From IMG/VR virus record IMGVR_UViG_3300037400_002699, positions 32,001 to 96,000 of that record: a stretch of 64,000 bases of DNA. One strand, given 5' to 3'. The stretch's first letter is position 1. Every line of letters starts with the position of its first letter. The DNA is from a virus. Its lineage: Duplodnaviria; Caudoviricetes. The notes beneath the pieces were generated by a model, which did not search any database, was not told where the DNA came from, and saw only the letters and a program-made list of their open reading frames with translations. Shown here in pieces: positions 1-64,000 of the stretch. The translations under genes were made by a program, and so were the position numbers.

Positions 1-2
1 GG

Positions 3-722
3 CTTGCTAATAGAATCAACGAAGCATACAGGAAGGAAGAAAACATCAAGACGACGTTTCATGGTACAAAGCCTTCCACTGAGAAGGGTTTATTCAAGAG
101 AATAAATGACCTAACGAAGAATGGGCAGCTTAATACAAGGTTATTTGGCGGTGTGTCTGATGCCCTTGATTTCTACAGGAGAATCCTTGGTAAAATTGGC
201 AATCTTAGGTGTGTTGATGCCTGTGAAGGTAATAATTACGTTGTTAAGCTTGATACTGAAGGCGGGCTTAGTTATTTAGGCCTTATGAGAATTAAGGATG
301 CTGAAGAAGGTAAGTGCAAGGCTAGTATTACATTCTCCCCACACGCTGATGCGAACGATGGTGTTGAACCAGAGGAATCAGAGCCTACAATTGAGGATGA
401 CTTTGATTATGAGGATACTCCAAATAAATACGGAACTGTTCAAAACGATAGAAACTATGAGATTTATGGAGAAGGAAGAATCACCAGGATGACTGGTAGT
501 GAACTTCACAATCTTATCAAGGAATCTGTAAAAAAGCTGCTTAAAGAAGAGGAAAGTTCATATAGGGGTATCTATATACAGGGCTTAGGATTGCCAGAAG
601 AGTGGCTAATGCGTAAGATTGACTGGGCTTTTGATGAGAAGGGTTATTCACCAAAGCAAGTTCAGTGGATGGTTGACTGGTTGGCACATGAGACTTCTAA
701 TGATGAAAATTATAGGCGTTAA
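3..722 (+). CDS. 5'-truncated hypothetical protein with an internal copy of the putative head-targeting motif
   Basis: The frame is open from position 3, so the gene starts before the window. It contains ITRMTGSELHNLIKESVKKLLKEE near the C-terminus, followed by a ~50 aa domain. Confidence 0.75.
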   Translation, partial: LANRINEAYRKEENIKTTFHGTKPSTEKGLFKRINDLTKNGQLNTRLFGGVSDALDFYRRILGKIGNLRCVDACEGNNYVVKLDTEGGLSYLGLMRIKDAEEGKCKASITFSPHADANDGVEPEESEPTIEDDFDYEDTPNKYGTVQNDRNYEIYGEGRITRMTGSELHNLIKESVKKLLKEEESSYRGIYIQGLGLPEEWLMRKIDWAFDEKGYSPKQVQWMVDWLAHETSNDENYRR

Positions 723-733
723 TTTTGAATGCT

Positions 734-976
734 ATGATATCAGAGAATATAATAAACAATATAATCAGTGAGTCCATTAATCTTGTTCTTGAGGGAAAGA
801 GCAGTATTCACATCAAGAAAAAGAACAAGGGAAAGTTCAATGCCTTGAAGAAGAGGACTGGAAAGTCCACTGAGGAGTTGACTCATTCGAAGAACCCGTT
901 GACCAGGAAGAGGGCCGTGTTTGCTCAAAATGCTAAGAAGTGGTCCCACAAAGGCAGGAAAAATAAAAAGAGTTAA
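734..976 (+). CDS. Small very basic protein with degenerate head-targeting leader (possible DNA-binding internal protein)
   Basis: ATG at 734 (ORF track starts at TTG 725). Leader MISENIINNIISESINLVLE, then a K/R-rich domain; a hairpin terminator follows. Confidence 0.65.
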   Translation: MISENIINNIISESINLVLEGKSSIHIKKKNKGKFNALKKRTGKSTEELTHSKNPLTRKRAVFAQNAKKWSHKGRKNKKS

Positions 977-1169
977 GGAGAGACCTTAACTCTTTTTTCA
1001 TGCCTTTACGGTTATACTTACTTTTGTCCTTGTAGACACGGTTCATTGAAACAAATTGACCGCCGCCATTGCGTTCAAATTGTTCATCACGGCTAATCAT
1101 CCTCAGTATCTTGTACTGTTCCGTGCTCTTCGTTGGTTTACTTTTTTTACACATCTTGGAATCCTCCAT
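933..1169 (-). CDS. Hypothetical basic protein
   Basis: Last ORF of the minus-strand operon, coupled to 1147..1845. Its 3' end overlaps the convergent gene and the terminator. Confidence 0.5.
   Translation of the reverse strand: MEDSKMCKKSKPTKSTEQYKILRMISRDEQFERNGGGQFVSMNRVYKDKSKYNRKGMKKELRSLLNSFYFSCLCGTTS
965..998. terminator. Intrinsic terminator between convergent genes
   Basis: AAAAGAGTTAAGG-AGAGA-CCTTAACTCTTTTTT inverted repeat with A/T tails. Confidence 0.7.
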
Positions 1170-1845
1170 CTTCTGTTAGTATAAACGCTTTTCTGCAATC
1201 AAGGCAAGCCCATGTCTTTGTTATGACTGGGCGTTCCTCCTGTTGTGAATGCCCGAATATCTGGTAAATTCCATCAATATCCTCACTATCCCCTTTTTCT
1301 GCGATGTCAGACCATACTATGCTGCCTATTCTACCAAAGCCGCCTCTTTCTCTTGATACCTGCATAAGTATCTCAGTTCCTTGTCTAAGTCCTTTAAGTT
1401 TATTAAGATTCTCAGCATTAAGGTCTCCTATCAGCTCCTTATGCTGCTCATACCATGACTTCAATACACCTGCATGTGTGAACAGATAATGCTTGTCCCC
1501 CTCATATTCATAAGCAAGCTGGAACAGCCCCCTATTGTTATTAAAGAGTCTATTTATAGACCATGCATGACTTGAGTCGTATCTTGACCTTGTTCTGAAG
1601 TTGCTATCGTAGTATTGATAGTCATGATTTCCAAGAAGCAATATGACCTTATCTGTATGAGCCTTCTTATACTCTATTATATCAGCGAAGTTATTGATTG
1701 CACCCCTCCTGGTGATACCCTCCCAGTTATATGGGTCAAGGTAGTCGCCAAGGAATACGATTTTATCACGCCCCTCAGCATGTCTTTCAACGGCATCTTT
1801 CCAGAACGTCCTACCATGTACATCACCTATTATAAGTATACTCAT
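1147..1845 (-). CDS. Calcineurin-like metallophosphoesterase
   Basis: GDVHG, GDYLD, GNHD, HAG and GHS motifs. Confidence 0.9.
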   Translation of the reverse strand: MSILIIGDVHGRTFWKDAVERHAEGRDKIVFLGDYLDPYNWEGITRRGAINNFADIIEYKKAHTDKVILLLGNHDYQYYDSNFRTRSRYDSSHAWSINRLFNNNRGLFQLAYEYEGDKHYLFTHAGVLKSWYEQHKELIGDLNAENLNKLKGLRQGTEILMQVSRERGGFGRIGSIVWSDIAEKGDSEDIDGIYQIFGHSQQEERPVITKTWACLDCRKAFILTEDGGFQDV

Positions 1846-1894
1846 ATTTTCTTTATGTTATTAGCTCTTTTATTTTTTTATATTTTCTATTTTT

Positions 1895-2536
1895 TTATTT
1901 GGTTTTTTTCATCCACATTTTCATATTTTCTTTCTCTTTTATTTGAGATTGGATTTTAAAGTTCAAATCTAGCCAAGATATTGGGGCATAATCGTTAAAG
2001 TCAACACCAACATCATATTGTGTTGGAAATTCATACTTTAAGACTCGTTCTATATCTAAACCTTTTGGACTGTTTCTAGATAGGTGAACGTGTCCATGAC
2101 ACTGGTACACCAGTCCCTTCGGGTCACGATAAGTACCTCCGTAACATAGGAATGGTACATGATTAAGGTAAACCTTCCTTCCCTCAATCTCCACCTTCAT
2201 CTGAAAGGTTACATAGTCAAATAGCTCCTTTTCTGCTGTAGGTGTCATATTCTTCTCATCGTGGTTTCCCTTGATAAGAATAATGTTACCATTAAGCTGG
2301 CTTCTGATATTCTTCCAGAACGGGTATCCACCCCAAGCAAAATCCCCAAGGTGGAAGACCAATCCATCCGCTGGTACTTTCTTATTCCAGTTTTCAATGA
2401 GCTTGTAGTTCATTTCCTCCACGTCCTTGAACGGGCGGTTACAGAACTCAATGATTCGTTCATGACCCCAGTGAGTATCTGACGTTAGAAATATCTTAGA
2501 GCCATCTGGATATTTTATATCAATATTCTCTTTCAT
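1895..2536 (-). CDS. Calcineurin-like metallophosphoesterase (phage phosphoesterase type)
   Basis: SDTHWGH, HLGDF, KGNHD, GHVH and DVGVD motifs. Confidence 0.9.
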   Translation of the reverse strand: MKENIDIKYPDGSKIFLTSDTHWGHERIIEFCNRPFKDVEEMNYKLIENWNKKVPADGLVFHLGDFAWGGYPFWKNIRSQLNGNIILIKGNHDEKNMTPTAEKELFDYVTFQMKVEIEGRKVYLNHVPFLCYGGTYRDPKGLVYQCHGHVHLSRNSPKGLDIERVLKYEFPTQYDVGVDFNDYAPISWLDLNFKIQSQIKEKENMKMWMKKTK

Positions 2537-2540
2537 TGTG

Positions 2541-2572
2541 CAAAGTTATATATTTTTTTTCTGAAAAACAAA
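2541..2572 (-). promoter_or_regulatory. Bacteroidota-type sigma promoter (-33 TTTG / -7 TAACTTTG)
   Basis: Plus strand CAAAGTTA 2541-2548 and CAAA 2569-2572, 20-nt spacer. Confidence 0.7.
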
Positions 2573-2591
2573 AAATCGTGGTTAAAGTCTG

Positions 2592-3452
2592 TTAAAGTAT
2601 CATTTTTAGGTCTTCGATGTTAAGTGCGTTATAGACAAATTCGTATGTGTCGTCATTGTATGTAATCTTAACACCGTTATTTTCCAGCATTTCAACACTC
2701 TTTATTGCATCCTTGTTAAATTCTATTGGTGAGTAGGTGAACATATCCCTTGATAGCATGAGCATGTCAAGGGTTGACATCTTTGCTATTTCACCCTCAG
2801 TACCATTTTCCAGTATTCTATTAAACTCTTTATCCCTAAAGGCGCAAGACCTTTCATAATTATCCATGAAAGCCCCCCATTTAAACAATAGATAATGTAA
2901 CGTGTTGTCATTTATTATAATCCTGTTCCAGCAGTCGTGCCAAGTAAGTGATGTCTCCGACTCATGGTTCGATATATTCTCCAGGGTTGTCCTGGTGACA
3001 AACCAACAGTTGCCTCCAAGTTCCTCTATGAGTTCCTTTTCATTCTTGAATCTTACGTCATCAATCACATAATTTTCATTCGGGTTTATCATGGCACGTA
3101 TCCTGTTAACGTGCCAATCCTTGTTATACTTTCTGATTAAGTCAGTACCTATAAACTGAAGCATCTGTCTTACGGTGTTTATGACTTTACCGTGACACTT
3201 CTCCCTTACGACATCCAATGGTATCTCAGTCTCTTCAGCAAGAATCTCGCACATATCGTCACCAATTGTAATTCCTATGTCGATTCCCTTGTTTTTGGCT
3301 TCGTTGAGTCCATCAATGGAAATATCCAGGAGGTCTGCACAGAGTTGCTTAAGTGGTAAGGCAAAGTACAACTTACGATACCCCAAGTTCTCACAGACTT
3401 TCGCAAGTTCCGTCTTTCCAGAACGCATGCGGCCAGCAAATCCGATAATCAT
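2592..3452 (-). CDS. Deoxynucleoside monophosphate kinase (T4 gp1-like)
   Basis: N-terminal GRMRSGKT P-loop; FALPLK, RQMLQFIGTD, DDVRFKNE and HESE motifs. Confidence 0.85.
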   Translation of the reverse strand: MIIGFAGRMRSGKTELAKVCENLGYRKLYFALPLKQLCADLLDISIDGLNEAKNKGIDIGITIGDDMCEILAEETEIPLDVVREKCHGKVINTVRQMLQFIGTDLIRKYNKDWHVNRIRAMINPNENYVIDDVRFKNEKELIEELGGNCWFVTRTTLENISNHESETSLTWHDCWNRIIINDNTLHYLLFKWGAFMDNYERSCAFRDKEFNRILENGTEGEIAKMSTLDMLMLSRDMFTYSPIEFNKDAIKSVEMLENNGVKITYNDDTYEFVYNALNIEDLKMIL

Positions 3453-3454
3453 AG

Positions 3455-3790
3455 TTATTCCTCCTCTTCTTCTTTATCCTCTTCCTCACCCCTGTCTTGT
3501 AAGGCAGTGTTGATAAGGTCTATCAAGTCCTTGAGTGGTATATTACCCATGACCTTATAGATAGGGTCGTCGTTCTCATCAAACAGGATTGTGGTTGGTA
3601 TTGACCTAATGCCAAGCTTCTCGAATGTAGGTGACATATCCTTGCGTTTTTCGATATTGATTACCTCAAATTCCAAATCCTTATATTCCTCCATTTCGCT
3701 GACTTTCCTAAACGTAGGTGCATAGTTTCTACATGGTATACACCAGTCAGCTGAGTATTTTACTACTTTTTTTACTTTATTAGTGTTCAT
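3455..3790 (-). CDS. Thioredoxin
   Basis: ADWCIPC active site and SIPT cis-Pro motif. Confidence 0.9.
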   Translation of the reverse strand: MNTNKVKKVVKYSADWCIPCRNYAPTFRKVSEMEEYKDLEFEVINIEKRKDMSPTFEKLGIRSIPTTILFDENDDPIYKVMGNIPLKDLIDLINTALQDRGEEEDKEEEEE

Positions 3791-5580
3791 CTTCTTCTAA
3801 TTTTTACGTTTTTCTTATTTCTAAATATATCATTGAATGAATTAATTCCTCTCGAAGAATTCATACTGATTGTGGAGCTTGTAGGTATTCTCTTCTCTAC
3901 TGGCTTTGCATTGGCAATTATAGCCCTTGCTGAATTCTCATTAATGATTGTGGTGGTTGACTTTCCAAGAATCCTGTTGACCTGGTACTCAATCCTTGCA
4001 AGTTTTGACGTACTATTAGCGTTAGTTGCATCAAAATCCTGGAAGTCTTTCTCGTCGATGAATCCAAGTGTATCTTTAGCCCTGGTGTATGCGACATACA
4101 TGAGGTTTTGCTCCTGCCTTATCTCCCAGTCCTTCTGTGCCGCCTTGCTAGGCATGAGTGAAGGACAGACAATGTAGACGTTATTTGCCTCCAAACCTTT
4201 AGCCTTGTGAATGGTTGACAATGCTATTCCAGTTCCCTTCTTGTCGCCCTTCGGGAATATCTCATCAATTCTCTTGATAAGTTCATCCGTTTGGTTGATT
4301 CCCTCTGATAATATCTCAAGAGCCTTTATCATATCCATCTTATTTTCGATTATAGGGCTTTTTAAGGCTGTCTGAGCGTCGATTCCAGAGCGTACCATGA
4401 TGTTATTCCTCGTGGTAAATAAATCGTCGTAGAGCCTTGCAAATAAGCCATCAGACCTACAGTCAGCATTGATTACATCTTGCTTGGTACTCATCACGAG
4501 CTTCTTTAGGTTGCTCCCTATGTCCTTGCCCCTAATGAAGGCTTTCTTACCAATCTTCAGAAACTCGTTATAGACCTGGATAAGTGGTGCATTGTTTCTG
4601 CACAGTATCATATCACCATCCTCTACCATATCCAGTGGTACATTATATAATACCTTACCTTCTCTACCTCCAGCTTCATTCCATTCTATAGAAGGTACAA
4701 TCTGCTTTGCGTAGTCAACAATGTTCCTTCCACAGCGATATGAAATACTGAGTGGTAGGCATGTGGTATTAGGTATTGATAGTATCTTATTGAATGACTC
4801 TGGGTCGGCCCCCGCAAAACTATAGAGGCACTGGTTTCTGTCGCCAATGGAGATAAGCCTCGTGCCCATCTTGAAACACTTCAACACAAGCTCTCTCTCG
4901 GCTTTGTTCATATCCTGGCATTCATCTACCATAATGAAGTCGTAAAGCAGTCCCAGTGGCTTCAAATTAAGCACATGAGGCAACCATACCATGTCTGTAT
5001 AATCTATATCTTCCAGATGGTTCTTTCCCCACTCCATAACCTTCAATGCTACAGACTTTTCGTCAGCAAACGTCTCGATACCATATCTGGTTTCTATGAA
5101 CTCCAGGTCTTTCTCAGTCTGACAGAGATAAAATCTTCCGAAATCAACATACTTCTTGATATTATCCATATACTTGAAGTAGTCCTTTGGTGATAACCTA
5201 CGGAGGTTTATAGTGGTATAATCGCGTATGAAGTTCCTTATGTGGGACTCATATTTGAATGGTTCTGGAACAATAGATATCGTCGGGAGGTTTCTCTTAA
5301 TCATAGTAAAGCCAAGACCGTGAAGTGTCTTTACCTCCACGTTTTCAAACTTCTTTGTCTTCTTGGTTAGTTCCTCCACAATGTCCCTGTTGAACGCTGC
5401 CATCAGTATCTTTTTGTCCTCTGGTATCAGTTCAAGACATTTGATAAGCGTTGTTGTTTTTCCAGCACCAGCAGCAGCCTCTACTACTATATGACCACTA
5501 CCGTGAAGTATCTGGTCGAATATGGCCGTCTGGTATTTACTAGGTACAAAATTATCAACTTCTTTCTTCTTTCTTGACAT
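3787..5580 (-). CDS. UvrD/Rep-like superfamily 1 helicase
   Basis: AAAGAGKTT, VDECQD, GDRNQ, SYRC, TIHKAKGLE and YVAYTRA motifs. Confidence 0.92.
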   Translation of the reverse strand: MSRKKKEVDNFVPSKYQTAIFDQILHGSGHIVVEAAAGAGKTTTLIKCLELIPEDKKILMAAFNRDIVEELTKKTKKFENVEVKTLHGLGFTMIKRNLPTISIVPEPFKYESHIRNFIRDYTTINLRRLSPKDYFKYMDNIKKYVDFGRFYLCQTEKDLEFIETRYGIETFADEKSVALKVMEWGKNHLEDIDYTDMVWLPHVLNLKPLGLLYDFIMVDECQDMNKAERELVLKCFKMGTRLISIGDRNQCLYSFAGADPESFNKILSIPNTTCLPLSISYRCGRNIVDYAKQIVPSIEWNEAGGREGKVLYNVPLDMVEDGDMILCRNNAPLIQVYNEFLKIGKKAFIRGKDIGSNLKKLVMSTKQDVINADCRSDGLFARLYDDLFTTRNNIMVRSGIDAQTALKSPIIENKMDMIKALEILSEGINQTDELIKRIDEIFPKGDKKGTGIALSTIHKAKGLEANNVYIVCPSLMPSKAAQKDWEIRQEQNLMYVAYTRAKDTLGFIDEKDFQDFDATNANSTSKLARIEYQVNRILGKSTTTIINENSARAIIANAKPVEKRIPTSSTISMNSSRGINSFNDIFRNKKNVKIRRR

Positions 5581-5595
5581 CTTTTTCTTTTAGTG

Positions 5596-5627
5596 CAAAG
5601 ATATATAAAAAAAGTTAAAAAAACAAA
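5596..5627 (-). promoter_or_regulatory. Bacteroidota-type sigma promoter
   Basis: CAAAGATA 5596-5603 and CAAA 5624-5627 on plus (TTTG-N20-TATCTTTG on minus). Confidence 0.8.
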
Positions 5628-5640
5628 TTTATCAAAACAA

Positions 5641-5679
5641 AAAAATGGACTAGAAGCGAATCTAGTCCATTTTTTTTTT
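5641..5679. terminator. Intrinsic terminator
   Basis: AAAAATGGACTAGA-AGCGAA-TCTAGTCCATTTTTTT perfect stem. Confidence 0.85.
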
Positions 5680-5696
5680 CTGTCTACGTTCTTCTT

Positions 5697-6536
5697 TTAC
5701 TCATCCTGGAAGATGTCACGGAGGTAGTTACGCAGGTGGGGGTTCTTCTCAAGGGTGTCCTTGATTTTGTTCTTGAGGTTGACCACTGAGGGGTCAATTG
5801 GAGCACCACCGTTACGTGCTGCACGAAGTTCTGCCATACGTCTGTCCTTGTCCTCAAGGAAGTGTACGAGCTGCTCACGGCTTGCGCTCTCAACGTCAAT
5901 CTCACCGTCCCACAGCTTGCTCTGGATGATGTCCACGAGCTGCTCACGCTCCATCGTGTTGAAAGGAGGACGCTGCTGCTGACCAGGTGCTGGCTTTGGC
6001 CAAGGCTTGAATCTGCCGTTAGCACCACGAGGCTGAACGCCTACTGGAGCTGGTTCGGGCATTTCCTGGCGATGGAAGTCATCGAACAGACCTGGAGGAG
6101 GTGGGGGCATTGTGCCTGGACGACGCATAGGAGCACCTGGACGCTGTGGCATTGGCATAGGTGTACCAGGACCGAAGCCTCCCTGCGGACGCTGTGGATG
6201 GTTTGGAATAGGGCGACCCTGTGGAGTGAAACCCTGGGGCTGCTCTGCTGGAGGAACGGGAGCACCGTTTTCCATAGCGAGAGGAGACTCCTCTACGGGC
6301 TTAATCTCAAGGACGTTGCCAGTTGCGATGAGCAACTTTGCGAAGGTAGTGAGGGTAATCTCACCGTTTCCATCGAGAATCTGCGCCAGCTCTGCCTCGG
6401 AAATTGCAAGTGCGTAAGCCAACTCACTGCGAGAAGTGTTAACCTCCTGCATAAACTGCATCATTCTGTTACGAATGTCATTCTTAGCCTGGCGAACCCA
6501 CTCGCTAGAGGCTGAAAGTAAAATCTGTCTATTCAT
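5697..6536 (-). CDS. XRE-type HTH protein with long Pro/Gln-rich disordered linker
   Basis: SRSELAYALAISEAELAQILDG...ITLTTFAKLLIATG HTH pattern; central PPP/PQ-rich tract; own promoter and terminator. Confidence 0.75.
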   Translation of the reverse strand: MNRQILLSASSEWVRQAKNDIRNRMMQFMQEVNTSRSELAYALAISEAELAQILDGNGEITLTTFAKLLIATGNVLEIKPVEESPLAMENGAPVPPAEQPQGFTPQGRPIPNHPQRPQGGFGPGTPMPMPQRPGAPMRRPGTMPPPPPGLFDDFHRQEMPEPAPVGVQPRGANGRFKPWPKPAPGQQQRPPFNTMEREQLVDIIQSKLWDGEIDVESASREQLVHFLEDKDRRMAELRAARNGGAPIDPSVVNLKNKIKDTLEKNPHLRNYLRDIFQDE

Positions 6537-6575
6537 TTTAAAACTGTTTGTTAGTTAAATTTCTAATTCACGGTG

Positions 6576-6606
6576 CAAAGATATATATTTTCTGTGAGAA
6601 AACAAA
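6576..6606 (-). promoter_or_regulatory. Bacteroidota-type sigma promoter
   Basis: CAAAGATA 6576-6583 and CAAA 6603-6606, 19-nt spacer. Confidence 0.8.
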
Positions 6607-6621
6607 ATCCCTTAACACTTT

Positions 6622-7839
6622 TTAAGATAAATGATATGCTTTCTTCCTTATGTCGATAAGAAGGTCATTCACGAATGACTCGTCAATCTTCTTAGGAAGG
6701 TTTGACTTCTCAATTGCTTCATCAAGGTTTGCCTTATCCTTGTTTACAATCTCCATAAGCTCATCATACTCGAACTGATGATTTCTAACAGCCATAAGGA
6801 AGTCTCTGTCACCAGCAACACGTCTGTCAAGAATAAGTCCGTCACCGTTTGCAATCTCCTTACCCATACGGATAAGTCTGATGCAGTGCATCATGTTCTT
6901 TGAGTCATAGTTCTTGTCGAGGTTTGACTCATAACGCTTCTGGTTACGGTTCTGCTCCCAGTCCTTGTACTCCTTATACTTCTTGCAGTGGTCTTTGAAA
7001 CCACTCTCGTTGTATATCATGTGAACAAGAGGCTTCTCACCCTTTGTAACAGAAGAGCAACGCATATCAGTAGCCTCGTCAAGGCACATACCACGATAAT
7101 GCTTTACCTCCTTATTCTGCTCGAACCACTCCATAAGGGCGTAATCCTTAGACATAAGGTCGTAGAACTCAAGAGCGAACTCAAACGCCTTTCCACCAAG
7201 GTGCATAAAATCACCTGCTCTCTTGAAGTTATTTGCCTCGAAGTGAGCACCCCAGTCATAGTATACACCGTAGGTATCGTGCATATTAGGGATATGTACC
7301 AGACCACAGAAGTCCTTGTTAAGGCCACGGTTCTCCAGCCAGTTCTTAATCTTAGTACTACCCTGTGCATGGAAAGTATATGCAAAGTCGAATGGAGTCA
7401 GACGCTCGTGCATAGGATTCACAATCTTCTTGTTTAGCCCACGAGCCTTACCAATCTGCTGCACAGCATAACCTACAAACGGTGCAAAACACTGCTTGGT
7501 AATGAACTTATTCTTGTTTGCAAACAACTCAGCAAGAATAGGAGAAGGCTTGGTGATAACCTTATCCTCTGGAACAAAGAGTGACTCGATAATGCTGGGG
7601 TTGGACTTCATAAGCATGTGCATGTACTTACGAAGCTCATACCAGGTATTATCGTTCTTTGCATCAGCAACAAGCTCCTGGTAGCCAAGACCGATACCAA
7701 GCAGGGTATCGTGCGGGGCAATGAAGAGTCCGCTGCTGTCAACGTCACTATCTTCTGTCGCTAATCCATAGAGGTGAGAACCCCTAACGTACTCGTAAAG
7801 GAGTCTACCATCTTCTCTGATTTTATCGAAATTAGTCAT
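6622..7839 (-). CDS. DNA polymerase beta-superfamily nucleotidyltransferase (YcgL/RlaP-like)
   Basis: RGSHLYGLATEDSDVD catalytic motif, SNPSIIE, and C-terminal YDSKNMMHCIRL. Confidence 0.8.
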   Translation of the reverse strand: MTNFDKIREDGRLLYEYVRGSHLYGLATEDSDVDSSGLFIAPHDTLLGIGLGYQELVADAKNDNTWYELRKYMHMLMKSNPSIIESLFVPEDKVITKPSPILAELFANKNKFITKQCFAPFVGYAVQQIGKARGLNKKIVNPMHERLTPFDFAYTFHAQGSTKIKNWLENRGLNKDFCGLVHIPNMHDTYGVYYDWGAHFEANNFKRAGDFMHLGGKAFEFALEFYDLMSKDYALMEWFEQNKEVKHYRGMCLDEATDMRCSSVTKGEKPLVHMIYNESGFKDHCKKYKEYKDWEQNRNQKRYESNLDKNYDSKNMMHCIRLIRMGKEIANGDGLILDRRVAGDRDFLMAVRNHQFEYDELMEIVNKDKANLDEAIEKSNLPKKIDESFVNDLLIDIRKKAYHLS

Positions 7840-7860
7840 ATTTATTTTAATTTATTAGTT

Positions 7861-8655
7861 TCAAAAAAAGACGTTTTTTTCAGTAAGAAATTTTTCCAAA
7901 TCGGTGTAACTTTTAATCATCACATCCTGTATTTTGAAGACATCTTCATCTTTTACAACCAATGTTCCAGTTTTTTCAAAATTGGAGAGATTATTCCAGT
8001 TAATGCTGAATGTTTCCATTAACATATCTTGCATTTGACTTGAATTCTTACCCTGGAGTTCCTTTGGTGAAAATTTTGATTGTGCTAATGATGAAACAGA
8101 ATTCCTTACTGAATCCTTAATGCGCCAAAGTATACAATTTATAAGTTCTTCTCTTGGGATGTTGAACACACGTGCGTCGAACATTGCACCCTTCTCAATG
8201 GCTTTTTCATAAACTTTGTTAAACTTATGTGCGTCCTCGCTAACCTCTACTTTGCTATATGCATCCGTAAACCACTCTGCATATGCGTCAATAAACTTAT
8301 GATTGAAGTACAGTGTACACATAGAAGCAGCCACTGAGCACATCTTCTGTACGCTGTAGTCGAACCAAGCATCTGTGTTAATATCGTTGTAGTCAACCAA
8401 TACAAGTGTAATCTCGTCTGACTGAGTGTAGCCAAGAACACAACCCTGGATTTTCTGACACAGCTTAAGGGTTGTCTCTTGCATCGCCTTCATCAGCACC
8501 TTATCAAACGGTTTATCGAAGCCACGTGTGAAGGTGTGGAATGCTTTACCATCCAGTCTGACAATAACTGGCATACGTCTAACGAGATAGGTCTTAGCCC
8601 TGTTCTCGTAGTAGTTTTTCATCCTGTCACCCAGGCTATCTCTTTTATTTGCCAT
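7861..8655 (-). CDS. tRNA(His) guanylyltransferase / Thg1-like protein
   Basis: RMKNYYE, VRLDGKAFHTFT, KPFD, YTQSDEITL, FDARVF and WR..D..RNS motifs. Confidence 0.92.
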   Translation of the reverse strand: MANKRDSLGDRMKNYYENRAKTYLVRRMPVIVRLDGKAFHTFTRGFDKPFDKVLMKAMQETTLKLCQKIQGCVLGYTQSDEITLVLVDYNDINTDAWFDYSVQKMCSVAASMCTLYFNHKFIDAYAEWFTDAYSKVEVSEDAHKFNKVYEKAIEKGAMFDARVFNIPREELINCILWRIKDSVRNSVSSLAQSKFSPKELQGKNSSQMQDMLMETFSINWNNLSNFEKTGTLVVKDEDVFKIQDVMIKSYTDLEKFLTEKNVFF

Positions 8656-9328
8656 ATTTCTTCTTAATTATTAATGTTGAATCACTGTAATTTATCATTA
8701 TGTCTCCAAACTTCCCAAGCATTGTCTGTCCAAATAGAGGAGAATCGTCAGCACTACCACCTTCTGGGTCTGATGTACATTTGACCGAATCAATCTTGAT
8801 ACCAGCAAGTTCTACTGATTTCAGCATATACTCCACACATTCATGTTCTTGACCATCAGCATATATGCAGGTTGCTGTTCCAACAGGTTTCTTGGAATCA
8901 AGCAGACCCTGGTGTCCCAAGAATAAAACCTCCACTGGTGTTAGGTGTATGCCAGCACACCCTGTATCAAGCAAGAAACGCATTTCTACTCCATTGATTT
9001 TCGGTCTGATATACATCATGTTTTTGTGTATCTCAAGTTTTACCTTAATTACAGAACTGTCAACCTGGTTTCTGACTGGTGCTGGCTTTGGAAGTGTATC
9101 ATTGATAATACCTATTTCAGTAAGTCCTTTAACCGTATCTTTCTTGATTCGTTCAATACTTAAAGCATCTGCAATAAGGTTGTATGTACTGTCCTTATAT
9201 TCAACAAGCTTTTCTCCAGCCTTATCAACAGCAGCTTTACCCCCAACAACAATGACGAAGGTAATTGCTGAAATGATTGCAATTATGAAAACTGTTACAA
9301 AACAGCCAAAGCCTTTTTTATTTTTCAT
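8645..9328 (-). CDS. Membrane-anchored retropepsin-like aspartyl protease
   Basis: N-terminal hydrophobic helix; INGVEMRFLLDTGC catalytic motif; LFGQTML. Confidence 0.8.
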   Translation of the reverse strand: MKNKKGFGCFVTVFIIAIISAITFVIVVGGKAAVDKAGEKLVEYKDSTYNLIADALSIERIKKDTVKGLTEIGIINDTLPKPAPVRNQVDSSVIKVKLEIHKNMMYIRPKINGVEMRFLLDTGCAGIHLTPVEVLFLGHQGLLDSKKPVGTATCIYADGQEHECVEYMLKSVELAGIKIDSVKCTSDPEGGSADDSPLFGQTMLGKFGDIMINYSDSTLIIKKKYGK

Positions 9329-9560
9329 TTTCTATCAGTTTTTTTAATTCACGTACACAATCTGAATATCTCCTGTGTCCCTTGGTTACAACCTTACCAT
9401 CCTTTAATGCTCTGAACTCATGGTGGTAATAAACTGAGCATTTGTTAAAGCATGATTGCTCTATATACTCTATGATGTATCCCTTGTACTTATATGTTCT
9501 TAACGCACCAGGCTTACTCCAGGGTGTGCATTCAAACCAAGGTGCTGTTTTACTTTCCAT
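9318..9560 (-). CDS. Hypothetical protein
   Basis: In operon, overlapping the next gene start. Confidence 0.6.
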   Translation of the reverse strand: MESKTAPWFECTPWSKPGALRTYKYKGYIIEYIEQSCFNKCSVYYHHEFRALKDGKVVTKGHRRYSDCVRELKKLIENEK

Positions 9561-9667
9561 TATTAATTATCGTTTTTAGTGATTGTGACATGTTCTTTAT
9601 TTCAAACAATACGTTTTGCAGTTTTTGCAATATTGTTTACGTCCAATCTGAGCCATTACTATCTTAA

Positions 9668-10000
9668 TTAACAGTTATCACATACCATTTCGTACCAAGT
9701 CTCATCTTCATAGATTTTAAACCCTTCAGACTTGTACAGGTGCAGGGCATTATCATTACCATGAGCACAGGAGAGGTAAATTTTTGTACCTTTGTACTTT
9801 TCTTTAATCCACCTTAGCATAGCTCTGCCAATACCCCTGTTTCGGTTTCTCTTATCCCAAATACCGAAACTATGTAAGTACATACCATCCTTTTTAGGAT
9901 AGACTGAAAGAGACCCTATATTGCGTCCAGTAGCTGTTCTAACAGCATATAGCGTACCGAAAGCCCGTCCCTCCTCAAAATTAAATTCTATTCCATTCAT
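9668..10000 (-). CDS. GNAT acetyltransferase
   Basis: RNRGIGRAML motif A; NDNALHLYKSEGF motif B. Confidence 0.85.
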   Translation of the reverse strand: MNGIEFNFEEGRAFGTLYAVRTATGRNIGSLSVYPKKDGMYLHSFGIWDKRNRNRGIGRAMLRWIKEKYKGTKIYLSCAHGNDNALHLYKSEGFKIYEDETWYEMVCDNC

Positions 10001-10026
10001 CTTGCTTATTTATTACTTTTCTGCTG

Positions 10027-10058
10027 CAAAGATAAATAAAAAAAACGAGATAACCAAA
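10027..10058 (-). promoter_or_regulatory. Bacteroidota-type sigma promoter overlapping the upstream gene's terminator
   Basis: CAAAGATA 10027-10034 and CAAA 10055-10058, 20-nt spacer. Confidence 0.75.
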
Positions 10059-10095
10059 TGTTACCCCGTTTTTTTAATGTTTTTTAATGATTGGA

Positions 10096-10602
10096 TTACC
10101 AACCGAAGTCTTCACAATCCCACCAGTGGGTCTCTCCAATCAGCTCACAACCTGGAACTTCGTTCCTCATAGGAGGTGGACAGCTCACTGGCTTACGGAT
10201 TGCACCGCAGCGGTGTGTGATAACGTCCTCTGGAGTTGCCAAACCACGGGCGATGCAGTCCTCACCTGCCTCGACGAACTTGTCGAATGCTGCGTGGTCA
10301 CTCTCGAACTGCCAACGCTTGTCGTAGTCCTCACAACGAGGTTCTGTAATTTTGAACTCTGCGCCGAAACGCTTATTCTCACATGCTGGTGTTCCAGCGA
10401 TTCCCCACTCTGGGGCAGGACCGCCACAACCGCATGGGTTTGGACGAGGTGTCCACTGTGGCTTAGGAGCAGGACGTGGTGTCCATGCTGGCTTGCTACA
10501 ACGAGGCTCTGGTTTTTCAAAAGCTTCCTTCAATGCCTCACTAATCTTCTCAACTACGTTTCCGAACGTAGGAACTCCGATAACAAAAATTTTTGCTTCC
10601 AT
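10096..10602 (-). CDS. Pro/Cys-rich hypothetical protein with WTPRP repeats
   Basis: Own promoter and terminator; PAWTPRPAPKPQWTPRPNP. Confidence 0.7.
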   Translation of the reverse strand: MEAKIFVIGVPTFGNVVEKISEALKEAFEKPEPRCSKPAWTPRPAPKPQWTPRPNPCGCGGPAPEWGIAGTPACENKRFGAEFKITEPRCEDYDKRWQFESDHAAFDKFVEAGEDCIARGLATPEDVITHRCGAIRKPVSCPPPMRNEVPGCELIGETHWWDCEDFGW

Positions 10603-10658
10603 AACTATTTTAAAAGTTTAAAAATAAGATGTTTTCTGTAAATTTCTGATTTACGATG

Positions 10659-10690
10659 CAAAGATATATATTTTTTTTCGTAATTCCAAA
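10659..10690 (-). promoter_or_regulatory. Bacteroidota-type sigma promoter
   Basis: CAAAGATA 10659-10666 and CAAA 10687-10690, 20-nt spacer. Confidence 0.8.
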
Positions 10691-10817
10691 TTTTCGACTA
10701 TTTTTTTTTGAAAAATCTTTCTCTGTCCTTCTCTACCTTATTTAATATAGCAGTCTTAACGTTGTTGCTGAGTGTTGTAGTACACCTGGAGATAGAGCCA
10801 CTCTGTGTCTCGTCTAA

Positions 10818-11267
10818 TTATCTTCTTCCACCTACGTGTCCACCACCCCTTGGTGCTGGTCTTCTAGGCGTAGTTGCTCTCGGTGCTGGTGTTGGTCTGT
10901 TGTTACCAGGCCTTATGTTATTTCTCCCTGGCTCAATACGTCTACCACCAGGTCTGCCAACATGCGCTGGCCTTCTAGGTCTTACAGTTCTGTACTCTGG
11001 GAAATATGGTCTTGTTCTATGTCTGTCAAACACATACACTCTTCCATTGAAGTATCTTGGAGTGTAGTACACATTCCTGTACAAGTACCATAGGAGCACG
11101 TTGTCAGCAGAGTAATATGGAACTCCATATGCCATTACAAGGCGTATATCTATGTTTCCGTCATAGATAGCATATACACCATCAGTTTCTGCCTGTACTG
11201 TAGCTACGCATGATGTCATACAGAGACACATAGCAGCAATTGTCAAAAGTTTAATAAAATTCTTCAT
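10818..11267 (-). CDS. Putative lipoprotein with Arg/Pro/Gly-rich tail
   Basis: Signal peptide with lipobox-like MTSC; Tyr-rich core; disordered basic C-terminus. Confidence 0.7.
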   Translation of the reverse strand: MKNFIKLLTIAAMCLCMTSCVATVQAETDGVYAIYDGNIDIRLVMAYGVPYYSADNVLLWYLYRNVYYTPRYFNGRVYVFDRHRTRPYFPEYRTVRPRRPAHVGRPGGRRIEPGRNNIRPGNNRPTPAPRATTPRRPAPRGGGHVGGRR

Positions 11268-11295
11268 AAGCGTATACTGTTTTCTATAACTAGTG

Positions 11296-11335
11296 CAAAG
11301 ATATATGTATTTTTTCTAAAATACAAGTATTTATA
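11296..11335. promoter_or_regulatory. Back-to-back promoters: host-type (minus strand) and TATTTATA late-type (plus strand)
   Basis: CAAAGATA 11296-11303 with CAAG 11324-11327 (20-nt spacer); TATTTATA 11328-11335 upstream of 11393. Confidence 0.7.
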
Positions 11336-11392
11336 GAAGAAATAGGGATTTTCTAACGTTTTTTAGGAAAAAGCCTACTGGAGGATAGGAAT

Positions 11393-11779
11393 ATGAAAAA
11401 GGTAATTAGATTAACAGAAGGTGACCTTCACAAGATTGTGAAAGAGTCGGTTAAAAAGATATTGAAGGAGTATAATTTCAATGCTGTTCGCAGTGTTGAA
11501 ACAAAGCTGAAGATGGCTGCTGCAAAAGCTCAATATGGAAGATATAATGAGGCTGCTAGAATGATAGAGGAGGCATCGGAGCTTGTTGAACAGTACAACG
11601 ACAAACTAATCCAAGCATTAGGTGAAGACGAGTATGAGCAACTAGTTAAGATACTAGATGCAATGGTTCGCCCAATGCCCGTAGACGGAAAAATTCTATT
11701 GAGGCTCATAACCAAGGCATTGGCTATCATAAAGAATGGATATAAGACAGATGATAAAATTGAATTTGGTGAAATATAA
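11393..11779 (+). CDS. Putative internal head protein with head-targeting leader
   Basis: Begins MKKVIRLTEGDLHKIVKESVKKILKE; late-type motif upstream; helical payload. Confidence 0.75.
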   Translation: MKKVIRLTEGDLHKIVKESVKKILKEYNFNAVRSVETKLKMAAAKAQYGRYNEAARMIEEASELVEQYNDKLIQALGEDEYEQLVKILDAMVRPMPVDGKILLRLITKALAIIKNGYKTDDKIEFGEI

Positions 11780-11793
11780 AAAAGGGAGCTTAA

Positions 11794-12225
11794 TCAGCCC
11801 CCCTTTTTTTTATAATGTGACATAGCCTTTTTCAAATAATCGTTTGTTCCTGCTGCTGTGTAGCCAGGACCGCCATTCCAAATTCTGATGGCTTTTTCTA
11901 CGTCGTTGGACTTGTTTAAGTACGTCTGGTACATTACAAACATTTCCTTTGACTTCTGAACGTTATATCTGTCTACCAAGGTATAACGTTTTTTAGATTT
12001 CTTGGCTTTTAACCAAGTATTACACTGCTTCACTAACCCTGGTGTAATCTGTAAGATTCCAGCACAATCACCTATCGGATTATGTGCCTTAGGGTTTCCC
12101 TTACTTTCTACTTGTATGATGGCATCAATTACTGGTGTCCAGTCATACGCTTTTTTCTTTTGTGCCGCTACGCTAATAGGAAGCATCAGCATGCACGTTA
12201 AAATTAATTTTTTCAGTCTCATCAT
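11794..12225 (-). CDS. Lytic transglycosylase (SLT/lysozyme-like) with signal peptide; candidate endolysin
   Basis: IIQVESKGNP catalytic Glu motif, GILQI and WNGGPG; N-terminal signal peptide ending SVAA. Confidence 0.85.
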   Translation of the reverse strand: MMRLKKLILTCMLMLPISVAAQKKKAYDWTPVIDAIIQVESKGNPKAHNPIGDCAGILQITPGLVKQCNTWLKAKKSKKRYTLVDRYNVQKSKEMFVMYQTYLNKSNDVEKAIRIWNGGPGYTAAGTNDYLKKAMSHYKKKGG

Positions 12226-12239
12226 ATATAAAATTTAGT

Positions 12240-12310
12240 GAGGCTCGTATGCAGTATGCTGCACCGATATGGTGACGATATGTGAGAGCGAGTTACGTCA
12301 CCGTCTCCTC
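12240..12310. ncRNA. GC-rich structured intergenic element (multi-stem, possible pseudoknot)
   Basis: GGTGACG 12271-77 / CGTCACC 12296-302; TGCAG 12250-54 / CTGCA 12259-63; GCTCGT 12243-48 can pair with GCGAGT 12288-93; GAGG/CCTC ends. Confidence 0.45.
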
Positions 12311-12323
12311 TTATTAATTAACC

Positions 12324-12713
12324 TTACTTGATGTTCCTCAAGAAGTCGTAACTTGTCAGATTTCCAAGCTTAAGCTTTGGTGACCTGTTGTACCAATCCT
12401 TGGCAATCTGGAGGAACAATCCCTTTCTTTCTAACTCATTTGCTATTAATTTATGATAATTTTCTTCTGATTCTAGTTGGTCTACCACATCGTCAATCCA
12501 TGCGGACTCACTAGTTGGTATTCCGTTCATTAACTTTACGAACACGGCAAGAGGCTTCATCGTGCCATTGCTATTCTTACCCTGGTACTGACCCTGCGTG
12601 TAGTTATCGTCCAAGAATTTCTTCACCATGAGAATCTTGTCTGCATATGATTCATTGATAATCTGCCTTTTGACAGTATCGAAAGCTCTTTCTGATAATA
12701 TTATCTTCTTCAT
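12324..12713 (-). CDS. Putative internal head protein with degenerate leader
   Basis: MKKIILSERAFDTVKRQIINES; TATTTAT motif at 12733-12739 on minus strand. Confidence 0.7.
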   Translation of the reverse strand: MKKIILSERAFDTVKRQIINESYADKILMVKKFLDDNYTQGQYQGKNSNGTMKPLAVFVKLMNGIPTSESAWIDDVVDQLESEENYHKLIANELERKGLFLQIAKDWYNRSPKLKLGNLTSYDFLRNIK

Positions 12714-12739
12714 GTCATAACATGCATTTATAATAAATA

Positions 12740-13303
12740 TCAGCTTAACAGCTTTTTGTTCAATGGCATCATATAGAACACAGCCTCTGGTATTCTAAAC
12801 ACCTCTATGAACCCTAGCCTCTGCCAGTATGCGTGGGTCTTCAAGTCAATCTCAACTGCAATCCATATAAAATCGTAGTTTTTAATCAAGAACTCAATGT
12901 TGTGGAACAGCATCTTTCTGTCAAGACCTGTGCCCCTCAATCTCTCGTCAATGATGAACGAGTGACCGTTGACCTGTGAGAACTGACCCAGGTAGTCAGC
13001 CATGTCATTATTTATATGTTTCAACGGACTTCCAATGGCTATTGGATATTCACAGAACATCAACAGTCCATAGATGTCGCCCGTGTACTTATCAACCAGC
13101 TTTATAGACTCATCCAGTCTTGCCCTGGACTGTATCAACTGCTGGAAGGCTTCCTCCTCTGAGTACATATCGAATGCCTTGGCTAAAGTGTTGCATATTG
13201 CTTCAATGTCGCCTTGGCAGGTCTTCTGGATTTCTATCCTTTCTAACAAGTCGTTTTTACTTAAATCGTTGTCTACGAGCTTGTTACATAAATCTATCAT
13301 CAT
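12740..13303 (-). CDS. GNAT acetyltransferase
   Basis: IDERLRGTGLD motif A; YWQRLGF motif B. Confidence 0.75.
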   Translation of the reverse strand: MMIDLCNKLVDNDLSKNDLLERIEIQKTCQGDIEAICNTLAKAFDMYSEEEAFQQLIQSRARLDESIKLVDKYTGDIYGLLMFCEYPIAIGSPLKHINNDMADYLGQFSQVNGHSFIIDERLRGTGLDRKMLFHNIEFLIKNYDFIWIAVEIDLKTHAYWQRLGFIEVFRIPEAVFYMMPLNKKLLS

Positions 13304-13325
13304 AGTCGATAACGATTTACAAGTG

Positions 13326-13357
13326 CAAAGATATACAATTTTTTTGTAATAACCAAA
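13326..13357 (-). promoter_or_regulatory. Bacteroidota-type sigma promoter
   Basis: CAAAGATA 13326-13333 and CAAA 13354-13357, 20-nt spacer. Confidence 0.8.
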
Positions 13358-13472
13358 AATTTACGTATAAATTTACTTATTTTAACAAAAAGGAGAAGGG
13401 ATTTAGTGCCCCCTCCTCCCTAAAAAGTAGTTAATATGATAACAAAATATTTAAAAAATTATGAGGTCTAGT

Positions 13473-15956
13473 TTATTTAATTTCAATCTGCTCATTTGAG
13501 CATGACGCGCTGAATACGTAGTTTGACGGATATTCGTTCGTCAACATGAGGTCTGTAATTTTATCCTCTAAGTTGGTCTGTATAAGCCTTATGATAGGTC
13601 TAGCACCGAACTCCTTGGATTTGAGGGCTTCTGCATGTATACAGGTAACAACATCATCAGTATACGTAATACTATACTCTAACGTATTAAGCCTCTTATT
13701 AAACTTATCTATTTCTAATTTAACAATATCTCTAAGATTATCATCTGATAATGAATTGAAATATACTATCTGGTCCAATCTATTAATAAACTCTGGAGTA
13801 AATTTTTTCTTTAATTCCTTATCAATAATAGATTTCTTATTAGATTCCTCACTGTTAACGAAACCAAGACCATTACCAAGCTCTGCTGCCTTCCTAGCAC
13901 CTATATTCGAGGTCATGAGGACGATAACATTCTTGAAGTTGACAATCTGTCCAGCACTGTCCGTAAGTCGTCCCTCGTCGAATAACTGAAGGAATATGTT
14001 ATAAACCTCCTGGTCTGCCTTTTCAATCTCATCAAGGAGTAATACACAGTGCTGCTTGTGCTTCACAGCCTCAGTAAGCTGCCCACCGTTCTCGTAACCT
14101 ACATATCCTGGTGCTGCTCCAGTAAGCTTTGCTACAGAGTTTTTCTCTGAGTATTCAGACATATCAATCCTTATGAGTGCCTTCTCGTCTCCGAAGATTT
14201 CCTCAGCCAGCTTCTTGGCAATGAGAGTCTTACCAGAACCAGTAGGGCCTACCATTAAGATATTAGCTAGTGTTTTCGACTTGTCACCAAGTCCTACCTT
14301 GTTTCTCTTGATAACCCTGCAAACGCTGTCAACTGCCTCGTCCTGCCCTATGATACTCTCCTTGAGAATCTTGTCGATGTTGGCAATCTTAGCCTTCTCA
14401 CTGACTGACAGCTTGCTCACTGGAATCTTGGTCATTTCAGACACAACGTCTGCAATGTTGTCCTCAGTGATTTCTATTGTATCTATCTTAAGCTTCTTAA
14501 TGTCTCTCTTATAGTCTGCCATGTCTGAAGCCAGTACGTTCTCTTCTATCGTGAGTGAGTCAATGAGTTCAAAGTCTCCGTTATTAAGTGCTGTGTATTT
14601 CTCATTCTCAATTTCTCTCATTCTCTTTTTCGTATTCTGTATTTCTACTGGTTCTCTCTCCAGGAGTGATGTACCAGCACCAGCAAGGTCTATGATATCG
14701 AATGCTGAGTCTGGAAGACACCTGTCAGTAATGTATCTGTCAGCAAGTTCAATTGCTTTCTTAATGGTTTTATCACTGTATGTAACCCTGTGGAATTCTT
14801 CATAATATCTCTTGTTGTGGTCAAGGATTGCAGTCGCCTCCTCTATCGTGTTAGGCTCAATGACAATCTTCTGTAACTTTCTTGAAATAGATGAATTACT
14901 TTCTATTGAGTTCCTGTATTCCTTAAATGTAGTAGTACCGATAATCTTCAGTTTACCTTCTGATAAGGCGTTACTAATCATACCAGATATGTCAGTGTCC
15001 TTATCCTTGCTTCCACTCTTCAATACATTCTGCATGTCGTCGATGAACAGGATATACTTGTCGGATGCTTGTAATTCAGTGAACAATCCATTGATTCTCT
15101 CCTCGAACATTCCTCTAAAGTGTGTTCCACTTACCAATGCCATGATGTTGAGCATTACAATCTCCTTACCTTCAAGCACTGATGGAACTTTACCTTCTTC
15201 AATGAGGTTTGCAAGCCCATAGACGATAGCTGTCTTTCCGCAGCCTCCACGTCCTACCAGAACTGCATTGTTCTTCTTTCTTCTGGAAAGGGTCTTAATG
15301 ATTTCCTTTATCTCATTTTCTCTCCCAATCACGTCGTCAATCTCACCGTTCTTAGCCATCTTGTTGAGGCTTGTGGTGTATTTCGTGATGAAGTCGTCAG
15401 CCAGACTTGACACTGATTTGGCATTGACCTGGCTCTTGAGAGGTATACCATTTCCCTTTGCCTTGAGACCCTTCGGAGCTTTCAACTCACCCTTCTCTTT
15501 ATTAGGAGTATCGCACTTGTTCTGTATGAACTCGTACTCAAGTCTGAACTTGTCGAACACTTCTGCGTTCTTGAATCCGTACTCCTTATTGAGAACAGCA
15601 AGCAGGATGTGTTCTGTTCCTATTTCTATATTCTTTAATTTATCTCTTTCCTTTTGGGCACACTCAAGCAATCTCACCAGCTCATCATTAAATCTGATGT
15701 CGTCCATTTTCACTTGAGGGTTCATATGCGATTCAATAGCAGACACATACACCTTCCTCAGCTCATCCAGGTTGTTTGACATAAGACAGTTGTCAAGGAT
15801 AAGGTTCGCATGACAGTTTCTAATGTCCAGCATTGATAAAATAAGGTACTCTGGTGTAAGTAAGTCCGTAGGGAATTCATGAATGAGGGTATCAGTCATA
15901 TATGACATTACCTCATTAAGTTCTAATGTGTAAGAATTATCTTTTTTTCTACTCAT
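13473..15956 (-). CDS. clpC: ClpC-like Hsp100 AAA+ ATPase
   Basis: Clp N-domain (EHILLA); NBD1 GRGGCGKT; UVR-like middle helix; NBD2 GPTGSGKT and LLDEIEKA; GYVGY pore loop; LGF ClpP-binding loop; GARP. Likely start MSRKK at 15956 (ORF track 15992). Confidence 0.9.
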   Translation of the reverse strand: MSRKKDNSYTLELNEVMSYMTDTLIHEFPTDLLTPEYLILSMLDIRNCHANLILDNCLMSNNLDELRKVYVSAIESHMNPQVKMDDIRFNDELVRLLECAQKERDKLKNIEIGTEHILLAVLNKEYGFKNAEVFDKFRLEYEFIQNKCDTPNKEKGELKAPKGLKAKGNGIPLKSQVNAKSVSSLADDFITKYTTSLNKMAKNGEIDDVIGRENEIKEIIKTLSRRKKNNAVLVGRGGCGKTAIVYGLANLIEEGKVPSVLEGKEIVMLNIMALVSGTHFRGMFEERINGLFTELQASDKYILFIDDMQNVLKSGSKDKDTDISGMISNALSEGKLKIIGTTTFKEYRNSIESNSSISRKLQKIVIEPNTIEEATAILDHNKRYYEEFHRVTYSDKTIKKAIELADRYITDRCLPDSAFDIIDLAGAGTSLLEREPVEIQNTKKRMREIENEKYTALNNGDFELIDSLTIEENVLASDMADYKRDIKKLKIDTIEITEDNIADVVSEMTKIPVSKLSVSEKAKIANIDKILKESIIGQDEAVDSVCRVIKRNKVGLGDKSKTLANILMVGPTGSGKTLIAKKLAEEIFGDEKALIRIDMSEYSEKNSVAKLTGAAPGYVGYENGGQLTEAVKHKQHCVLLLDEIEKADQEVYNIFLQLFDEGRLTDSAGQIVNFKNVIVLMTSNIGARKAAELGNGLGFVNSEESNKKSIIDKELKKKFTPEFINRLDQIVYFNSLSDDNLRDIVKLEIDKFNKRLNTLEYSITYTDDVVTCIHAEALKSKEFGARPIIRLIQTNLEDKITDLMLTNEYPSNYVFSASCSNEQIEIK

Positions 15957-16029
15957 AATTTTTTTTTGTTTTACATAATAAAATGTAATCATTGACGTTT
16001 AAAAAACAATAAAAAAAGTTTGTAATTTT

Positions 16030-16061
16030 CTTGCTTTTTTAACATTTTTTATATATCTTTG
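16030..16061 (+). promoter_or_regulatory. Bacteroidota-type sigma promoter
   Basis: CTTG 16030-33, 20-nt spacer, TATCTTTG 16054-61. Confidence 0.8.
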
Positions 16062-16081
16062 CAAAAAATAGTTAAGAGACT

Positions 16082-16576
16082 ATGAAGATTTTTAATTTCT
16101 ATTCGAACGATGTTGACAGGACGTGGTATCAGTCCTCTAACATCAAGTACAGCGAGTGCATTGACCATGACAATGACTTGAAGACGTTGATTGTGGTATT
16201 CAACAATGGCACTCAATACAGGTATGAAAAGGTGGATGTCAGAGACTATCTGCTTTTTAAGAACGATGAAAGCCAGGGAAGGGCATTGAATCAGTACATC
16301 AAAACCAAGGGTTATGCCTTTGAGAAGATGGAGAATGCCGACCTAGCTACTCTTGATGGTGAACTCAGCTTCAGAATGGAAGGTGGTGTGTTCATCGACT
16401 ACGACGGTAAAATTATCAAGATGAGGAACAACAAGGATGAGGTTGTGTTCGAGAAGGAGGTAAAGCTTAACAAGGACGCTCTCAATGTCATTTGCGGCAT
16501 CTTGGTAGCTGCTGGTAAGGATGTTAAACTAATCACTACGGAGGAATTCGACAATGGAGAAACAGGAGAAGATTAG
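16082..16576 (+). CDS. KTSC-domain protein
   Basis: SSNIKY...LIVVFNNGTQYRYEKV...ESQGRALNQYIK pattern. Confidence 0.75.
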   Translation: MKIFNFYSNDVDRTWYQSSNIKYSECIDHDNDLKTLIVVFNNGTQYRYEKVDVRDYLLFKNDESQGRALNQYIKTKGYAFEKMENADLATLDGELSFRMEGGVFIDYDGKIIKMRNNKDEVVFEKEVKLNKDALNVICGILVAAGKDVKLITTEEFDNGETGED

Positions 16577-16865
16577 ACAGTACGAGAGGGCACTTGAAAT
16601 GTGGGGAGTGACTGCACAGTTCAAGATGTTGGTTGAAGAGATTGGAGAGTTATTTGCGGCTCTTGGAAAATTTGACAGGAGACGTGTTGAGGAAGATGAT
16701 GTCATAACTGAGATTGCTGATGCATCCATCATGGTTGAGCAAATGGCAACACTTTTTGGATATGACAGATTCGAAGCAGAGAAGGATAGAAAATTACAAA
16801 GATTAAAGGAAAGGCTAGATAAACATGACGAACAAAAGCATAAGCCAGAGGCTCAAGGAAATTGA
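16554..16865 (+). CDS. MazG-like nucleotide pyrophosphohydrolase
   Basis: EEIGEL...EIAD acidic helix pair. Confidence 0.75.
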   Translation: MEKQEKIRQYERALEMWGVTAQFKMLVEEIGELFAALGKFDRRRVEEDDVITEIADASIMVEQMATLFGYDRFEAEKDRKLQRLKERLDKHDEQKHKPEAQGN

Positions 16866-17046
16866 TGAGGAAATATCTGCGCTCTACCAGGAGAAGCATA
16901 TGTTGGAAATGGAACAGCAGGAGTATTGGAGAAAGATGGGCTGGACAGGAACTTTCATTGCAAAGGCTGAAGACGTGCCTATAGCTTGGATGGCTGACTC
17001 AGAAGATAACTTAGATAAACTGTACGAGTATGGGAATACTTATTAG
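16825..17046 (+). CDS. Hypothetical protein
   Basis: Overlapping operon arrangement; coiled-coil N-terminus. Confidence 0.6.
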   Translation: MTNKSISQRLKEIDEEISALYQEKHMLEMEQQEYWRKMGWTGTFIAKAEDVPIAWMADSEDNLDKLYEYGNTY

Positions 17047-17581
17047 TTCATTTCCTGGGTGTGGTAAGACTTACTTAATGAACACTCACGGAAGCAAGGC
17101 AAAGATGCTTGATGCAACAACGCTGATGGGAGGAGGACAAGATGGCGAATACAACTACAACCTGTGGGTTGACAACATAATGGATGAGGTCGATGACTAC
17201 GATATTGTCTTTGTTCCAGTTGCAGAAAGGTTGCTTGAAACATTGAATAACAGAAAGATTGACTATGATATTTTCTACCCATCAAAGGACAGGAGAAAGG
17301 AGTTCCTGGAGAATATGGTTAGGAAAAGAGCCTTGAGAAATGATATAATGATGCTTGACAGGGAGTTTGATAAAATTGTTGACAGAATAGATGCAATTGA
17401 GTCTGACAACTGTTACAAGCACAAGATGGAGGAACTTGGTCACTTCATAGGCAATGATGCTGCCATCATGCAGTATATAAATAATGTAGAGTTAAATAAT
17501 AAAAAAAATGAGCAGAAACCTAGCGAAGGAGTGGAGGAATCTCCACGAGGCAAGGAGGATAATGAGGAGGATGAAGCATGA
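17030..17581 (+). CDS. P-loop NTPase / nucleotide kinase-like protein
   Basis: N-terminal ISSFPGCGKT Walker A. Confidence 0.7.
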   Translation: MGILISSFPGCGKTYLMNTHGSKAKMLDATTLMGGGQDGEYNYNLWVDNIMDEVDDYDIVFVPVAERLLETLNNRKIDYDIFYPSKDRRKEFLENMVRKRALRNDIMMLDREFDKIVDRIDAIESDNCYKHKMEELGHFIGNDAAIMQYINNVELNNKKNEQKPSEGVEESPRGKEDNEEDEA

Positions 17582-17648
17582 GCTTCGTGAACTCGATGGT
17601 ATGATGGCAACCGCATGGAAGGAAGTATGCCAACCAGCTAATAATTAA
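17508..17648 (+). CDS. Small hypothetical protein (46 aa, not in ORF track)
   Basis: ATG after an A-rich leader; MSRNLAKEWRNLHEARRIMRRMKHELRELDGMMATAWKEVCQPANN; fills the gap to thyA. Confidence 0.45.
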   Translation: MSRNLAKEWRNLHEARRIMRRMKHELRELDGMMATAWKEVCQPANN

Positions 17649-17663
17649 TTAAATTAGTATTAT

Positions 17664-18779
17664 ATGAATAATGTAGACAAACAATATCTCTCATTATTAT
17701 CCGATATAATGGAAAATGGTGTTGAGAAGGATACGAGGGCTGGACGTGTCAAGTCCTTATTTGGAAAACAGCTTAGGTTCGACCTCAAGAAGGGATTTCC
17801 ACTGCTTACAACCAAGAAGGTGTTCACCAAGGGTGTTATTCATGAATTGCTGTGGTTCTTACAACGTCCGTACAATTCTCATGGAAGTATGAATATAGAG
17901 TACCTTGTGAGGAATAAGGTATATATCTGGAATGATGACGCTTATAGATGGTACAAGGAATGGATTAATAAAAACATTGTAGAACCACATGAAGTTGATT
18001 ATGAGTTTTTTGTTTGCGTTGGCGATGATGAAAGAGGTAATAAGCCTGGCTTTGAATATTGGATAGATGGTGCTAACAAGAAGGGAAACTTGGAGTGGTT
18101 AATCAATATTGACAAAGAAGAATTCATTGACCTTGTTATCCAAAAGGTTGAAATCCGTACAAACACACATTACAGTTACGTAGGTCAAAAGGTGTATAGA
18201 TTCGGTGACTTAGGACCTGTTTATGGTGCTCAATGGCGTTCATTTGGCTATAGAAGCTATAAAAAAATAGACCAGATACAGAATATCATTGACACCCTTA
18301 AGACCAATCCAAATGACAGGAGAATGCTCTGTGTGGCATATCATCCAGCATTCATCAAGGACATGGCATTGCCTCCTTGTCACGTGATGTTCCAGTTCTA
18401 CACCAGAGAGCTTACGGAGGCTGAGAAGAAAGAATATGGCGTTGACTATGGACTCAGCTGTATGTGGGTACAGCGTAGCGTTGACACGGTATTAGGACTG
18501 CCATTTAACATTGCCTCGTATGCTCTGCTAACGCATATAATAGCTAAGCAGGTCGGAATGATACCAGATGAACTTATAGGAAGTCTTGGCGACTGTCACA
18601 TATATGAAGCTCATTTTGATGCTGTTAAGGAACAGTTGTCTAGAGAAGGTAGTAAAAATTTACCAAAGCTAGAAATTGAAGGAGAACACATAATGATTGA
18701 AGACTTCAAATTTGAAGAGTTTAAAATAGTGGGTTATGAACCAGACCCACCGATTAAAGCACCATTGTTAGTAGGATAA
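17664..18779 (+). CDS. thyA: Thymidylate synthase with large insertion
   Basis: FPLLTTKK, ELLWFL, GDLGPVYGAQWR, MALPPCH, QRSVD, GLPFNIASY and DCHIY motifs. Confidence 0.95.
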   Translation: MNNVDKQYLSLLSDIMENGVEKDTRAGRVKSLFGKQLRFDLKKGFPLLTTKKVFTKGVIHELLWFLQRPYNSHGSMNIEYLVRNKVYIWNDDAYRWYKEWINKNIVEPHEVDYEFFVCVGDDERGNKPGFEYWIDGANKKGNLEWLINIDKEEFIDLVIQKVEIRTNTHYSYVGQKVYRFGDLGPVYGAQWRSFGYRSYKKIDQIQNIIDTLKTNPNDRRMLCVAYHPAFIKDMALPPCHVMFQFYTRELTEAEKKEYGVDYGLSCMWVQRSVDTVLGLPFNIASYALLTHIIAKQVGMIPDELIGSLGDCHIYEAHFDAVKEQLSREGSKNLPKLEIEGEHIMIEDFKFEEFKIVGYEPDPPIKAPLLVG

Positions 18780-19436
18780 ATGGAAAATAATAGAAAGAAA
18801 GACATGAATGTTGAACGTGAGATTGCAGCATTCCTTGACGAATATTTATATTCAAATAATGAACTATTCTCTGAATTTGCAAGAACAGATGGGAAAGATG
18901 AACAAATAAGCGGCTCAGACCTTATTTTAAGTACCTCTGACAAGAGATTATACAGAGTTGTGGTAGATGAGAAGGTTGCTGCAAGATATGCGAACACAGG
19001 ACTTGACACATTCTCTCTTGAGTTATCGTTTATTGGCAAAGGTGAAAAGAAAAGATGTGGTTGGTTTCTTGATTATTCCAAGAAAACCCAATATTATCTA
19101 CTTGGGTGGATTGTAAAGGCTGATATACAGTATGATGAACAAAAGAAGAGGTATGATACTGACAGCATTACAAAAGAGAATATAAAGGAACTTGATTGGT
19201 GTCTTGTATCAAGGGAGAAGATTGTAAAGTTTCTTGAAAAGAAGGGCTGGACTCTTGATAAATTATCAAAGCAAGACCAGAGCATAAGAGGGAGAGGATA
19301 CGTCAAGACAAAGGAGTTTGTTGATGGTATCTCCTTTAGATACAGTGATAGGTATATTGAAAAGCCAATTAATATTTTACTAAAGAAACAAACATATATT
19401 GATTTGTCTGACTATCACGGGAAAATAATGTGCTAA
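18780..19436 (+). CDS. PD-(D/E)xK-fold nuclease-like protein
   Basis: Q..GSD...VDEK...FSLEL pattern; GWF. Confidence 0.6.
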   Translation: MENNRKKDMNVEREIAAFLDEYLYSNNELFSEFARTDGKDEQISGSDLILSTSDKRLYRVVVDEKVAARYANTGLDTFSLELSFIGKGEKKRCGWFLDYSKKTQYYLLGWIVKADIQYDEQKKRYDTDSITKENIKELDWCLVSREKIVKFLEKKGWTLDKLSKQDQSIRGRGYVKTKEFVDGISFRYSDRYIEKPINILLKKQTYIDLSDYHGKIMC

Positions 19437-19447
19437 AAAAAAATTAA

Positions 19448-19975
19448 ATGATAAATAGAAAACTTAATGAGACAGTTAGGCAATTTTATTTTACTGGACG
19501 GTTGGATGAGGATTTCGTAATGGATTCTGTTAAATATACGCTTGGCGGGGCTGTTGAAAGGTCTACTCAGTCTGAGGACAAATATGACCATATAGACTTC
19601 TGGTGGGACAGCCCAAAGAAGGGAAGGATTGGAATTGATGTCAAGGGGATAAAAAGGAACAGTAGGGGTGATGAAAAGCAAGATGACAGTATACAGTGGC
19701 TTGAGTTACAAGGAATAACAGGTAAGCCTGGGTGGTTATATGGGAAGGCTGAGTATATTGCATTCAGAACGTTCAGCAAGATAATATTTGTAAAGCGTGA
19801 AAAACTGCTTTCTTTTGCTCTAGAATGCGTTAAAGGTAAGGAGACGGTATATGACACGCCAAAGGAGTGTTACGTGCCTTACAAGCGAAAGAAATGGGGT
19901 AGGGATGACCTTTCATTCAAGGTTAATACCAGTGATTTGGAGGAAATTGCAGATTTCTGCATTGATTGTGCTTAA
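19448..19975 (+). CDS. PD-(D/E)xK-fold nuclease-like protein
   Basis: HIDF...IDVKG...WLE...GWLYGKAEYIAF pattern. Confidence 0.65.
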   Translation: MINRKLNETVRQFYFTGRLDEDFVMDSVKYTLGGAVERSTQSEDKYDHIDFWWDSPKKGRIGIDVKGIKRNSRGDEKQDDSIQWLELQGITGKPGWLYGKAEYIAFRTFSKIIFVKREKLLSFALECVKGKETVYDTPKECYVPYKRKKWGRDDLSFKVNTSDLEEIADFCIDCA

Positions 19976-20003
19976 GATACTTGTACGCAAGTGTAGCTGT
20001 AAT

Positions 20004-20030
20004 TAAGGTACTGAGAGGTCAGTACCTTTT
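20004..20030. terminator. Intrinsic terminator between convergent genes
   Basis: AAGGTACTGA-GAGG-TCAGTACCTTTT. Confidence 0.75.
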
Positions 20031-20739
20031 ATTTTGGAATTCTATTAAGTTTCCATATGGACGTTTGTATGTAATCAAACGCTAAATATATTGGATTTTT
20101 CATGAACCTATCATCAGAATCTACAACTTCATCACGAGTCTTTTTCATTTCTTTTTCAAGAGTTTCTACGTTAAGTTTTCCTGTGAATCTATTCTTAGAG
20201 TACAGCCAAACTAGCATATCATTAATATCATCAAGTCTACCTATACTCCAAAGAGCCAAAGGTTTAAGCTGTCCGTTAAGATACTTATCAAAGAATCCTT
20301 TGTCAATAAGGTCTGCAACAGCCTTTTTACAGTCCCTATTTGTCTCATAGTTATTTCTTTCCTGTTCTATAAGCATATAATCGTATAATTCTTCAAGTGA
20401 CATATTCTTAAACTGTGGCTTTATTTTTTTTTCAACATATTCAACCTGCTTTTTTGAGAATGGTATATTACCTATTGAATGATATATCTTGTAATCATCA
20501 AATTCTGGAAGTTTCTCGCCATTATCAATCATCTTAATTGTTTTTGCAAATGCTATCTGATGTATAATTTTGTCTTTATTACCATTATATCTGCTTTGGT
20601 AGTAGGGGTAAAACAGCCATCTAGCTTTATTCATCTTGTCATTTGTGACGAAAAAATCACCATCCTGGTAAAAATTATTATTTCCAGGATTACCAAATAG
20701 TGATACAAACTTGGCTTTTGTTATTTTTACTCTTTTCAT
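20029..20739 (-). CDS. Hypothetical protein (late-type promoter)
   Basis: 236-aa ORF; TATTTAT at 20755-20761 on minus strand; N-terminus MKRVKITK resembles the leader start. Confidence 0.7.
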   Translation of the reverse strand: MKRVKITKAKFVSLFGNPGNNNFYQDGDFFVTNDKMNKARWLFYPYYQSRYNGNKDKIIHQIAFAKTIKMIDNGEKLPEFDDYKIYHSIGNIPFSKKQVEYVEKKIKPQFKNMSLEELYDYMLIEQERNNYETNRDCKKAVADLIDKGFFDKYLNGQLKPLALWSIGRLDDINDMLVWLYSKNRFTGKLNVETLEKEMKKTRDEVVDSDDRFMKNPIYLAFDYIQTSIWKLNRIPK

Positions 20740-20802
20740 CTGCCTTTTTTTGTTATAAATAGAGTATTTATAGAGAAATAACTTTATAAATTACATTTTG
20801 AT

Positions 20803-21141
20803 ATGAAGAGTAATATATTAGACTACATGTACGAGGGTTATGGCTATGATATGGATAACCAGCTCCTTTATGTTGACGTTGAGAATTACGAAGAGGCTCT
20901 TACAGAGGTGTCAAAGATGTCAACCGCTGGAATGGAGACCCTTACACACCAGGGTATCGTAGGTCACGAGCCACAGCTTAAGGTTGAGGATGCTAGGAAG
21001 TACTCAGAAGTTGGACAGTTCATTTCTGAGAATGGTGCTAACTACACAGACCTTAGACAGGGTGTTTGTGCTTGCAACGCTAACGGTTCTACCAACCCAA
21101 GTCCAGTTGAGCCAGAGGATGGTGGAGAGAATGGTAATTAA
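20803..21141 (+). CDS. Hypothetical late protein (possibly virion-associated)
   Basis: TATTTAT 20765-20771 upstream; codon usage like the capsid gene. Confidence 0.7.
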   Translation: MKSNILDYMYEGYGYDMDNQLLYVDVENYEEALTEVSKMSTAGMETLTHQGIVGHEPQLKVEDARKYSEVGQFISENGANYTDLRQGVCACNANGSTNPSPVEPEDGGENGN

Positions 21142-21162
21142 TTAGATTTCATATTGTTTTGA

Positions 21163-24100
21163 ATGGGAAAGACTATTAGATTTAACGAGAATGGTTTAAT
21201 AGCAATTAAGGGCAAATTAAACGAAATTATGGTTGGCACTGATGGTGTCAGCCATAATGACGTTTATGGTAATGTTAAGCTATATCATGGCACTACCATC
21301 GATGCATTACTTATGATTATGGAAAGTGGTGTGATGTCAGCGAAGCGTGGAAAACAGCATGGGGAAACATATGGTGTTAATTGGTTCTCGTTGAAGAATG
21401 GTGATAATTTTAATAAGGGGGTATTATTTTCCATTGAAGTCCCAGGGGATGTCTTTAATGAGAGATTTAGGATGATGAATAGCTCTGAGGCAGTATCAAA
21501 GGATGATGACCTGGATATAACTGGTTTTAACCTAACTATTGAAAAGATATGCGGCTTATCAAGAGGGGCTATAAAAAATGCATATGACAGATATGTAAGT
21601 AATGGTGATAGATATCCATTGGAGAGCATTGGATATTTATTTGACCATTTTATTGAAAAAGTGCAAGACGATGACGTTTTGTTCCCTAGCATCTTATATC
21701 ATAATTGGGATAAATATTATCCAATGATTATGAAGAATATACTTGGAAATAATATTAATGAGAGTGTTGCAAAAGAGTTTGCTCCAGTTACTAGTATTGG
21801 TATGGAAAAAGGTGGCGGACCTGGGTTATATGCCCATAAAAAGGAAGTTGATGAAGAAATTGACTTTGATGATAATGGCATGTCAATCAATGACGATAAA
21901 ATACTTGGAAAATACAATCTCAAAGACTTGATACTGTCAAAAACTGGTAACTACGTAACTCTTAACAAAATAGTTGCTAATGAACTTGGTAAGGGGTGTG
22001 GTAGTAAATTTATGGAAGAACTTGCTAGAATTGCCGATAAAAATGGTTGGATTCTAGTTCTTACTCCAGACACTGCATTTGGCGGTTCTTCTGTTTCAAG
22101 GTTGAAGAATTTCTACAAACGATTTGGGTTTGTTCCAAATAAGGGGAAAAATACTGATTTTAACACCAGGGAATCTATGATAAGAAAACCATTAAACGAA
22201 AATAAGTATGATGATTTGTTTGATATACGTAATACAAATAAAAAGATATCAGACTGTGAAGAAGCTATTTCATATTTCAAAAATGTTTCTGATGAGATAA
22301 GGGAGAAAAAGGAGCACATATCTAGTAAATATGGGTGTAAAAGTATGTTTTTTATTGCTAGTATTAATCAAGGGGTAATACAGGCGAACCAGAATGATGT
22401 TAATGAATTTCATAGATTGAGTGACGAAAGGAGAGAAATAGAAGAAAAAATAAAAACTCTCAAAGATTTAATTAAAGAGATAGAGAAGGAAGAAAAAAGG
22501 GAAAAAGAAGCACAAAAGTATCGTTTAGAACAAGAAGAGAATGATAGAATATTTTCTTTAGTAATTGATGAATATGGAACAACAAATAGAATAGAAAATG
22601 CTGAGTATATACTTCCAGACGGAACTATGCTATATTCTGGAGGAGACCATAGAGGTATTGCTAGTATTTATGCTACGAATAATATTAGTATTTTTGATGA
22701 TAAATATCGCTACAATTATGTTGTAGATTTTTTGAATCGTGGCGCAATTAGGTGTCGTATGTTTGACGGGGATGGTATTCTAGATATGACAAGAGAGCCA
22801 ACAGGCAAGCAATACCAAGTTATTAATACATTTGCCCGTTATGCAAGTAATATTAATATAGATTTCACTAGCAATGAAGGAGAAACATTGAATTCAGTAT
22901 CATATTCCAATGCAACGCCACAGAGAATTACTAGCGATATATACAAGTACTATAACGAAGGTATTATACCGCAAGAAAATTCACGATTTGAATCAAAGAA
23001 AAGCAAAAGTATCGTAATATCAGAAAATAAACTTGACGTTATAAAAGAAAATATTGAATCAGAGGTTGAATCGTCAGAGGTTGACCTTTCTTCGTTCAAG
23101 AAACGTGATACACTACCACCAAAGATATGGAAGGATGAAGAGACACTTAACTCAAAGGTTAGATTGAAACTTCTTGACATTGCAGATGACTTCTGGAAGT
23201 TCGTTAACCTTACCTGGGTTGAACCAAAGGGAATTATTATAACTGGCTCTATATGCAACTTCAACTGGTCTAAGTTCTCAGATATAGACCTACACCTAGT
23301 GGTTGACTTTAATGAGATTGACAGCAAAACTGAATTTGTTAAACAATATCTCGATTCGAAGAAGAACGAGTGGAATGCAGAGCATGAGGGATTGAAGATA
23401 ATGGGATTCCCTGTTGAGTTGTATACACAGGATGTTAGCGATAATGTTGAGGCTGGTGGAATATATGACCTGGAGGAGAATGCGTGGATTAGGAAACCTA
23501 ACCCACACACCATTAAGAGCATAGGCCTTGAGAAGTTTGACATCAAGCGCAAGGCGGCTGAGATAATGACAATCATTGATGAAATGTACAAGACATTATC
23601 ATCGACTGATGACGGATATGAAGTAAGTAAGATTGGTGAGGACGCAAGCTACCTATGGGAAAAGGTAAAGAGCTTGAGAAAGAAGAGCCTCACGAAGCGC
23701 GGAGAAAACGGTGCGGGAAATATAGTGTACAAGGTACTTAGAAGAACTGGATACCTTGATAAACTATTTAAATTATTCTCAGCAACATATGATAAGTCAA
23801 ATTCAATAACTGAGGGCGTACAATATGACAGACTTCGCAATGACCAGGTGTTCAGATACCGTGTCATAGCTGATATGGTTAAAGATGGATATGTATTTCA
23901 TGGTACTGGTGAAGACGGAAACGGAGTTGAATGGGATGCTGTTGACCCATCTAAAATAAAGGGTGGCAGCAGAGGAACGTATGGTTATGGTATATACTTT
24001 TCAGACCATGCATATAAGTGTGAGAAATATGCTGGCTACAGTGGTGGGCATTTCATAATAGCAAACATAAAAGGTTTTAACCTCATTAATTTGAGAGACA

Positions 24101-25938
24101 AAATCGATAAGGAAAATAATATCTTTGTTGATAAACAAGTAGAATATCATCGTTTGTGCGATGCATTGGATAATGCTAGAAACAACAGAGAGTATGACAT
24201 GATATTAGCCAAGATAGATGAATATAAGGAAACTGTTGACAAGGAGTTGCTGTATGAAATCACTAGAATCATCGACAAATCTGATGGCGATATTACCTAT
24301 GGGTATCTTAATGAGAACATACCATTGTTGTGGTATATGGAAGGTGATAGCAGAAAAAGGGTTTCAAACTTATATCTTTCTTTAGGCATTGATGGATTTG
24401 CTGTAGACACTGAATTTGTGATATTCAATTTCGATAAACTTAATAACGCCATTGTTAAAAATAAGGAAGAATTGATTTTACAATATGTACAGAAGGCTGG
24501 ATTATCAGAATCTGCCAAGCAATACCTCAAGGTTCTGAAGGAGGAATTTGCAATGGATGGTTCGTCTGAAGGAAACCCTTACGAGAAGAGGTGGAAGGCA
24601 GAGCGTGATGCATTAAAAAACTTTGTTGCCAATTATGGTAAACTGATGCAGTCGAAGGAAGACAATAAGATGGGAAGACTGTACAAGGTCTATTATGACG
24701 AAACGATGTCAAATCTCATAGGATATAACTACTGCATCTGTGTGCAGTGGGATGAATTAACAATGAAACCTAAGAGTACAGTATATATTAGGGCGTTGGA
24801 TAAATTCACTCCATTTATAAGGAGAAATTTGCAATATGATGATAGAGGGTTAGATAACCAAAGAGGTACTTATGATGATAACAGATTTGTTAGAGAATCA
24901 GTAGATGAATTGAATTTATATCATTCTAGCTATAGTAGTTTCGATAAGTTCAATCATAGGAAATATCTAAGTTCTGGTGCTGGTTCTCAAACCTTTGGGT
25001 GGGGAACTTATCTTACAGATTCATATCCTATAGCAAAAGACTATGCTGAAAAGTTTATATTATTGAAATTTAATGAATTTATTGTTAAGGCAGAACCAGA
25101 GAAGTACATTGAAAATAATGGGTCATATGACGAAGAACTAATTAAAGAAGCTGCTAAAACATATAAACAAATAGTAAGATTCAATATTTCATTTAATCCA
25201 GATAAAAGATGGAGTAAAAATTCTTTTAATTCTTCATTAAAAACTGATGAAAATGCAACTGAAAACTATGACAGTGCTTTGAAGGAATACGAACAAGCAA
25301 TACAAATGGCAAAGTCTTGGGCTGAAAATGTTCTTAAAACAGAATTTAATCTTGAAGAATTCAAAGCAAATTATTCAAAAAATAGCATTCTAAAGTTTTC
25401 TAAACAAGAATATATTAATAACGTCAATAGACAAAATGCAATATATCAATTAGTAAAAGAAATGATAAATAATATATGGGATGATGCTGATAAGCACGTT
25501 AGAAAAGAATCCTATATATATGAAGTAGAGACACCAGATGATAATGGCTTAAATTATATTGATTTAAATAATGAAGTTCCAAATGAAATCATAGAAAGCA
25601 TAACTAGTACTCTTTCTAAAATATCAAGAAGATATGGAGGTGAATGGAAAACAATGAGTAAGTGGCGTGAATTCTTATCTTATTGTAATAACGCTCCCAA
25701 AGGAGAAGATATACATGATGAGCTTGGAAAACTAGTAGGAGTAGAAACTTCTATTGGTAATTATGATAAAGCCATATCATTATTCTTACTACAGTGCGGA
25801 ATTGATGGATTCAAATATAAAGCTGGAACTATTTATGGCTTACCAGATGGAGCAGATGAAAATTCTACAAATTATGTTATTTTTGATGCTAATAAAGTAA
25901 GAATCGTTAGTAAGAACCTATTTACTGATACTTTTTAG
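21163..25938 (+). CDS. Polyvalent multi-enzyme protein: ART-like x3, GNAT, Pol-beta nucleotidyltransferase
   Basis: LYHGTT; GKGCGSKF...FYKRFGF; TGSICNFNWSKFSDIDLH...VELY; VFHGT...GIYFS...EFVIF; LYHSS...GWGTYLT...GIDG...NYVIFD. Confidence 0.8.
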   Translation: MGKTIRFNENGLIAIKGKLNEIMVGTDGVSHNDVYGNVKLYHGTTIDALLMIMESGVMSAKRGKQHGETYGVNWFSLKNGDNFNKGVLFSIEVPGDVFNERFRMMNSSEAVSKDDDLDITGFNLTIEKICGLSRGAIKNAYDRYVSNGDRYPLESIGYLFDHFIEKVQDDDVLFPSILYHNWDKYYPMIMKNILGNNINESVAKEFAPVTSIGMEKGGGPGLYAHKKEVDEEIDFDDNGMSINDDKILGKYNLKDLILSKTGNYVTLNKIVANELGKGCGSKFMEELARIADKNGWILVLTPDTAFGGSSVSRLKNFYKRFGFVPNKGKNTDFNTRESMIRKPLNENKYDDLFDIRNTNKKISDCEEAISYFKNVSDEIREKKEHISSKYGCKSMFFIASINQGVIQANQNDVNEFHRLSDERREIEEKIKTLKDLIKEIEKEEKREKEAQKYRLEQEENDRIFSLVIDEYGTTNRIENAEYILPDGTMLYSGGDHRGIASIYATNNISIFDDKYRYNYVVDFLNRGAIRCRMFDGDGILDMTREPTGKQYQVINTFARYASNINIDFTSNEGETLNSVSYSNATPQRITSDIYKYYNEGIIPQENSRFESKKSKSIVISENKLDVIKENIESEVESSEVDLSSFKKRDTLPPKIWKDEETLNSKVRLKLLDIADDFWKFVNLTWVEPKGIIITGSICNFNWSKFSDIDLHLVVDFNEIDSKTEFVKQYLDSKKNEWNAEHEGLKIMGFPVELYTQDVSDNVEAGGIYDLEENAWIRKPNPHTIKSIGLEKFDIKRKAAEIMTIIDEMYKTLSSTDDGYEVSKIGEDASYLWEKVKSLRKKSLTKRGENGAGNIVYKVLRRTGYLDKLFKLFSATYDKSNSITEGVQYDRLRNDQVFRYRVIADMVKDGYVFHGTGEDGNGVEWDAVDPSKIKGGSRGTYGYGIYFSDHAYKCEKYAGYSGGHFIIANIKGFNLINLRDKIDKENNIFVDKQVEYHRLCDALDNARNNREYDMILAKIDEYKETVDKELLYEITRIIDKSDGDITYGYLNENIPLLWYMEGDSRKRVSNLYLSLGIDGFAVDTEFVIFNFDKLNNAIVKNKEELILQYVQKAGLSESAKQYLKVLKEEFAMDGSSEGNPYEKRWKAERDALKNFVANYGKLMQSKEDNKMGRLYKVYYDETMSNLIGYNYCICVQWDELTMKPKSTVYIRALDKFTPFIRRNLQYDDRGLDNQRGTYDDNRFVRESVDELNLYHSSYSSFDKFNHRKYLSSGAGSQTFGWGTYLTDSYPIAKDYAEKFILLKFNEFIVKAEPEKYIENNGSYDEELIKEAAKTYKQIVRFNISFNPDKRWSKNSFNSSLKTDENATENYDSALKEYEQAIQMAKSWAENVLKTEFNLEEFKANYSKNSILKFSKQEYINNVNRQNAIYQLVKEMINNIWDDADKHVRKESYIYEVETPDDNGLNYIDLNNEVPNEIIESITSTLSKISRRYGGEWKTMSKWREFLSYCNNAPKGEDIHDELGKLVGVETSIGNYDKAISLFLLQCGIDGFKYKAGTIYGLPDGADENSTNYVIFDANKVRIVSKNLFTDTF

Positions 25939-25990
25939 AAAATTTTGATATTTATATTAAAAATAAGTTTGAAAAATTAATATATTAATT

Positions 25991-27763
25991 ATGAATAAAG
26001 TAAACACTAACGACACTCTTAACAGAATGAAGTCATTAATGAATTACGGACTTCAGACTGAGAGCAAGAAAGCACCATACAGTGCTGTTGAGTACCAGAA
26101 GGTTGGTGCTGACGGAAAGGTTTATGGTATTGTACGTGAAGGTACTAAGTATTACATAAAGACTGCTCCTAACAAGCAAAACCTTATTAAGGAAGACTTT
26201 GGCTATATTGGTGGTTTCAGAAACAGAAAAGAGAACGAGTACACCAGTTACGCTAATGCTCAGAAAAACTTTGACATGAAGATGATGTCTCTTAAGGAGG
26301 CTTATAATAACCCTACCTTCAATGTAGAGTCTTGGGACTTGAATAAGAAGGAATTGGTTGTTACTGAGGCTTCTGACAAGATGAAGGGTGAGATTCTTCG
26401 TGAGCGTCAGATTATGAAGAACGCTATGAACATCATGGAGAAGAAGACCACTAGCGAGTGTGGAATTTCTGCTGAAATCGCTGGAACACAGAAGGCTAAT
26501 ATGCCTAGTGGAAAGATTGAAACTGGTAATGCTCCAGCCCATAGTGGACCTTTTGAGGAGTGCGGTGATAAGGAACTTCCAAAGGAGATGAAAGAATCTG
26601 TTGTTAAAGAAGAAGAGGTTCTTGGTTGGAACAGAAAGAGTCCAGACTATATGGACAAGTCTCACGGAACTGAAATCGGTGACAGCGCACCATTCGACGA
26701 TGCTGAGGCACGTAACATTGATAACCAGGACAAGAAGGTAACAAAGACTGGTGAAATGAAGAACGGTGTTGTTGAGAATCACGGTGTTTCAATGCATGAC
26801 ACTGACAACCAGAACAAGCCTGGTGTAGGTGTTGGTGAAGGCCCTTCAGATGACAACAACAAACCATTCGATGCTGAGAAGGGAAAGCAGATTGACGAGG
26901 CTGTAGATGGTCTCGATACCCCTCCAATGGATGATGCAGAAGGTGGAGAAGAGCCAATGGGTGATGAGCCAATGGGTGACGAAGCTCCAATTGACGATGC
27001 TGGTGCTGAGGGTGAGCCAGTTGATACTGGAATCGGTGATGAGGCTGGACTTGACGATGAGGAAGGTCTTGACGATGTTGACCTTGATGATGAAGAAGGC
27101 CTTGACGATGATTTCGAGGATGAAGACCCATACGACGAAGAGCTTGAAAACCGTCTTGATTCACTTGAGGATAAGCTTGACATGATTATGAATAAGCTTG
27201 GCGTAGACGAGCCAGCAGTTGACGCTGACAACTACGAGGACGATGACCTATTCGGTGATGAGGACTTCGAGGATGATGACGAGTTTGGTGACGATGACTT
27301 TGAGGGTGAGGAAGGCTTCGGTGAGGATGACCTTGGTGGCACTCCAGAAGACGATGAGTTCGAGGATGAAGACGAGGATGAGTACCCAATGGAGTCAAGA
27401 CGTAGACGTGGCGTTCAGATTTTCGAGACAAGGGCATTCAAGAGAGCAATGCGTAGGAATAGACTTAATGAAGAGGGTATGACCCCATTCACTGATGCAG
27501 GTCGTGTTCCATCTGGAAATATGAACAAGCTCGATGACTTCGGAAAGCACCCAGCATATCAGAAGGTTGTTATGGATTTGCCACCAAAGGATATGAAGGA
27601 ATTCCCTGGCAACTATGACATGAACGACGATTCTGTTAAGAACGACACACCTTATGGTGAGAAGATTGGTGATGGTGCTCCATTCGACATTGACCCAGAG
27701 GCAATCGATAACGCAATTGCTGAAGCTTTTGACCGTTTAAAAAAAAAAGGTAATAGAGGATAA
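25991..27763 (+). CDS. Acidic prohead core/scaffold-like protein
   Basis: Very D/E-rich; repeated G-x-x-PF motifs; shares PFxAEKGKQ with the 39434 product; TATTTAT 25949-55 upstream. Confidence 0.7.
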   Translation: MNKVNTNDTLNRMKSLMNYGLQTESKKAPYSAVEYQKVGADGKVYGIVREGTKYYIKTAPNKQNLIKEDFGYIGGFRNRKENEYTSYANAQKNFDMKMMSLKEAYNNPTFNVESWDLNKKELVVTEASDKMKGEILRERQIMKNAMNIMEKKTTSECGISAEIAGTQKANMPSGKIETGNAPAHSGPFEECGDKELPKEMKESVVKEEEVLGWNRKSPDYMDKSHGTEIGDSAPFDDAEARNIDNQDKKVTKTGEMKNGVVENHGVSMHDTDNQNKPGVGVGEGPSDDNNKPFDAEKGKQIDEAVDGLDTPPMDDAEGGEEPMGDEPMGDEAPIDDAGAEGEPVDTGIGDEAGLDDEEGLDDVDLDDEEGLDDDFEDEDPYDEELENRLDSLEDKLDMIMNKLGVDEPAVDADNYEDDDLFGDEDFEDDDEFGDDDFEGEEGFGEDDLGGTPEDDEFEDEDEDEYPMESRRRRGVQIFETRAFKRAMRRNRLNEEGMTPFTDAGRVPSGNMNKLDDFGKHPAYQKVVMDLPPKDMKEFPGNYDMNDDSVKNDTPYGEKIGDGAPFDIDPEAIDNAIAEAFDRLKKKGNRG

Positions 27764-28322
27764 AGAGCCTAACAAACCACCTAAGTATTTGGATATAGAA
27801 GACGAAATAGGTGGAGATATTAAAAATAATCTAAACAGTGACCCACTAGAAGGTGGTATTGATGGGGTGGATAATTTAGACACATCATTGTCTTCAGTGG
27901 ACACTGGATTAGGTGGCGACGTTACACAGACAGATAATCTTGGCGGTGATATGTCTGGAGACATGACTGGAATGGCAGGCGACCCAAATGCACTTAGTGC
28001 AGGAGGAAACCCAGAGGTACAGCAGTTTGTCCAGGACTTCCAGAATTCTGACCCAGAGACACAGAATAGTACCATGAAGTACTTTGATAGTCAGAAAAAG
28101 GATGGCGGCACTGACCAACCAGCTGATGCAGCAATGCCACCATCACCAGGAGCAATGCCAGAGTCAAAGTTCAACTTCAAGAGAATAATTGATGAGACTT
28201 TCTCAGCAATTTTCGGTGATGGAAACCAAAGCAACTTTGAAAGAGGGACGACTGACAGACCTCAGACAGTAGTAGGTGAGGATGCTTTAACACAGTTAGA
28301 CAATCCATATTTACCAAGATAA
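27741..28322 (+). CDS. Acidic/Gly-rich ORF, possibly a +1 frameshift extension of 25991..27763
   Basis: Frame open from 27741, inside an A10 run; the only nearby start is TTG at 27789. Confidence 0.55.
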   Translation, partial: KKKVIEDKEPNKPPKYLDIEDEIGGDIKNNLNSDPLEGGIDGVDNLDTSLSSVDTGLGGDVTQTDNLGGDMSGDMTGMAGDPNALSAGGNPEVQQFVQDFQNSDPETQNSTMKYFDSQKKDGGTDQPADAAMPPSPGAMPESKFNFKRIIDETFSAIFGDGNQSNFERGTTDRPQTVVGEDALTQLDNPYLPR

Positions 28323-28326
28323 CATA

Positions 28327-28356
28327 AAGGGGATACCAACGGGGTATCCCTTTTTT
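28327..28356 (+). terminator. Intrinsic terminator
   Basis: AAGGGGATACC-AACGG-GGTATCCCTTTTTT. Confidence 0.8.
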
Positions 28357-28389
28357 GTTTGCAATGATATTTATATTAAAATTAATCTT

Positions 28390-28887
28390 ATGAAAGTATA
28401 CGTTAAGAAAGATAAGGTATTGAAGCTTCTTGGAGAAGGTAAGGTGTTCTCAAAGAAGGATTTAATTTTAAGAGAATTTGGTGGAGACACTAATAGCAGT
28501 GATGACGACACTGTTTCAATAAACCTATCACCAGATAATACCAATAAAAACCCATCACAGTTATCACAAAACGCAATAACTGCAAGAAATACAGTAACAG
28601 CACCTGGTAAAAAAATTGTCGGAAATGTTCCTGTTGAAGATGTCAATGGTGTTACTGCTCCAACATTATCACAGAATGACCCTGGTAACGATATGACAAT
28701 TGACTCATCAGATAATACCAGCACAGGCATAAAGAATGCAGCAGTTGCTGCTTCTAAGGCTAGGGTTGGTTCTGTTACAGTTCCAATTAAGGATTCTGTA
28801 AAGTCAAAGAAGGTTATGGATGAAATGAGAGCCAATTCAATACCATTTACAAAGTCAGAGTTAACAAAGTTTCTAAAGAGTCTTTAA
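28390..28887 (+). CDS. Hypothetical late protein
   Basis: TATTTAT 28368-74 upstream; TAATG coupling to the next gene. Confidence 0.7.
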   Translation: MKVYVKKDKVLKLLGEGKVFSKKDLILREFGGDTNSSDDDTVSINLSPDNTNKNPSQLSQNAITARNTVTAPGKKIVGNVPVEDVNGVTAPTLSQNDPGNDMTIDSSDNTSTGIKNAAVAASKARVGSVTVPIKDSVKSKKVMDEMRANSIPFTKSELTKFLKSL

Positions 28888-31800
28888 TGAAAAAGATATA
28901 CATCAACGAAAGTCAAATTAATAAGGAACTACTGCTTCCAAAGTTCCTCTTTGATGCAGTGGTTAAACATGAGACCTCCCTTGGGGATAATCCAGCATTC
29001 CCAGAGGAGGATGACTACCCGTTTGACTATACTGTTCTGAAAGAGGGGTTCAAGGATGTATGCGAACAGATGAAGGATGTTGGTATACCTATAACTAGCA
29101 CTGATGATATGGTATCAGAACTTGGTGCTATGGTCAATATGGCGAAGGAGCTGGAAAAGCCTGTAAGGGATTCACTTACAAAGATTTGCGAGAATGCAAT
29201 CAACAGGCTGTTTGCAATACCAGAGGGTGCTGTAAACATAAGATGCAGGCTTGTTGACAAGGTTACATATGGTAGCTCAATAGGAGTTACTCCAGAGATT
29301 TCCACCGACAGAAAGTTTAGATTTAAGGATATAAAGGACTTTGGTTTATCAAAGGCTGCAATTGCCAAGAGAAGACTTATTAATTCCCTTATTATGGGTG
29401 CTTCGGACTTTTACATGTCAATGATTACGTTGTACCAGGAAGACATTAATAAGCTTAATCCAGAACTTCTCGGACTGTATGACAAAATAATAACGCTTAA
29501 CAGGTATCTTACATTTGTCCTTGATGAAGAACTAAGTGATGAGAAGCCAAAGCAGGGGTCATTTGTGGAAGTACATGTTGGAAGTAACGGTAAGAAGAAT
29601 ACAATAGATGCACAGGGTGTCATATTCCCATTGCTATTCCATGACTTAATTAAGGGATTCTTCGAGCTATTTTCAGTTCATGGTTTGCCTCTTGATGGCG
29701 AGAAGGCTAAATATATAATCGGAAAGTCTGATTTCCTTCTTGCTGAGCCTTGGGATATGAGGTTTGGAACAAAGTTATGGCAGCTTATCTTTGATAGGCT
29801 GGAACTTGCTGAGGATACAAATATTGTACCTTATGTTTTTATGGAACTCGTTAAGCTGCCAACTGAAGAATTTAACCCAGTTATGCAGGAGTTGTTTATG
29901 CAGACTGAGAAAGGTGATGAAATCATTGGTAAGCTTATTGAGAAGTCAAGGTATAACGATGGATACCAGAAGTTCCAGAATAGGATTAATGCCAGAAATG
30001 TAGATAGGTCGATGATTGCTGATAGCTATTTCACTGCTTCTGAACTAGATGGATACGATATTGATGGTGAGGAAGATGGAGACGTTATCCAAGAGGATAT
30101 AATCACAGAATCCCAGGAATCTAAGTCAATATCTGCCGCAAAGAAACTTGTAATGCAGAAATTTGGATATGATGAGCAAGAAGCGGACGAATTTGTTAGA
30201 ATAAAGTTAAGAAACGACATACCATCTCTAAGAGATGTAGCCGCTAAGTTTACACTTGGTGTGACAAGAATGTTTTGTGACTATGAGTTGGAAGACGCTA
30301 ATACGATAAATAGGCTAAACAGAACACTAAAAATTGTTGGTTCTGAAGCGCATATTAATGAATATGATAGAAATCTCAACGGACTGTCAGCAGATGAACT
30401 CATAGACAGATTCTCACAGGCAATGACAGATAATGTTAATGCTGAGAGGGAACAAGATTCTAAGTTTATACCTGTTAAGCCCTCTGAATATACTATAGTA
30501 AAAATAGATTCATATAAGCAAGCCACTAAATATGGTAAATATACAGACTGGTGTATCACACATTATAAAAATAATTATGATAACTATACATGTAACGGTA
30601 TAAACCAGGTGTATTTTTGTTTAAAACCTGGTTTTAATAAACTATTAAGGAAAAAAGGAAGTAACTATCCACTCGACGAATATGGTTTATCAATGATTTC
30701 TGTTATCGTGGACGAGGACGGAGGACTTGCTTATTGTACATGTCGTTGGAATCACGGTGATGAGAATGATGGCTCATGTGATGACAGTGTTATGGACTAT
30801 AACGGCATTAGAGAACTGATGCAGGTTAGGTTCTTTGACACCTTTAAACCAAATAATAAGTGGAAGGAGTTTATTAGTTCGACGATGGAACGCCTTGCAC
30901 GAGGAGAAAACCCAGCAGACGTATTTGATTATTATGCTTATACAAATCTAGGATTTAGTGTAGTAGGTTTCGAAGAACTGGAGAGATATAATGTTATTGA
31001 TAAAGAAAACAATTTCATATCTGATAAATGGTATGTTTCCATTAAGCTTAACAATATTGGTGTTTTCATTGTTGAAGATAGTTCATATAAAAAGAGTTAT
31101 ATGGATTTAAATGGTAATGTAATATCAGAGAAATATAACGATATTGAAATTGACACTTATGACGGTTTGGCTATTGTTAGGAGAGATAGAAAATATAATT
31201 GGATTAAGCCGAATGGTGAAAGATTAAATAATGATTGGTATAATTGGGTCGGTAATTTTAAATACGGCCCAGCTCAAGTAGGTTCTGAAAAAGGAAAGAA
31301 TTTTGTTAACACCAACGGTGAATTAATGTGTAAAAGATGGTACGATGATATACACAGCATGACACTGAATAAAGATGGCACAATGGTAACGTTAGGTAAT
31401 AAAACAAATTACATTGATGCTAATGGTAATGAAATATCCAGTGAGTGGTTTGATGGAGGTTTCTATCGTTTTAACTATGGCTTTGTTGGTGTGTATAAAA
31501 ATTATGGTAACAACGTTACCCGTGCTAATTTTATTGACACTAAAGGAAATCTTTTATGTGATAAATGGTTTAAATCAATTATTAAAGATTTTAATAGAAA
31601 TGGAATTGCTGAGGTTACTGATGAACATGAAATGTTATATACAATAAACAGACGTGGAAAAATCACTAACACTGGAAAATATTATGGTGATTGGAAAGAA
31701 TATTCTGCTGACCCAGAATGTGTTAAAAAAGAAGTTAACAAGTTTGATACCCTTTTATATTACTTGATGACAGATGGGCAATGTAATTTATCATGTGCAG

Positions 31801-31901
31801 ACGTATCTTTCCATGAATGGCTTATACAAAATTATCCAAGTTTGAATTATTCTGTTTATTTTACAAATAAGTATTTTACAGAATTTTATAAAAAGAGATA
31901 G
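28887..31901 (+). CDS. Multidomain putative internal head protein with C-terminal WG-like repeats
   Basis: Leader MKKIYINESQINKE; acidic linker ending IITES; WCIT-containing domain; repeated N(F/Y)IDxxGxxxxxxW(F/Y). Confidence 0.7.
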   Translation: MKKIYINESQINKELLLPKFLFDAVVKHETSLGDNPAFPEEDDYPFDYTVLKEGFKDVCEQMKDVGIPITSTDDMVSELGAMVNMAKELEKPVRDSLTKICENAINRLFAIPEGAVNIRCRLVDKVTYGSSIGVTPEISTDRKFRFKDIKDFGLSKAAIAKRRLINSLIMGASDFYMSMITLYQEDINKLNPELLGLYDKIITLNRYLTFVLDEELSDEKPKQGSFVEVHVGSNGKKNTIDAQGVIFPLLFHDLIKGFFELFSVHGLPLDGEKAKYIIGKSDFLLAEPWDMRFGTKLWQLIFDRLELAEDTNIVPYVFMELVKLPTEEFNPVMQELFMQTEKGDEIIGKLIEKSRYNDGYQKFQNRINARNVDRSMIADSYFTASELDGYDIDGEEDGDVIQEDIITESQESKSISAAKKLVMQKFGYDEQEADEFVRIKLRNDIPSLRDVAAKFTLGVTRMFCDYELEDANTINRLNRTLKIVGSEAHINEYDRNLNGLSADELIDRFSQAMTDNVNAEREQDSKFIPVKPSEYTIVKIDSYKQATKYGKYTDWCITHYKNNYDNYTCNGINQVYFCLKPGFNKLLRKKGSNYPLDEYGLSMISVIVDEDGGLAYCTCRWNHGDENDGSCDDSVMDYNGIRELMQVRFFDTFKPNNKWKEFISSTMERLARGENPADVFDYYAYTNLGFSVVGFEELERYNVIDKENNFISDKWYVSIKLNNIGVFIVEDSSYKKSYMDLNGNVISEKYNDIEIDTYDGLAIVRRDRKYNWIKPNGERLNNDWYNWVGNFKYGPAQVGSEKGKNFVNTNGELMCKRWYDDIHSMTLNKDGTMVTLGNKTNYIDANGNEISSEWFDGGFYRFNYGFVGVYKNYGNNVTRANFIDTKGNLLCDKWFKSIIKDFNRNGIAEVTDEHEMLYTINRRGKITNTGKYYGDWKEYSADPECVKKEVNKFDTLLYYLMTDGQCNLSCADVSFHEWLIQNYPSLNYSVYFTNKYFTEFYKKR

Positions 31902-31923
31902 ACCGAAATCTATCTCTTTTTTA
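31892..31923 (+). terminator. Intrinsic terminator
   Basis: AAAGAGATAGA-CCGAAA-TCTATCTCTTTT. Confidence 0.8.
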
Positions 31924-31962
31924 TTTAATGTTATATTTATTAAAATTTAGAAAGTTACAATT

Positions 31963-33843
31963 ATGATATACGATAGACACGAAATGGCCGTTGAATATGC
32001 GACCTGCTATGCGGATAAATCCAGGATTACTTTCATTGAGAAGTATTTCAGTACCTTCAACGCCATGAAGGGAAAGAAGACGCAGTTTCATTGTTTCCCA
32101 AGACAGAAGGCTTTCCTAAAAGCTCTGGCTGAGAACAGGAACGTTGTAGCTGTTAAGCCAAGACAGTGCGGTATTACCACCCTGTCAAGTGCTTGGGCAG
32201 CAGCGCAGTGTGCGTTTGCCCCTAAGGATGCTCCAGAAACAATACTGTGTATCGCTAATAAACTTGAGCAGGCGCAGGAAATCATTATAAAGGTTAGGGA
32301 CTTCCTGGAACAAGTCCCAAGATGGTATTGGGGTGATGAGTACTTTTCACCAGACCCTAATTCAGAGAAAAACATTAAATCTATATTCGAGAAGGACGCT
32401 AAGGGTGAGTTGAAATTGTTCAACAAATGCAGGGTTATTGCTCGTGCATCAGGTCCTAATGCAGCTCGTGGTATCTCAGCTGTATCAGTACTTATTCTTG
32501 ACGAGGCTGCGTTTATTGAGGAGGGCGTGGCAGCATTTACCACAGCTGCTGCTACAATGGCTTCTAACCCTAATTCTAAGACTGTCATGGTGTCAACACC
32601 TAACGGTAAGGATGAGTTGTACTACAACACCTATAGACAGGCTCTGAGTCACGAAAATAACTTTGTGGCAGTACAGTTTCGTTGGTATCAAGACCCACGT
32701 TTCAATAAGTACCTTGTATGGAAGAAGAAGAATGAGGAGACTGGTGAATGGATGTTTGACCAAGACCCTATAGTTGACGAGGAAGGTGGAGTCAAGTACG
32801 ACGAGGAAAGATGGGCTAGACTTGAGCACGACGGATGGACACCAGACGCTCCTTGGTATGATGAAATGTGCAAACAGTTCAACAACGACTCGATGAAGAT
32901 TGCACAGGAGCTTGACGTGTCGTTCATGGGTTCTTCTGATAACGTTATCGCACCAGAGTACATTGAAATGCAGGATAAGCTCAATGTAAGAGAGCCACTT
33001 GATGATTTTAAAGACCCGCTTGTAGAGGAGACTTGGTTCTGGAAGCAGCCGATAGAGGGGCACAGGTACATATGCGCAGTTGACCCTTCAAGGGGTACAG
33101 CAGCCGATAGAACAGCCATAGAGATTATCGATATGGATGGTAGGGATGACAACGGAATGCCTATCATTGAACAGGTTGCTGAATACGTTGGAAAGAGGCT
33201 TGGTGACGATATAGGTGCTATTGCTTATCAGTATGCTACAATGTATAACGACGCTTTCGTTGTCGTAGATGCTACTGGAGGACAGGGTGATGCCTGTATC
33301 ATTACGATGCTTCAGATGGGCTACAAGAACATGTACTACGAGGATATGAATCAGAAGACGTATATGTTGCAGAGAGCTACGAAGGTCTATGACAGCTATA
33401 CAGATAAGCTTCCTGGTTTCCACTTCCAGGGTAACAGATATCCAGTATTGGCTAACTTCGCTGGATTGGTTAGAAACAATGAGTTTAAGATTAGGTCTGC
33501 AAGGGTTATTAATGAGCTTGACACCTGGATATTCAAGGGTGACAATGCGAGGATGGACCACATGGATGGTGCTCATGATGATACGATTACGTCTCTTGCT
33601 ATGGGACTGTTCGTCATGCAGTACTCATTCAACAGGCTGCTTAGCACCGTTAAGAAGGATAAGGCAATACTTAGTTCATACATGATGACAAATTCATTCC
33701 ATGTAAGTAAACCTAAGATGGAAAACGGAAAGAGTATAGCACCAGGTATAGGTCTGCCATTCTATAAGCAAGATAAGATGAAGAATAATTATGGCAGCAT
33801 ACAATATGGGAACTATATGTGGATTTTTGGTGGCATGAAATAA
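31963..33843 (+). CDS. terL: Terminase large subunit (T4 gp17-like)
   Basis: KPRQCGITT Walker A variant; LILDEAAFI Walker B; STPNG coupling motif; VDPSRG and HDD nuclease residues. Confidence 0.92.
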   Translation: MIYDRHEMAVEYATCYADKSRITFIEKYFSTFNAMKGKKTQFHCFPRQKAFLKALAENRNVVAVKPRQCGITTLSSAWAAAQCAFAPKDAPETILCIANKLEQAQEIIIKVRDFLEQVPRWYWGDEYFSPDPNSEKNIKSIFEKDAKGELKLFNKCRVIARASGPNAARGISAVSVLILDEAAFIEEGVAAFTTAAATMASNPNSKTVMVSTPNGKDELYYNTYRQALSHENNFVAVQFRWYQDPRFNKYLVWKKKNEETGEWMFDQDPIVDEEGGVKYDEERWARLEHDGWTPDAPWYDEMCKQFNNDSMKIAQELDVSFMGSSDNVIAPEYIEMQDKLNVREPLDDFKDPLVEETWFWKQPIEGHRYICAVDPSRGTAADRTAIEIIDMDGRDDNGMPIIEQVAEYVGKRLGDDIGAIAYQYATMYNDAFVVVDATGGQGDACIITMLQMGYKNMYYEDMNQKTYMLQRATKVYDSYTDKLPGFHFQGNRYPVLANFAGLVRNNEFKIRSARVINELDTWIFKGDNARMDHMDGAHDDTITSLAMGLFVMQYSFNRLLSTVKKDKAILSSYMMTNSFHVSKPKMENGKSIAPGIGLPFYKQDKMKNNYGSIQYGNYMWIFGGMK

Positions 33844-33903
33844 GTGTAATTTAATATTTATATTTATATAGAATTATCTTATATTTTAATAAACAATAAT
33901 ATA

Positions 33904-35949
33904 ATGGCTAAGAAGAAACCTACAGTCTTCCAAGCCCTTGACAGGGCAATTACTGGTAACTGGAAATCACCAACTGATGCTATTGCACCACACGTTAATT
34001 CGTATGACCTATCAGAGCCTAAGGGTAAGGTGCTTTACACTACCGATAACAAGGAAGATTATTTACAGAAAAAGCTAGAGCTTCAGCAGGATAAGTTTCT
34101 CAAGGAAAGATGGGTTAAGGCTAACGTTAACCTGTCAGTTTCAGCATATGCAGGCTTGAATAATGTTAAGCTGATGTATCGTGATGCTGAGCTGATGGAT
34201 GCATTCCCAGAGATAGGTGCTGCACTTGACATTGTGTCAGAGGAGAGTACCATTGTGAATGATAAGGGAATGGTGGTTAACGTATATTCTAAGTCAGACA
34301 GAATACGTAACATTCTTGAGGATTTGTTCGTCAACAGGCTTAACATACAGCTTACTGGACAGATGATTATCCGTGCTATGTGTAAGTACGGAAACCAGTT
34401 TATGTTGCTGGATATTGACCACAAGAACGGTATCAAGGGATGGAAGCAGATGCCAGTATTCAATGTGGAGAGAATTGAGAATGGTATACAGAACCCATAC
34501 GGACAGGCTATGTCAATAGCTGTTAACAATGTGGTATTGAAGGACAACGACTTGTCAACACAGTTCGTTTGGATTGACGACAACCAGTCACAGATTCCAT
34601 TTAGGGACTGGCAGGTTGCACACTTCAGACTACTTACCAACTCACTCTATCTGCCTTACGGTGTTAGCTACTTGAATGCTGCACGTAGGCACTGGAGAAT
34701 GCTGTCACTCATGGAGGATATGATGCTTATCTATCGTCTTGAGCGTTCAATTGAAAGACGTGTGTACAAGATATTCGTTGGAGCTATCGATGATGCCGAT
34801 GTACCAGCATACATAGAGCAGATTGCAAATGAGTTTAAGAGAACCCCAATCATCGACCCAATCACAGGACAGGTTGACTTGAGAAAGAACATCTTGTCAG
34901 TTGACCAGGATATATTTATACCAGTTCGTGATGAGAACGCTCCTACGCCTATTGACACGCTCTCTGCTGCACAGAACATGACAGCCCTTGATGACATTAA
35001 GTTCGTACAGAATAAGGTGCTCACAGCCCTTAGAATACCTAGGTCGTTCTTGAACTTCGACGAGGCTGCTGGAGAGGGTAAGAACCTTGCACTTATGGAT
35101 ATAAGGTTTACAAGGACAGTCAACAGGATACAGCAGGCATTCTTGATGGAGCTTACCAAGGTTGCTACAATTCACTTGTTCTTGCTTGGCTTCGATGATG
35201 AGTTGACCAATTTCACATTATCAATGAACAACCCATCAACACAGGCAGAACAACTTGAGATTGAGAATATGCAGAAGAAGATTGACGCTGTTAGGGATGC
35301 TGTATCAGACCCAGGTAACGGTCTACCAGTAATGTCACAGACTCGTGCATTGAAACAGATTATGAAATGGTCTGACAAGGAAATCAAGGAGAACCTTGAG
35401 GAGATACGTCTTGAAAAGGGTATTGCTGCTGAACTTGAGAAGACGGCACAGATTATTAAGAAGACTGGTATCTTTGATACGGTTGATAGAATCTATGGTG
35501 AACCAGGAGCAGAGTACATGGACGACCAGCAGGGCGGTATGCCAGGAGCAGATGGCGGTGCTGGTGGAGGAGGAGGTATGGGAGCACCACCACCTCCAGC
35601 AGCTGACTTCGGAAGTGAAATGGATGCAATGGGAGCACCTGGAGCTGATGATAGTGGGGATATGGCAGGACAGGAAGGCTCAATGCCTACTGCTGACATG
35701 ACACCAGACCAGACAGGACAGGCAAATGAAAGTACCAGAAGGAATAAGAAGATAATTAATGAGCAGTCTAACTTATTTGAACAGTATCTTTCTTCACTGA
35801 CTGGACATACCCATTCACCTAAGGAGACGAAGTATGAGAGGGCTAAGGTATATGATAGTGAGTCACTACTTGTAAATGAGGAGTTCGACAACATGATTAA
35901 TGCCCTTGGAAAGTTTGTTGACGATAAGGATGCAGAGGACGAGATATAA
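33904..35949 (+). CDS. Portal protein (T4 gp20-like) with Gly/Pro/Asp-rich C-terminal extension
   Basis: YRDAELMDAFPEIGAALD, LMEDMMLIYRLERSIERRVYKIFVG, IDTL, DDIKFVQNKVLTALRIP, DIRF. Confidence 0.92.
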   Translation: MAKKKPTVFQALDRAITGNWKSPTDAIAPHVNSYDLSEPKGKVLYTTDNKEDYLQKKLELQQDKFLKERWVKANVNLSVSAYAGLNNVKLMYRDAELMDAFPEIGAALDIVSEESTIVNDKGMVVNVYSKSDRIRNILEDLFVNRLNIQLTGQMIIRAMCKYGNQFMLLDIDHKNGIKGWKQMPVFNVERIENGIQNPYGQAMSIAVNNVVLKDNDLSTQFVWIDDNQSQIPFRDWQVAHFRLLTNSLYLPYGVSYLNAARRHWRMLSLMEDMMLIYRLERSIERRVYKIFVGAIDDADVPAYIEQIANEFKRTPIIDPITGQVDLRKNILSVDQDIFIPVRDENAPTPIDTLSAAQNMTALDDIKFVQNKVLTALRIPRSFLNFDEAAGEGKNLALMDIRFTRTVNRIQQAFLMELTKVATIHLFLLGFDDELTNFTLSMNNPSTQAEQLEIENMQKKIDAVRDAVSDPGNGLPVMSQTRALKQIMKWSDKEIKENLEEIRLEKGIAAELEKTAQIIKKTGIFDTVDRIYGEPGAEYMDDQQGGMPGADGGAGGGGGMGAPPPPAADFGSEMDAMGAPGADDSGDMAGQEGSMPTADMTPDQTGQANESTRRNKKIINEQSNLFEQYLSSLTGHTHSPKETKYERAKVYDSESLLVNEEFDNMINALGKFVDDKDAEDEI

Positions 35950-35955
35950 AAAGTA

Positions 35956-35985
35956 AAAAGCGTGATGCGGATGTCACGCTTTTTA
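35956..35985 (+). terminator. Intrinsic terminator
   Basis: AAAAGCGTGA-TGCGGATG-TCACGCTTTTT. Confidence 0.8.
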
Positions 35986-36020
35986 TGTTTGGAAAATATT
36001 TATAAAGAAAATGTAATGAT

Positions 36021-36956
36021 ATGAACAAGAAATATAAGGAAGAGTTTACAAACTATATAAACATCATCGCAGAGGCATGTGATAGGGAGAATTATGATGC
36101 CTTTGATGCCGCTGTGGAGATGCTTAAAGAAGCGATAAACGAGCGCAAACAAGAGAAGGAGCTTGAGAAACAGCTCGATACTACCAACTTCGGTGTACTC
36201 AATCATATCTTTGAGAGCAGGTTGCCAGAGTTGTTCAAGACCAATAAGGCTGCTGTTAGGAAGGTCATGAAGCTTATTAAGGAAGACCAAAACCTTTCAT
36301 CTGAGTTTAGCTTCTACGATACCATAAGGAAGTACAAGGGCAAGATAACTGAAACAATTGACCCAGTTGCACTATTGGGTAAATTCAATGAGACAGCTGA
36401 GGCATATAAGTTTATTGACAAGGATACAATCATAGAGTCAAATAAGAAGTTTAGGAAAGTGTTGAAAGAAAACAACATCATGCCTACTGAGTTCCTTACG
36501 GAGGAAGAGAAAAAGCTCTATGACGCTGGCCATATTATACTTACCAGAAAGAAGAACCTTAATAATGTGGTTGCATTGACTGAGAGCCTTAATTCTCTTT
36601 CAAACTACATGGAGGCTCATAAGAACGACGTTGTTAAGGAAAGTGTTGACCCAAGTCAGCTTATTAGGGAGTTTGAGGAGAAGTTGAAGGATACCCTTAC
36701 AGAGTCTGAAATGTCCTTTGTACAGCAGATTACGGACTGGAGAAATCCACTTGCTGAGCAGAGGAAGGAGAAGCTTTTCAACAAGTTCAAGAATGAGTGT
36801 ATTGACAAGGTTAATGATATGCTCAAGGAGGACACAGGTAACGTTGAGTTGGAGGCTCTTAAGAAACAGCTTGAGGAACAGAAATTCAACAAGGATTCAA
36901 TAGTGAAGGATATAGCGAAATTACTTGAAATAAGGGATATACTCCTGGATAAATAA
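36021..36956 (+). CDS. Helical head-assembly protein (prohead core-like)
   Basis: Sits between portal and protease; K/E-rich helices; TATTTAT 35997-36003 upstream. Confidence 0.65.
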   Translation: MNKKYKEEFTNYINIIAEACDRENYDAFDAAVEMLKEAINERKQEKELEKQLDTTNFGVLNHIFESRLPELFKTNKAAVRKVMKLIKEDQNLSSEFSFYDTIRKYKGKITETIDPVALLGKFNETAEAYKFIDKDTIIESNKKFRKVLKENNIMPTEFLTEEEKKLYDAGHIILTRKKNLNNVVALTESLNSLSNYMEAHKNDVVKESVDPSQLIREFEEKLKDTLTESEMSFVQQITDWRNPLAEQRKEKLFNKFKNECIDKVNDMLKEDTGNVELEALKKQLEEQKFNKDSIVKDIAKLLEIRDILLDK

Positions 36957-36967
36957 GATATATAATT

Positions 36968-37333
36968 ATGGCAAAGAAATTAATAAGGTTAACAGAAAGT
37001 GACCTCCATAGGATTGTAAAGGAATCTGTGAAAAGAGTTATAAGATTGACCGAGGCTCAAGAATACCCACCAGAATTTATTGAATGGTTAAATAGTCCAG
37101 AACAAGGTGGTTATTATTGGAATTTTAATGAAAAACCAGAATGGCAGAAACGCAATATTTACCAAATGTATCAACAAGAAATGGCTGAAAAGAATTTTAC
37201 AGACGGCATGAGGGTTGGTAATAGACAAGGATTTAGAAATAAAGATACTGGCGAGATAGAATGGCATGGTGAAAGAAGCATAAATGGCTGGCCAACAGAA
37301 GGACCAACAAGGTGGACACCGCCAACTAAATAA
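36968..37333 (+). CDS. Putative internal head protein with head-targeting leader
   Basis: MAKKLIRLTESDLHRIVKESVKRVIRLTE followed by a unique payload. Confidence 0.8.
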   Translation: MAKKLIRLTESDLHRIVKESVKRVIRLTEAQEYPPEFIEWLNSPEQGGYYWNFNEKPEWQKRNIYQMYQQEMAEKNFTDGMRVGNRQGFRNKDTGEIEWHGERSINGWPTEGPTRWTPPTK

Positions 37334-37363
37334 ATAATAAATGATAAATAAATTTATACAATT

Positions 37364-37681
37364 ATGGCAAAGAAATTAATTAGATTAACAGAGAATGACC
37401 TTCACAGAATAGTGAAGGAGTCTGTTGGTAAGATATTGAAAGAAATAGATTTGAATCCAAACCCAAGTCAGTCTTCAAAGGAAGACGTTGATTATGGAAT
37501 ACCGCCATATACTGTTGTTGTGGGAGGCATAATGGAAGGGGAACCTTTTGATGATATTTACGATGCAATAGAATATGCTGAACAATGGGACAATTATATA
37601 ACAAATTCTGGCGAACACAAAAACATCACAATATATGATGAAAACGATGAAGACGTTTGGAGTATTAGGCATTTTGGATAA
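37364..37681 (+). CDS. Putative internal head protein with head-targeting leader; acidic payload
   Basis: MAKKLIRLTENDLHRIVKESVGKILKE followed by an unrelated D/E-rich payload. Confidence 0.8.
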   Translation: MAKKLIRLTENDLHRIVKESVGKILKEIDLNPNPSQSSKEDVDYGIPPYTVVVGGIMEGEPFDDIYDAIEYAEQWDNYITNSGEHKNITIYDENDEDVWSIRHFG

Positions 37682-37737
37682 TAATCAAGAATAAAGGGAA
37701 CGATATACTTGTTGGTACAAAATAACAGTAGATGAAT

Positions 37738-37768
37738 AAAAATGCAGTCAAGATGGCTGCATTTTTTA
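37738..37768 (+). terminator. Intrinsic terminator
   Basis: AAAAATGCAGTC-AAGA-TGGCTGCATTTTTT. Confidence 0.75.
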
Positions 37769-37833
37769 TTTTCATATAACTCTTGTTTTTCCAACTTTTT
37801 TTGTTATATTTTATATGCTAGAAAAAATATGAC

Positions 37834-38271
37834 ATGAAGAAGTTGAGGAAAGAGTATAAGTTAGATGTATGTAACCACATTGTTTTGAAATACGGGACGG
37901 TTAATAGGGACAACCCACAGGTTATATACATTTCTGGAAAATGCTGGGTTTGTCCCCTACACCAAATGGATTATCCAAAGGTGGTATCAAATATTGAAAA
38001 GGAAATGAGGAAGAACATCAAGAACATTATGACTGATGGTGTCAATTTTGACAAGAAGTTTATACTGGATTTTGATGTAAATTCTGAGAGGTTATCACCA
38101 TCGCACAAGATGTTCCTGTCGTTTGATTTCTACTTGAGGCAGAACGAAAAGAACAAGAAGGAACTTGCATCACTCCAGTCATTATTGAGGGGAAAGGTGA
38201 GTACAATATCAAATAATCTGGTGTATTCCTTTAGGGAAAACGATTTTCAGATAGAAAAGAAGAAGCAATGA
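37834..38271 (+). CDS. Hypothetical protein in head module
   Basis: 145-aa ORF, alpha/beta-like composition. Confidence 0.7.
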   Translation: MKKLRKEYKLDVCNHIVLKYGTVNRDNPQVIYISGKCWVCPLHQMDYPKVVSNIEKEMRKNIKNIMTDGVNFDKKFILDFDVNSERLSPSHKMFLSFDFYLRQNEKNKKELASLQSLLRGKVSTISNNLVYSFRENDFQIEKKKQ

Positions 38272-38297
38272 TATATTTATATTAAAATAGGAAGATT

Positions 38298-38531
38298 ATG
38301 AGCAAGATTGTAAATATATCAGAAGAGAAATTCAGAAAGGCACTTAGAAGTATTGTAAAGGAACAAGAAGACGTATATAACAATTATGAAGTGTTTAATG
38401 ACCAGGAAAATGCCATACCTAATCCAAATGACAGAACATTAGATAATCACGAGGAGAGTACCGCTGGGGTGAATAATATAGACCAAACTGTGTACGAGCC
38501 AGATGGTAACAAGGATATTGAAAATCCATAA
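38298..38531 (+). CDS. Small acidic protein with head-targeting leader
   Basis: MSKIVNISEEKFRKALRSIVKE; TATTTAT 38274-80 upstream. Confidence 0.65.
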   Translation: MSKIVNISEEKFRKALRSIVKEQEDVYNNYEVFNDQENAIPNPNDRTLDNHEESTAGVNNIDQTVYEPDGNKDIENP

Positions 38532-38567
38532 AATATAAAAAGCGAGACGTTTGTCCCGCTTTTTTTG

Positions 38568-39260
38568 TTATGAATTTAATATACTTTTAATCTTGCTTAT
38601 TTTCTCATTGACGATAGACTTTGTATCCTTTGTCGTGTTACTTTCAACATACTGCTGTAGGTCTTCAGCTTGTCCTACCCAAGCACCTGGTGTTGACGGG
38701 TCTGATACAACGTCCCAGCATATAAGTTCGAAATCATCTCCTACTATATACTGTCCTAATTTCTGCTCTACTGAGCCTACACCTCTTGAAGATACGCCAA
38801 TCTTTATTCCATTAAGAAGAAGGTTAGCCATTTGGTCTCCACGTGTTGAGACTATTCCATACTTTCTGAAACCGTATGATGTATTAATCATGCACTTTCC
38901 GACAAGTGTCCTACCTTCCCAGTGAAGCTCTGTAATGTTGATGGCTATTCTATCAAGGTCTATAGTTGACTCTGCTGGGTGGTTAAGTTCACCTATTGCA
39001 TTGCTTTCCTGTATTTTTTTCTGGTATATTTCAACTTGTCTCTTTAACACGTTTTCTGGATATATTCTGCCGTTAGCATTTTTGATACCGAACTTCTGGA
39101 ATACTGCGTCAACAATGAATGGGTGTGGCACATGCCATTCCCCGTCTATACCCTCAGTTATCTTCTGAGGGTTCTTGAGAAACATGTATCCGTCCTTCTC
39201 TATTAGAATACCATGTCCCGTCTTACCTTCCTTTATTATTTCAAGTTCTTTTTTCATCAC
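38568..39260 (-). CDS. Prohead protease (T4 gp21-like)
   Basis: NANGRIYP, GELNHP (His), GVSSRGVGS (Ser) and DVVSDPSTPGA. Confidence 0.93.
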   Translation of the reverse strand: MMKKELEIIKEGKTGHGILIEKDGYMFLKNPQKITEGIDGEWHVPHPFIVDAVFQKFGIKNANGRIYPENVLKRQVEIYQKKIQESNAIGELNHPAESTIDLDRIAINITELHWEGRTLVGKCMINTSYGFRKYGIVSTRGDQMANLLLNGIKIGVSSRGVGSVEQKLGQYIVGDDFELICWDVVSDPSTPGAWVGQAEDLQQYVESNTTKDTKSIVNEKISKIKSILNS

Positions 39261-39274
39261 TACATTTTTTTAAT

Positions 39275-39399
39275 ATAAATATTTCGCAGTCTTTAAATAT
39301 TTATATAATAGACTATTTAATCATGGATATGCGGAAATGGCTGTAAATCAACTTTTTTAAGGGATTTACAAAGTTTTTTTGTATTTGTGGTATATTTAT
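39275..39399. promoter_or_regulatory. Divergent late-type TATTTAT promoters for protease and scaffold
   Basis: ATAAATA 39275-81 (minus-strand copy); TATTTAT 39298-304 and 39393-99 (plus). Confidence 0.6.
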
Positions 39400-39433
39400 A
39401 TTTAAAAATAATAACGTATTTAAACTATTTTCT

Positions 39434-41038
39434 ATGAGCAAGATTAGAAGCAAAGTAGTAAGGGAATCTTTATTGGATTACAATACACTCGCAAATTCTT
39501 TGAAGGAAAATACGGAGAGCGCAGTCAAGACTCTTCTTGATGAGGCTGTGCGTGATACATATGCCAAGTTATTGTCTGAAGACAATGACAAGGACTATGA
39601 TGAAGAGGATGTAGAAGTGGATGATACTCAAGATTCTGATGCTATGCCAGATGACGCTGGAGAAGGCGGCGAAGAGTCTACAGATGATGTGGATGACGCT
39701 GACGCTGGTATGGACACTGACGATGTTGATGACACTGACGTTGATGGTGGTGACTCTTTCAAGGGTGGCGATGCTAATACTGAGGTTGATGAAACTGAAG
39801 ACGGTGAAGGCGATGGATGGGCTGAGTTTGACAAGTACAAGGTATCGGACGACGAGTATGACTTCTCAAATGCGGAAGACGAGGAAATCGTAAAGGTTTA
39901 CAAACTGATGAAAAATGATGACCAAATTCTCGTACATAAAGACGAGGACAAGGTTAAGATTCAAGACAATGAAACTGGAGCTGAATACCTAATCGACCTT
40001 GGTGGTGATGAGGCAGCTGGCGTAGCTGCTACTGAACCAGGAGAAGACGAGGCAAATTTTGAACTTGAAATGGGTGATGATGATGCTGAGGACTTTGAAG
40101 GCGATGCTGAAGGCATCGATACTGAGGGAGACGAAGATATTGATTCTATGGTTGATAGTGAAGGTGAAGATGATGATTTTAATAACATTGATGACGATAT
40201 GAATGAATCAACAGAAAGAATGTTTGAGCTTGTATTGGAGTACGACTCAAACGTAGGATACACTGACAACTATCAGAAAAAGGACGTAATGACCAACCCA
40301 GGCATGTCAGAGCCAGGCAAGAATGTAAACGACTGGGATGCAGGCGTACCAAAGGGCGATGCAAAGCCTTGGTCTGGATATCCAGGTAAGAAGAAGAAAG
40401 CAGACGCACCTTTCAATGCTGAAAAGGGCAAGCAGGTTGAGGAGAGTGTTGAGGAAATCAACGAGCTTAAGACAAATGCTGAGCACGCTGCTAACAACGG
40501 TAGCACATCTAGGACTGATGGACCTAATAACCCACGTAGGCGTACTGGACGTAGTTTCCATACTGCACAGAGGGGACAGGAAAGCGGAACTGGAGACAAT
40601 GCTTATTCACCAGGTGGTGATGCAAACAACGTGACGGTTGATGTTAAGGTTGAGAACATTATGAGGAGAGTTAATAAGACCCTTAAGGAAAATAAGGAGT
40701 TAAAGGGTACTCTTACAAATGTGATGACATCTCTTAAGGAGGCTGCTGTAACCAACCACAATCTTGCACAGATTATTAAGCTTATCTCTGAGAACTCTAC
40801 CACACAGGATGAGAAGAAGGAGATAATCGGAAGGTTTGCTAAGGAGGCTAAGACCATCGATGCTTCAAAGAGGTTGTATGAGTCTATCAGCCAGGACTTG
40901 AAAAAGTTACATAAGATGAACATCACTGAGGGCACAAACCTTACAGTTGAGAGTTCAAAGAAAATCAATGAGACTCCAATTTACAAGTCACAGGACATCA
41001 TGGAATCTCTTGACCTTATGCACAGGATGATGAAATAA
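39434..41038 (+). CDS. Prohead scaffold/core protein (T4 gp22-like position)
   Basis: Directly upstream of the capsid gene; very acidic N-half, coiled-coil C-terminus; many [ILV]xE sites. Confidence 0.8.
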   Translation: MSKIRSKVVRESLLDYNTLANSLKENTESAVKTLLDEAVRDTYAKLLSEDNDKDYDEEDVEVDDTQDSDAMPDDAGEGGEESTDDVDDADAGMDTDDVDDTDVDGGDSFKGGDANTEVDETEDGEGDGWAEFDKYKVSDDEYDFSNAEDEEIVKVYKLMKNDDQILVHKDEDKVKIQDNETGAEYLIDLGGDEAAGVAATEPGEDEANFELEMGDDDAEDFEGDAEGIDTEGDEDIDSMVDSEGEDDDFNNIDDDMNESTERMFELVLEYDSNVGYTDNYQKKDVMTNPGMSEPGKNVNDWDAGVPKGDAKPWSGYPGKKKKADAPFNAEKGKQVEESVEEINELKTNAEHAANNGSTSRTDGPNNPRRRTGRSFHTAQRGQESGTGDNAYSPGGDANNVTVDVKVENIMRRVNKTLKENKELKGTLTNVMTSLKEAAVTNHNLAQIIKLISENSTTQDEKKEIIGRFAKEAKTIDASKRLYESISQDLKKLHKMNITEGTNLTVESSKKINETPIYKSQDIMESLDLMHRMMK

Positions 41039-41107
41039 GCATTTTTTGAATTTTGTGTATATTTATAATTAAAGAAAAATAACATAAGTTAAACTTCATT
41101 TATCTAT

Positions 41108-43144
41108 ATGAAAGAATTTTTATCTAGTGGCGTAGTTGGTAATATTGAGTACAACGCCCAGAAACAGATACGTGAGAGCATTCAGAACCGTTGGGACCAG
41201 CTCGGATTTACTGAGGGTCTTCCAGAGGGTATCAAGGAGAATGTTGCTACGTTGTATGAGAATGAGGCTAAGCACTTGATTTATGAGGCTACAGCTTCTG
41301 ACAATAGCGGTTCATTCGAGACTGTGGTATTCCCTATCATCCGTAGGGTATTCAGCAGACTTCTTGCTAATGACATCGTTTCAGTACAGGCTATGAACCT
41401 TCCTGTAGGTAAGTTGTTCTTCATCCTCCCTGTTACTTCAGAGAGAGAGTGGGAGCTTCCAGCAGAGATGACTGGCGACACTGAGCCTGGCGATATTGTA
41501 GACGGAACAACTGGTCGTCACCTTGGTCTTATGGGTTATGACAGAGTTAACCGTAACAAGGAAGGACGTGTTGAGCCACGTTACTATCTCCCAGACGAGA
41601 CAATCAATGAGCTTCAGAATGCATGGTACATCCCAGTTCTTAGCGACGAGGATACCTATGATACATTCGACGCTGCTAAGGAAGCTGCTATTGCAGCTGG
41701 TCTTAACCCAACAGCTATTCGTAGAGTAGGACCAGAGGTTACTCAGTACTTCCAGAAGAGTCTTTACGACTTGTTCTACAATGACTTCTTGTATGACAAC
41801 TCAAAGGGTAAGGTTACTATTAAGGTTGGTGAGGCTATCCCAGTATTCTTGACCCCTGGTGGTGTTCGCCCATTCGGTGCTGACAACTTGAATCAGTACT
41901 TCCAGAGTGGATTTGACGGAACTATCCGTAACGTCATCCTTGAGATTGATGGTTTCTCTTCATTCAACGCTTCTAAGTTGACTGGTCCTGACGGAAACGA
42001 AATGGACACTGAGGAGTTCCTTGCTTCATTGAAGGTTATCACACAGAAGGCTATTGCAGCTCAGAATGCTCCTGGTTCAGAGGACGTTAAGACTTCTGCT
42101 TTCAGAAAGTTTGAGTCTGTTCCATTCAGAGTAGTTACTCAGAAGTATGGTAAGGGTATCGTAGAGTACGGTGCTGCTTGCGACGCAGAGGGTAAGATGT
42201 ATATCGAGCTTGACCTTGCTAAGCCAGTTATCCAGCAGGCTGGAACAATCGATGGTTACATCGGTGTTGCTGCTTCAGAGCTTGACGCTGCAATTGTTAA
42301 GAGTGGAAACACTATTGACTACGAGGCAACTAAGGAGAATATCAAGTCTTTGTTCAAGATTGCTTGGGCACAGTATGATTCTCTTGAGCTTGAGACTGAA
42401 ATCGGTGAGGTTTCATTCAAGTTGGATTCAGTAACTGTATCAGTTGTAGAGAGAAAGCTTCGTGCTACCTGGTCTCCAGAGCTTGCACAGGACGTTTCTG
42501 CATTCCACAACATCGACGCAGAGGCTGAGTTGACAGCTATCCTTTCAGAGCAGATTGCTGCTGAGATTGACCGTGAGATTCTCCGTGACCTTAGAAAGGG
42601 AGCGCCTTGGCAGGCACGTTGGGATGTCAATGGTTGGAGGAGAATGGCTGCATTCTCTACAAACTACACCCAGAAGGACTGGAATCAAGAGTTGATGACT
42701 AAGATTAACCAGATTTCTGCACAGATTCACAAGTCTACACTTCGTGGTGGTGCTAACTTCATCGTTGTATCTTCAGAGATTTCTGCATTGTTCGATAACT
42801 TGGAGTTCTTCCACGTATCTGACGCTTCAGCAGAGAGCGACCAGTACAACATGGGTATCGAGAAGATTGGAGCACTTAACGGACGTTACACCGTATATCG
42901 TGACCCATATTCTCCACACTGGTCAATCATCATTGGTCACAAGGGTAAGTCACTTCTTGACACTGGTTACATCTATGCACCATATGTGCCAATGCAGTTG
43001 ACTCCTACAATGTACAACCCATTCAACTTCGCACCCGTAAAGGGGATAATGACGAGGTACGCTAAAAAGATGGTAAATAATCGTTACTATGGACATGTTC
43101 GTGTAGACGGTCTCGTACATTGGAGCATCAACGAATTCAGATAA
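41108..43144 (+). CDS. Major capsid protein (T4 gp23-like)
   Basis: FPIIRRVF...DIVSVQAMNLPVG; RKLRATWSPELAQD...DAEAEL..ILSEQIAAEIDRE; YIYAPYVP...GIMTRYA. Confidence 0.95.
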   Translation: MKEFLSSGVVGNIEYNAQKQIRESIQNRWDQLGFTEGLPEGIKENVATLYENEAKHLIYEATASDNSGSFETVVFPIIRRVFSRLLANDIVSVQAMNLPVGKLFFILPVTSEREWELPAEMTGDTEPGDIVDGTTGRHLGLMGYDRVNRNKEGRVEPRYYLPDETINELQNAWYIPVLSDEDTYDTFDAAKEAAIAAGLNPTAIRRVGPEVTQYFQKSLYDLFYNDFLYDNSKGKVTIKVGEAIPVFLTPGGVRPFGADNLNQYFQSGFDGTIRNVILEIDGFSSFNASKLTGPDGNEMDTEEFLASLKVITQKAIAAQNAPGSEDVKTSAFRKFESVPFRVVTQKYGKGIVEYGAACDAEGKMYIELDLAKPVIQQAGTIDGYIGVAASELDAAIVKSGNTIDYEATKENIKSLFKIAWAQYDSLELETEIGEVSFKLDSVTVSVVERKLRATWSPELAQDVSAFHNIDAEAELTAILSEQIAAEIDREILRDLRKGAPWQARWDVNGWRRMAAFSTNYTQKDWNQELMTKINQISAQIHKSTLRGGANFIVVSSEISALFDNLEFFHVSDASAESDQYNMGIEKIGALNGRYTVYRDPYSPHWSIIIGHKGKSLLDTGYIYAPYVPMQLTPTMYNPFNFAPVKGIMTRYAKKMVNNRYYGHVRVDGLVHWSINEFR

Positions 43145-43171
43145 TAAATAACTGAAAATCAATAACTTACA

Positions 43172-43207
43172 AAGGTTGCCAAGTCAATAGATTTGGCAAC
43201 TTTTTTG
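43172..43207 (+). terminator. Intrinsic terminator after capsid gene
   Basis: GTTGCCAAGTC-AATA-GATTTGGCAAC-TTTTTTT. Confidence 0.8.
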
Positions 43208-43366
43208 TTTTTTAATCCATTTTAACTTGAAAAAATATTATAAGTTAGAATGGATTATTTTTTATATAGGAATGAAATTAAATGGATTATTTTGATATTT
43301 ATATAAAAAAAGTTGGTTTAGAAAGAAACTAATGTTGTTTTTTAGAGATAAAACGTTATATTTTAT

Positions 43367-43753
43367 ATGCAGTACTTTTATATTAAACAGGGCAGTACAT
43401 TGCCAACACTTAGGATGGAGCTTATAGAGGATGGAAGACATGACTTCAACAAGTTCCATGAGTGCATACAGGCTGCTGACATAACTTTTACAATGACAAA
43501 TATTGACACCAACGTTGTGAAGGTAGCAAAGAACAAGGCATACATCAAACTACGTGAGAACGATGATTGCACTGAACAGTATGTGATATGCTATGACTGG
43601 AAAGGTCATGATACCAAGGAGGCTGGCAGTTTTAAGGGTGTATTTGAAATAACATTCAGCGGAAATATAAAGAATGATTCATATACCTACCCAAATGGCA
43701 TACTAAACGCACCAATAAGGGAAGAGCTTATGGTCATAGTTCTTCCTAAATAA
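43367..43753 (+). CDS. Ig-like structural protein (BppU N-terminal-like)
   Basis: FYIKQGSTLPTL...TFTM...YDW...DT..AG.F.G.FEITF beta-sandwich pattern. Confidence 0.55.
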   Translation: MQYFYIKQGSTLPTLRMELIEDGRHDFNKFHECIQAADITFTMTNIDTNVVKVAKNKAYIKLRENDDCTEQYVICYDWKGHDTKEAGSFKGVFEITFSGNIKNDSYTYPNGILNAPIREELMVIVLPK

Positions 43754-43773
43754 TTTGAATAAATTTTAATGTT

Positions 43774-44022
43774 ATGATTGAACCGAAATTTAATCCAGGT
43801 GATTATATTATAAACAGGACATCTGGAGATATGGCGATAGTTGACAAGGTTACTTCGAAGGGGTATTATCGTTTCAAGGCGTTTTATGGTAGCATGTTTA
43901 ATGAATTCAAAGATGTGAAGGATAAAAATTTTGATTTGCAGATTAATTATCAGAAGTTTTATGACCTGTGTAATGACGGTGAGAAGAAAAAACTCGATGA
44001 GTTAATAAAAGAGAAGGGATGA
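43774..44022 (+). CDS. Hypothetical protein (SH3-like N-terminus)
   Basis: PKFNPGDYI start; ATGA overlap with the next gene. Confidence 0.6.
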   Translation: MIEPKFNPGDYIINRTSGDMAIVDKVTSKGYYRFKAFYGSMFNEFKDVKDKNFDLQINYQKFYDLCNDGEKKKLDELIKEKG

Positions 44023-44549
44023 AAATAATAAGATTAACAGAGGGTGATTTACATAATATTGTTACAGAGGTTGTTGCGAACTTATGCGAATCATCAACCA
44101 GTGAAGTTGTCTTTCATTGTGGCGATGAACTAAACGAAAGGAGATTCAAGGATGTGATATGGTTTAGTTCTGAACCTATTGGTTATTTCGGTTACCCACA
44201 TAGATATGAGGTGACGATGAACAACCCACTTGTGATAAACGCATTTGGTGCTGGCTGGAATGACAAGTTATGGCGGGAGTGTTGTAAACCAACTGGTGAG
44301 CCAAAATGCCCTCCAGATGACCCAAGTCTTGTATCAAGAGCACCTGCCTTTATATGGAAAATGGTACAAGAGTCAGATGATGAGATAGAATATGGAGACA
44401 TACCTTACATAGTTAAGCATATGCGTAATGAGGGTAAGGTAAATTATGATGGGGTTATAATAAAAGAAATTTACGAAACGCCAACTTGTAATATTAAGAC
44501 TGATGACTATGTTGTTTTCAGCATGAAACAAATAAAACTAGTAAAATAA
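44019..44549 (+). CDS. ADP-ribosyltransferase-like protein with head-targeting leader
   Basis: MKIIRLTEGDLHNIVTEVVANLCE; then VFHCG...IWFS...NPLVI...YDGVII...DDYVVF. Confidence 0.65.
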   Translation: MKIIRLTEGDLHNIVTEVVANLCESSTSEVVFHCGDELNERRFKDVIWFSSEPIGYFGYPHRYEVTMNNPLVINAFGAGWNDKLWRECCKPTGEPKCPPDDPSLVSRAPAFIWKMVQESDDEIEYGDIPYIVKHMRNEGKVNYDGVIIKEIYETPTCNIKTDDYVVFSMKQIKLVK

Positions 44550-44578
44550 AAGGGTTAGCAGTTGCTAACCCCTTTTTT
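44548..44578 (+). terminator. Intrinsic terminator
   Basis: AGGGTTAGCA-GT-TGCTAACCCCTTTTT. Confidence 0.75.
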
Positions 44579-44656
44579 GTTTATAAATATTACCTAACTT
44601 TTAATATGGGCTAAATATTTATAGTAAATTACGTAATTAAAAATATTTAGAGAATT

Positions 44657-47095
44657 ATGGCTAAAAAGCAATTTATAAGGCATCTAGAATACTATGGGTT
44701 TCCAGACCAGAACCAGTATACTAGTGAGTTTAATGGTGTTGACTTGTCAGATATCCGTCAAAAGAACAAGGAACAGGACGAGGAAATAGGTGAACTTGAG
44801 ACTGATAAAGCAGATAAGAAGAGCCTTAATGAACTTAGTGGTACTGTTGAAAATCTAATAGCAGCGCAATCTGAGGTCAATGAGGAGTTTGCAGAAGCAA
44901 TCAGTGGTATTACATCTGATATTGGAAAATTAAAGGAAATTGATAATGAGTACGGAGAACAACTTAGTGCTCTTACCGACAGTCTTAATGATGTGATAGA
45001 GGATGTTAATGAGCTTGATGATAAGGTTGATGATATTAACGGTGACATTGAAGAGCTTAGCGGAAAAGTTGAGACGTTGAGTGCTGAGACTGAAGAAAAG
45101 TTTAATGAGGTATCGGAAGAACTTGACAAAAAGCTTGATAAGTCTGAGGCTGAAGAGACTTATGCAAAGAAAGATGAATGTGTCACAAGGGAATATCTTG
45201 ATGAAAGGCTTGAGCCGTATGCCACGAAGGAATGGATTCAAGAGTCTGGTTATATGACGCAAGAACAGGCTGATGATAGGTATGCCAAGAAAGAGACTGT
45301 TGATGCACTTTCTGACAGATTGAATGATGCAGTTACTGACCTTAACACGAAGATATATACGGTAAGTGGCGATTTACAGTCATTCTCTTCAGTTACCAAT
45401 AACAGAATGGGCGTTATTGAAACCAACTTCGAGACACTTAGGGGCGAGACTGACAGGAAAATCAACGCCATCAGTGCTGCTGTAGATACGTTTGATAGTA
45501 GGATAACACAGAATGAGGAGGATATAGAAGACCTTGAGGATGATTTGGCTAGGAAGGCTAACCAAGCTGACCTTGAGAACCTACAGTCAAAGGTTTCAAA
45601 CCTTTCAGATGTGGTTGACGCAAAGGTTGGTAAACCAGAGTTCGAGGCATACAAGAGTTCTGTTGCAAACCAGTTCAATAATATGGACAACAAGAAGGCT
45701 GACAAGTCAGCTTTCACGCAAGCAATGGATGCCATTGAAGATGCCAATAACAGGCTTGACCAGGAGATTGAGAATAGAATAGCTGGCGATGCAAACCTTC
45801 AGAATCAGATTGATGCCCTTGATGGTGAGGTAGACGCATTAAGCGAAGAAGTTGAAGGATTCGATGGCAGAATAAGTGCCGTTGAGGATGGGCTTGCACA
45901 GGAAATCATAGATAGAAAACAAGCAGACCTAGACCTTATCGGAACTGAAGGCGATGACAAGGATGATGATACCATTTGGGGTGCTAAGAATTATGCAAAA
46001 TGGCAGAAGACAATTGCAACAAGAGAGGCAAATGCATATACAGATAGCAAGGTAACTGAGATAAACAGTAGAATAGACCAGGAGCACGAATGGGCTGAGC
46101 AGAATTTCTCAAGTGCAGCATCAAAGGCTTATGTAGAGTCTATGATTAATGAAGCAGAGTCAGAACTTGAGACTGAGATAACAAATGCAGTTAATGAAGA
46201 GTCAGATAGAGCTACCGCTGCTGAAGAAGACCTTCTTAGGAGAATTATTGAGGTTCTTAGGGCATTAGGTGAAAATGACAGGTTGCTAGACCTTCTTACA
46301 AATAGGGTCAATGCCATAACAGCTTGGGACGGAACAGACCCAGATGAATACGACAACACTGGAAACGGTGTACTTGACGTTCTTCACAGGGAATTCCACG
46401 AGTTTGAAAAGACAGGTGGCTCAATCAAGGAGATACGTGTTGAAGGAGATAACCTAATCATTGCCTATTACACTAAGGATGGCGAGAAGGAAACAGTAAT
46501 CTCTATTGGAGAACTTATCGACCTTGATAACTATTACAATAAGCAAGAGACAGATGCATTGCTTGCTGAAAAACTTGATGTGTCTGCATATACTGATATA
46601 TCTGAGCAAGTGACTGCCAATACGCAGAACATAGCAATATTGAGCGGGGCTGTACAAGATGAAGCCGATAGGGCTTCTTCTGCTGAGACAGTACTTGATG
46701 AGAAAATAGATGCTGAAGTAGAAAGGGCAGTAAGTGCTGAGACTGAACTACAGAACACAATCAGCGAGACTGGCAGCGCCCTTGATGCATTGATTAACAA
46801 ACTTGGCTATACTGATAATGATACGCTTGTAAGGAACGGAGACCATGAAGCAGCATTCGGACAGTATAATATAAGCAACACAAGTGAAGATGCATCTGGA
46901 CGAACCCTATTCTCAATCGGTAACGGCACTGATGATGAGAACAGGAGCAATGCTCTTGAGGTGAAGGAGAACGGAGATGTCTATCTTTGGATTGAAGGTG
47001 AGTTTATGAACATTAATAAGCTACTTGGACAGATTGCACATGAAGTATATGACAATGATAGCACACATAACAGTCATTTCTTTGATGGAAACTAA
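44657..47095 (+). CDS. Long coiled-coil fibre-like structural protein
   Basis: Heptad-rich acidic sequence; E..RA..AE repeats; C-terminal FSIGNG...RSNALEV adhesin-head-like motif. Confidence 0.7.
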   Translation: MAKKQFIRHLEYYGFPDQNQYTSEFNGVDLSDIRQKNKEQDEEIGELETDKADKKSLNELSGTVENLIAAQSEVNEEFAEAISGITSDIGKLKEIDNEYGEQLSALTDSLNDVIEDVNELDDKVDDINGDIEELSGKVETLSAETEEKFNEVSEELDKKLDKSEAEETYAKKDECVTREYLDERLEPYATKEWIQESGYMTQEQADDRYAKKETVDALSDRLNDAVTDLNTKIYTVSGDLQSFSSVTNNRMGVIETNFETLRGETDRKINAISAAVDTFDSRITQNEEDIEDLEDDLARKANQADLENLQSKVSNLSDVVDAKVGKPEFEAYKSSVANQFNNMDNKKADKSAFTQAMDAIEDANNRLDQEIENRIAGDANLQNQIDALDGEVDALSEEVEGFDGRISAVEDGLAQEIIDRKQADLDLIGTEGDDKDDDTIWGAKNYAKWQKTIATREANAYTDSKVTEINSRIDQEHEWAEQNFSSAASKAYVESMINEAESELETEITNAVNEESDRATAAEEDLLRRIIEVLRALGENDRLLDLLTNRVNAITAWDGTDPDEYDNTGNGVLDVLHREFHEFEKTGGSIKEIRVEGDNLIIAYYTKDGEKETVISIGELIDLDNYYNKQETDALLAEKLDVSAYTDISEQVTANTQNIAILSGAVQDEADRASSAETVLDEKIDAEVERAVSAETELQNTISETGSALDALINKLGYTDNDTLVRNGDHEAAFGQYNISNTSEDASGRTLFSIGNGTDDENRSNALEVKENGDVYLWIEGEFMNINKLLGQIAHEVYDNDSTHNSHFFDGN

Positions 47096-47124
47096 AAATA
47101 AATTATAATAACAAATAGAATATT

Positions 47125-49341
47125 ATGCAGAAAAGAAGAACAAGAATGTACGAGCCTTGGGGATACAGGGAGGAGAATAACTACCAAAGTTCAGAAAACA
47201 TACGTGAGGATGACTTAAGCAGTTTCTTCGCTGGCGTTGAATATAAGAGAAGCGACAATAAAATTCATTTCTCAAATAAAGATGGAGAAGAGGTTGGAAC
47301 ACTAAACGTAAACGACTTTATCAAATCAGACCAAATTGTTGAAAAGGCATGGTATGAAGATGGTAAAATCTACGTCAAATTCACCAACGGAGATTTAATA
47401 ACAGTAGATGTTAAAGAACTTCTTGATGAGAATGAATTCAAGGAAGGACTTCAAGTAGTCGATGGGATTGTATCAGTACTTAAAGACCCTGCTAGCGAAA
47501 AATGGCTGACAATATCAGAGAACGGTGTGAAGGTTGATGGAATTCAAGCTGAGATTGACCGCCTTGATGGTAGAATCGATGACGAAACCTCAAGAGCTAC
47601 ATCAGAGGAATCTAGAATAGAGGCAAAGCTAGATGCTGAAATAACCAGGTCAACTGACGAAGATGCGAGACTTGACGGAAAGATTGATGATGAAACCACA
47701 AGGGCAAAAGAAGCTGAAGCTGGATTAAGCAGAAGAATAGATACACTTAATGACGAACTTGATAGAGAAGAAGCACGTGCCCAAGCAGCAGAGCAAGAAC
47801 TTAGTACAAGATTAACAACTGAAATTGCTGATAGAAAAGCAGATGTTGATGAGGAAGAGGCTCGCGCCAAGGCAGCAGAAGAGGCTTTGCAAGAGGCTAT
47901 TGACGATGAGACCGCAAGAGCAACTAGCGCTGAGACTGCATTACAGACTGCAATTGATAATGAGGCTGCAAGGGCAACAGCAGCAGAAGGAGTATTGCAG
48001 ACAAATATTGATAATGAGGCTTCAAGAGCAACTAGTGCTGAAACTGATTTACAAGGTGCAATTAACGATGAAGCAACAAGAGCACAGGGAGTAGAAGATT
48101 CTCTTAACGATAAGATTGATGCGGCGGTAAGCAGTATTACTGATGCAGTTAGCGAAGAAGTTGCTGATAGAAAGGCTGAAGCCGTTGCAAGTGCTGCATA
48201 CGATGAAAGCGCTAAGACAATTAATTTCCTTAATGCAAATGGCGCTGTGATTTCATCTGTTGATGCAACTGATTTCATTAAGGACGGCATGATTGAAAGC
48301 GTTAAAATTGAAAACGGTAATCTTGTCATTACGTTTAACACAGAAAGCGGAAAAGAACCAATATCAATTCCATTGAGCGATATATTCAATCCGAATAACT
48401 ATTACACGAAGGATGAAATCAATGAGAAAGTCTCCACAATCAACGATAATATCTCTGATGAGGCATCAGCAAGGGAAAGCGGAGATACAGCCTTAGACGG
48501 AAAAATAGACGCATTAGAAGCCGTAGTAGACACAAAGGCTAATACGACTGATGTCAATGCAGCACTTGGTTTAAAGGCTGATAAGACAGAGATTCCTACC
48601 GATTTCTATACACAAGAAGAGGTCGATACAATGCTTGCAGAGAAACAAGCTGAAATTGACAAAATAATCTCTGATTATAAAAAACTCAAGGAAATAGTAG
48701 GAGACCTTGGTGGTGATGTCGAGTACAGCGTTCCAGCTGATGGAAAACTCACTGATATGTTAAAGAAAAGTGGTATAATTAAGCTTACTGAAGACGTTGA
48801 GAGCAACACTTATACTGGTGGCATAACATCAAAGAATATCACCACTTTGAATCTTGGTGGTAAAACTATCACAACAACTGCAAATACCACAACAAATCCA
48901 TCAATCATGGCAAGGGGTACGCAGCAATTCACAATACAAGGTAGTGGAACATTAAATGCAAATGGTCATATCGCTATCGAGGCAAATGGTGAAAATGCAG
49001 TTATCACACTTGGTGGAACAGCATTCGGCAAACCTACATACGTTACCAATAGAGAGGGTGAGTTAATTTACTGTTATCTTGGAACAATTAACATCACCAA
49101 TGGAGTCTTCAGAAATGACAATGATAATAAAGCATTCTTGTTAAACTGCTATGATGCAAACTATAAGAATGGTACGGCAAAGATTGTTGTAACTGGTGGT
49201 AAGTTCTATGACTTCGACCCTGCAAACAATACTTCTGAAGGAGAAGGTACATCTTACGTTCCTGAAGGATATGTATCAGTCGAAAGCACTGAAACCATTG
49301 ATGGCGTGGAGCATAAAGTCTACACGGTGAAAAAAGCATAA
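47125..49341 (+). CDS. Coiled-coil fibre-like protein with beta-helix-like C-terminus
   Basis: Tandem ~18-aa IDxExxRAxxAExxLQxA repeats; YYTKDE motifs; INITNGVF / VTGGKF C-terminal domain. Confidence 0.7.
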   Translation: MQKRRTRMYEPWGYREENNYQSSENIREDDLSSFFAGVEYKRSDNKIHFSNKDGEEVGTLNVNDFIKSDQIVEKAWYEDGKIYVKFTNGDLITVDVKELLDENEFKEGLQVVDGIVSVLKDPASEKWLTISENGVKVDGIQAEIDRLDGRIDDETSRATSEESRIEAKLDAEITRSTDEDARLDGKIDDETTRAKEAEAGLSRRIDTLNDELDREEARAQAAEQELSTRLTTEIADRKADVDEEEARAKAAEEALQEAIDDETARATSAETALQTAIDNEAARATAAEGVLQTNIDNEASRATSAETDLQGAINDEATRAQGVEDSLNDKIDAAVSSITDAVSEEVADRKAEAVASAAYDESAKTINFLNANGAVISSVDATDFIKDGMIESVKIENGNLVITFNTESGKEPISIPLSDIFNPNNYYTKDEINEKVSTINDNISDEASARESGDTALDGKIDALEAVVDTKANTTDVNAALGLKADKTEIPTDFYTQEEVDTMLAEKQAEIDKIISDYKKLKEIVGDLGGDVEYSVPADGKLTDMLKKSGIIKLTEDVESNTYTGGITSKNITTLNLGGKTITTTANTTTNPSIMARGTQQFTIQGSGTLNANGHIAIEANGENAVITLGGTAFGKPTYVTNREGELIYCYLGTINITNGVFRNDNDNKAFLLNCYDANYKNGTAKIVVTGGKFYDFDPANNTSEGEGTSYVPEGYVSVESTETIDGVEHKVYTVKKA

Positions 49342-49407
49342 AAACTAAATGGAACGATATACTTGTTGATTCCAAATTTATTTCTTACATAAATATACAA
49401 AAAGATA

Positions 49408-49440
49408 ATGAGGAATTGTTTAAATACAGTTCCTCATTTT
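49408..49440. terminator. Repeated terminator A (copy 1 of 3)
   Basis: ATGAGGAATTGT-TTAAAT-ACAGTTCCTCAT-TTT; near-identical copies at 54694 and 62215. Confidence 0.8.
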
Positions 49441-49455
49441 TATATCAATTATGAA

Positions 49456-49653
49456 CTAGCAAAGTAATATTATAATTCCATAAATAAACACTAATAGACT
49501 TATAATAAAGAATATTAGCCAATTCCTTTTTGTGGTTCTAACAGATTCAACATCCGCATGACAGTCTGGGTTGATGAGTTTTTTCCTCATGACGAAGAAT
49601 ATAATGATTGACATAATCAAAAATATCCCTCCAAATACTATAAATGGATTCAT
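49456..49653 (-). CDS. Small two-TM membrane protein
   Basis: Two hydrophobic segments separated by a charged loop. Confidence 0.6.
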   Translation of the reverse strand: MNPFIVFGGIFLIMSIIIFFVMRKKLINPDCHADVESVRTTKRNWLIFFIISLLVFIYGIIILLC

Positions 49654-49654
49654 A

Positions 49655-50443
49655 TTATGTATTATTCTTTTTTAACTCATTATATTTATTTTCAGTAACT
49701 ATTACTGGATATGTTTTTATTTTTTTGAATTTATGCATCATAAACAGATTTGATAATCGTTCGGCGATATATCCTCCTATTCTATATTGGTATTCAACTG
49801 TATTATTTGGATAGAAAATTTTAATGTATTTTTCATAGTTGTCATATATTCTCTTATTGATGTCTGTTCCAACAATTTTTAGGTATTCATCAAGTATTGA
49901 GAATATAAAGTCTATATATTCCTTGAAGTCTTCCCTTTTCATTATGAACATGTTATATGGAATCAATATATTTCCGTTAATGAAATTCTTCCATATATTT
50001 GTTTGTTCTGGATATTTCTCAGCAATGATTCCACCAATGATATACAAGTCTTCAATGTTATGACAAAATAAATATTGTGTTTTCACATTTGTCTTTAACA
50101 CTTTTGGTTTTGAGCATATTGCATCATATTTAGAGAATATATCATCCATATCTGGAATATTATCAAGGAATGAGAAATATCTTCTGTTATGACAAAATCC
50201 AACATATTCTGGTAACTCTATATTTTTAGATACATAATATAGCATATATAATTCTGAATAGAACTTATCATCAAGTTTTAAATTATTTTTGCATTTTATA
50301 AGTTCAAGATTGGAATTATTTTCTATTTCATGATTTCCGACAATTATCTTATACACATCATTTTTAACAGCTGGTGTGAACGTTTTTTGAGTGCCTATAA
50401 AAATATTTAAATTATTGTTCATATCATTTAAAGTTTCTGTCAA
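49655..50443 (-). CDS. DUF4422-like glycosyltransferase
   Basis: YSEL, YVGFCHNRRYF, YNMFIMK..F..Y..FIF.IL and RIGGYIAERL motifs. Confidence 0.75.
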   Translation of the reverse strand: MTETLNDMNNNLNIFIGTQKTFTPAVKNDVYKIIVGNHEIENNSNLELIKCKNNLKLDDKFYSELYMLYYVSKNIELPEYVGFCHNRRYFSFLDNIPDMDDIFSKYDAICSKPKVLKTNVKTQYLFCHNIEDLYIIGGIIAEKYPEQTNIWKNFINGNILIPYNMFIMKREDFKEYIDFIFSILDEYLKIVGTDINKRIYDNYEKYIKIFYPNNTVEYQYRIGGYIAERLSNLFMMHKFKKIKTYPVIVTENKYNELKKNNT

Positions 50444-51089
50444 TATATGTCCAAGTATCTGTACAGTTCATTTCTATTAGGACATCTGTAAAATCAATAT
50501 CAGCCCATTTGTCAGATAATGTAAGGTTATTTCTATTATCAAAGTACCATATTTCTTTGAAAAAGCAAGATAAAAGAGGCACATCTGGTATTAATTGTGA
50601 ATCTCCGCTTATGAATAATATTCTATCACTATTTATAGTTTTATTAATAAGCCTTGAGCATTCATGAGAATACTTATAAAGCCTATGATAATCTGTAATG
50701 TCTTTGTTTGGCGAATCGTTACTTGTTATATTTTCAAATAATAGATTATCAAAATGCTCTCCCCTTGTATAGCCATATATTTCATATTCATATTTTTCCT
50801 TTGGCTTTAATAAAGATATATCAAAATTTCCACTATGTCTTTCGTCAACAAAGAAATCATCATCATTAAAATTTATATTAAGTATTTTGCACAATAATGG
50901 TATAGTATATTTCCTATGATACTGCGGAGTGTAATGGTTGTTGTTTTTCGCCCAACCGTCATACATCATACCTTTCTCTGGTAACGGAAGCTTATTTATT
51001 TCCTTATCAACTTTATATTCCTTATAAGTTGTGTATGAATATGGAAACTGTATATACACAGCCTTGTCAATTAAATCTTTCTTTGTCAT
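50424..51089 (-). CDS. Hypothetical protein, possibly SGNH/AlgX-like (GDS motif)
   Basis: NNHYT...ILFISGDSQ...FFKEIWYFDNR; very AT-rich. Confidence 0.55.
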   Translation of the reverse strand: MTKKDLIDKAVYIQFPYSYTTYKEYKVDKEINKLPLPEKGMMYDGWAKNNNHYTPQYHRKYTIPLLCKILNINFNDDDFFVDERHSGNFDISLLKPKEKYEYEIYGYTRGEHFDNLLFENITSNDSPNKDITDYHRLYKYSHECSRLINKTINSDRILFISGDSQLIPDVPLLSCFFKEIWYFDNRNNLTLSDKWADIDFTDVLIEMNCTDTWTYIDRNFK

Positions 51090-51244
51090 TCACATTAAAC
51101 GAGTTTTTTGGTAATTCAAACATAGTTTTTAATTTATATATAAATAATAATATTTTATATTAATAAATAAACAAATTGAAATAGTAAAATATTTATTATA
51201 TAAAAAGAAATAAAAAATAATTAATAAAATATTTTAAGAAAATT

Positions 51245-53179
51245 ATGGCTATAATTAACAACAATGTAGAGAACGTTAAGTTCTTGAGAAACCAAAATCC
51301 TTTTGAGTCACGTGAAGCTGCACGTACCGCTTTGGAGAGCAATAAGGGACAAGCTGCTGATGGTACTGCCTTGCTTGCTCGTTACACCATAACTGACGGA
51401 CAGACAACAGACGTTAAGACTCTTGTTGGTTTTGTTGCTGAGGTAAATTCAACAAAGTACGTCACAATATTTGACGTTGAAGGTGGAAGTGAGGATGTTA
51501 ATAATCTTCGTGAAGAGATTAATGCAAAACTTGGTACTACTTTCATTAGCTCAAGCAATACTGTAGAGTCAAACCTTACTGCTTTAAGTGGTAATAACAG
51601 TTCAACAAGTGCTGAGACCTCTGTTGAAGGTGCTAAGAGATATGCTGATGAATTAAAGAATCAGATGGATTACAGTGGTGTAACAACTGGAACTGGTGTT
51701 TATGTAACAAACGTAACACAGTCTGATGGTATTGTATCTGCAACAACTGCAACCCTTCCAACCGTAACTGGTGAGGTTGAGTCTAAGAAGGTTGTAATGA
51801 GTGTATCTGAGGACAAGGGAGAAATTGCTGTCACTAAGGGTACTATTGAATCTTCTGATAAGACTGTTGTAATAGGTGACTTGGCTGAAGGTAATGGTGT
51901 TGACTTCAAGGTTAATATTGATGGTGAGACACTTGTTGCTGATACAAGTACTGGTGTGATTAGTGTCGCTTCTGCTGCTCTTACACAGTATGTTGGCGAT
52001 GAAGACACCATACACATTTCTGCTGCTGATGCACAGAACAACAAGACTGTTAGTTCACTCCTTACAATTTCAGCAACAACTCCAAGTGAAGCTAATGTAA
52101 AGGAACAGTATAACCTTGTTGGCGCAAGTGGTAATACAATTGGTGCAACTATTAAAATTTATAAGGACAGTGCATTGCTTTCAGTTGCATTGTTACACGC
52201 TGATACCACAGCAAACCCACAAGTATTGCCAACATATGACAAGGCAACAAATACTTGGACTGATATTGCAGACCCAACAGACGAAAACCAAGCATTGTGC
52301 TATGCATATGAGGATGTAAGTGGAAACACTGTTGTTGCAGCAGTCCCAGTTGGTGCATTTATCAATGAGCAAGAGTTTGCAAGTGGTGTTACTTGGGATG
52401 CAACTGCAAATAAGGTTAAGGGTGTTGTTGACTCAACTTCAGAAAAGGATTCACAAGACACTCCAGTTGATTTCTTGACAGTTGGCGCTGATGGTTTCAA
52501 GATTAGTGGAATTAAGGATGAGATTGATAGACAACTTGACGCTGTGGTTGAAGACCTTGATGCAACCGTAACTGGTGAAACAGCAAACCAACATATCACA
52601 ATTTCCATTGAAGAACTTGATGGTAAACTTGTTCAGAGTGGCTTGACAATCACTGAAAGCAACATTGCAAACGCTGATGACCTTGCAGAACTTAGTGGAA
52701 AGACAGTAACCGCATTGACGTCTACAAATGGTAGTATTACTGCACAGATAGATGATGCTGCTGGCTGCAAGACATATGACATCGAGACTGATGCTGACAA
52801 GATTAAGATGAGTGGTTTCACAAGCACTGACGCACTTAGTGGCATTACAGAGGCTGATTCAATCGCAACAGCGTTTGAGAAGGTGGATGCAGTTATCACA
52901 GAGAATGAGCAAGTTACTTCTGAGGCATTGAACGACCTTAACTCTAGAATCAACACAGTTAGTGGCGAGGTTGAAACTCTTACAACAGACTCACTCAGTG
53001 GAATCACAGTTAATGGTACTGCTGTAGCACCATCAAATCACGTTGCTCCATTGGTAATTGATTCTACTTCTGCTGCAACTGAATCCAGCGATGGTAAGGC
53101 AATTACTGTTCAGACTGATGCAAATGGTAACATTACACTTGGAATTTCCTCAATTGATTGTGGCTACTATAGTGAGTAA
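51245..53179 (+). CDS. Thr/Ser/Asp-rich fibre or structural protein
   Basis: 644 aa, beta-rich low-complexity sequence, ends IDCGYYSE; TATTTAT 51190-96 upstream. Confidence 0.7.
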   Translation: MAIINNNVENVKFLRNQNPFESREAARTALESNKGQAADGTALLARYTITDGQTTDVKTLVGFVAEVNSTKYVTIFDVEGGSEDVNNLREEINAKLGTTFISSSNTVESNLTALSGNNSSTSAETSVEGAKRYADELKNQMDYSGVTTGTGVYVTNVTQSDGIVSATTATLPTVTGEVESKKVVMSVSEDKGEIAVTKGTIESSDKTVVIGDLAEGNGVDFKVNIDGETLVADTSTGVISVASAALTQYVGDEDTIHISAADAQNNKTVSSLLTISATTPSEANVKEQYNLVGASGNTIGATIKIYKDSALLSVALLHADTTANPQVLPTYDKATNTWTDIADPTDENQALCYAYEDVSGNTVVAAVPVGAFINEQEFASGVTWDATANKVKGVVDSTSEKDSQDTPVDFLTVGADGFKISGIKDEIDRQLDAVVEDLDATVTGETANQHITISIEELDGKLVQSGLTITESNIANADDLAELSGKTVTALTSTNGSITAQIDDAAGCKTYDIETDADKIKMSGFTSTDALSGITEADSIATAFEKVDAVITENEQVTSEALNDLNSRINTVSGEVETLTTDSLSGITVNGTAVAPSNHVAPLVIDSTSAATESSDGKAITVQTDANGNITLGISSIDCGYYSE

Positions 53180-53191
53180 TTACTTATGAAT

Positions 53192-53229
53192 AAAAAAAAG
53201 TCTAGATAACCTTTATCTAGACTTTTTTA
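53192..53229. terminator. Bidirectional terminator
   Basis: AAAAAAAGTCTAGATAA-CCT-TTATCTAGACTTTTTT. Confidence 0.8.
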
Positions 53230-54577
53230 TTTCTTTTAATAGTTTATTTTTATCAACAAATAGATTGTTTTTATTATATATTTTATTAAAATACTTTGTA
53301 TACCCTTTAACATTTGTATAATATAGTATTTTAATACCATTATCAACACACCCATTATATTTGATTACATCTTTTTCTATTCTGTTAACGTCTTTAAAAA
53401 ATGGGCTTTTTTCAAAGTGTTGAATTCCTTGGCATTCAATCACAACATTATATTTTGGTAAATAAAAATCAAATGGTAAAGGGTTTATATTTTTAACATT
53501 ATTAAATTTTTTTTGCCTTATATTTTCAATAGTGTTTTCATTTAATAATAGATTAATTTCTTCCTCTAATTTACTTTCATTACACAATGGGCAATTACTT
53601 TTACTTAGTATGTGGTTTGTTGGCATTTGCCAGAACTCTCCGTGCTTTGGACATATAATACAAACTGGTGTATGGTTATTCACATATTCGACCTTTGAAT
53701 AATCATATTTATCTCCATGTATTTCTTTTGCCTTTTTTATAAATTCTTCTGTGGTTGATTTTTTATTGTTGGAACAAATTGGGCATCCACACCCTTGTAA
53801 ATGGTGGTGATAATACTGTTCAAATTCACCGTGTTTTTTGCAGATTATTTTTATTTTTTTATTTTCTGAGATTTTATCAATTAAGCTATAATCGTATTCA
53901 TCTCCATGAATTTTTTTTGCTTTTTCAATAAACTCATCAACGTTTATTTTATCTTTTTTGGCGCATTTTTGGCATCCGCAACCTCTTAGATGGTTTTCTG
54001 GCATCTGATAGAATTCTCCATGTTCTGGACAAATTATACATACTTTTATTTTAGCTCCTTTATATTCAACTTTTGAGTAATCATATTTATCTCCATGTAT
54101 TTTTTTTGCCTTGCTGATAAATTGTTTTGTTTGTTCTTTTATTTTATCCTCATCAATTATTTCTGGGTATTTTATTCCTCGTCTACCTAAGAATGGCATA
54201 CCTGTTTTAGATTTTAAATGAACGAATGGGTATTGCCAAAACTCCCCAGTAGGATTTTCTTCAGTAATTAATTCTTTGCACATTATGCAAACTTTTTCCC
54301 TTCTATTTGTATAAACGGTTTTTGAGTAGTCAAATTTATCACCAAATTTTTCAGTAGCATCTTTTATAAAATTTTCTGTTGTATAATTACGCCTTTTTCC
54401 AATGCATTTTGGACATCCTTGGCCACGTAAATGCGCATATACTACTTGTTCGAACTCACCGTGTATAGGACATATTATTTTCATTTTTTTTAATACTGAT
54501 ATATTACTAAATTTAGGGTAATCATATTTATTACCATGAACAATTTTTGCTCTTTTTACTATTTCATCATATTTCAT
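53213..54577 (-). mobile_element. Free-standing homing-endonuclease-like gene (repeated Zn-ribbon modules plus Vsr/PD-(D/E)xK-like nuclease domain)
   Basis: About five copies of HGDKYDYSKVEY...IICPxHGEFxQ...H..G.GCP.C; C-terminal PFDFYLP...IECQGIQH; antisense insertion; very AT-rich. Confidence 0.8.
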
Positions 54578-54630
54578 ATCGTTATGTAATTTCTTATTTA
54601 TAAATATCTCTTAATAAGAAAAAAATTTTT

Positions 54631-54663
54631 GATTGTGGTTACTATGATGGTACACAAGGCTAA
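54631..54663 (+). repeat. Orphan duplicate of the 3' end of gene 51245..53179
   Basis: GATTGTGGTTACTATGATGGTACACAAGGCTAA (DCGYYDGTQG*) versus GATTGTGGCTACTATAGTGAGTAA (DCGYYSE*) at 53156. Confidence 0.75.
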
Positions 54664-54693
54664 AAAAAAATAATAAATTATAATATACAAAAG

Positions 54694-54728
54694 ATGAGGA
54701 ATTGTTTGAATACAGTTCCTCATTTTTT
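54694..54728 (+). terminator. Repeated terminator A (copy 2 of 3)
   Basis: ATGAGGAATTGT-TTGAAT-ACAGTTCCTCATTTTT. Confidence 0.8.
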
Positions 54729-54783
54729 ATTTCCCTACAAATATTTATTACTATATGATAACTTTAATAATAATATAACAATT

Positions 54784-55980
54784 ATGGCAATCTATTTAAA
54801 GAAGTTTGAGAATCATACGCAGTATGATAATTACATCAATGGTAGTGGAGCAATACTACCAAATGTATCTATATGTGTAACAGAAGGTGATGTGCATTAT
54901 AATCCTTATGTGTCACCATATGCTGGTTTCTGTAAACTGGTATTAAGCAATGGTGAAACTGTAGAACTTGAAGGTAGTGGGCGATTAACAAGTGCGCATA
55001 CAAGAGAATACAGTGCAACAACCGTAAATGCTGAAATTGGCACACAGTGTACAAGTATTGGTGAAAGGACTTTCTTTCAATGTACTAGTCTTACAAGTTG
55101 TACTATAGGAAGTGGCGTTACAAGTATTGGTACATATGCTTTCTATAAATGTAGCGGTCTTACAAATATAGTTGTGCCTAATAGTGTTACAACTATTGGT
55201 TATAATGCTTTCGATAGTTGTAGTAGTCTTACAAGTATAGATATACCAGATAGTGTTATAAGTATTGGCGATGCTGCTTTCGGTTATTGTACTAGTCTTA
55301 CAAGTTGTACTATAGGTAGTGGTGTTACAACTATTGGTGATAGTATTTTCCAACGTTGTAGTGGTCTTACAAGAATGAACAGTGACATTGATGGTGTATT
55401 CAACATTCCAAGTGGTGTTACAAGTATTGACCATAATGCTTTCAATAATTGTAGAAGTCTTACAAGTATAGAAATACCAAGTGGTGTTACAAGTATTGGC
55501 TATGGTGCTTTCTCTGATTGTACTAGTCTTACAAATATAGTTATACCTAATAGTGTTACAACTATTGGTCATTATGCTTTCTCTCATTGTACTAGTCTTA
55601 CAAATATAGTTGTGCCTAATAGTGTTACAACTATTGGTAATAATGCTTTCGGTAGTTGTAGTGGTCTTACAAGTTGTACCATAGGTAATGGTGTTACAAG
55701 TATTGGCGAGGAGGCTTTCACATATTGTAGTAGTCTTACAAGTTGTACCATAGGTAATGGTGTTACAAGTATTGGTACTTATGCTTTCAGAAAATGTAGT
55801 AGTCTTACAAGTATAGTATGTAATGCTACCACATCACCTACAATATCAAGTACTACATTCCGAGATGTCAAGACAAGGGGCACATTAACAGTGCCAAGTG
55901 GTAGTAGTGGTTATGATGTATGGATGGGTACAGGAAATTATTATCTAGGAAAATATAATTGGACGAAGGTAGAACAATAA
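54784..55980 (+). CDS. BspA-type (LRR_5) leucine-rich repeat protein with shared N-terminal anchor
   Basis: Tandem 23-aa CxxLTSxxIPxxVTSIGxxAF repeats. Start MAIYLKKF at 54784; the ORF-track ATG 54694 lies inside the terminator hairpin. Confidence 0.9.
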   Translation: MAIYLKKFENHTQYDNYINGSGAILPNVSICVTEGDVHYNPYVSPYAGFCKLVLSNGETVELEGSGRLTSAHTREYSATTVNAEIGTQCTSIGERTFFQCTSLTSCTIGSGVTSIGTYAFYKCSGLTNIVVPNSVTTIGYNAFDSCSSLTSIDIPDSVISIGDAAFGYCTSLTSCTIGSGVTTIGDSIFQRCSGLTRMNSDIDGVFNIPSGVTSIDHNAFNNCRSLTSIEIPSGVTSIGYGAFSDCTSLTNIVIPNSVTTIGHYAFSHCTSLTNIVVPNSVTTIGNNAFGSCSGLTSCTIGNGVTSIGEEAFTYCSSLTSCTIGNGVTSIGTYAFRKCSSLTSIVCNATTSPTISSTTFRDVKTRGTLTVPSGSSGYDVWMGTGNYYLGKYNWTKVEQ

Positions 55981-55988
55981 TAATATAA

Positions 55989-56018
55989 GAGTAATCAGAA
56001 ATGGTTGCTCTTTTTTTA
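55989..56018 (+). terminator. Repeated terminator B (copy 1 of 2)
   Basis: GAGTAATCA-GAAA-TGGTTGCTC-TTTTTTT; second copy at 63721. Confidence 0.8.
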
Positions 56019-56041
56019 TTTTTGGTTTGATATTTATGTAT

Positions 56042-56227
56042 ATGAAGGAAGATAACAATATAAATTGGGAACAGATAAGGATTGATGCTAGCATTAATAT
56101 AATGAATGCCATATTGTCAAGTTCTATTATGGTATTCATATTTCAGTTTATATTCAAGAGGCAGATTGCAGATATTGCGGTTAGTTATGCCAATAAATTG
56201 ATTGAGGAATTAAAGAAAAACAAATAA
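56042..56227 (+). CDS. Small hypothetical protein
   Basis: ATG just downstream of TATTTAT 56031; WEQIRI...AVSYANKLIEELK. Confidence 0.55.
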   Translation: MKEDNNINWEQIRIDASINIMNAILSSSIMVFIFQFIFKRQIADIAVSYANKLIEELKKNK

Positions 56228-56230
56228 AAT

Positions 56231-58834
56231 ATGAAGTATTTTAGAATATTTAAAGACACTGAGGAATATATAGAGTATATGGCAAGTCCATACGCTATAT
56301 TGCCAAATGTGGCGTATTGTAAGGATGGATATAGTTACATAGCAGGAGAAGTAACTCCTCCAACACCTGTGGATGTAACTGGTGTAACAATTAATACAGT
56401 ATCAACCACAATATATGTTGGCTCAACATATCAATTGGTTGCAACAGTATTGCCAATTAATGCAACTGATAAGGCTGTTACTTGGTCATCAAGTGATAGT
56501 ACTATCGCTACAGTATCAAATAACGGTTTGGTAACAGCACTTACAACTGGTGCAACAACTATTACAGTAACAACACATGATGGAAGCTATACAGCATCTT
56601 GCGCAGTAGCTGTAGAAGAGGCTACCGTTACAACATTGACAATTGTTGGAGCACCTTCTATTAGTGCAGAAACTTGTAATTATGAGGCAATTGGAGACAA
56701 TTCAGAAGATGTCACATCATCTGCAACTTGGAGTATTACTTCTGGTTCACAATATGCAACCATTAATCCTAACAATGGTATCGTTACCATTTTGAATGGT
56801 GCAAATAAATCAAATGTAACAATACAAGCAGAATATGCTGGCTTAACGGCAACTACAAATGTGACGCTGACTTATGTTAGTGGGGCTACATCTGAAACTG
56901 AAACAGAATCTACAACAGATATTGGTGGCAACACAACTACAGTCACAACAACTGTTACTACAAAACAAGATGGCTCAAAAGTAGAGGTAACAGAAACTGT
57001 TATTACTGATGCCAATGGCGACTTAATTGGTACTAGTAAGAGCAATAAAACTATTAATACTGATGGTTCTTATAATGGTACTACAACCAATTATGATGCT
57101 GAAGGTAATCCAATGGACGGTAGCAATGTGACTGGTGATACTGAGGGTAATGTAAGCACTCAGACCATTGAATATGATGGTAGCGGTAATGCTACCGTAA
57201 CTGGATACGATATTGATACAAGTGGTAGTGAAAGTGGTAAGACATTCAATAGTGGTGGTACAAATACAGAATATTATGCATTTGACTTAACTCACGGATT
57301 TATACTTGACTTTGATTTCACAATTGACTTCAGTAATCAGCCATCTGGCCAAAGTGAAAATCACCATAATATATTAACTGCTAAGAGAGCAAATCCAGAA
57401 CCTTGGTATGGATTCCAAATAAGACAAACTAGTTCAAATAAGTATATACAACTTGGAACACAGTTTACGACTGGTAGTAATATCAATACAAATATAAATC
57501 CATCATCTATTACTGGTAATGTTGGAAGTTATAGTTTGAGAATAGTATATGACCCAAATTTAAGTGGAAATAAGTTTGTATGCACTAATATGGTAACTGG
57601 TAATGAAATTTATAGTAGTACTGGAACATTCCCAGATTTACCAGAGCTTAAATATCTTAGAATAACCATTGGTAATGCAACTGACGGTGACGGAAATCCT
57701 TTCAGATATTCAAACATTACCGTGTCTAAATTTGAATTGAAGAAACTTAAGTATGTTGCTAATCCAACAATGGCTTATGAGAATGGTACTGTTGTAATAA
57801 GTTGTAGTACAGTTGGTGCTAGCATATATTACAGATTGAATTTATCTGGTTCTTACAGTGCATATACAACGCCAATTACAATAACAGCAGATACTGTTGT
57901 CCAAGCATATGCTACATATAGTGGCGACACAAGTGATATAATTAGAGAAGACTTTAAGATAGTTGATGTAACTGGTGTTACTCTCAGTGACAACTCAATA
58001 TCAATTATAGAGGGTAGAACATATACCTTATCTGCAACAGTTTTACCAAATAATGCGTTGAATAAAAATGTTACTTGGTCATCAAGTGACAGCAATGTTG
58101 CCTCAGTAGACTCAAATGGTGTTGTGAGTGGTGTTTCATCTGGTAGTGCTACTATAACAGTAACAACTCACGATGGTGGCTATACAGCACAATGTGCAGT
58201 TAGTGTATCAGCTTCACCATACACAGAACTTGAATATATTGAAAGTACAAGTGATGGCGGACAATATATTGATTTGGATATAAAACTCTATGAAACGCTG
58301 AATACATGGTATGATGTTGCGACTAAGTTTATTGTAAAGGGACCTGGTTATGACAACCTCCAACCAACATTATTTGGCTGTCAAACCACATCTAAACCTT
58401 GGCCTGGCACGTTCATCAGAATGAATTCTATTGATGCGAAAAATGTCATTGGAAGATATATAGGAGGTTCTAATAAAGATAACACTTTAGGAAATATAAA
58501 TGCTATACTAGAATTACCAGTTAGAACAGCACCAGATAAAAACGTGTATAACTTGAACAATAGTAATCAAACACACCGTTGGGGTACGTCTTTATTCTGT
58601 ACTTTTGAAAGCGAGGATAAAACATCAGTAAGTAGGTTTATTAATGCAAGGCTATATTATTTCAAGTTATTCTTAAAGGCAAGTGCTAGTAGTGAAGGAA
58701 CATTGGTTAGAGACATGGTTCCTTGCAAGAGAAACTCAGATAATAAGGTAGGTTTACTTGATAAGGTTAATAATGTATTCTATGTTTCTCCAAATGGTGC
58801 TGAATTTGTTGGAGGACCAGAAGCTAGTGTATAA
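56231..58834 (+). CDS. Ig-like (Big_2) multidomain adhesin/fibre with shared N-terminal anchor
   Basis: Two Big_2 domains (LxATVLPxNAxxKxVTWSSSD..VA.V..G.V); Fn3-associated-like domain; lectin-like segments. Confidence 0.8.
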   Translation: MKYFRIFKDTEEYIEYMASPYAILPNVAYCKDGYSYIAGEVTPPTPVDVTGVTINTVSTTIYVGSTYQLVATVLPINATDKAVTWSSSDSTIATVSNNGLVTALTTGATTITVTTHDGSYTASCAVAVEEATVTTLTIVGAPSISAETCNYEAIGDNSEDVTSSATWSITSGSQYATINPNNGIVTILNGANKSNVTIQAEYAGLTATTNVTLTYVSGATSETETESTTDIGGNTTTVTTTVTTKQDGSKVEVTETVITDANGDLIGTSKSNKTINTDGSYNGTTTNYDAEGNPMDGSNVTGDTEGNVSTQTIEYDGSGNATVTGYDIDTSGSESGKTFNSGGTNTEYYAFDLTHGFILDFDFTIDFSNQPSGQSENHHNILTAKRANPEPWYGFQIRQTSSNKYIQLGTQFTTGSNINTNINPSSITGNVGSYSLRIVYDPNLSGNKFVCTNMVTGNEIYSSTGTFPDLPELKYLRITIGNATDGDGNPFRYSNITVSKFELKKLKYVANPTMAYENGTVVISCSTVGASIYYRLNLSGSYSAYTTPITITADTVVQAYATYSGDTSDIIREDFKIVDVTGVTLSDNSISIIEGRTYTLSATVLPNNALNKNVTWSSSDSNVASVDSNGVVSGVSSGSATITVTTHDGGYTAQCAVSVSASPYTELEYIESTSDGGQYIDLDIKLYETLNTWYDVATKFIVKGPGYDNLQPTLFGCQTTSKPWPGTFIRMNSIDAKNVIGRYIGGSNKDNTLGNINAILELPVRTAPDKNVYNLNNSNQTHRWGTSLFCTFESEDKTSVSRFINARLYYFKLFLKASASSEGTLVRDMVPCKRNSDNKVGLLDKVNNVFYVSPNGAEFVGGPEASV

Positions 58835-58855
58835 CGTCATTTAATAATATAAAAT

Positions 58856-61800
58856 ATGAAATATACAAAATTATTTAACAATCACAATGAATACGTGGCG
58901 TATACTGGTAGTACTGCATTTATACGCCCAAACGTATCATATTGCATATTAGAGGATGAACCTCACTGTACACCTCAGCATTTCTGCCAGGAAGTTCATA
59001 TATATGAGCTTATGGGAGAACCATCATACCCTTCAAGCGTTCCAGCAAGCGCAACATCATTTGATTTGTCGTTCAGTTATACTGATACATACACATCAAC
59101 AACGTGCGACCAAGGAAGCTTTATGGATGGAGACACAGTGACAATACCAATTGAGGAAAACCCATCAATGTCAGCAAGGACAATAAGCGGAACTTATGTT
59201 TTCCACGATATAAACATACCTTATAGTTTTACACAAGAAGGTAGGGAAGAATTGCCATATAATCAGCAGTATCTTACATTTGAGATATTGACTGGTGGAA
59301 CTATACTATGGAAGGCAGCAACTACTGCTGTGACTAGAACAATATCATACAGCGTGAACTATGGGGAATGGACTGAAATAACCTCTTCAACTGATGGAGT
59401 TGCAATTAATGTAAGTGCTGGTGACAAAGTTAGATTTAAAGGAACTAACCAAGCATATGGAACAGCAAAAGATACTGTTTCCACATTTAGCGGAAGTACC
59501 GCATCATTTGATGCATATGGTAATGCAATGAGCCTTATCGGTGGTGATGATTTCAGTGGTTTAACATCATTTACTACAGATTGGGCGTTCCACGATTTGC
59601 TCAACACAACCAATGTTGTATCAGCGAAGAATTTGATATTGCCAGTTACAACTCTTAGAAGTTATTGCTATCGTGCAATGTTCGCACACGCAAAACAGCT
59701 CGTAGAAGCGCCAGAGCTTCCTGCAACCACATTGGCTGCTAGTGGATATTGCTATATGTTCCAAGAATGTACAGCATTGCAGAAAGCACCAGACCTATTG
59801 GCTGAGAATATTGTTGGCGGCTGTTACATTGGTATGTTCAATAGCGCAAGCACGTTGAACTACATCAAATGTACTGCAACTGGTGGTGTTACAACTGGAA
59901 ACACCAAAGACTGGACAAAGACCGTATCAAATACTGGTACGTTTATAAGGGCATCTAATGTGAATTGGACAAGGGATGTAAATGGTGTTCCTGCTAGTTG
60001 GGAATTATATAATGATACAAACGTTGAAGCACCAACCATCTCATTTAATGGCTTTGAAACAATAACATTGTCTTGTGAAACTGAAGGTGCTGATATATTG
60101 TATAAACTAAATGATACAGGAGAATACAGTGCGTATACAACACCTATAATAATAAGCGAAGATACATTCATTGAAGCTTATGCTACATATAGCGGAGAGA
60201 CAAGTAGACCAATAAGTCAGACTTGTGTATATGTGAGTGATGTTCCTATTGAATACTCAAACAGAGACCTTAAGAAATGGCAGTATGGAGGACAAGAGAT
60301 TACAACCCCATATTCTGTTAACGCAATTGACGGACATTCTTCAAGTTATGCAAAGGGAACATTTACATTTGAAACAAGTTTTGCGTTAAAGGAAGCAGAA
60401 CCAACATATCTATGGTTTCAACACGCTGACCAATCAGCGGAGATATACATTGACAATACATTGGTTGAAAAGCACTGGGGAGGATATGCTGCATTCACAA
60501 GCGATATATCAGAATATGTTCACGAAGGTATTAATAGCGTAAAAGTTGCAATCAAGAACAATGAAGGTAATAACCTTGCGCCAGCAAGTGCTGACTTCAA
60601 CTTCAATGCGACTCTTGGTAATGTAAGGTTGCTTACAAGTCCATATGTTCCAGCAATGGAATATGGATATGACGGTTTCCATATCACTTCAACAGTGTCT
60701 GACGCAGAGGCAACTGTCAATATAAGGACAAGTGTTCCAACTGGTGCTACGTTGGTTTGTAAGATTGATGATGGTAATACCAATATATATTCTGCAACAA
60801 GCGCAAGTACTGGTGAGGAAATGACATTCACAAAGGTTATTGCAAACCCTCATCTATGGAATGGTAAATCAGACCCATATATGTATACAGTTACACTTGA
60901 GATATATGAAGGCAATGACTTGTATCATAGGTTTGTAAGACCTTATGGATTGAGATACTATGAATATGTAATCAATGATACTGAAAAAGTCGGAACAGTA
61001 AGTGAACCATATACTGGTTTCTTGCTCAATGGCTCTCCATATCTTCTTAGAGGTTGTTGTATGCACGATGACATAGATGGAAAGGCAAACGCATTGGATG
61101 AAACGGATTATGATAATACATTCGCTACCATACAAGAATTGGGGCTTAACTTCTTAAGGCTTGCTCACTATCCTCATCCGAAGGAGGTATATGACAGATG
61201 TGACAGACTTGGTATCGTAGTTCATACTGAAGGCCCTTGTGTTAATAAACTTCAGTCAACAATGCCAGCTGATTATTATACACACTTGACTGGTCAGTAT
61301 ACAGATATGGTTAATCAGCATTACAATCACCCTTGTATTTTCTTCTGGGGTCTTAGCAATGAGACGCAAACTGATGACAAGAACTTCGGTAAACAGAAGG
61401 TAGAGGAATACACAGCACTCATCAAGAGTCTTGACTCTGAGAGGATGGTAGGTTATGTACTTGCACAAGGAAACGGTACAAGTCCAAGTGCATATTACAA
61501 TGACCCATCCAACGTTGACTGGTTCGGATGCAACATATATGTGGGGTGGTACGACAGTCCAAATTCTAATACTCCTGTGTCTCAGATTAACACACGTCTT
61601 AACAATACCATCAATAGGGTTGGCAAACCAATGGCATACTCTGAGTATGGTTGTGGTGGTACTCCAACTTGTCACTCAGATGATTACATGACAACTACTA
61701 CAAGGGGTAACAAACCACGTCACGATATTGAATATATGATGTGGTTGCACGAAGGTCATATTGCAACTATAAAGCAATATCCTCAACTATTGTATACATC

Positions 61801-62209
61801 ACAGTGGCAGTTGTTTGATATTGCAGTTGCAAGCAGAAATGAGGGATATACAGAATGTCTTGACGGTGTGAATACATCAACGAATGATGCTCTTAGGAGA
61901 CTCAATGACAAGGGACTTGTGGAGAGAGACCACGTTACAAAGAAAGACCCATTCTATCTATATAAGGCTTGGTGGAATACGACACCGTTTGTGCATATAT
62001 GTCAGAAAAACTATACAAAGATGACTGATAGGGTTATCAAGTGCTACACAAACCAGACAACTGAGTTTGCGTTAAAAGTAAACGGAACAACGGTTGAAAC
62101 AAAGGCAGCAACTGATAACATTCTTACGTTTACAGGACATACATTCAGTAGTGGTGATGTAGTAACCGTTGAGAGTGGTAATATTAGTGATACATTTACA
62201 TTTGAATAA
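58856..62209 (+). CDS. GH2-family glycoside hydrolase fused to anchor, LRR-like and Fn3-like domains
   Basis: PHLWNG..DPY.Y; GLNFLRLAHYPH...YDRCDRLG; NHPCIFFWGLSNE (acid/base); SEYG (nucleophile); NDKGLV...KKDPFYLYK. Confidence 0.88.
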   Translation: MKYTKLFNNHNEYVAYTGSTAFIRPNVSYCILEDEPHCTPQHFCQEVHIYELMGEPSYPSSVPASATSFDLSFSYTDTYTSTTCDQGSFMDGDTVTIPIEENPSMSARTISGTYVFHDINIPYSFTQEGREELPYNQQYLTFEILTGGTILWKAATTAVTRTISYSVNYGEWTEITSSTDGVAINVSAGDKVRFKGTNQAYGTAKDTVSTFSGSTASFDAYGNAMSLIGGDDFSGLTSFTTDWAFHDLLNTTNVVSAKNLILPVTTLRSYCYRAMFAHAKQLVEAPELPATTLAASGYCYMFQECTALQKAPDLLAENIVGGCYIGMFNSASTLNYIKCTATGGVTTGNTKDWTKTVSNTGTFIRASNVNWTRDVNGVPASWELYNDTNVEAPTISFNGFETITLSCETEGADILYKLNDTGEYSAYTTPIIISEDTFIEAYATYSGETSRPISQTCVYVSDVPIEYSNRDLKKWQYGGQEITTPYSVNAIDGHSSSYAKGTFTFETSFALKEAEPTYLWFQHADQSAEIYIDNTLVEKHWGGYAAFTSDISEYVHEGINSVKVAIKNNEGNNLAPASADFNFNATLGNVRLLTSPYVPAMEYGYDGFHITSTVSDAEATVNIRTSVPTGATLVCKIDDGNTNIYSATSASTGEEMTFTKVIANPHLWNGKSDPYMYTVTLEIYEGNDLYHRFVRPYGLRYYEYVINDTEKVGTVSEPYTGFLLNGSPYLLRGCCMHDDIDGKANALDETDYDNTFATIQELGLNFLRLAHYPHPKEVYDRCDRLGIVVHTEGPCVNKLQSTMPADYYTHLTGQYTDMVNQHYNHPCIFFWGLSNETQTDDKNFGKQKVEEYTALIKSLDSERMVGYVLAQGNGTSPSAYYNDPSNVDWFGCNIYVGWYDSPNSNTPVSQINTRLNNTINRVGKPMAYSEYGCGGTPTCHSDDYMTTTTRGNKPRHDIEYMMWLHEGHIATIKQYPQLLYTSQWQLFDIAVASRNEGYTECLDGVNTSTNDALRRLNDKGLVERDHVTKKDPFYLYKAWWNTTPFVHICQKNYTKMTDRVIKCYTNQTTEFALKVNGTTVETKAATDNILTFTGHTFSSGDVVTVESGNISDTFTFE

Positions 62210-62214
62210 TATTA

Positions 62215-62250
62215 ATGAGGAATTGTTTGAGTACAGTTCCTCATTTTTTA
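62215..62250 (+). terminator. Repeated terminator A (copy 3 of 3)
   Basis: ATGAGGAATTGT-TTGAGT-ACAGTTCCTCATTTTTT. Confidence 0.8.
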
Positions 62251-62307
62251 TTTTTCATCAAATATTTATATAGAAATGAATAATAAGTTTTAAACAATAT
62301 AACTAAT

Positions 62308-63705
62308 ATGGCAATTTATTTAAAGAAATTCAGTACTCATCAAGAGTATGAGGCGTTCACAGCTACAACAGCATTCATAAAACCTAACGTATCAATATGT
62401 ACAACAGAAGGTGATGTGCATTACAACCCACTTAAATGCGAAGAGTCATCAACGTATGAACTCGTTGGCACTCCTTCATATCCATCAGAGGTGGATGGAG
62501 CAAACACATCATTCGATATGACATTCAATTATAAAAGGACTGACATAAATGAGAAATGTAAAGAGACGATTACAGAAGGCAGTGACACTGTAACTGTAGA
62601 GATTGGCACAAATCCAAGCACAGCAAGTTCAAGGACAGTTGAAGGCACTTATGACTATCATGGATTGGAGATTGCATACAGCGTTACGCAGACCAAGTTT
62701 GAAGCTAAGATAACTGCAAAAGTTAATGTAACTGATACAAGCAGTCCAACGAGGATTGCAAGTGGTACAAGTAATATCTCTGCTATTGAGATAGATGGTG
62801 TCAAGCAAGGCAGTGTAACGACTGGCTATACGTTTGATGCTGTTGGTGAACATACAGTTAAGTATACATTGAAAGACCAAACAAGTATTGGCCGATATGA
62901 TTTTGCTGGTTGTAGTAGTCTTACAAGTATAGATATACCAAATAGTGTAACAAGTATTGATAGTAGTACTTTCGAACGTTGCAGTGGTCTTACAAGTTGT
63001 ACCATAGGTAGTGGTGTTACAAGTATTGGTCAGAGTGCTTTCTCTTATTGTACTAGTCTTACAAGTATAGATATACCAAGTGGTGTTACAAGTATTGGTC
63101 AGAGTGCTTTCAATGGTTGTAGTAGACTTACAAGTTGTACAATAGGTAATGGTGTTACAAGTATAGGTAATTATGCTTTCGTTTCTTGTAGAAGTCTTAC
63201 AAGTATAGATATACCAAGTGGTGTTACAAGTATTGGTCAGAGTGCTTTCCAAGATTGTAGTAGTCTTACAAGTATAGATATACCAAGTGGTGTTACAAGT
63301 ATTGGTCGGAGTGCTTTCGATTTTTGTAGTAGTCTTACAAGTATAAACATACCAAATGGTGTTACAAGTATTGGTCAGAGTGCTTTCTTGAATTGTAATA
63401 GTCTTACAAGTATAGATATACCAAGTGGTGTTACAAGTATTGGTAATAGTGCTTTCTCTTATTGTAGTAGTCTTACAAGCATAGAAATCCCAAGTGGTGT
63501 TACAAGTATTGGTGATGAAACTTTCAGATATTGTACTAGACTTACAAGTGTAACAATTAATGCAACCACACCTCCAACATTGGTAGCCAGCGCTTTTTAT
63601 AACACTAACAATTGTCCGATATATGTTCCATCAGCGAGTGTTGAAACATATAAGTCTACAAGTGGTTGGAGTTCGTATGCAAGTAGAATACAAGCAATAC
63701 CTTAA
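62308..63705 (+). CDS. BspA-type (LRR_5) leucine-rich repeat protein with shared N-terminal anchor
   Basis: About ten 23-aa/69-nt repeats; C-terminal cap IYVPSASVETYKSTSGWSSYASRIQAI. Confidence 0.9.
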   Translation: MAIYLKKFSTHQEYEAFTATTAFIKPNVSICTTEGDVHYNPLKCEESSTYELVGTPSYPSEVDGANTSFDMTFNYKRTDINEKCKETITEGSDTVTVEIGTNPSTASSRTVEGTYDYHGLEIAYSVTQTKFEAKITAKVNVTDTSSPTRIASGTSNISAIEIDGVKQGSVTTGYTFDAVGEHTVKYTLKDQTSIGRYDFAGCSSLTSIDIPNSVTSIDSSTFERCSGLTSCTIGSGVTSIGQSAFSYCTSLTSIDIPSGVTSIGQSAFNGCSRLTSCTIGNGVTSIGNYAFVSCRSLTSIDIPSGVTSIGQSAFQDCSSLTSIDIPSGVTSIGRSAFDFCSSLTSINIPNGVTSIGQSAFLNCNSLTSIDIPSGVTSIGNSAFSYCSSLTSIEIPSGVTSIGDETFRYCTRLTSVTINATTPPTLVASAFYNTNNCPIYVPSASVETYKSTSGWSSYASRIQAIP

Positions 63706-63720
63706 ACGGTATATATTAAG

Positions 63721-63750
63721 GAGTAATCAGAAATGGTTACTCTTTTTTAT
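63721..63750 (+). terminator. Repeated terminator B (copy 2 of 2)
   Basis: GAGTAATCA-GAAA-TGGTTACTC-TTTTTT. Confidence 0.8.
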
Positions 63751-63874
63751 TTGTTTTATGATATTTATATAGAAAGATATATTTTAATAGATTTTTAAAC
63801 AAGCTGGTATTCTTACCAATTTTTGAAATCTATATTTCTAATAATAAAAACTATTAAAAAAATAATAAGAAATT

Positions 63875-64000
63875 ATGACAAAAAATGCAAATTATGTCTC
63901 TCATAAGAAGAGCAAACAAATTGTTGACGGTAAGCCAAAACTACCGTTGGCATCTGCGTTGGTTGAAGGTGAGATAGCCGTCAACTTCGGTAAAGATGTT
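63875..64000 (+). CDS. 3'-truncated tail-fibre-like protein
   Basis: MTKNANYVSHKKSKQIVDGKPKLPLASALVEGEIAVNFGKDV; P...L.EGE.A.N is a typical fibre N-terminal motif. Confidence 0.6.
   Translation, partial: MTKNANYVSHKKSKQIVDGKPKLPLASALVEGEIAVNFGKDV

Follow-up and report, generated by a model that had tools for sequence, protein, structure and literature searches.

The stretch of phage DNA analysed here (the window, 64,000 nucleotides) contains several genes that open with nearly the same short peptide and then have nothing further in common. The question raised by this arrangement is whether the peptide is a leader which directs late proteins into the prohead, as the capsid targeting sequence (CTS) of bacteriophage T4 does. 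The window is part of a fragment of 134 kb that represents about 45% of the genome of a T4-type jumbo phage of 300-400 kb.

A conserved peptide on unrelated genes

The peptide, or tag, is 26 residues long and reads MKK-[LIV]-IRLTE-SDLHRIVKE-SV-xx-IL-x-E. A profile was built from the copies quoted in an earlier note on this DNA, and eight proteins of the fragment matched it with E values of 1e-7 to 1e-16, the next-best match being at about 6. The tag is N-terminal in seven of these and internal in the eighth; five are encoded within the window and the remaining three at genome positions 22777, 106032 and 129114. Translation and profile agree on the four N-terminal copies that the note had placed in the window, all on the plus strand. 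These are the genes at 11393..11779 (128 aa; E 4.7e-16; tag 11393-11470), which lies on the opposite strand to the neighbouring replication genes; 36968..37333 (121 aa; E 2.4e-15; tag residues 1-29, 36968-37054), where a second RLTE unusually ends the tag in place of ILxE; 37364..37681 (105 aa; E 3.2e-16; tag residues 1-27, 37364-37444); and 44019..44549 (176 aa; E 1.5e-16; tag 44019-44090, ending in LCE), whose tag is kept in orthologues of the protein. Compared over their first 21 codons, 36968 and 37364 show 10 synonymous differences and 1 non-synonymous one, exactly as claimed. The internal copy is equally clear from translation and profile: it lies at approximately 480-551 in the open frame at 3..722 (plus strand; E 7e-15), which encodes the last two thirds of a 371-aa protein (genome 31607-32722). 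This protein has a single internal copy and a weak DUF5856 match in its N-terminal part, and it has an orthologue, internal tag included, in the relative G005.

The figure of about ten tagged genes given earlier was inflated. The solid count is eight, because four of the five copies described as degenerate are not significant against the profile and the fifth is marginal. With a broader profile, for which 333 tag copies were used, the N-terminus MISENIINNIISESINLVLE of the gene at 734..976 (plus strand) was matched at E 0.03 and the 77-aa gene at 38298..38531 (plus strand), which has a short N-terminal ISE motif, at E 9; 12713(-), 21163 and 28887 were not listed, nor was the second copy said to lie inside 21163 detected. 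The gene at 12324..12713 (minus strand, 129 aa) starts with MKKIILSE, and its orthologue in G005 retains an N-terminus of this type. The 38298 gene has a late promoter motif 17 nt upstream, and the same position in G005 is occupied by three true tagged genes. A shorter pattern, [ILV]-x-[ILFM]-[STN]-E, which was picked post hoc after inspection of the data, is found in the first 12 residues of 12 of 178 genes where around 1 is expected; in G005, used as a hold-out, it is found in 13 genes against 2.5 expected.

The conservation of the tag is concentrated at particular positions. In a logo of 458 unique tags, glutamate occupies positions 9 and 26 in 99% of cases, leucine is present in 94% at position 7, two residues before the first glutamate, and L, I, V or M is present in 98% at position 24, which bears out the [ILV]-x-E ending proposed previously; the tag thus ends in L/I-x-E in the manner of a T4 leader. 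The residue that follows each invariant glutamate is mostly small. In the AlphaFold2 model of the 37364 product, residues 1-9 are extended and residues 10-29 form a helix, with a pLDDT near 92 over residues 11-20; a low-confidence stretch comes next, in which residues 31-60 have a pLDDT of roughly 50. The helix is a 20-residue amphipathic one with a hydrophobic stripe.

The tag is not restricted to this phage: its profile matched more than 6000 protein clusters, and complete relatives have 8-19 tag copies or tagged genes per genome. A variant, MRLTE..LKKIVKEE..VL.E, is present in the distant 484-kb phage LR756508, which also has an S77 protease. No Pfam or PHROG family, nor any paper, was found that describes the tag, and the cultured Flavobacterium phage immuto, which has the same type of head, has no tag. 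Among 168 tags in 76 IMG/VR loci, 142 start within 8 residues of the first methionine of the open frame and a further 16 have a methionine at the tag start. In 92 of the 150 best database matches the tag is internal and in tandem, with 2-4 copies around 100 residues apart; internal copies often come without the strand part.

Head genes, late promoters and payloads

The phage encodes a prohead protease of the T4 gp21 family, as had been noted, at 38568..39260; it matches Pfam Peptidase_S77 (87.4 bits against a cut-off of 27) and the PHROG head maturation protease, and lies on the minus strand. It is therefore inverted within a head module that is otherwise on the plus strand, and it has its own late motif at 39275-39281. 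The module comprises a T4 gp20-type portal protein (33904..35949; PHROG 213, E 1.4e-64), a candidate scaffold in the gp22 position (39434..41038) and a gp23-type major capsid protein (41108..43144; PHROG 138, E 3.9e-65), all on the plus strand. The scaffold assignment is based on the gene order relative to T4; the protein is very acidic and conserved in relatives, and gave no family match in the Pfam and PHROG scans. The local order of portal, two tagged genes, protease, scaffold and capsid protein corresponds to the T4 order 20-67-68-21-22-23. The recognition motif of T4 gp21 is L/I-x-E (PMC9026906). T4 gp23 is cut at FLTE|AEIGG (sequence read from NC_000866), and this site aligns with a hydrophobic-x-E|A in the capsid proteins of this clade, phage immuto and LR756508; from the alignment, we infer that the capsid protein of the window would be matured at LIYE|ATAS, after residue 60.

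Tagged genes keep close company with the protease gene, which has one within 1.7 kb in 7 of 8 complete genomes, where about 9% would be expected per genome; in one family a tagged gene on the same strand overlaps the protease stop codon by 4 nt. In the census of 76 loci, mobile genes aside, tagged genes most often have head genes and not enzymes as neighbours; among the most constant neighbours is the conserved 145-aa gene which here sits amid the tagged genes at 37834..38271 (plus strand; orthologues in G005 and G004) and which in 16 of the 76 loci lies less than 2.5 kb from a tagged gene. Of the 10 tag-bearing records with a completeness of 90% or more, 8 have an S77 protease, but since the S77 genomes measured are close kin, with capsid proteins 62-97% identical to that of the window, the co-occurrence of tag and protease amounts to one or two independent events, not sixteen.

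The late motif (A/G)ATATTTATA stands in front of the genes for the terminase, portal, protease, scaffold and capsid protein. All isolated tagged genes have it upstream as well (4 of 4 in this phage, 2 of 2 in G005), compared with 20% of all genes here and 12% in G005. The TATTTAT motifs reported close to 11393 and 12713(-) were likewise found, 58 nt (11328-11334) and 19 nt upstream, respectively.

The sequences which follow the tag, here called payloads, are unrelated to each other, as had been stated (best BLASTP E 0.014 in a database of 9 sequences). None of the seven N-terminally tagged payloads has a homologue in G005, the capsid protein of which is 90% identical, whereas homologues exist there for 58 of 110 other genes of comparable size; T4 internal-protein loci show a similarly fast turnover. 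The payloads have pI values of 4.1-6.0 and are thus acidic, in contrast to the T4 internal proteins, which are basic. In Pfam and PHROG searches of the seven tagged proteins here and 134 database matches, no payload domain was found above threshold. The description of the payloads as arbitrary effectors is therefore unsupported, save for a weak ADP-ribosyltransferase lead in the 44019 payload, which matches ART-PolyVal in Pfam at E 0.0095 (17.1 bits, below the cut-off of 31.2) and has an Atlas feature score of 0.93 to a cluster with ART-PolyVal in 29% of its members. The AlphaFold2 model of this protein is poor (pLDDT 58.6) and two fold searches gave nothing above noise.

The tag as a candidate prohead leader

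The N-terminal position, the glutamates in a protease motif, the adjacency to the head module, the late motif and the turnover of the payloads together point to a prohead-targeting leader with a function like that of the T4 CTS. The proposal made earlier along these lines is consistent with every sequence-level test run, its effectors and its gene count apart, and we would give it about equal chances of being right or wrong. The tagged proteins would be synthesised late, and the leader, made up of a short extended segment and then the amphipathic helix, would dock them onto the scaffold core during assembly of the shell. The gp21-type protease would then cut after the invariant glutamates, in the LTE at positions 7-9 and the IL-x-E at 24-26, with VKE at positions 16-18 perhaps providing another cut site. 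The released payload would remain in the head, and some payloads may exit with the DNA; a protein with more than one tag would be split into as many separate payloads as its cuts allow.

The likeness to T4 lies in an N-terminal leader with a hydrophobic-x-Glu end on unrelated, fast-evolving proteins, in late tagged genes, and in a gp21-family protease and a T4-type order of portal, scaffold and capsid genes. The differences are also considerable. The tag is far longer than the 10-residue CTS and far more conserved, contains two or three candidate cut sites, can occur internally and in tandem within single proteins (7 of the 8 copies here are at the extreme N-terminus) and, unlike the T4 leader, marks as many as 8-19 genes in a complete genome. 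The CTS, which we take to be MKTYQEFIAE, shares just the MK at its start and the hydrophobic-x-E at its end with the tag logo, which therefore has no sequence similarity to it; on this comparison the relationship appears to be analogy and not homology. In the giant phages SPN3US, phiKZ and 201phi2-1 the prohead protease also removes N-terminal propeptides after glutamate from several head and ejection proteins, at the motif A/S/G-x-E, some of these propeptides being just 20-24 residues and most 111-254 (PMC10052503); unlike the tag, they have no shared portable sequence.

Alternatively, the tag could be a helix through which its carriers dock or oligomerise and which has no role in capsid loading or proteolysis; the shared partner might be a host protein, an adaptor of the phage, a membrane or a second tagged protein. 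A hydrophobic-x-Glu is common in any amphipathic helix and T-E-x-D at the start of a helix is a normal helix cap, both of which count against a leader, and the hydrophobic stripe and very high conservation of the tag would suit a single fixed partner. The internal and tandem copies in so many database proteins weigh in the same direction. So do two tag-bearing genomes that gave no S77 match: G030 (73 kb, 92% complete), which has one tagged gene amid early-looking small genes and no S78 or ClpP match either, and G009 (317 kb), which has 11 tags, no portal match and a ClpP gene adjoining a weak tag. This explanation would, however, leave unexplained why both near-invariant glutamates are in a protease motif, why tagged genes adjoin or overlap the protease gene and why the association with the late motif is so strict, and we consider it unlikely.

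It is somewhat less likely again that the tag sends its carriers to the prohead core and is cut, but that these carriers are disposable core or size-determining components which are chopped and expelled before DNA entry, rather than delivered effectors. T4 gp67 and gp68 are small proteins of this sort; their genes lie between those of the portal and the protease, which cuts both proteins, and two tagged genes occupy exactly this slot. The payloads, like gp67, are acidic, hydrophilic and without recognised domains. The T4 pair, however, have no shared leader and no sequence similarity to the tagged proteins, and the occupants of the slot vary between close relatives of this phage; complete turnover at 90% capsid protein identity would not be expected of structural parts. 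Nor would a genome-wide scatter of genes with their own late promoters. The ADP-ribosyltransferase lead in one payload also counts against this reading.

It is very improbable that the tag is half of a ribbon-helix-helix-like (RHH) nucleic-acid-binding motif, a beta strand and then a helix. The sequence KKIIRLTESDLHRIV resembles the strand and first helix of CopG/Arc-type proteins, and 1 of the 134 database matches touched a RelB-like antitoxin model (E 0.00094). No RHH Pfam model matches any protein of the window at E 0.01, however, the AlphaFold2 model has one helix followed by the low-confidence stretch with no second helix, and internal copies frequently dispense with the strand. A recognition leader for a modifying enzyme, as for a RiPP, is hardly credible, since G000, G004 and G005 have no radical-SAM gene, those of G008 and G014 are tens of kb from any tag, and the neighbours in the 76-locus census are head genes and a homing-endonuclease-like gene, with no enzyme family among them.

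Implications for uncultured giant phages

The idea of a capsid leader is not new, having been established by T4. If the tag is such a leader, a single 26-residue profile would list, directly from metagenomes, the candidate capsid-borne and possibly injected proteins of a clade of uncultured huge phages from rumen and gut-type environments, where more than 6000 protein clusters named in no database are at stake. A more extended and distinctly tentative version is that the leader is an address and cutting module marking the whole set of packaged proteins across a clade of 300-480 kb phages, with thousands of unannotated payload families and with multi-leader genes acting as "cargo trains" that would be cut inside the capsid. 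On either version the leader would also be a longer, better-defined tool than the T4 CTS with which to pack foreign proteins into phage heads, and the tagged proteins would be an obvious hunting ground for new anti-defence and host-takeover functions.

The leader peptide in this genome and its relatives

The peptides that open the genes at window positions 11393, 36968, 37364 and 44019, and the copy inside the ORF at 3-722, are exactly as the earlier note had quoted them. When a profile of this 26-residue tag was run against all six frames of the 134-kb record, as that note had proposed, eight ORFs were recovered at E 4e-7 to 1.5e-16, the next best being at E 6; five of the eight are those just named, and the other three lie outside the window (genome 22777, 106032 and 129114), all with the tag at the N-terminus. 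The 10:1 ratio of synonymous to non-synonymous differences over 21 codons of 36968 and 37364 had been counted correctly, and the remainders of the tagged proteins (payloads) are mutually unrelated, as claimed. Five further “degenerate” tags did not hold up against a broader profile built from 333 tag copies: the gene at 734 scored E 0.03 and that at 38298 E 9, the other three (12713, minus strand; 21163; 28887) were not listed, and the copy proposed within 21163 went undetected.

Against 1.84 billion representative proteins the tag profile gave 6007 matches at E ≤0.001 and 763 at E ≤1e-10. Among the best 150 matches, a list biased toward multi-copy proteins since copy scores add up, 92 have 2-4 tag copies spaced 52-293 residues apart, and internal copies often follow ES-K/R, even a Met. 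Tags in 76 IMG/VR loci number 168, with 142 N-terminal, 16 having a Met at the tag start and 10 truly internal; complete relatives carry 8-19 copies each. Furthermore, a diverged form starting directly at RLTE (MRLTE-xx-LKKIVKEE-xx-VL-x-E) opens four small proteins (L107-L110; 189658, 194329, 219849 and 243415) of LR756508, a 484-kb uncultured phage whose capsid protein is ~42-44% identical to the window's. No tag was found in Flavobacterium phage immuto, and a tagged protein gave no tag match in 50,697 phage records (tblastn, E up to 1). Pfam and PHROGs searches with tagged proteins, their neighbours and 134 database matches returned nothing that accounts for tag or payloads; the longer tagged proteins have no precomputed Pfam domain, and full-text searching for ten tag substrings turned up no paper. 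Chance or a DNA-level repeat is ruled out by the profile E-value of 1e-16, the 10:1 synonymous excess and the more than 6000 database clusters. The core observation stands firm and extends further than the earlier note knew.

A logo of 458 unique copies reads M-K-K-[LIV]-I-R-L-T-E-S-D-L-H-R-I-V-K-E-S-V-[NK]-[RK]-I-L-[KNR]-E, with G, S, I or A as the usual next residue. Glu is present at positions 9 and 26 in 99% of these copies and at position 18 in 82%, and two residues ahead of each invariant Glu stands Leu, or Leu/Ile/Val; in 36968 a second RLTE takes the place of the final IL-x-E. Hydrophobic-x-Glu and T-E-x-D are ordinary helix features too. AF2, using a 92-sequence alignment, predicts an extended segment (residues 1-9) and then a helix (residues 10-29; pLDDT ~92 over 11-20), after which come a low-confidence stretch (pLDDT ~50, residues 31-60) and a small payload domain.

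Other tag-like sequences were seen. The short pattern [ILV]-x-[ILFM]-[STN]-E occurs in the first 12 residues of 12 proteins here, with ~1 expected, and of 13 in the relative G005, with 2.5 expected; because the pattern was picked after the data had been seen, this enrichment is only suggestive. The 1591-aa late protein at window 21163-25938, whose only PHROG matches are to families of unknown function and which shows no Pfam domain at E 0.01, has an N-terminus (MGKTIRFNE) and three internal sites that fit hydrophobic-x-hydrophobic-[STN]-E, not the tag profile. Directly after tagged 129114, the ORF at genome 129298-129687, outside the window, weakly resembles the tag over an internal stretch, IKFSESRIRRAVMESIMNLMNE (E 0.005). 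Several late genes of this phage and its relatives begin with another N-terminal pattern, MK-x-I-K-I-N-E-S-Q-x-K-x-L (window 28887-31901; genome 107074-107850; L081:804-1658, minus strand; L082:8506-8757). In the relative G004 this pattern fills the slot where this phage has true tagged genes; it may represent a sister leader with INE at its end.

Payloads and timing of expression

The payloads are of 47-294 residues, acidic (pI 4.1-6.0), hydrophilic and aromatic-rich. G005 has no homologue of any of the seven N-tagged payloads, compared to homologues for 58 of 110 other genes of 70-330 residues; the protein whose tag is internal is conserved there. The sole payload with a functional lead is that of 44019, which matches ART-PolyVal weakly (E 0.0095, with a score under Pfam's cut-off) and has Atlas neighbours in ART-PolyVal or AcrIF11-type families. 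Its predicted fold is poor (pLDDT 58.6), and the model found nothing in the PDB by Foldseek at E 0.001 and a best Z of 2.5 by VIA-align; ART activity is a lead only.

At a distance of 8-65 nt, the motif (A/G)ATATTTATA precedes the genes for terminase, portal, protease, scaffold, capsid and further structural proteins, and it is rare ahead of replication-type genes; given the genes downstream of it, it is probably a late promoter. Each of the four tagged genes that lie away from the structural block has it, compared with 35 of 178 genes overall, and the remaining tagged genes are in operons that it heads. In G005 it stands before both isolated tagged genes, compared with 57 of 474 genes overall.

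The head module and the prohead protease

The window (bases 32001-96000 of a 134,273-bp viral record) contains a large terminase (31963-33843), a T4-type portal (33904-35949), a Peptidase_S77 (gp21-type) prohead protease (38568-39260, minus strand) and a gp23-type major capsid protein (41108-43144). These head genes, a CheckV completeness of 45% and the size of complete relatives (295-412 kb) mark the record as part of a jumbo phage genome whose head is of T4 type. The window's capsid protein is 90-91% identical to that of G005 (295 kb, terminal repeats), 82-83% to that of G004 (401 kb) and 73-76% to that of G014 (349 kb); the closest cultured one, from immuto, is at 38%. No match to the head module turned up by megablast in 50,697 phage records, and a single-protein scan of bacterial genome contigs matched one 4-kb MAG contig and gave no host inference. 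The protease gene runs opposite to the remainder of the head module and carries its own late motif; in G014 the protease forms the N-terminal portion of a 608-aa ORF (L083:7807-9633), and in LR756508 it lies inside a 576-aa ORF.

The nearest tag is 0.1-1.7 kb from the protease in seven of eight complete S77-positive genomes, where ~9% per genome would be expected by chance, and the tagged genes of a widespread 141-aa family run in the same direction as the protease gene and share 4 nt with it at its stop codon. Among genes lying no more than 2.5 kb from a tag at the 76 loci, the commonest is a homing-endonuclease-like gene (17 loci; window 53213-54577 and genome 120038-121039, both minus strand; opening, for example, MKRLTKEQFIEKARKIHGN.YDYSKV), which could help drive payload replacement. 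It is followed by the 145-aa gene at 37834-38271 (16), a 311-aa gene (16), the protease (15), a 1004-aa late gene (12), the scaffold (11) and the portal (10). Since the measured capsid proteins of S77-bearing tag genomes are 62-97% identical to the window's, their co-occurrence of tag and protease, together with that in LR756508, amounts to about two independent lineages. In G030 (73 kb, 92% complete) a single gene, set among small genes that look early, bears a perfect tag, and there is no S77, S78 or ClpP match; G009 (317 kb) has 11 tags, a ClpP gene adjoining a weak tag, and no S77 or portal match. The tag may instead be a general docking helix unrelated to the capsid, a less likely reading.

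The gene order here is portal, 311-aa gene, two tagged genes, 145-aa gene, 77-aa gene (38298-38531), protease, scaffold candidate (39434-41038) and capsid protein, to be compared with 20, 67, 68, 21, 22, 23 in T4. The slot between portal and protease holds four tagged genes in G005 and none in G004, where only different small genes are found. The scaffold candidate's N-terminus (39434-39583; KVVRESLL...TESAVKTLLDE) bears a faint likeness to KESVKKILKE of the tag; profile-profile comparison of the tag with scaffold N-termini gave a probability of 3.5%, which is not significant. The tagged proteins might alternatively be disposable core proteins that are never delivered, which is less likely.

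A proposed leader for T4-style capsid targeting

In T4, gp21 cuts after the Glu of L/I-x-E, and internal proteins have a 10-residue capsid targeting sequence that directs them to the prohead core and is then removed (PMC9026906). The known maturation site of T4 gp23 is FLTE followed by AEIGG (sequence from NC_000866); the same column of a MAFFT alignment has IYE|AT in the window, G005 and G004, LKE|AT in G014, VSE|AN in immuto and LKE|AS in LR756508. From this shared column, a Glu-specific cut of the capsid protein looks to be conserved in this clade.

Recognition of the tag as a radical-SAM leader finds no support, there being no modifying enzyme among the genes within 2.5 kb of tags at the 76 loci, and neither Pfam nor AF2 bears out a ribbon-helix-helix reading. 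The best available interpretation, to which about even confidence is given, is that proposed in the earlier note: the tag would be a T4-style leader, targeting unrelated late proteins to the capsid and being clipped by Glu-specific cleavage.

Follow-up and report, generated by a model that had tools for sequence, protein, structure and literature searches.

A single open reading frame from a gut or rumen phage with a T4-type head encodes a mosaic "polyvalent" protein of putative host-modifying enzyme modules, in which sequence comparison shows each junction to be a copy, complete or vestigial, of an N-terminal leader. The frame, P0001 (21163-25938, plus strand; 1591 aa, 183 kDa), lies in a 64,000-nucleotide stretch of viral DNA, here called the window. 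The leader origin of the junctions is the new result of this study, and we consider it somewhat probable that P0001 is a capsid-cargo protein of fused "leader + payload" cassettes that is cut at its leader joints.

Polyvalent proteins have already been likened to viral polyproteins by Iyer, Burroughs, Anand, de Souza and Aravind (2017, PMC5512222), and the release of their domains has been ascribed to embedded peptidases, namely a zincin-like MPTase or the assemblin-like peptidases found at the C-termini of some of them (PMC5512222). Like P0001, these proteins combine disparate conflict domains (ART-PolyVal, GNAT, Pol-beta nucleotidyltransferase or NTase) in one phage-encoded polypeptide, adjoin virion genes, are highly mosaic, and are predicted to be injected with the DNA. 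In contrast to a system of embedded peptidases, the joints of P0001 appear as copies of a portable leader and have the cutting site of a T4-type prohead protease that another gene encodes, and no peptidase domain was matched in P0001 or the scanned relatives by Pfam, PHROG and NCBIfam scans or by fold search. No description of such a leader-joint grammar with a separate prohead protease was found in the literature searched. The polyprotein concept itself is thus not new; what would be new here is a capsid protease that acts in trans on joints descended from leaders.

An earlier note on this DNA had described the frame and a series of features within it, and an ORF check and the motif positions placed every one where it had been reported. 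The N-terminal half holds KLNE (aa 18-21), LYHGT (40-44), NINES (197-201), PLNE (343-346) and YILPDG (482-487); the middle holds an internal tag (614-629), GS...DID (~694-710), SITEG (881-885) and YVFHGT (~909-914); and the C-terminal part holds LSES (1114-1117), LKEE (1124-1127), VRES (1243-1246) and LYHSS (~1252). Profile and Foldseek matches likewise upheld the domain list, as a leader-HMM match did the internal tag.

All modules are given here in order and on the plus strand. The leader (aa 1-34; 21163..21264) is followed by M1 (aa 35-200; 21265..21762), an ART-fold domain by structure matches that bears LYHGT and ends in NINE/S at E200, the slash marking a candidate cut. Over aa 35-135, M1 matches Tpt1/KptA, DarT and PARP by Foldseek (E 6e-3, prob 1.0), and TreTu (Z 8.0, rmsd 2.5, 87 aligned) and Tpt1 (Z 7.3) by VIA. 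A conserved linear motif comes next (aa 201-231; 21763..21855), a degenerate form of APEVDEYE[IL]GxE..NPPVGGNYxHV, which is found in distant lineages too and has a pLDDT below 50; in A2, G213 and G221 are invariant, and E205, E215 and H225 are conserved at 90% or more. M2 (aa 232-346; 21856..22200; end PLNE/N) is GNAT-like, a weak assignment that draws on Pfam Acetyltransf_7 (E 0.02), phrog_10691 (E 7e-19), and Foldseek matches of a low-confidence model to puromycin and spermidine acetyltransferases. The structure model shows M3 (aa 347-477; 22201..22593) as a long helical hairpin or coiled coil, with helices at aa 355-389 and 410-471 (pLDDT 80-92) that match generic coiled coils only. M4, the YILPDG...DH alpha/beta domain (aa 478-613; 22594..23001; pLDDT 80-93), is present in 82 of 120 relatives and had no relative in the PDB (by sequence profile), Pfam or the ESM Atlas.

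After the internal leader copy stands M5 (aa 630-884; 23050..23814; end NSITE/G), a Pol-beta-type NTase (phrog_36119, E 5e-46) that matches CdnE and ANT(9) at E 5e-3, as well as AadA, by Foldseek, and viral structures in BFVD at E 3e-15. Its catalytic G-S...D-x-D is invariant across 30 relatives, and NTases of this type stand alone in Lak phages and cyanophages. M6 (aa 885-1116; 23815..24510; YVFHGT...YGYGIYFS; end GLSE/S) is the second ART module and is ART-PolyVal-like: Pfam ART-PolyVal matches P0001 at aa 911-1023, the best stretch, and at 1250-1373, with a total E of 1.4e-4 that is under the Pfam cut-off, and hhalign relates M6 to M8 at E 7e-4. A leader remnant, SAKQYLKVLKE/E (aa 1117-1127), then introduces the small conserved module M7 (aa 1128-1245, remnant and module together 24511..24897; end FVRE/S). 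M7 occurs in 101 of 120 relatives, almost always at the extreme C-terminus as the usual end of the family, and also as standalone forms of 100-130 aa with a leader at the start; a sequence-profile search found no relative of it in the PDB. Finally, a leader tail, SVDE/L, precedes M8 (together aa 1246-1591; 24898..25935), an ART-PolyVal domain whose C-terminal part is helical. M8 matches a "PolyVal ADP-ribosyltransferase" in BFVD (E 2.5e-13), and its standalone homologs, with 30-53% identity over 97-100% of M8, score above the Pfam PF18760 cut-off (31.9-33.8 bits vs 31.2). The earlier estimate of about seven enzymes is too high, as no catalytic fold can be recognised in the coiled coil, M4 or M7 and the GNAT assignment of M2 is weak.

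The N-terminal leader of P0001 follows the pattern MGK[TS][IV]x[IF]xExxLxx[IL]K..LNE, with a motif-based candidate cut after KLNE at aa 21 (nt 21214-21225), and is predicted by the structure model to form a helix at aa 9-23 with disorder behind it. It is kept in most of 120 relatives, irrespective of the module behind it. Group-wide, the leader is short and amphipathic (M-x-K-K/T-[IV]-x-[ILF]-x-E-x-x-L-x-x-[IL]-K-E), has a hydrophobic-x-Glu end, and stands on many unrelated payloads. An HMM made from the family's N-terminal leaders only matches P0001 at aa 614-630 (i-E 0.014 among relatives, 0.068 among all genome ORFs), locating the internal copy SKSIVISENKLDVIKE/N (aa 614-629; 23002..23049), and also matches the counterpart junctions in 15 relatives, with i-E values of 0.01 or below. 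Family comparison finds this internal tag before the NTase regardless of the upstream module.

Leader HMMs match both the N-termini of standalone M7 and M8 and the internal joints. For M7, the standalone MGKIIKLTESQFDKLLGEE/VVADG compares with KQYLKVLKEE/FAMDG in P0001, and hydrophobic-x-E-E/VVADGN is invariant. In standalone M8 relatives the (L)YH[GS]S strand follows directly on the leader, so that their ...IIGESVDE/LRAYHGS compares with FVRESVDE/LNLYHSS. Another leader type, MAKKLIRLTExDLHRIVKE/SV, starts two small ORFs (121 and 105 aa; 36968..37681, plus strand) in the head-gene block, recurs at 11393, at 44019 and outside the window, and also heads standalone ART-PolyVal relatives of M8. 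The HMM of this genome's IRLTE-type leader gave no direct match to the P0001 N-terminus; the two are tied through the standalone ART relatives and weak N-terminal matches.

The earlier note had predicted that domains would be shuffled at the junctions, and this is what the relatives show. About 198 of them are mosaics that have modules in common at 45-94% identity in varying order, and their breakpoints on P0001 cluster at aa 34, ~228, 341-347, 482, 627, 884, 1115 and 1239-1244, on hydrophobic-x-Glu sites. [ILVM]xE/[SGA] falls within 2 residues of a breakpoint in 11.0% of 1065 distinct contexts vs 2.2% at random positions (z ~20, the contexts sharing ancestry and hence being phylogenetically non-independent), and replacing Glu by D, K or Q at P1 gives no enrichment. 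The joints lie in low-pLDDT linkers (aa 19-35, 200-280, 345-356, 607-648, 880-888, 1114-1141, 1222-1294), and each junction motif is in or borders such a segment, none falling inside a folded domain.

The modular exchange, together with strong differences in GC3 between modules (M8 0.17, M7 0.42, NTase 0.44), could also suit a reading in which the joints are recombination linkers for cassette swapping at the DNA level and the encoded peptide has no role. We hold this to be very unlikely, since several joints conserve no more than 4-6 codons, a length insufficient for efficient homologous recombination, and the conservation is Glu-specific and at the amino-acid level, with P2 free and the D, K and Q controls flat. 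Such a role would in any case be compatible with leader-cassette cargo.

A more serious alternative, though still rather unlikely in our estimation, is that P0001 is delivered essentially intact as a classical polyvalent chain, losing at most its N-terminal leader, with the joints as fusion scars. The strict motif [ILVMF]xE[SGA] occurs in P0001 7 times against 6.4 expected from composition, a chance-level count that suits an intact chain, and three of the seven (E54, E1329, E1478) sit in folded parts, so that the motif alone defines no cut. It is the placement of the motifs, rather than their number, that is non-random: four of the seven (E200, E884, E1116, E1245) are on module borders. Every joint is derivable from a terminus or leader of a once-separate gene; the joint Glu may close the upstream module or belong to the downstream leader, and its presence could thus be inherited by fusion with no need for selection for cutting. 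P1' at several joints is N, E, I or L, unlike the small residues at other joints. Conversely, hydrophobic-x-E stands behind the NTase in all 122 distinct fused contexts, with at least 8 different downstream modules and in lineages down to ~40% identity, but in only 1 of 21 proteins in which the NTase is C-terminal. This comparison, whose contexts also share ancestry, is the independent count of the Glu, as the 100% P1 Glu at the NTase C-end holds by construction, the site having been located by motif search. Over three junction classes P3 is I, L, V or M in 84-99% with P2 free, and P1 is Glu in 86-89% in the two classes scored at an aligned position. This conservation resembles that of a protease site, unlike a decaying scar. 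The leader remnants are also highly conserved although disordered, which for the M7 remnant argues for function. Two precedents speak for the intact chain: N4 vRNAP, a large virion protein, is packaged unprocessed (PMC5512222), and the processing of homologous head proteins varies among related giant phages (PMC5694885). Against it, exposed consensus sites should be cut if P0001 and an active gp21-type protease are together in the prohead core.

Such a protease is encoded at 38568..39260 on the minus strand. It is a homolog of T4 gp21 (Peptidase_S77, PF03420, E 1.2e-24, above the cut-off; phrog_207, E 1.4e-43), with 34% identity to gp21 of a T4-like Citrobacter phage; its cleavage specificity is assumed from T4. 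The gp23-type major capsid protein (MCP) (41108..43144, plus strand; phrog_138, E 4e-65) aligns at residues 62-109 with T4-type gp23 78-128, just past the known gp23 cut, and LYE51/N and IYE60/A (nt 41258-41287) are candidate maturation sites. A second modular leader-bearing protein (1004 aa; 28887..31901, plus strand) starts with MKKIYINE/S and has a joint IITE/SQESKSI at aa 405-408; its ESQESKSI..AK.L module recurs within polyvalent relatives, and parts of it are fused into the polyvalent ORF in loci L033, L060-L064 and L080.

The P0001-type gene lies in the head block in 80 of 80 related loci, with o590, o1004 and TerL-portal, or protease-scaffold-MCP, directly downstream. P0001 could instead be a cytoplasmic multi-enzyme made in infection and absent from the virion, its position in the head block incidental and its leader serving translation or start-region control, folding, localisation or partner binding; in cyanophages, the NTase occurs as a standalone gene amid those for replication and early functions. 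We judge this quite unlikely, as synteny with terminase, portal, protease, scaffold and capsid genes is kept in the 80 loci, in-frame internal leader copies suggest that the leader acts as a peptide, the phage encodes a T4-type protease whose motif closes the leader, and ART-PolyVal domains typically occur in proteins for which injection is predicted (PMC5512222).

The closest model is T4, in which internal proteins lose their capsid-targeting leaders to gp21 and Alt is cut by the same enzyme at ITE-6 and LTE-619 (PMC5694885, PMC3012670), the same tripeptide type as NSITE/G in P0001. The T4 cargo (IPI-III, Alt) shares with this phage the T4-type MCP, the S77 protease, a short N-terminal leader with an (I/L/V)-x-Glu end on unrelated payloads, and an ADP-ribosyltransferase payload. 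It differs in consisting of separate genes with one payload each, whereas P0001 concatenates up to eight, and the P0001 leader is longer (~20-30 aa) and unrelated in sequence to T4 MKTYQEFIAE. The ART modules are not kin to T4 Alt: no similarity was found, the modules lie on the ART-PolyVal/H-Y-E side outside the Alt clade, and the likeness is functional only. The inner-body or ejection proteins of phiKZ, 201phi2-1 and SPN3US, which are cut by gp175/gp245, resemble the proposal in x-x-Glu processing by a gp21-related protease, in conserved N-terminal propeptides common to paralogs, and in the several sites possible per substrate, but differ in their small-x-Glu (S/A/G-x-E) sites, mostly propeptide removal, and unrelated payloads. 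To our knowledge, no enzyme series is released from one chain in these phages. RNA-virus polyproteins, which have no homology to P0001, follow the same proposed logic of a single translation product with protease sites in its inter-domain linkers; unlike theirs, processing of P0001 would take place in the prohead, by a capsid maturation protease, and on cargo rather than replication machinery.

The polyprotein reading of the earlier note is thus borne out for its domains, tag, shuffling and protease, while packaging, cleavage, ejection and all enzyme activities and targets are what we infer. As the leaders end in a T4-type head-protease motif, the capsid probably takes the chain in as cargo and probably is also where it is cut. 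The leader would act like a T4 capsid-targeting sequence, anchoring the protein on the prohead core during assembly, and would then be removed by the S77 protease. The eight payloads (ART-fold, GNAT-like, coiled coil, M4, NTase, ART-PolyVal-like, M7 and ART-PolyVal) are strung on joints that are complete or vestigial leaders, each with hydrophobic-x-Glu in a disordered linker, with candidate cuts after E21, E200, E231 or E346, E629, E884, E1116/E1127 and E1245/E1249. At prohead maturation, cleavage of these joints would yield roughly seven polypeptides of 13-40 kDa within the head, and these would enter the host alongside the DNA and may act on host targets through ADP-ribosylation, nucleotidylation and perhaps acetylation.

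P0001, the product of an intact open reading frame at 21163-25938 (+ strand), is a candidate head-cargo polyvalent protein of 1591 aa and 183 kDa. The window that encodes it is part of a 134-kb phage contig and also carries a set of head genes: a gp23-type major capsid protein (MCP), a portal, TerL, and a Peptidase_S77 prohead protease. At 80 related viral loci the P0001-type gene holds a constant position upstream of the head genes, and on these contigs it is followed directly by o590, o1004, and then either terminase-portal or protease-scaffold-capsid genes. The first of these, o590 (25991-27763), is an acidic 590-aa protein with a long Asp/Glu-rich core that lies directly downstream of the P0001-type gene at almost all 80 loci; it has no match to any family and may be a head-core or scaffold-like component. 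A role for P0001 outside the virion is an improbable reading.

The sequence motifs that an earlier note had listed for P0001 were each recovered at their positions. Structure models were obtained for aa 1-625 and aa 621-1591, folded separately with alignments of relatives. Whole-protein Pfam matches were weak (ART-PolyVal/DUF3990, E 0.02-0.03; NTase, E 0.08; GNAT, E 0.02), the exception among whole-protein matches being phrog_36119 over aa 644-881 (E 5e-46), and an NCBIfam search returned nothing. The first module, M1 (aa 35-200), has an ART fold. Over aa 35-135, Foldseek matched it to Tpt1/KptA, DarT, and PARP (best E 6e-3, probability 1.0), and VIA to TreTu (Z 8.0, rmsd 2.5, 87 aligned) and Tpt1 (Z 7.2-7.3). 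The GNAT call for M2 (aa 232-346) is weak, given the shortness of the module (115 aa) and the low confidence of the model (pLDDT <60); its Pfam match falls below the cut-off, and it contains a motif A-like stretch, GKGCGSKF, with a Foldseek GNAT probability of 0.7-0.84 for this short, low-confidence model. The coiled coil M3 (aa 347-477) is modeled as a helical hairpin at aa 355-471, and M4 (aa 478-613) has a confident fold in the model. Coiled-coil matches dominated a wide structure search with the 625-residue model that includes M4, and neither M4 nor M7, a small conserved module at aa 1128-1245, gave a usable ESM Atlas match or a PDB sequence or profile match. A Foldseek match to 9k3a_B, from the pre-ejectosome of cyanophage A4, was rejected as too poor (E 0.03, rmsd 26).

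The Pol-beta nucleotidyltransferase module M5 (aa 630-884) carries the G-[SG]...D-x-[DE] signature on an NTase fold, with weak Pfam matches. The G-S...D-x-D residues are invariant in 30 relatives (alignment G75, S76, D87, and D89, corresponding to P0001 aa 695, 696, 707, and 709). Foldseek aligned the module with CdnE, ANT(9), AadA, and KNTase (E 5e-3 to 0.4), and viral NTase structures in BFVD matched it at E 3e-15. Standalone homologs occur in Lak phages, cyanophages, and others. The homolog in Prevotella phage Lak-B5 (L002, 1429-2214) has an in-frame stop under table 11 and the tblastn match runs past it, which is what stop-codon reassignment in the phage would produce.

The two C-terminal ART modules, M6 (aa 885-1116) and M8 (aa 1246-1591), were matched by Pfam ART-PolyVal when aa 621-1591 were searched (E 1.4e-4 over aa 911-1023 and 1250-1373). 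P0001 itself scores 23.1 bits against PF18760, for which the cut-off is 31.2, whereas standalone M8 homologs (E down to 7e-56, 30-38% identity over 97-99%) pass at 31.9-33.8 bits; ART-PolyVal membership therefore follows by transitive homology. A BFVD structure annotated as PolyVal ADP-ribosyltransferase was also matched (E 2.5e-13). By hhalign, M6 and M8 are weakly related (E 7e-4), M1 showed no relation to either, and none was seen among M4, M5, and M7.

Polyvalent proteins, their ART, GNAT, and NTase content, and the analogy with polyproteins were described in 2017 (Iyer et al. 2017, PMC5512222), and some are fused to assemblin-like peptidases (PMC5512222). Given its ART, NTase, and ART-PolyVal modules, P0001 is a genuine polyvalent protein as Iyer et al. 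use the term (PMC5512222); it joins disparate domains in one chain, bears the ART-PolyVal signature, and lies in a phage late/virion context. No embedded peptidase was found in it among Pfam, PHROG, NCBIfam, or fold matches. When whole P0001 was compared by tblastn with 50,697 phage records, only the NTase (aa 645-889) was matched, with no match to a T4-type Alt. Membership in the T4 Alt/ModA/ModB family was rejected on this ground and because Pfam favours ART-PolyVal/DUF3990. The ART modules are thus not homologs of T4 Alt, and by analogy P0001 may be Alt-like in its working while standing outside the Alt family.

A search of a 5.8-billion-protein set returned 198 relatives, which are 875-2785 aa long, lie on contigs of at most 420 kb, and carry common pieces at 45-94% identity in varying order. 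The minimal form of the family is leader-NTase-M7, 411 aa long (related loci L036-L043). It had been predicted that domains would be shuffled at junctions ending in hydrophobic-x-Glu, and the data bear this out. Match ends on P0001 cluster at aa 34, ~228, 341-347, 482, and 627, at aa 884 with 65 HSP ends, at aa 1106-1116 with 85 starts, and at aa 1232-1244 with 109 ends. In an all-against-all comparison of the family, which yielded 1065 distinct breakpoint contexts, the motif [ILVM]xE↓[SGA] (the arrow marks the candidate cut) lay within two residues of the breakpoint in 11.0%, against 2.2% of random positions, and replacing E by D, K, or Q gave no enrichment in the same contexts. The NTase C-terminus is followed by I/L-x-E in 122/122 distinct fused contexts, whatever the downstream module, as against 1/21 proteins that end with the NTase; these junction and breakpoint counts are phylogenetically non-independent, and the lineages they span reach down to about 40% identity. 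Before the NTase and before the M7 core the pattern is likewise hydrophobic at P3, free at P2, and Glu at P1. That the joints serve purely as recombination linkers is very improbable. An overall enrichment of the motif within P0001 was rejected, the strict form being observed 7 times with 6.4 expected from composition; four of the seven fall on module borders. GC3 varies about 2.5-fold between modules (NTase 0.44, M7 0.42, coiled coil 0.21, M8 0.17), as expected of a mosaic, which suggests that the accessory modules are recent acquisitions and that the NTase and M7 form an old core.

The N-termini of the family share a leader, MGK[TS][IV]x[IF]xExxLxx[IL]KE..., that is kept whatever the first module. 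An HMM built from family N-termini alone picked up leader copies inside 15 relatives, where modules begin (i-E <= 0.01). Within P0001 it matched aa 614-630 (i-E 0.014 among relatives; 0.068 among all genome ORFs), where the earlier note had proposed a second internal tag, and so confirms that element. Standalone M8 relatives (275-378 aa) also begin with a leader, placed immediately before the first ART strand (e.g., MAKVIRLTENQFGEMM↓AYHGS, MAKKVTITENRLIGIIRDVINE↓MNLYHAS, and MKRIVLTESQIKYIIGESVDE↓LRAYHGS). This identifies the P0001 joint FVRESVDE↓LNLYHSS as the tail end of a leader of this kind. When 1.84 billion representatives were searched by profile, M7 turned up in only 119 clusters and was almost invariably the last element of the protein. 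Its standalone forms, 100-130 aa long, open with a leader as well (e.g., MGKIIKLTESQFDKLLGEE↓VVADG), which explains KQYLKVLKEE↓FAMDG in P0001.

Similar tags occur on small genes of the same genome. Seven small ORFs share the near-identical leader MxKK[LIV]IRLTExDLHxIVKE↓SV; several lie inside the head block, and several sit between the portal and capsid genes, a placement that resembles that of T4 internal-protein genes. The small ORFs with an IRLTE-type or degenerate leader at 36968-37333, 37364-37681, 38298-38531, 44019-44549, and 11393-11779 carry mutually unrelated payloads. An HMM of the IRLTE-type leaders matched neither P0001 nor its relatives at the N-terminus, and the kinship of the two leader types therefore rests on their shared pattern, on standalone ARTs that carry either type, and on weak matches being enriched at N-termini. 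Across the family, standalone ART-PolyVal and M7 proteins, and small ORFs, a short leader ending in (L/I/V)-x-Glu thus precedes unrelated payloads, as does the T4 capsid-targeting sequence (CTS). Taken together, the leader findings indicate that the polyvalent protein is a concatenation of leader-plus-payload cassettes. A second cargo chain may be encoded nearby: the 1004-aa modular protein o1004 (28887-31901) looks like one from its sequence, starting with MKKIYINE↓S and carrying a further joint, IITE↓SQESKSISAAKKL, internally at aa 405-408. The second half of o1004, an ESQESKSI module with WG-like repeats, is also found inside polyvalent relatives, and at some loci parts of o1004 are fused to the polyvalent ORF.

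A separate linear motif of ~25 aa, (N)EAxPEVDEYE[IL]GxE..NPPVGGNYxHVxE, lies at 21769-21855 (P0001 aa 203-231) and also at related loci L031, L036, L041, L045, and L055. It stands between leader and first module in nearly all family members, distant lineages included, and surpasses the leader in conservation. Disorder is predicted for it, and it may be used for docking.

In T4, internal proteins and Alt reach the prohead core by means of CTS leaders 10-20 residues long, which gp21 then removes; the cuts in Alt fall at ITE-6 and LTE-619 (PMC5694885, PMC3012670). The S77 protease of the present phage (38568-39260, - strand) is of this type, scoring 87.4 bits against PF03420 (cut-off 27) and being 34% identical to gp21 of a T4-like phage. 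The MCP (41108-43144) aligns at its N-terminus with T4-type gp23 just downstream of the gp23 maturation cut, and LYE51↓N and IYE60↓A are its candidate maturation sites. At 678 aa it exceeds its counterparts in T4-like phages (about 520 aa), and the additional sequence follows the conserved N-terminal segment, at roughly aa 110-400.

The best reading, which we hold with slightly better than even confidence, is leader-mediated loading followed by cleavage of the joints in trans by the S77 protease. By analogy with T4, P0001 would be loaded into the prohead through its leader, which the prohead protease would then remove. The same protease would cut the joints to yield about seven fragments of 13-40 kDa, and these would enter the host along with the DNA. 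The main rival, in which the chain remains intact and its joints are scars of fusion that go uncut, is considerably less probable: conservation at the joints resembles that of a site more than that of a scar in decay, and the leader remnants, while disordered, show strong conservation. The models place all joints in low-pLDDT linkers. Beyond cleavage of P0001 itself, we consider it plausible, at a little under even chances, that a general "tag-and-cut" grammar operates among the T4-like jumbo phages that infect Bacteroidota of the gut and rumen. Here a portable leader would be both capsid-loading tag and prohead-protease site, and each polyvalent protein would be a series of tagged cargo genes whose products the capsid maturation protease separates in trans.

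To our knowledge, polyvalent proteins are widespread and experimentally almost untouched, and self-cleavage by an embedded peptidase is the sole published proposal for how their domains are separated. In the literature searched, we found no peptidase-less polyvalent family (peptidase-less meaning no peptidase domain in the scans run here) with T4-CTS-like leader joints ending in the motif of a separate prohead protease, and no description of a leader common to polyvalent joints and single-payload relatives. The P0001 locus offers a concrete, testable alternative to embedded-peptidase release for phages with T4-type heads. Because the joints are leaders with a head-protease motif that also occur on the single-payload genes of relatives, the predicted cut sites, fragments of ~13-40 kDa, and mutants are made explicit. 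The locus also supplies a rule by which candidate injected effectors (ARTs, NTase, M4, and M7) can be listed from sequence for uncultured phages of the gut and rumen. If the tag-and-cut grammar is true, the leader could load foreign proteins into these capsids, and the injected effector set of uncultured phages could become readable from sequence alone.

What the first reader, a model, noticed from the sequence alone, without database searches (positions are those of the whole stretch)
54784..63705. Second modular system: a shared ~40-aa N-terminal anchor carrying swappable adhesin/enzyme payloads
Seen: four neighbouring large genes begin with related segments: MAIYLKKFENHTQYDNYINGSGAILPNVSICVTEGDVHYNP (54784), MKYFRIFKDTEEYIEYMASPYAILPNVAYC (56231), MKYTKLFNNHNEYVAYTGSTAFIRPNVSYC...PHCTP (58856) and MAIYLKKFSTHQEYEAFTATTAFIKPNVSICTTEGDVHYNP (62308). 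The consensus is Y.K.F..H.EY..Y.......PNVS.C. Payloads differ: BspA LRR, Big_2/lectin, LRR plus GH2, and BspA LRR. 58856 and 62308 also share the next module (YEL.G.PSYPS.V.....SFD..F.Y...D), and 56231 and 58856 share an Fn3-associated-like module. Inference: a common virion docking peptide lets the phage display a mixed set of receptor-binding, mucus-binding and capsule-degrading heads on equivalent sites.
Basis: partly seen in the sequence, partly recalled or inferred. Interest (0 to 1): 0.78.

Follow-up and report, generated by a model that had tools for sequence, protein, structure and literature searches.

The report
Shared N-terminal mini-domain on jumbo-phage adhesins
Five neighbouring genes of an uncultured rumen giant phage start with the same folded 42-residue domain, unknown to the domain databases searched, placed in front of unrelated sugar-binding, protein-binding or sugar-cutting domains; it most likely bundles them in threes and plugs them onto the virus particle, a principle already known from other phages.

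Summary
Four genes in the window start with the same ~42-aa module, at 54784, 56231, 58856 and 62308. A fifth copy lies 5 kb past the window end. A profile of the module scores E 3e-27 to 6e-12 on these five and 0.25 on the next best ORF.

The module is an autonomous, undescribed domain family.
- No Pfam, NCBIfam or PHROG model covers it.
- A profile search found 1,883 protein clusters, almost always at residue 1.
- The domains behind it are LRR_5, Big_2, Lcl_C/C-type-lectin, GH2 and others.
- Every source is an uncultured phage contig or rumen/gut MAG contig of up to 435 kb. No GenBank phage carries it.

AlphaFold gives a confident beta-alpha-beta-beta fold. Its best structural matches are the collagen XV/XVIII trimerisation domain, then the N-terminal caps of the trimeric phage fibres Mtd and HylP. 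These matches are weak.

My reading is a trimerising docking foot for interchangeable adhesin and enzyme heads. Virion attachment is not shown. Close relatives of the phage (capsid protein 90% identical) lack the module altogether, so it is accessory.

The closest known systems are the N-terminal docking peptides of branched receptor-binding proteins and the DUF7941 proteins of phage Goslar.

This scan found the same family before on other DNA (e1-5459785, e1-5633525, e1-5709648).

The parts
54784..54906 (+). Module copy 1 (residues 1-41, ends in HYNP) of gene 54784-55980
54784..55980 (+). Gene 1: module plus BspA-type LRR (LRR_5) protein, 398 aa from the true start. The ORF start at 54694 is an artefact that reads through a terminator hairpin.
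55987..56012 (+). Terminator-like hairpin after gene 1
56027..56227 (+). Small 66-aa protein with a hydrophobic stretch read here as membrane-spanning. A paralogue follows the fifth module gene, and homologues lie next to module genes in other phage contigs.
56231..56320 (+). Module copy 2, a divergent subtype (PNVAYC, no HYNP). The same subtype heads a 1641-aa protein in a related 412-kb phage.
56231..58834 (+). Gene 2: module, Big_2, unassigned beta-rich regions, a CHB_HEX_C-like stretch, Big_2 and an unassigned C-terminal domain; 867 aa
58856..58975 (+). Module copy 3 (ends in HCTP)
58976..59257 (+). Second shared module (motif YEL.G.PSYP) of gene 3, residues about 41-134
   Evidence: (47% identity to gene 4 over 130 aa)
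58856..62209 (+). Gene 3: module, second module, LRR-like region, CHB_HEX_C_1 and a GH2 glycosidase, 1117 aa. The GH2 motifs SNETQ (residue 834) and SEYG (residue 929) are present. No terminator separates it from gene 2; the gap is 21 nt.
62214..62245 (+). Terminator-like hairpin after gene 3. A near-identical copy lies just upstream of gene 1.
62308..62430 (+). Module copy 4 (59% identical to copy 1)
62431..62703 (+). Second shared module of gene 4, residues about 42-132
62308..63705 (+). Gene 4: module, second module and BspA-type LRR, 465 aa
63718..63745 (+). Terminator-like hairpin after gene 4

Best explanation
The first ~42 residues of these proteins form an autonomous mini-domain with the order strand, helix, strand, strand. 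The consensus is roughly M.KYLKKF.NH.EY..Y......ILPNVS.C..E.EVHYNP. It belongs to a large family that the domain databases searched here do not cover, and that is confined to uncultured jumbo phages of rumen and gut.

Shown:
- The module sits at the extreme N-terminus.
- It is conserved at protein level.
- It ends sharply after HYNP.
- Recombination joins it to many unrelated extracellular-type payloads: BspA LRR, Ig-like Big_2, Lcl_C/C-type-lectin and GH2 glycosidase.
- Each separately encoded polypeptide carries its own copy.
- The proteins lack signal peptides, and in this phage they lie inside a movable island of fibre genes next to the head genes.

Inferred:
- The module homotrimerises the payload, as the collagen XV/XVIII trimerisation domain it resembles does.
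- It serves as a common three-fold foot that fixes the heads to a site on the virion. That site is more likely a fibre or a peripheral tail structure than the capsid.
- One phage can thus carry several alternative binding and sugar-cutting heads and exchange them by recombination behind the module.
For: Independence and shuffling:
- 1,883 clusters match the module profile at E<=1e-3 and 459 at E<=1e-10.
- Among the best 150, the module starts at residue <=3 in 141, and 7 of the other 9 have a Met at the module start.
- Of 79 relatives, payloads are LRR_5 in 47, Big_2 in 6, Lcl_C in 6 and GH2 in 3.
- Conservation drops after position 41-45.

Recombination:
- A 1641-aa protein of a related 412-kb phage equals gene 2 (residues 135-574) plus gene 3 (residues 135-1117). 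In the window this is split into two genes, and the second half has its own module.
- The same payload entry segments sit behind a second, unrelated head piece in another phage.

Fold:
- The 252-aa fifth protein gives pLDDT 94 and the module alone 90.7, with the same element order.
- Foldseek's top hits are the collagen XVIII/XV trimerisation domains: TM 0.65-0.67, rmsd 1.2-1.5 A over 37-38 residues.
- VIA-align gives Z 4.0-4.3 with 38-41 of 46 residues aligned.
- Next come the N-termini of trimeric phage fibres: HylP2 residues 9-46, Mtd residues 5-40 and several tailspikes.

Context:
- The genes lie in a ~26-kb island with four coiled-coil fibre genes and the 1035-aa fibre, directly after terminase, portal and the Gp23-type capsid gene.
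- The island is syntenic in the 412-kb relative.

Precedents:
- N-terminal conserved peptides dock secondary receptor-binding proteins (PMC6872550).
- Goslar DUF7941 proteins with carbohydrate-binding, GH and LRR domains are found in virions by mass spectrometry (doi 10.64898/2026.04.21.720040).
Against: No experiment or structure shows these proteins in a virion, and no cultured or GenBank phage carries the module.

The fold matches are weak: Foldseek E>1, Z about 4, 0-8% identity, on a very small and simple fold. Only one of the five module-only models was highly confident.

No collagen-like or coiled-coil stalk follows the module in any of 150 members, and LRR or GH2 payloads need not be trimers.

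No partner was found:
- There is no T4_gp9_10_N domain in five genomes.
- Gene-content comparison of module-bearing and module-free complete genomes gave no structural candidate.

In other complete genomes the copies are scattered among non-structural genes. They lie far from the one baseplate-like gene found.

Two members in the 412-kb relative lack the conserved Cys and His.
Confidence: 0.5

Rival explanations
1. The module is only an oligomerisation (avidity) tag. The proteins would be soluble multivalent lectins, adhesins and glycosidases released at lysis, not virion parts. They might, for example, mask or destroy receptors on debris and neighbouring cells.
For: The best fold match is a free-standing trimerisation domain that is used as a generic tag on unrelated payloads (PMC13309602). 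No docking partner was found. Copies are scattered among non-structural genes in other genomes. The module is accessory, being absent from relatives with a 90% identical capsid protein.
Against: In this phage and its 412-kb relative the genes are interleaved with fibre genes in one island. The same lectin payload sits on the tip of a long fibre. The comparable payload set in Goslar is virion-associated (doi 10.64898/2026.04.21.720040). Strict N-terminal placement and strong conservation across phage lineages fit a conserved binding partner.
Confidence: 0.22
2. The module is a monomeric docking peptide or domain that binds a branching domain of a primary fibre. This is what the N-terminal conserved peptides of secondary receptor-binding proteins do in KP32-, G7C-, K1-5- and PhiK64-1-type phages. 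No trimerising role would belong to the module itself.
For: The layout is the same: a short conserved N-terminus, variable heads and several paralogues per genome (PMC6872550). Fibre genes are adjacent.
Against: No T4gp10-type domain was found at Pfam sensitivity. The module is a folded domain with about a dozen conserved hydrophobic or aromatic positions, many for a 42-residue monomer. The fold matches point to trimer caps.
Confidence: 0.15
3. The module is a capsid-targeting signal that loads proteins into the prohead, like the 10-residue signal at the N-terminus of T4 internal proteins. The phage has a distant T4-type capsid protein.
For: It has a Gp23-type capsid protein. The N-terminal placement and a loosely similar start (MK.Y..F) come from my own recall of the T4 signal.
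Against: The module is a 42-residue folded domain, not a 10-residue peptide. No conserved [LI]-x-E protease site follows it. The payloads are extracellular-type binding and glycosidase domains. The module also occurs in a phage with no detectable homologue of this capsid protein.
Confidence: 0.04
4. The conservation reflects a DNA-level element, such as a shared translation-initiation or recombination cassette used for gene swapping, rather than a functional protein domain.
For: Genes 1 and 4 share a near-identical upstream terminator hairpin, and the genes sit in repeated cassettes.
Against: 7 of the 9 invariant residues use different codons among the paralogues. The upstream regions do not align beyond that hairpin. 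The family keeps its protein consensus across 1,883 clusters. AlphaFold folds it confidently.
Confidence: 0.03

Closest known systems
Conserved N-terminal docking peptides and anchor domains of branched multi-RBP systems (Klebsiella KP32/KP34/Menlow/PhiK64-1 groups, E. coli G7C and K1-5, CBA120), Latka et al. 2019, PMC6872550
   Same: A short conserved N-terminus precedes highly variable C-terminal binding or enzymatic heads. There are several paralogues per genome, and jumbo phages carry up to about 11. Heads are exchanged by recombination behind the conserved part.
   Different: There is no sequence relationship. Here the unit is a folded 42-residue domain, not a 7-29-residue peptide. The payloads are mostly LRR and lectin domains rather than beta-helix depolymerases. 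No T4gp10-type branching domain was found, and attachment has not been demonstrated.
DUF7941 'fibre cloud' proteins of chimallivirus Goslar (gp22, gp23, gp86, gp92, gp161), bioRxiv 10.64898/2026.04.21.720040
   Same: [quoted passage not shown] Those proteins were detected in virions by mass spectrometry.
   Different: DUF7941 is much larger (an N-terminal globular domain plus linker) and is reported only in chimalliviruses. It is proposed to polymerise head to tail. No Pfam model of any kind matches the module here. The present phages have a T4-type capsid protein.
Trimerisation domain of multiplexin collagens XV and XVIII (PDB 3n3f, 3hon, 3hsh)
   Same: It is the best fold match by two aligners and covers most of both domains. 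In both cases a roughly 45-55-residue unit sits N-terminal to a linker and a globular payload. The collagen domain works as a portable trimerising tag on unrelated proteins (PMC13309602).
   Different: Sequence identity is 0-8% and the scores are weak. Common ancestry is not supported. No collagen repeats adjoin the module. Trimer formation by the module is untested.
N-terminal caps of trimeric phage fibre proteins Mtd (Bordetella phage BPP-1, PDB 1yu0) and HylP2 (PDB 2dp5)
   Same: They occupy the same position (residues about 5-46), have similar size and give a weak fold match. Mtd also carries a C-type-lectin head, as do the fifth protein and the adjacent fibre.
   Different: Z is only 2.2-2.4. 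Mtd has an intermediate domain that the 250-aa module-lectin proteins lack.
T4 Hoc/Soc-type capsid decoration proteins
   Same: They are accessory, patchily distributed surface proteins of T4-type capsids. Ig-like domains are displayed.
   Different: No sequence or fold match was found. The module also occurs in a phage without a detectable homologue of this capsid protein.

Membership tests
New N-terminal module family (this report; no database name) | Match to the 42-residue profile at the extreme N-terminus | tested here: met
   The five copies score E 3e-27 to 6e-12. 1,883 clusters match at E<=1e-3. 141 of the best 150 start at residue <=3.
Any curated domain family covering residues 1-45 | Hit in Pfam-A, NCBIfam or PHROGs over the module | tested here: not met
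   No model aligns to residues 1-45. A PDB sequence search with the profile gave nothing.
Multiplexin collagen trimerisation domain | Same fold | tested here: inconclusive
   It is the top match: TM 0.65-0.67, rmsd 1.2-1.5 A, Z 4.0-4.3, 38-41 residues aligned. But Foldseek E>1 and the fold is small.
Multiplexin collagen trimerisation domain | Sequence similarity and adjacent collagen (G-X-Y) repeats | tested here: not met
   0-8% identity. No run of five or more G-X-Y triplets in 150 members.
Multiplexin collagen trimerisation domain | Forms stable homotrimers | not testable with these tools
   No multimer prediction is available here. It needs SEC-MALS or AlphaFold-multimer.
Branched-RBP docking peptide system (Latka et al. 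2019) | Conserved N-terminus on several RBPs with variable heads | tested here: met
Branched-RBP docking peptide system (Latka et al. 2019) | T4gp10-like branching domain in a partner RBP | tested here: inconclusive
   PF07880 has no match at E<=1 in G000-G003 or G005. Only Pfam sensitivity was used; the published work used HHpred.
Branched-RBP docking peptide system (Latka et al. 2019) | Physical attachment to the virion | not testable with these tools
   The phage is uncultured and no proteome is available.
BspA-type LRR (PF13306 LRR_5), genes 1 and 4 | Pfam match above the gathering score | tested here: met
   306 and 259 bits against a cut-off of 27.7
Glycoside hydrolase family 2, gene 3 | The three GH2 domains plus the acid/base NE and nucleophile E-Y-G motifs | tested here: met
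   PF02837, PF00703 and PF02836 all above cut-off. 274 bits to the LacZ4 beta-glucuronidase model, below its equivalog cut-off of 950. SNETQ at residue 834 and SEYG at 929. Reading these motifs as catalytic rests on my knowledge of GH2.
Lcl_C / C-type-lectin fold, fifth protein | Fold or profile match | tested here: inconclusive
   The protein itself has no Pfam or NCBIfam hit. Six relatives hit Lcl_C. The model gives Z 6.9 to the Lcl C-terminal domain and Z about 6 to the DGR variable proteins TaqVP, TvpA and Mtd.
T4 capsid-targeting sequence | About 10-residue N-terminal peptide ending in a conserved [LI]-x-E prohead-protease site | tested here: not met
   The column profile of 110 modules shows no such site, and the unit is a 42-residue folded domain.

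The most novel reading that the evidence does not exclude
The module is a self-trimerising universal plug for a repeated three-fold socket on the particle, for instance quasi-three-fold sites of the T4-type capsid lattice or sites along the accessory fibres. Each virion would then be a natural mosaic display of up to seven or more different adhesin and enzyme heads. The conserved module subtypes would keep paralogues from mixing, or would allow defined heterotrimers. That would be a natural phage-display platform and a new 42-residue trimerisation tag.
Probability: 0.12. Interest if true: 0.8.

Novelty: new variant of a known kind. Interest (0 to 1): 0.5.

Why it matters
Uncultured rumen and gut jumbo phages encode large repertoires of LRR, lectin, Ig-like and glycosidase proteins whose place in the phage life cycle is unknown. 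One small, unannotated domain heads about 1,900 protein clusters. That gives a single handle for finding these repertoires, for asking where they sit on the particle, and for following how heads are exchanged between phages.

If the predicted trimerising fold holds, the module would also be a very small portable trimerisation or docking tag. The principle itself, a conserved N-terminal foot with swappable heads, is already established in other phages. The gain is a new domain family and a testable mechanism, not a new kind of system.

Tried and rejected
- tblastn of two module sequences against 50,697 GenBank phage records gave no real match. megablast of the 24-kb region against the same records also gave none.
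- A PDB sequence search with the module profile and the ESM Atlas search were uninformative.
- The search for related loci with the module alignment failed for lack of a sufficiently conserved stretch. I replaced it with a degenerate DNA pattern.
- Partner hunt by gene content: I took proteins present in module-bearing genomes (G000, G001, G003) and absent from module-free complete genomes (G005, G009). The result was only small unannotated proteins, the 606-aa fibre and the 66-aa membrane protein. None is shared with G003 as a structural candidate.
- Searches for a T4gp10-type branching domain, a tail sheath and Baseplate_J gave no useful co-localisation.
- A zinc or metal site formed by the conserved His, Cys and His was considered and dropped. 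Two members in the 412-kb relative lack both Cys and His, and the fifth copy has Tyr at both His positions.
- A lipoprotein or signal-peptide reading of the conserved Cys was dropped. The preceding 30 residues are polar and charged, with no hydrophobic core.
- No collagen-like repeats or coiled coils follow the module.
- The two papers describing the collagen XV and XVIII trimerisation domains (PMC3048824, PMC3048825) are not held, so I could not quote the published topology.

Full report
WHAT THE WINDOW IS

The window is positions 32001-96000 of a 134,273-bp IMG/VR virus record that CheckV rates 45% complete. It encodes a large terminase (31963-33843), a portal (33904-35949) and a Gp23-type major capsid protein (41108-43144). 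The capsid protein is only 25-27% identical to those of T4-like phages, and at best 40% over half its length to that of a Microcystis phage. No GenBank phage matches the region at DNA level. Capsid-protein relatives lie on contigs of 273-412 kb, several with terminal repeats. This is therefore a fragment of an uncultured jumbo phage of the wider T4 capsid lineage.

Genes at 54784, 56231, 58856 and 62308 begin with the same ~42 residues.
- An HMM of the four, run against all ORFs of the record, scores them E 3e-27 to 3e-20. It finds a fifth copy at record position 101148-101906 (E 6e-12), about 5 kb beyond the window end. Nothing else scores below E 0.25.
- The longest ORF of gene 1 starts at 54694, but that extension reads through a terminator hairpin shared with the region upstream of gene 4. 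The true start is 54784.
- Seven of the nine invariant residues are encoded by more than one codon among the five copies. The flanks do not align beyond that hairpin. Selection therefore acts on the protein, and this is not a recent DNA duplication.
Genes 1 and 4 carry LRR_5. Gene 2 carries two Big_2 domains plus unassigned regions. Gene 3 carries the three GH2 domains, with both catalytic-type motifs present.
- The fifth protein is a 252-aa module-plus-lectin protein. Its model has pLDDT 94, and residues 40-252 match the Lcl C-terminal domain (Z 6.9) and DGR variable proteins (Z about 6).
- The two secondary sharings are real. Genes 3 and 4 share 47% identity over 130 aa. Genes 2 and 3 share 37% over 147 aa.

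A LARGE, UNANNOTATED FAMILY

No Pfam, NCBIfam or PHROG model covers residues 1-45.
- A five-sequence profile, searched against 1.84 billion representative proteins, found 1,883 clusters at E<=1e-3 and 459 at E<=1e-10.
- In 141 of the best 150 the module starts at residue 1-3. In 7 of the other 9 a Met sits exactly at the module start, which points to mis-called starts like that of gene 1.
- Column statistics on 110 members show F8, Y14, P26, N27 and C31 invariant. Y4, K6, H11, V28, S29, V37 and H38 are above 90%. Conservation collapses after position 41-45.
- Of 79 members of at least 200 aa, 47 carry LRR_5, 6 Big_2, 6 Lcl_C and 3 GH2, with a few carrying CHB_HEX_C, Fn3_assoc or Fib_succ_major.
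- A degenerate DNA pattern for PNVS.C(6)HYNP hit 32 stretches in IMG/VR contigs of up to 435 kb. It also hit 11 contigs of rumen or gut MAGs assigned to inconsistent taxa, which are most simply mis-binned phage DNA.
- The ten members I looked up are unnamed or called 'hypothetical protein' in their source databases.
- Complete genomes of 412, 393 and 353 kb carry 7, 7 and 3 copies.

EVIDENCE THAT IT IS A PORTABLE UNIT

(a) A 1641-aa protein of the 412-kb relative consists of a gene-2-type module, then the equivalent of gene 2 residues 135-574, then the equivalent of gene 3 residues 135-1117 (77% identity). In the window the same material is two adjacent genes with no terminator between them. 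The downstream half has acquired its own module plus the second module shared with gene 4. Each separately made polypeptide thus keeps a module.

(b) The lectin payload of a 245-aa module protein on another contig is 84% identical to the C-terminal tip (residues 833-1035) of the 1035-aa fibre that follows gene 4. The same head can therefore sit at the end of a long fibre or directly behind the module.

(c) In the 353-kb phage, four genes carry a different, unrelated head piece (starting MNVND) in front of the same payload entry segments, next to module genes. In the 412-kb phage a lectin payload sits behind a third kind of N-terminus.

Alternative N-terminal 'addresses' combined with a shared pool of heads is the pattern expected of attachment or assembly modules.

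STRUCTURE

AlphaFold places the same elements in the module inside the 252-aa protein (strand 4-7, helix 10-19, strands 24-28 and 33-37) and in the module alone (strand 5-8, helix 11-18, strands 27-31 and 36-40; best model pLDDT 90.7, the other four 65-74).
- Foldseek's top hits for the isolated module are the collagen XVIII and XV trimerisation domains: TM 0.65-0.67, rmsd 1.2-1.5 A over 37-38 residues, probability 0.7-0.8, but E>1.
- VIA-align, run without Foldseek against 48,161 chains, ranks the same domains first (Z 4.0, or 4.3 in the second look, with 38-41 of 46 residues aligned).
- Next come N-terminal segments of trimeric phage fibres and tailspikes at Z 2.0-2.7: HylP2 residues 9-46, Mtd 5-40, Klebsiella Kp7 gp52 14-62, a K1 lyase 10-49 and Acinetobacter AS12 gp42 16-67.
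- These scores are low, as they must be for 46 residues, and identity is 0-8%. I treat the match as a lead for mechanism, not as homology.
- The collagen domain is a portable trimerising unit that works on unrelated fusion partners at either end (PMC13309602).
- About a dozen conserved hydrophobic or aromatic positions in 42 residues is more than a monomeric three-stranded sheet plus one helix would bury. That fits an oligomer or partner interface, but this step is inference.

CONTEXT

In this record the five genes lie in a ~26-kb island (record 76.6-102.1 kb). The island holds, in order:
- two coiled-coil fibre genes (window 44657 and 47125);
- a DUF4422 gene and a third fibre gene (51245);
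- a homing-type HNH endonuclease on the other strand;
- the four module genes;
- the 1035-aa fibre and a 606-aa fibre, then the fifth module gene;
- two copies of a 66-aa protein with a hydrophobic stretch I read as membrane-spanning, one after gene 1 and one after the fifth module gene.

The island follows the capsid gene directly. The whole island is syntenic in the 412-kb relative, but there it lies about 45 kb from the capsid gene and far from the only Baseplate_J-like gene.

A complete 295-kb relative with a 90% identical capsid protein has no module at all. Flanking genes that bracket the island here are adjacent there, and only three of the fibre genes are found, elsewhere in that genome. 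Two further complete relatives (capsid protein 73% and 55% identical) also lack the module. The module proteins are therefore accessory.

The 353-kb phage that does carry the module has no BLAST-detectable homologue of this phage's capsid, portal or terminase proteins. Its copies are scattered among non-structural genes. This argues against the capsid protein as the specific partner and keeps a non-virion role open.

MECHANISM AND ODDS

I regard it as near certain that this is an autonomous, recombinationally shuffled N-terminal domain. I put about 45-50% on homotrimerisation and about 50-55% on virion attachment. The combined statement, a trimerising docking foot, gets 0.5 as the single best reading.

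The main rival (0.22) is a pure avidity tag on soluble lectins and enzymes released at lysis. Lesser rivals are a monomeric docking domain of the KP32 RBP2 kind (0.15), a T4-type capsid-targeting signal (0.04) and a DNA-level cassette element (0.03). The last two are disfavoured by the folded 42-residue unit with no protease site and by the synonymous variation.

COMPARISON WITH WHAT IS KNOWN

The principle is established. Latka et al. describe conserved N-terminal anchors and short docking peptides that attach several variable receptor-binding proteins in Klebsiella and E. coli phages, including jumbo phages with up to eleven (PMC6872550).

[quoted passage not shown] It proposes attachment at the peripheral baseplate (doi 10.64898/2026.04.21.720040).

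The present module shares the layout and the payload types but has no sequence relationship to either. It is far smaller than DUF7941, and no branching domain was detected. I therefore class it as a new variant of a known kind: a new domain family with a possibly new (trimerising) way of doing a known job.

The same family was reported earlier in this scan on other phage genomes (e1-5459785, e1-5633525). One report noted homopolymer tracts just behind the head piece (e1-5709648). I see such tracts in six related loci (G7-11 inside the module loop, C10 right after HYNP) but none in this window.

Noticed in passing
window 56027-56227; record 101929-102126 (L057:5929-6126): Two paralogous 65-66-aa proteins with a hydrophobic stretch read here as membrane-spanning. 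Each lies directly after a module gene (copy 1 and copy 5). Homologues 74-90% identical lie next to module genes on two other phage contigs and in the 412-kb relative. They are absent from the module-free relatives.
   Followed up: partly
window 51245-53179 and L057:3186-5006: A second shared N-terminal head piece, about 95 aa, 36% identity, E 2e-10. The 606-aa fibre is present in module-bearing relatives and missing from the module-free 295-kb relative.
   Followed up: partly
G003 (353-kb phage) 107764-110097, 147953-149467, 153309-154484, 155707-156699: A third, unrelated N-terminal head piece (starts MNVND, about 55 aa plus an acidic Gly-rich linker). It carries the same LRR entry segments as the module family, in genes adjacent to module genes.
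   Followed up: no
G001 133740-138665 versus window 56231-62209: One 1641-aa gene in the 412-kb relative corresponds to window genes 2 and 3. This is a fission or fusion event in which the downstream half gained its own module and second module.
   Followed up: yes
record 76.6-102.1 kb (window 44657 to past the window end): The whole fibre and adhesin island is movable. It sits between homologues of two genes that are adjacent in a 295-kb relative. In the 412-kb relative it lies about 45 kb from the capsid gene.
   Followed up: partly
L024, L032, L042 (poly-G at about nt 50 of the module); L009, L026, L028 (C10 at nt 118, just after HYNP): Homopolymer tracts inside or right behind the module in related phages could act as slippage switches. 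There are none in this window.
   Followed up: partly
window 53213-54577 (minus strand): A homing-type HNH endonuclease gene (phrog_559, E 5e-75) lies between the 644-aa fibre gene and the first module gene. A paralogue lies at L058:5038-6039.
   Followed up: no
window 49655-50443 (minus strand): A DUF4422 gene (E 9e-33), a family I recall as glycosyltransferase-like, is embedded in the fibre island on the opposite strand. It is conserved at 76% identity at the edge of the island in the 412-kb relative.
   Followed up: no
L007:6106-6843 versus record 95875-98982: The lectin head of a 245-aa module protein on another contig is 84% identical to the C-terminal tip of the 1035-aa fibre that follows gene 4.
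   Followed up: partly
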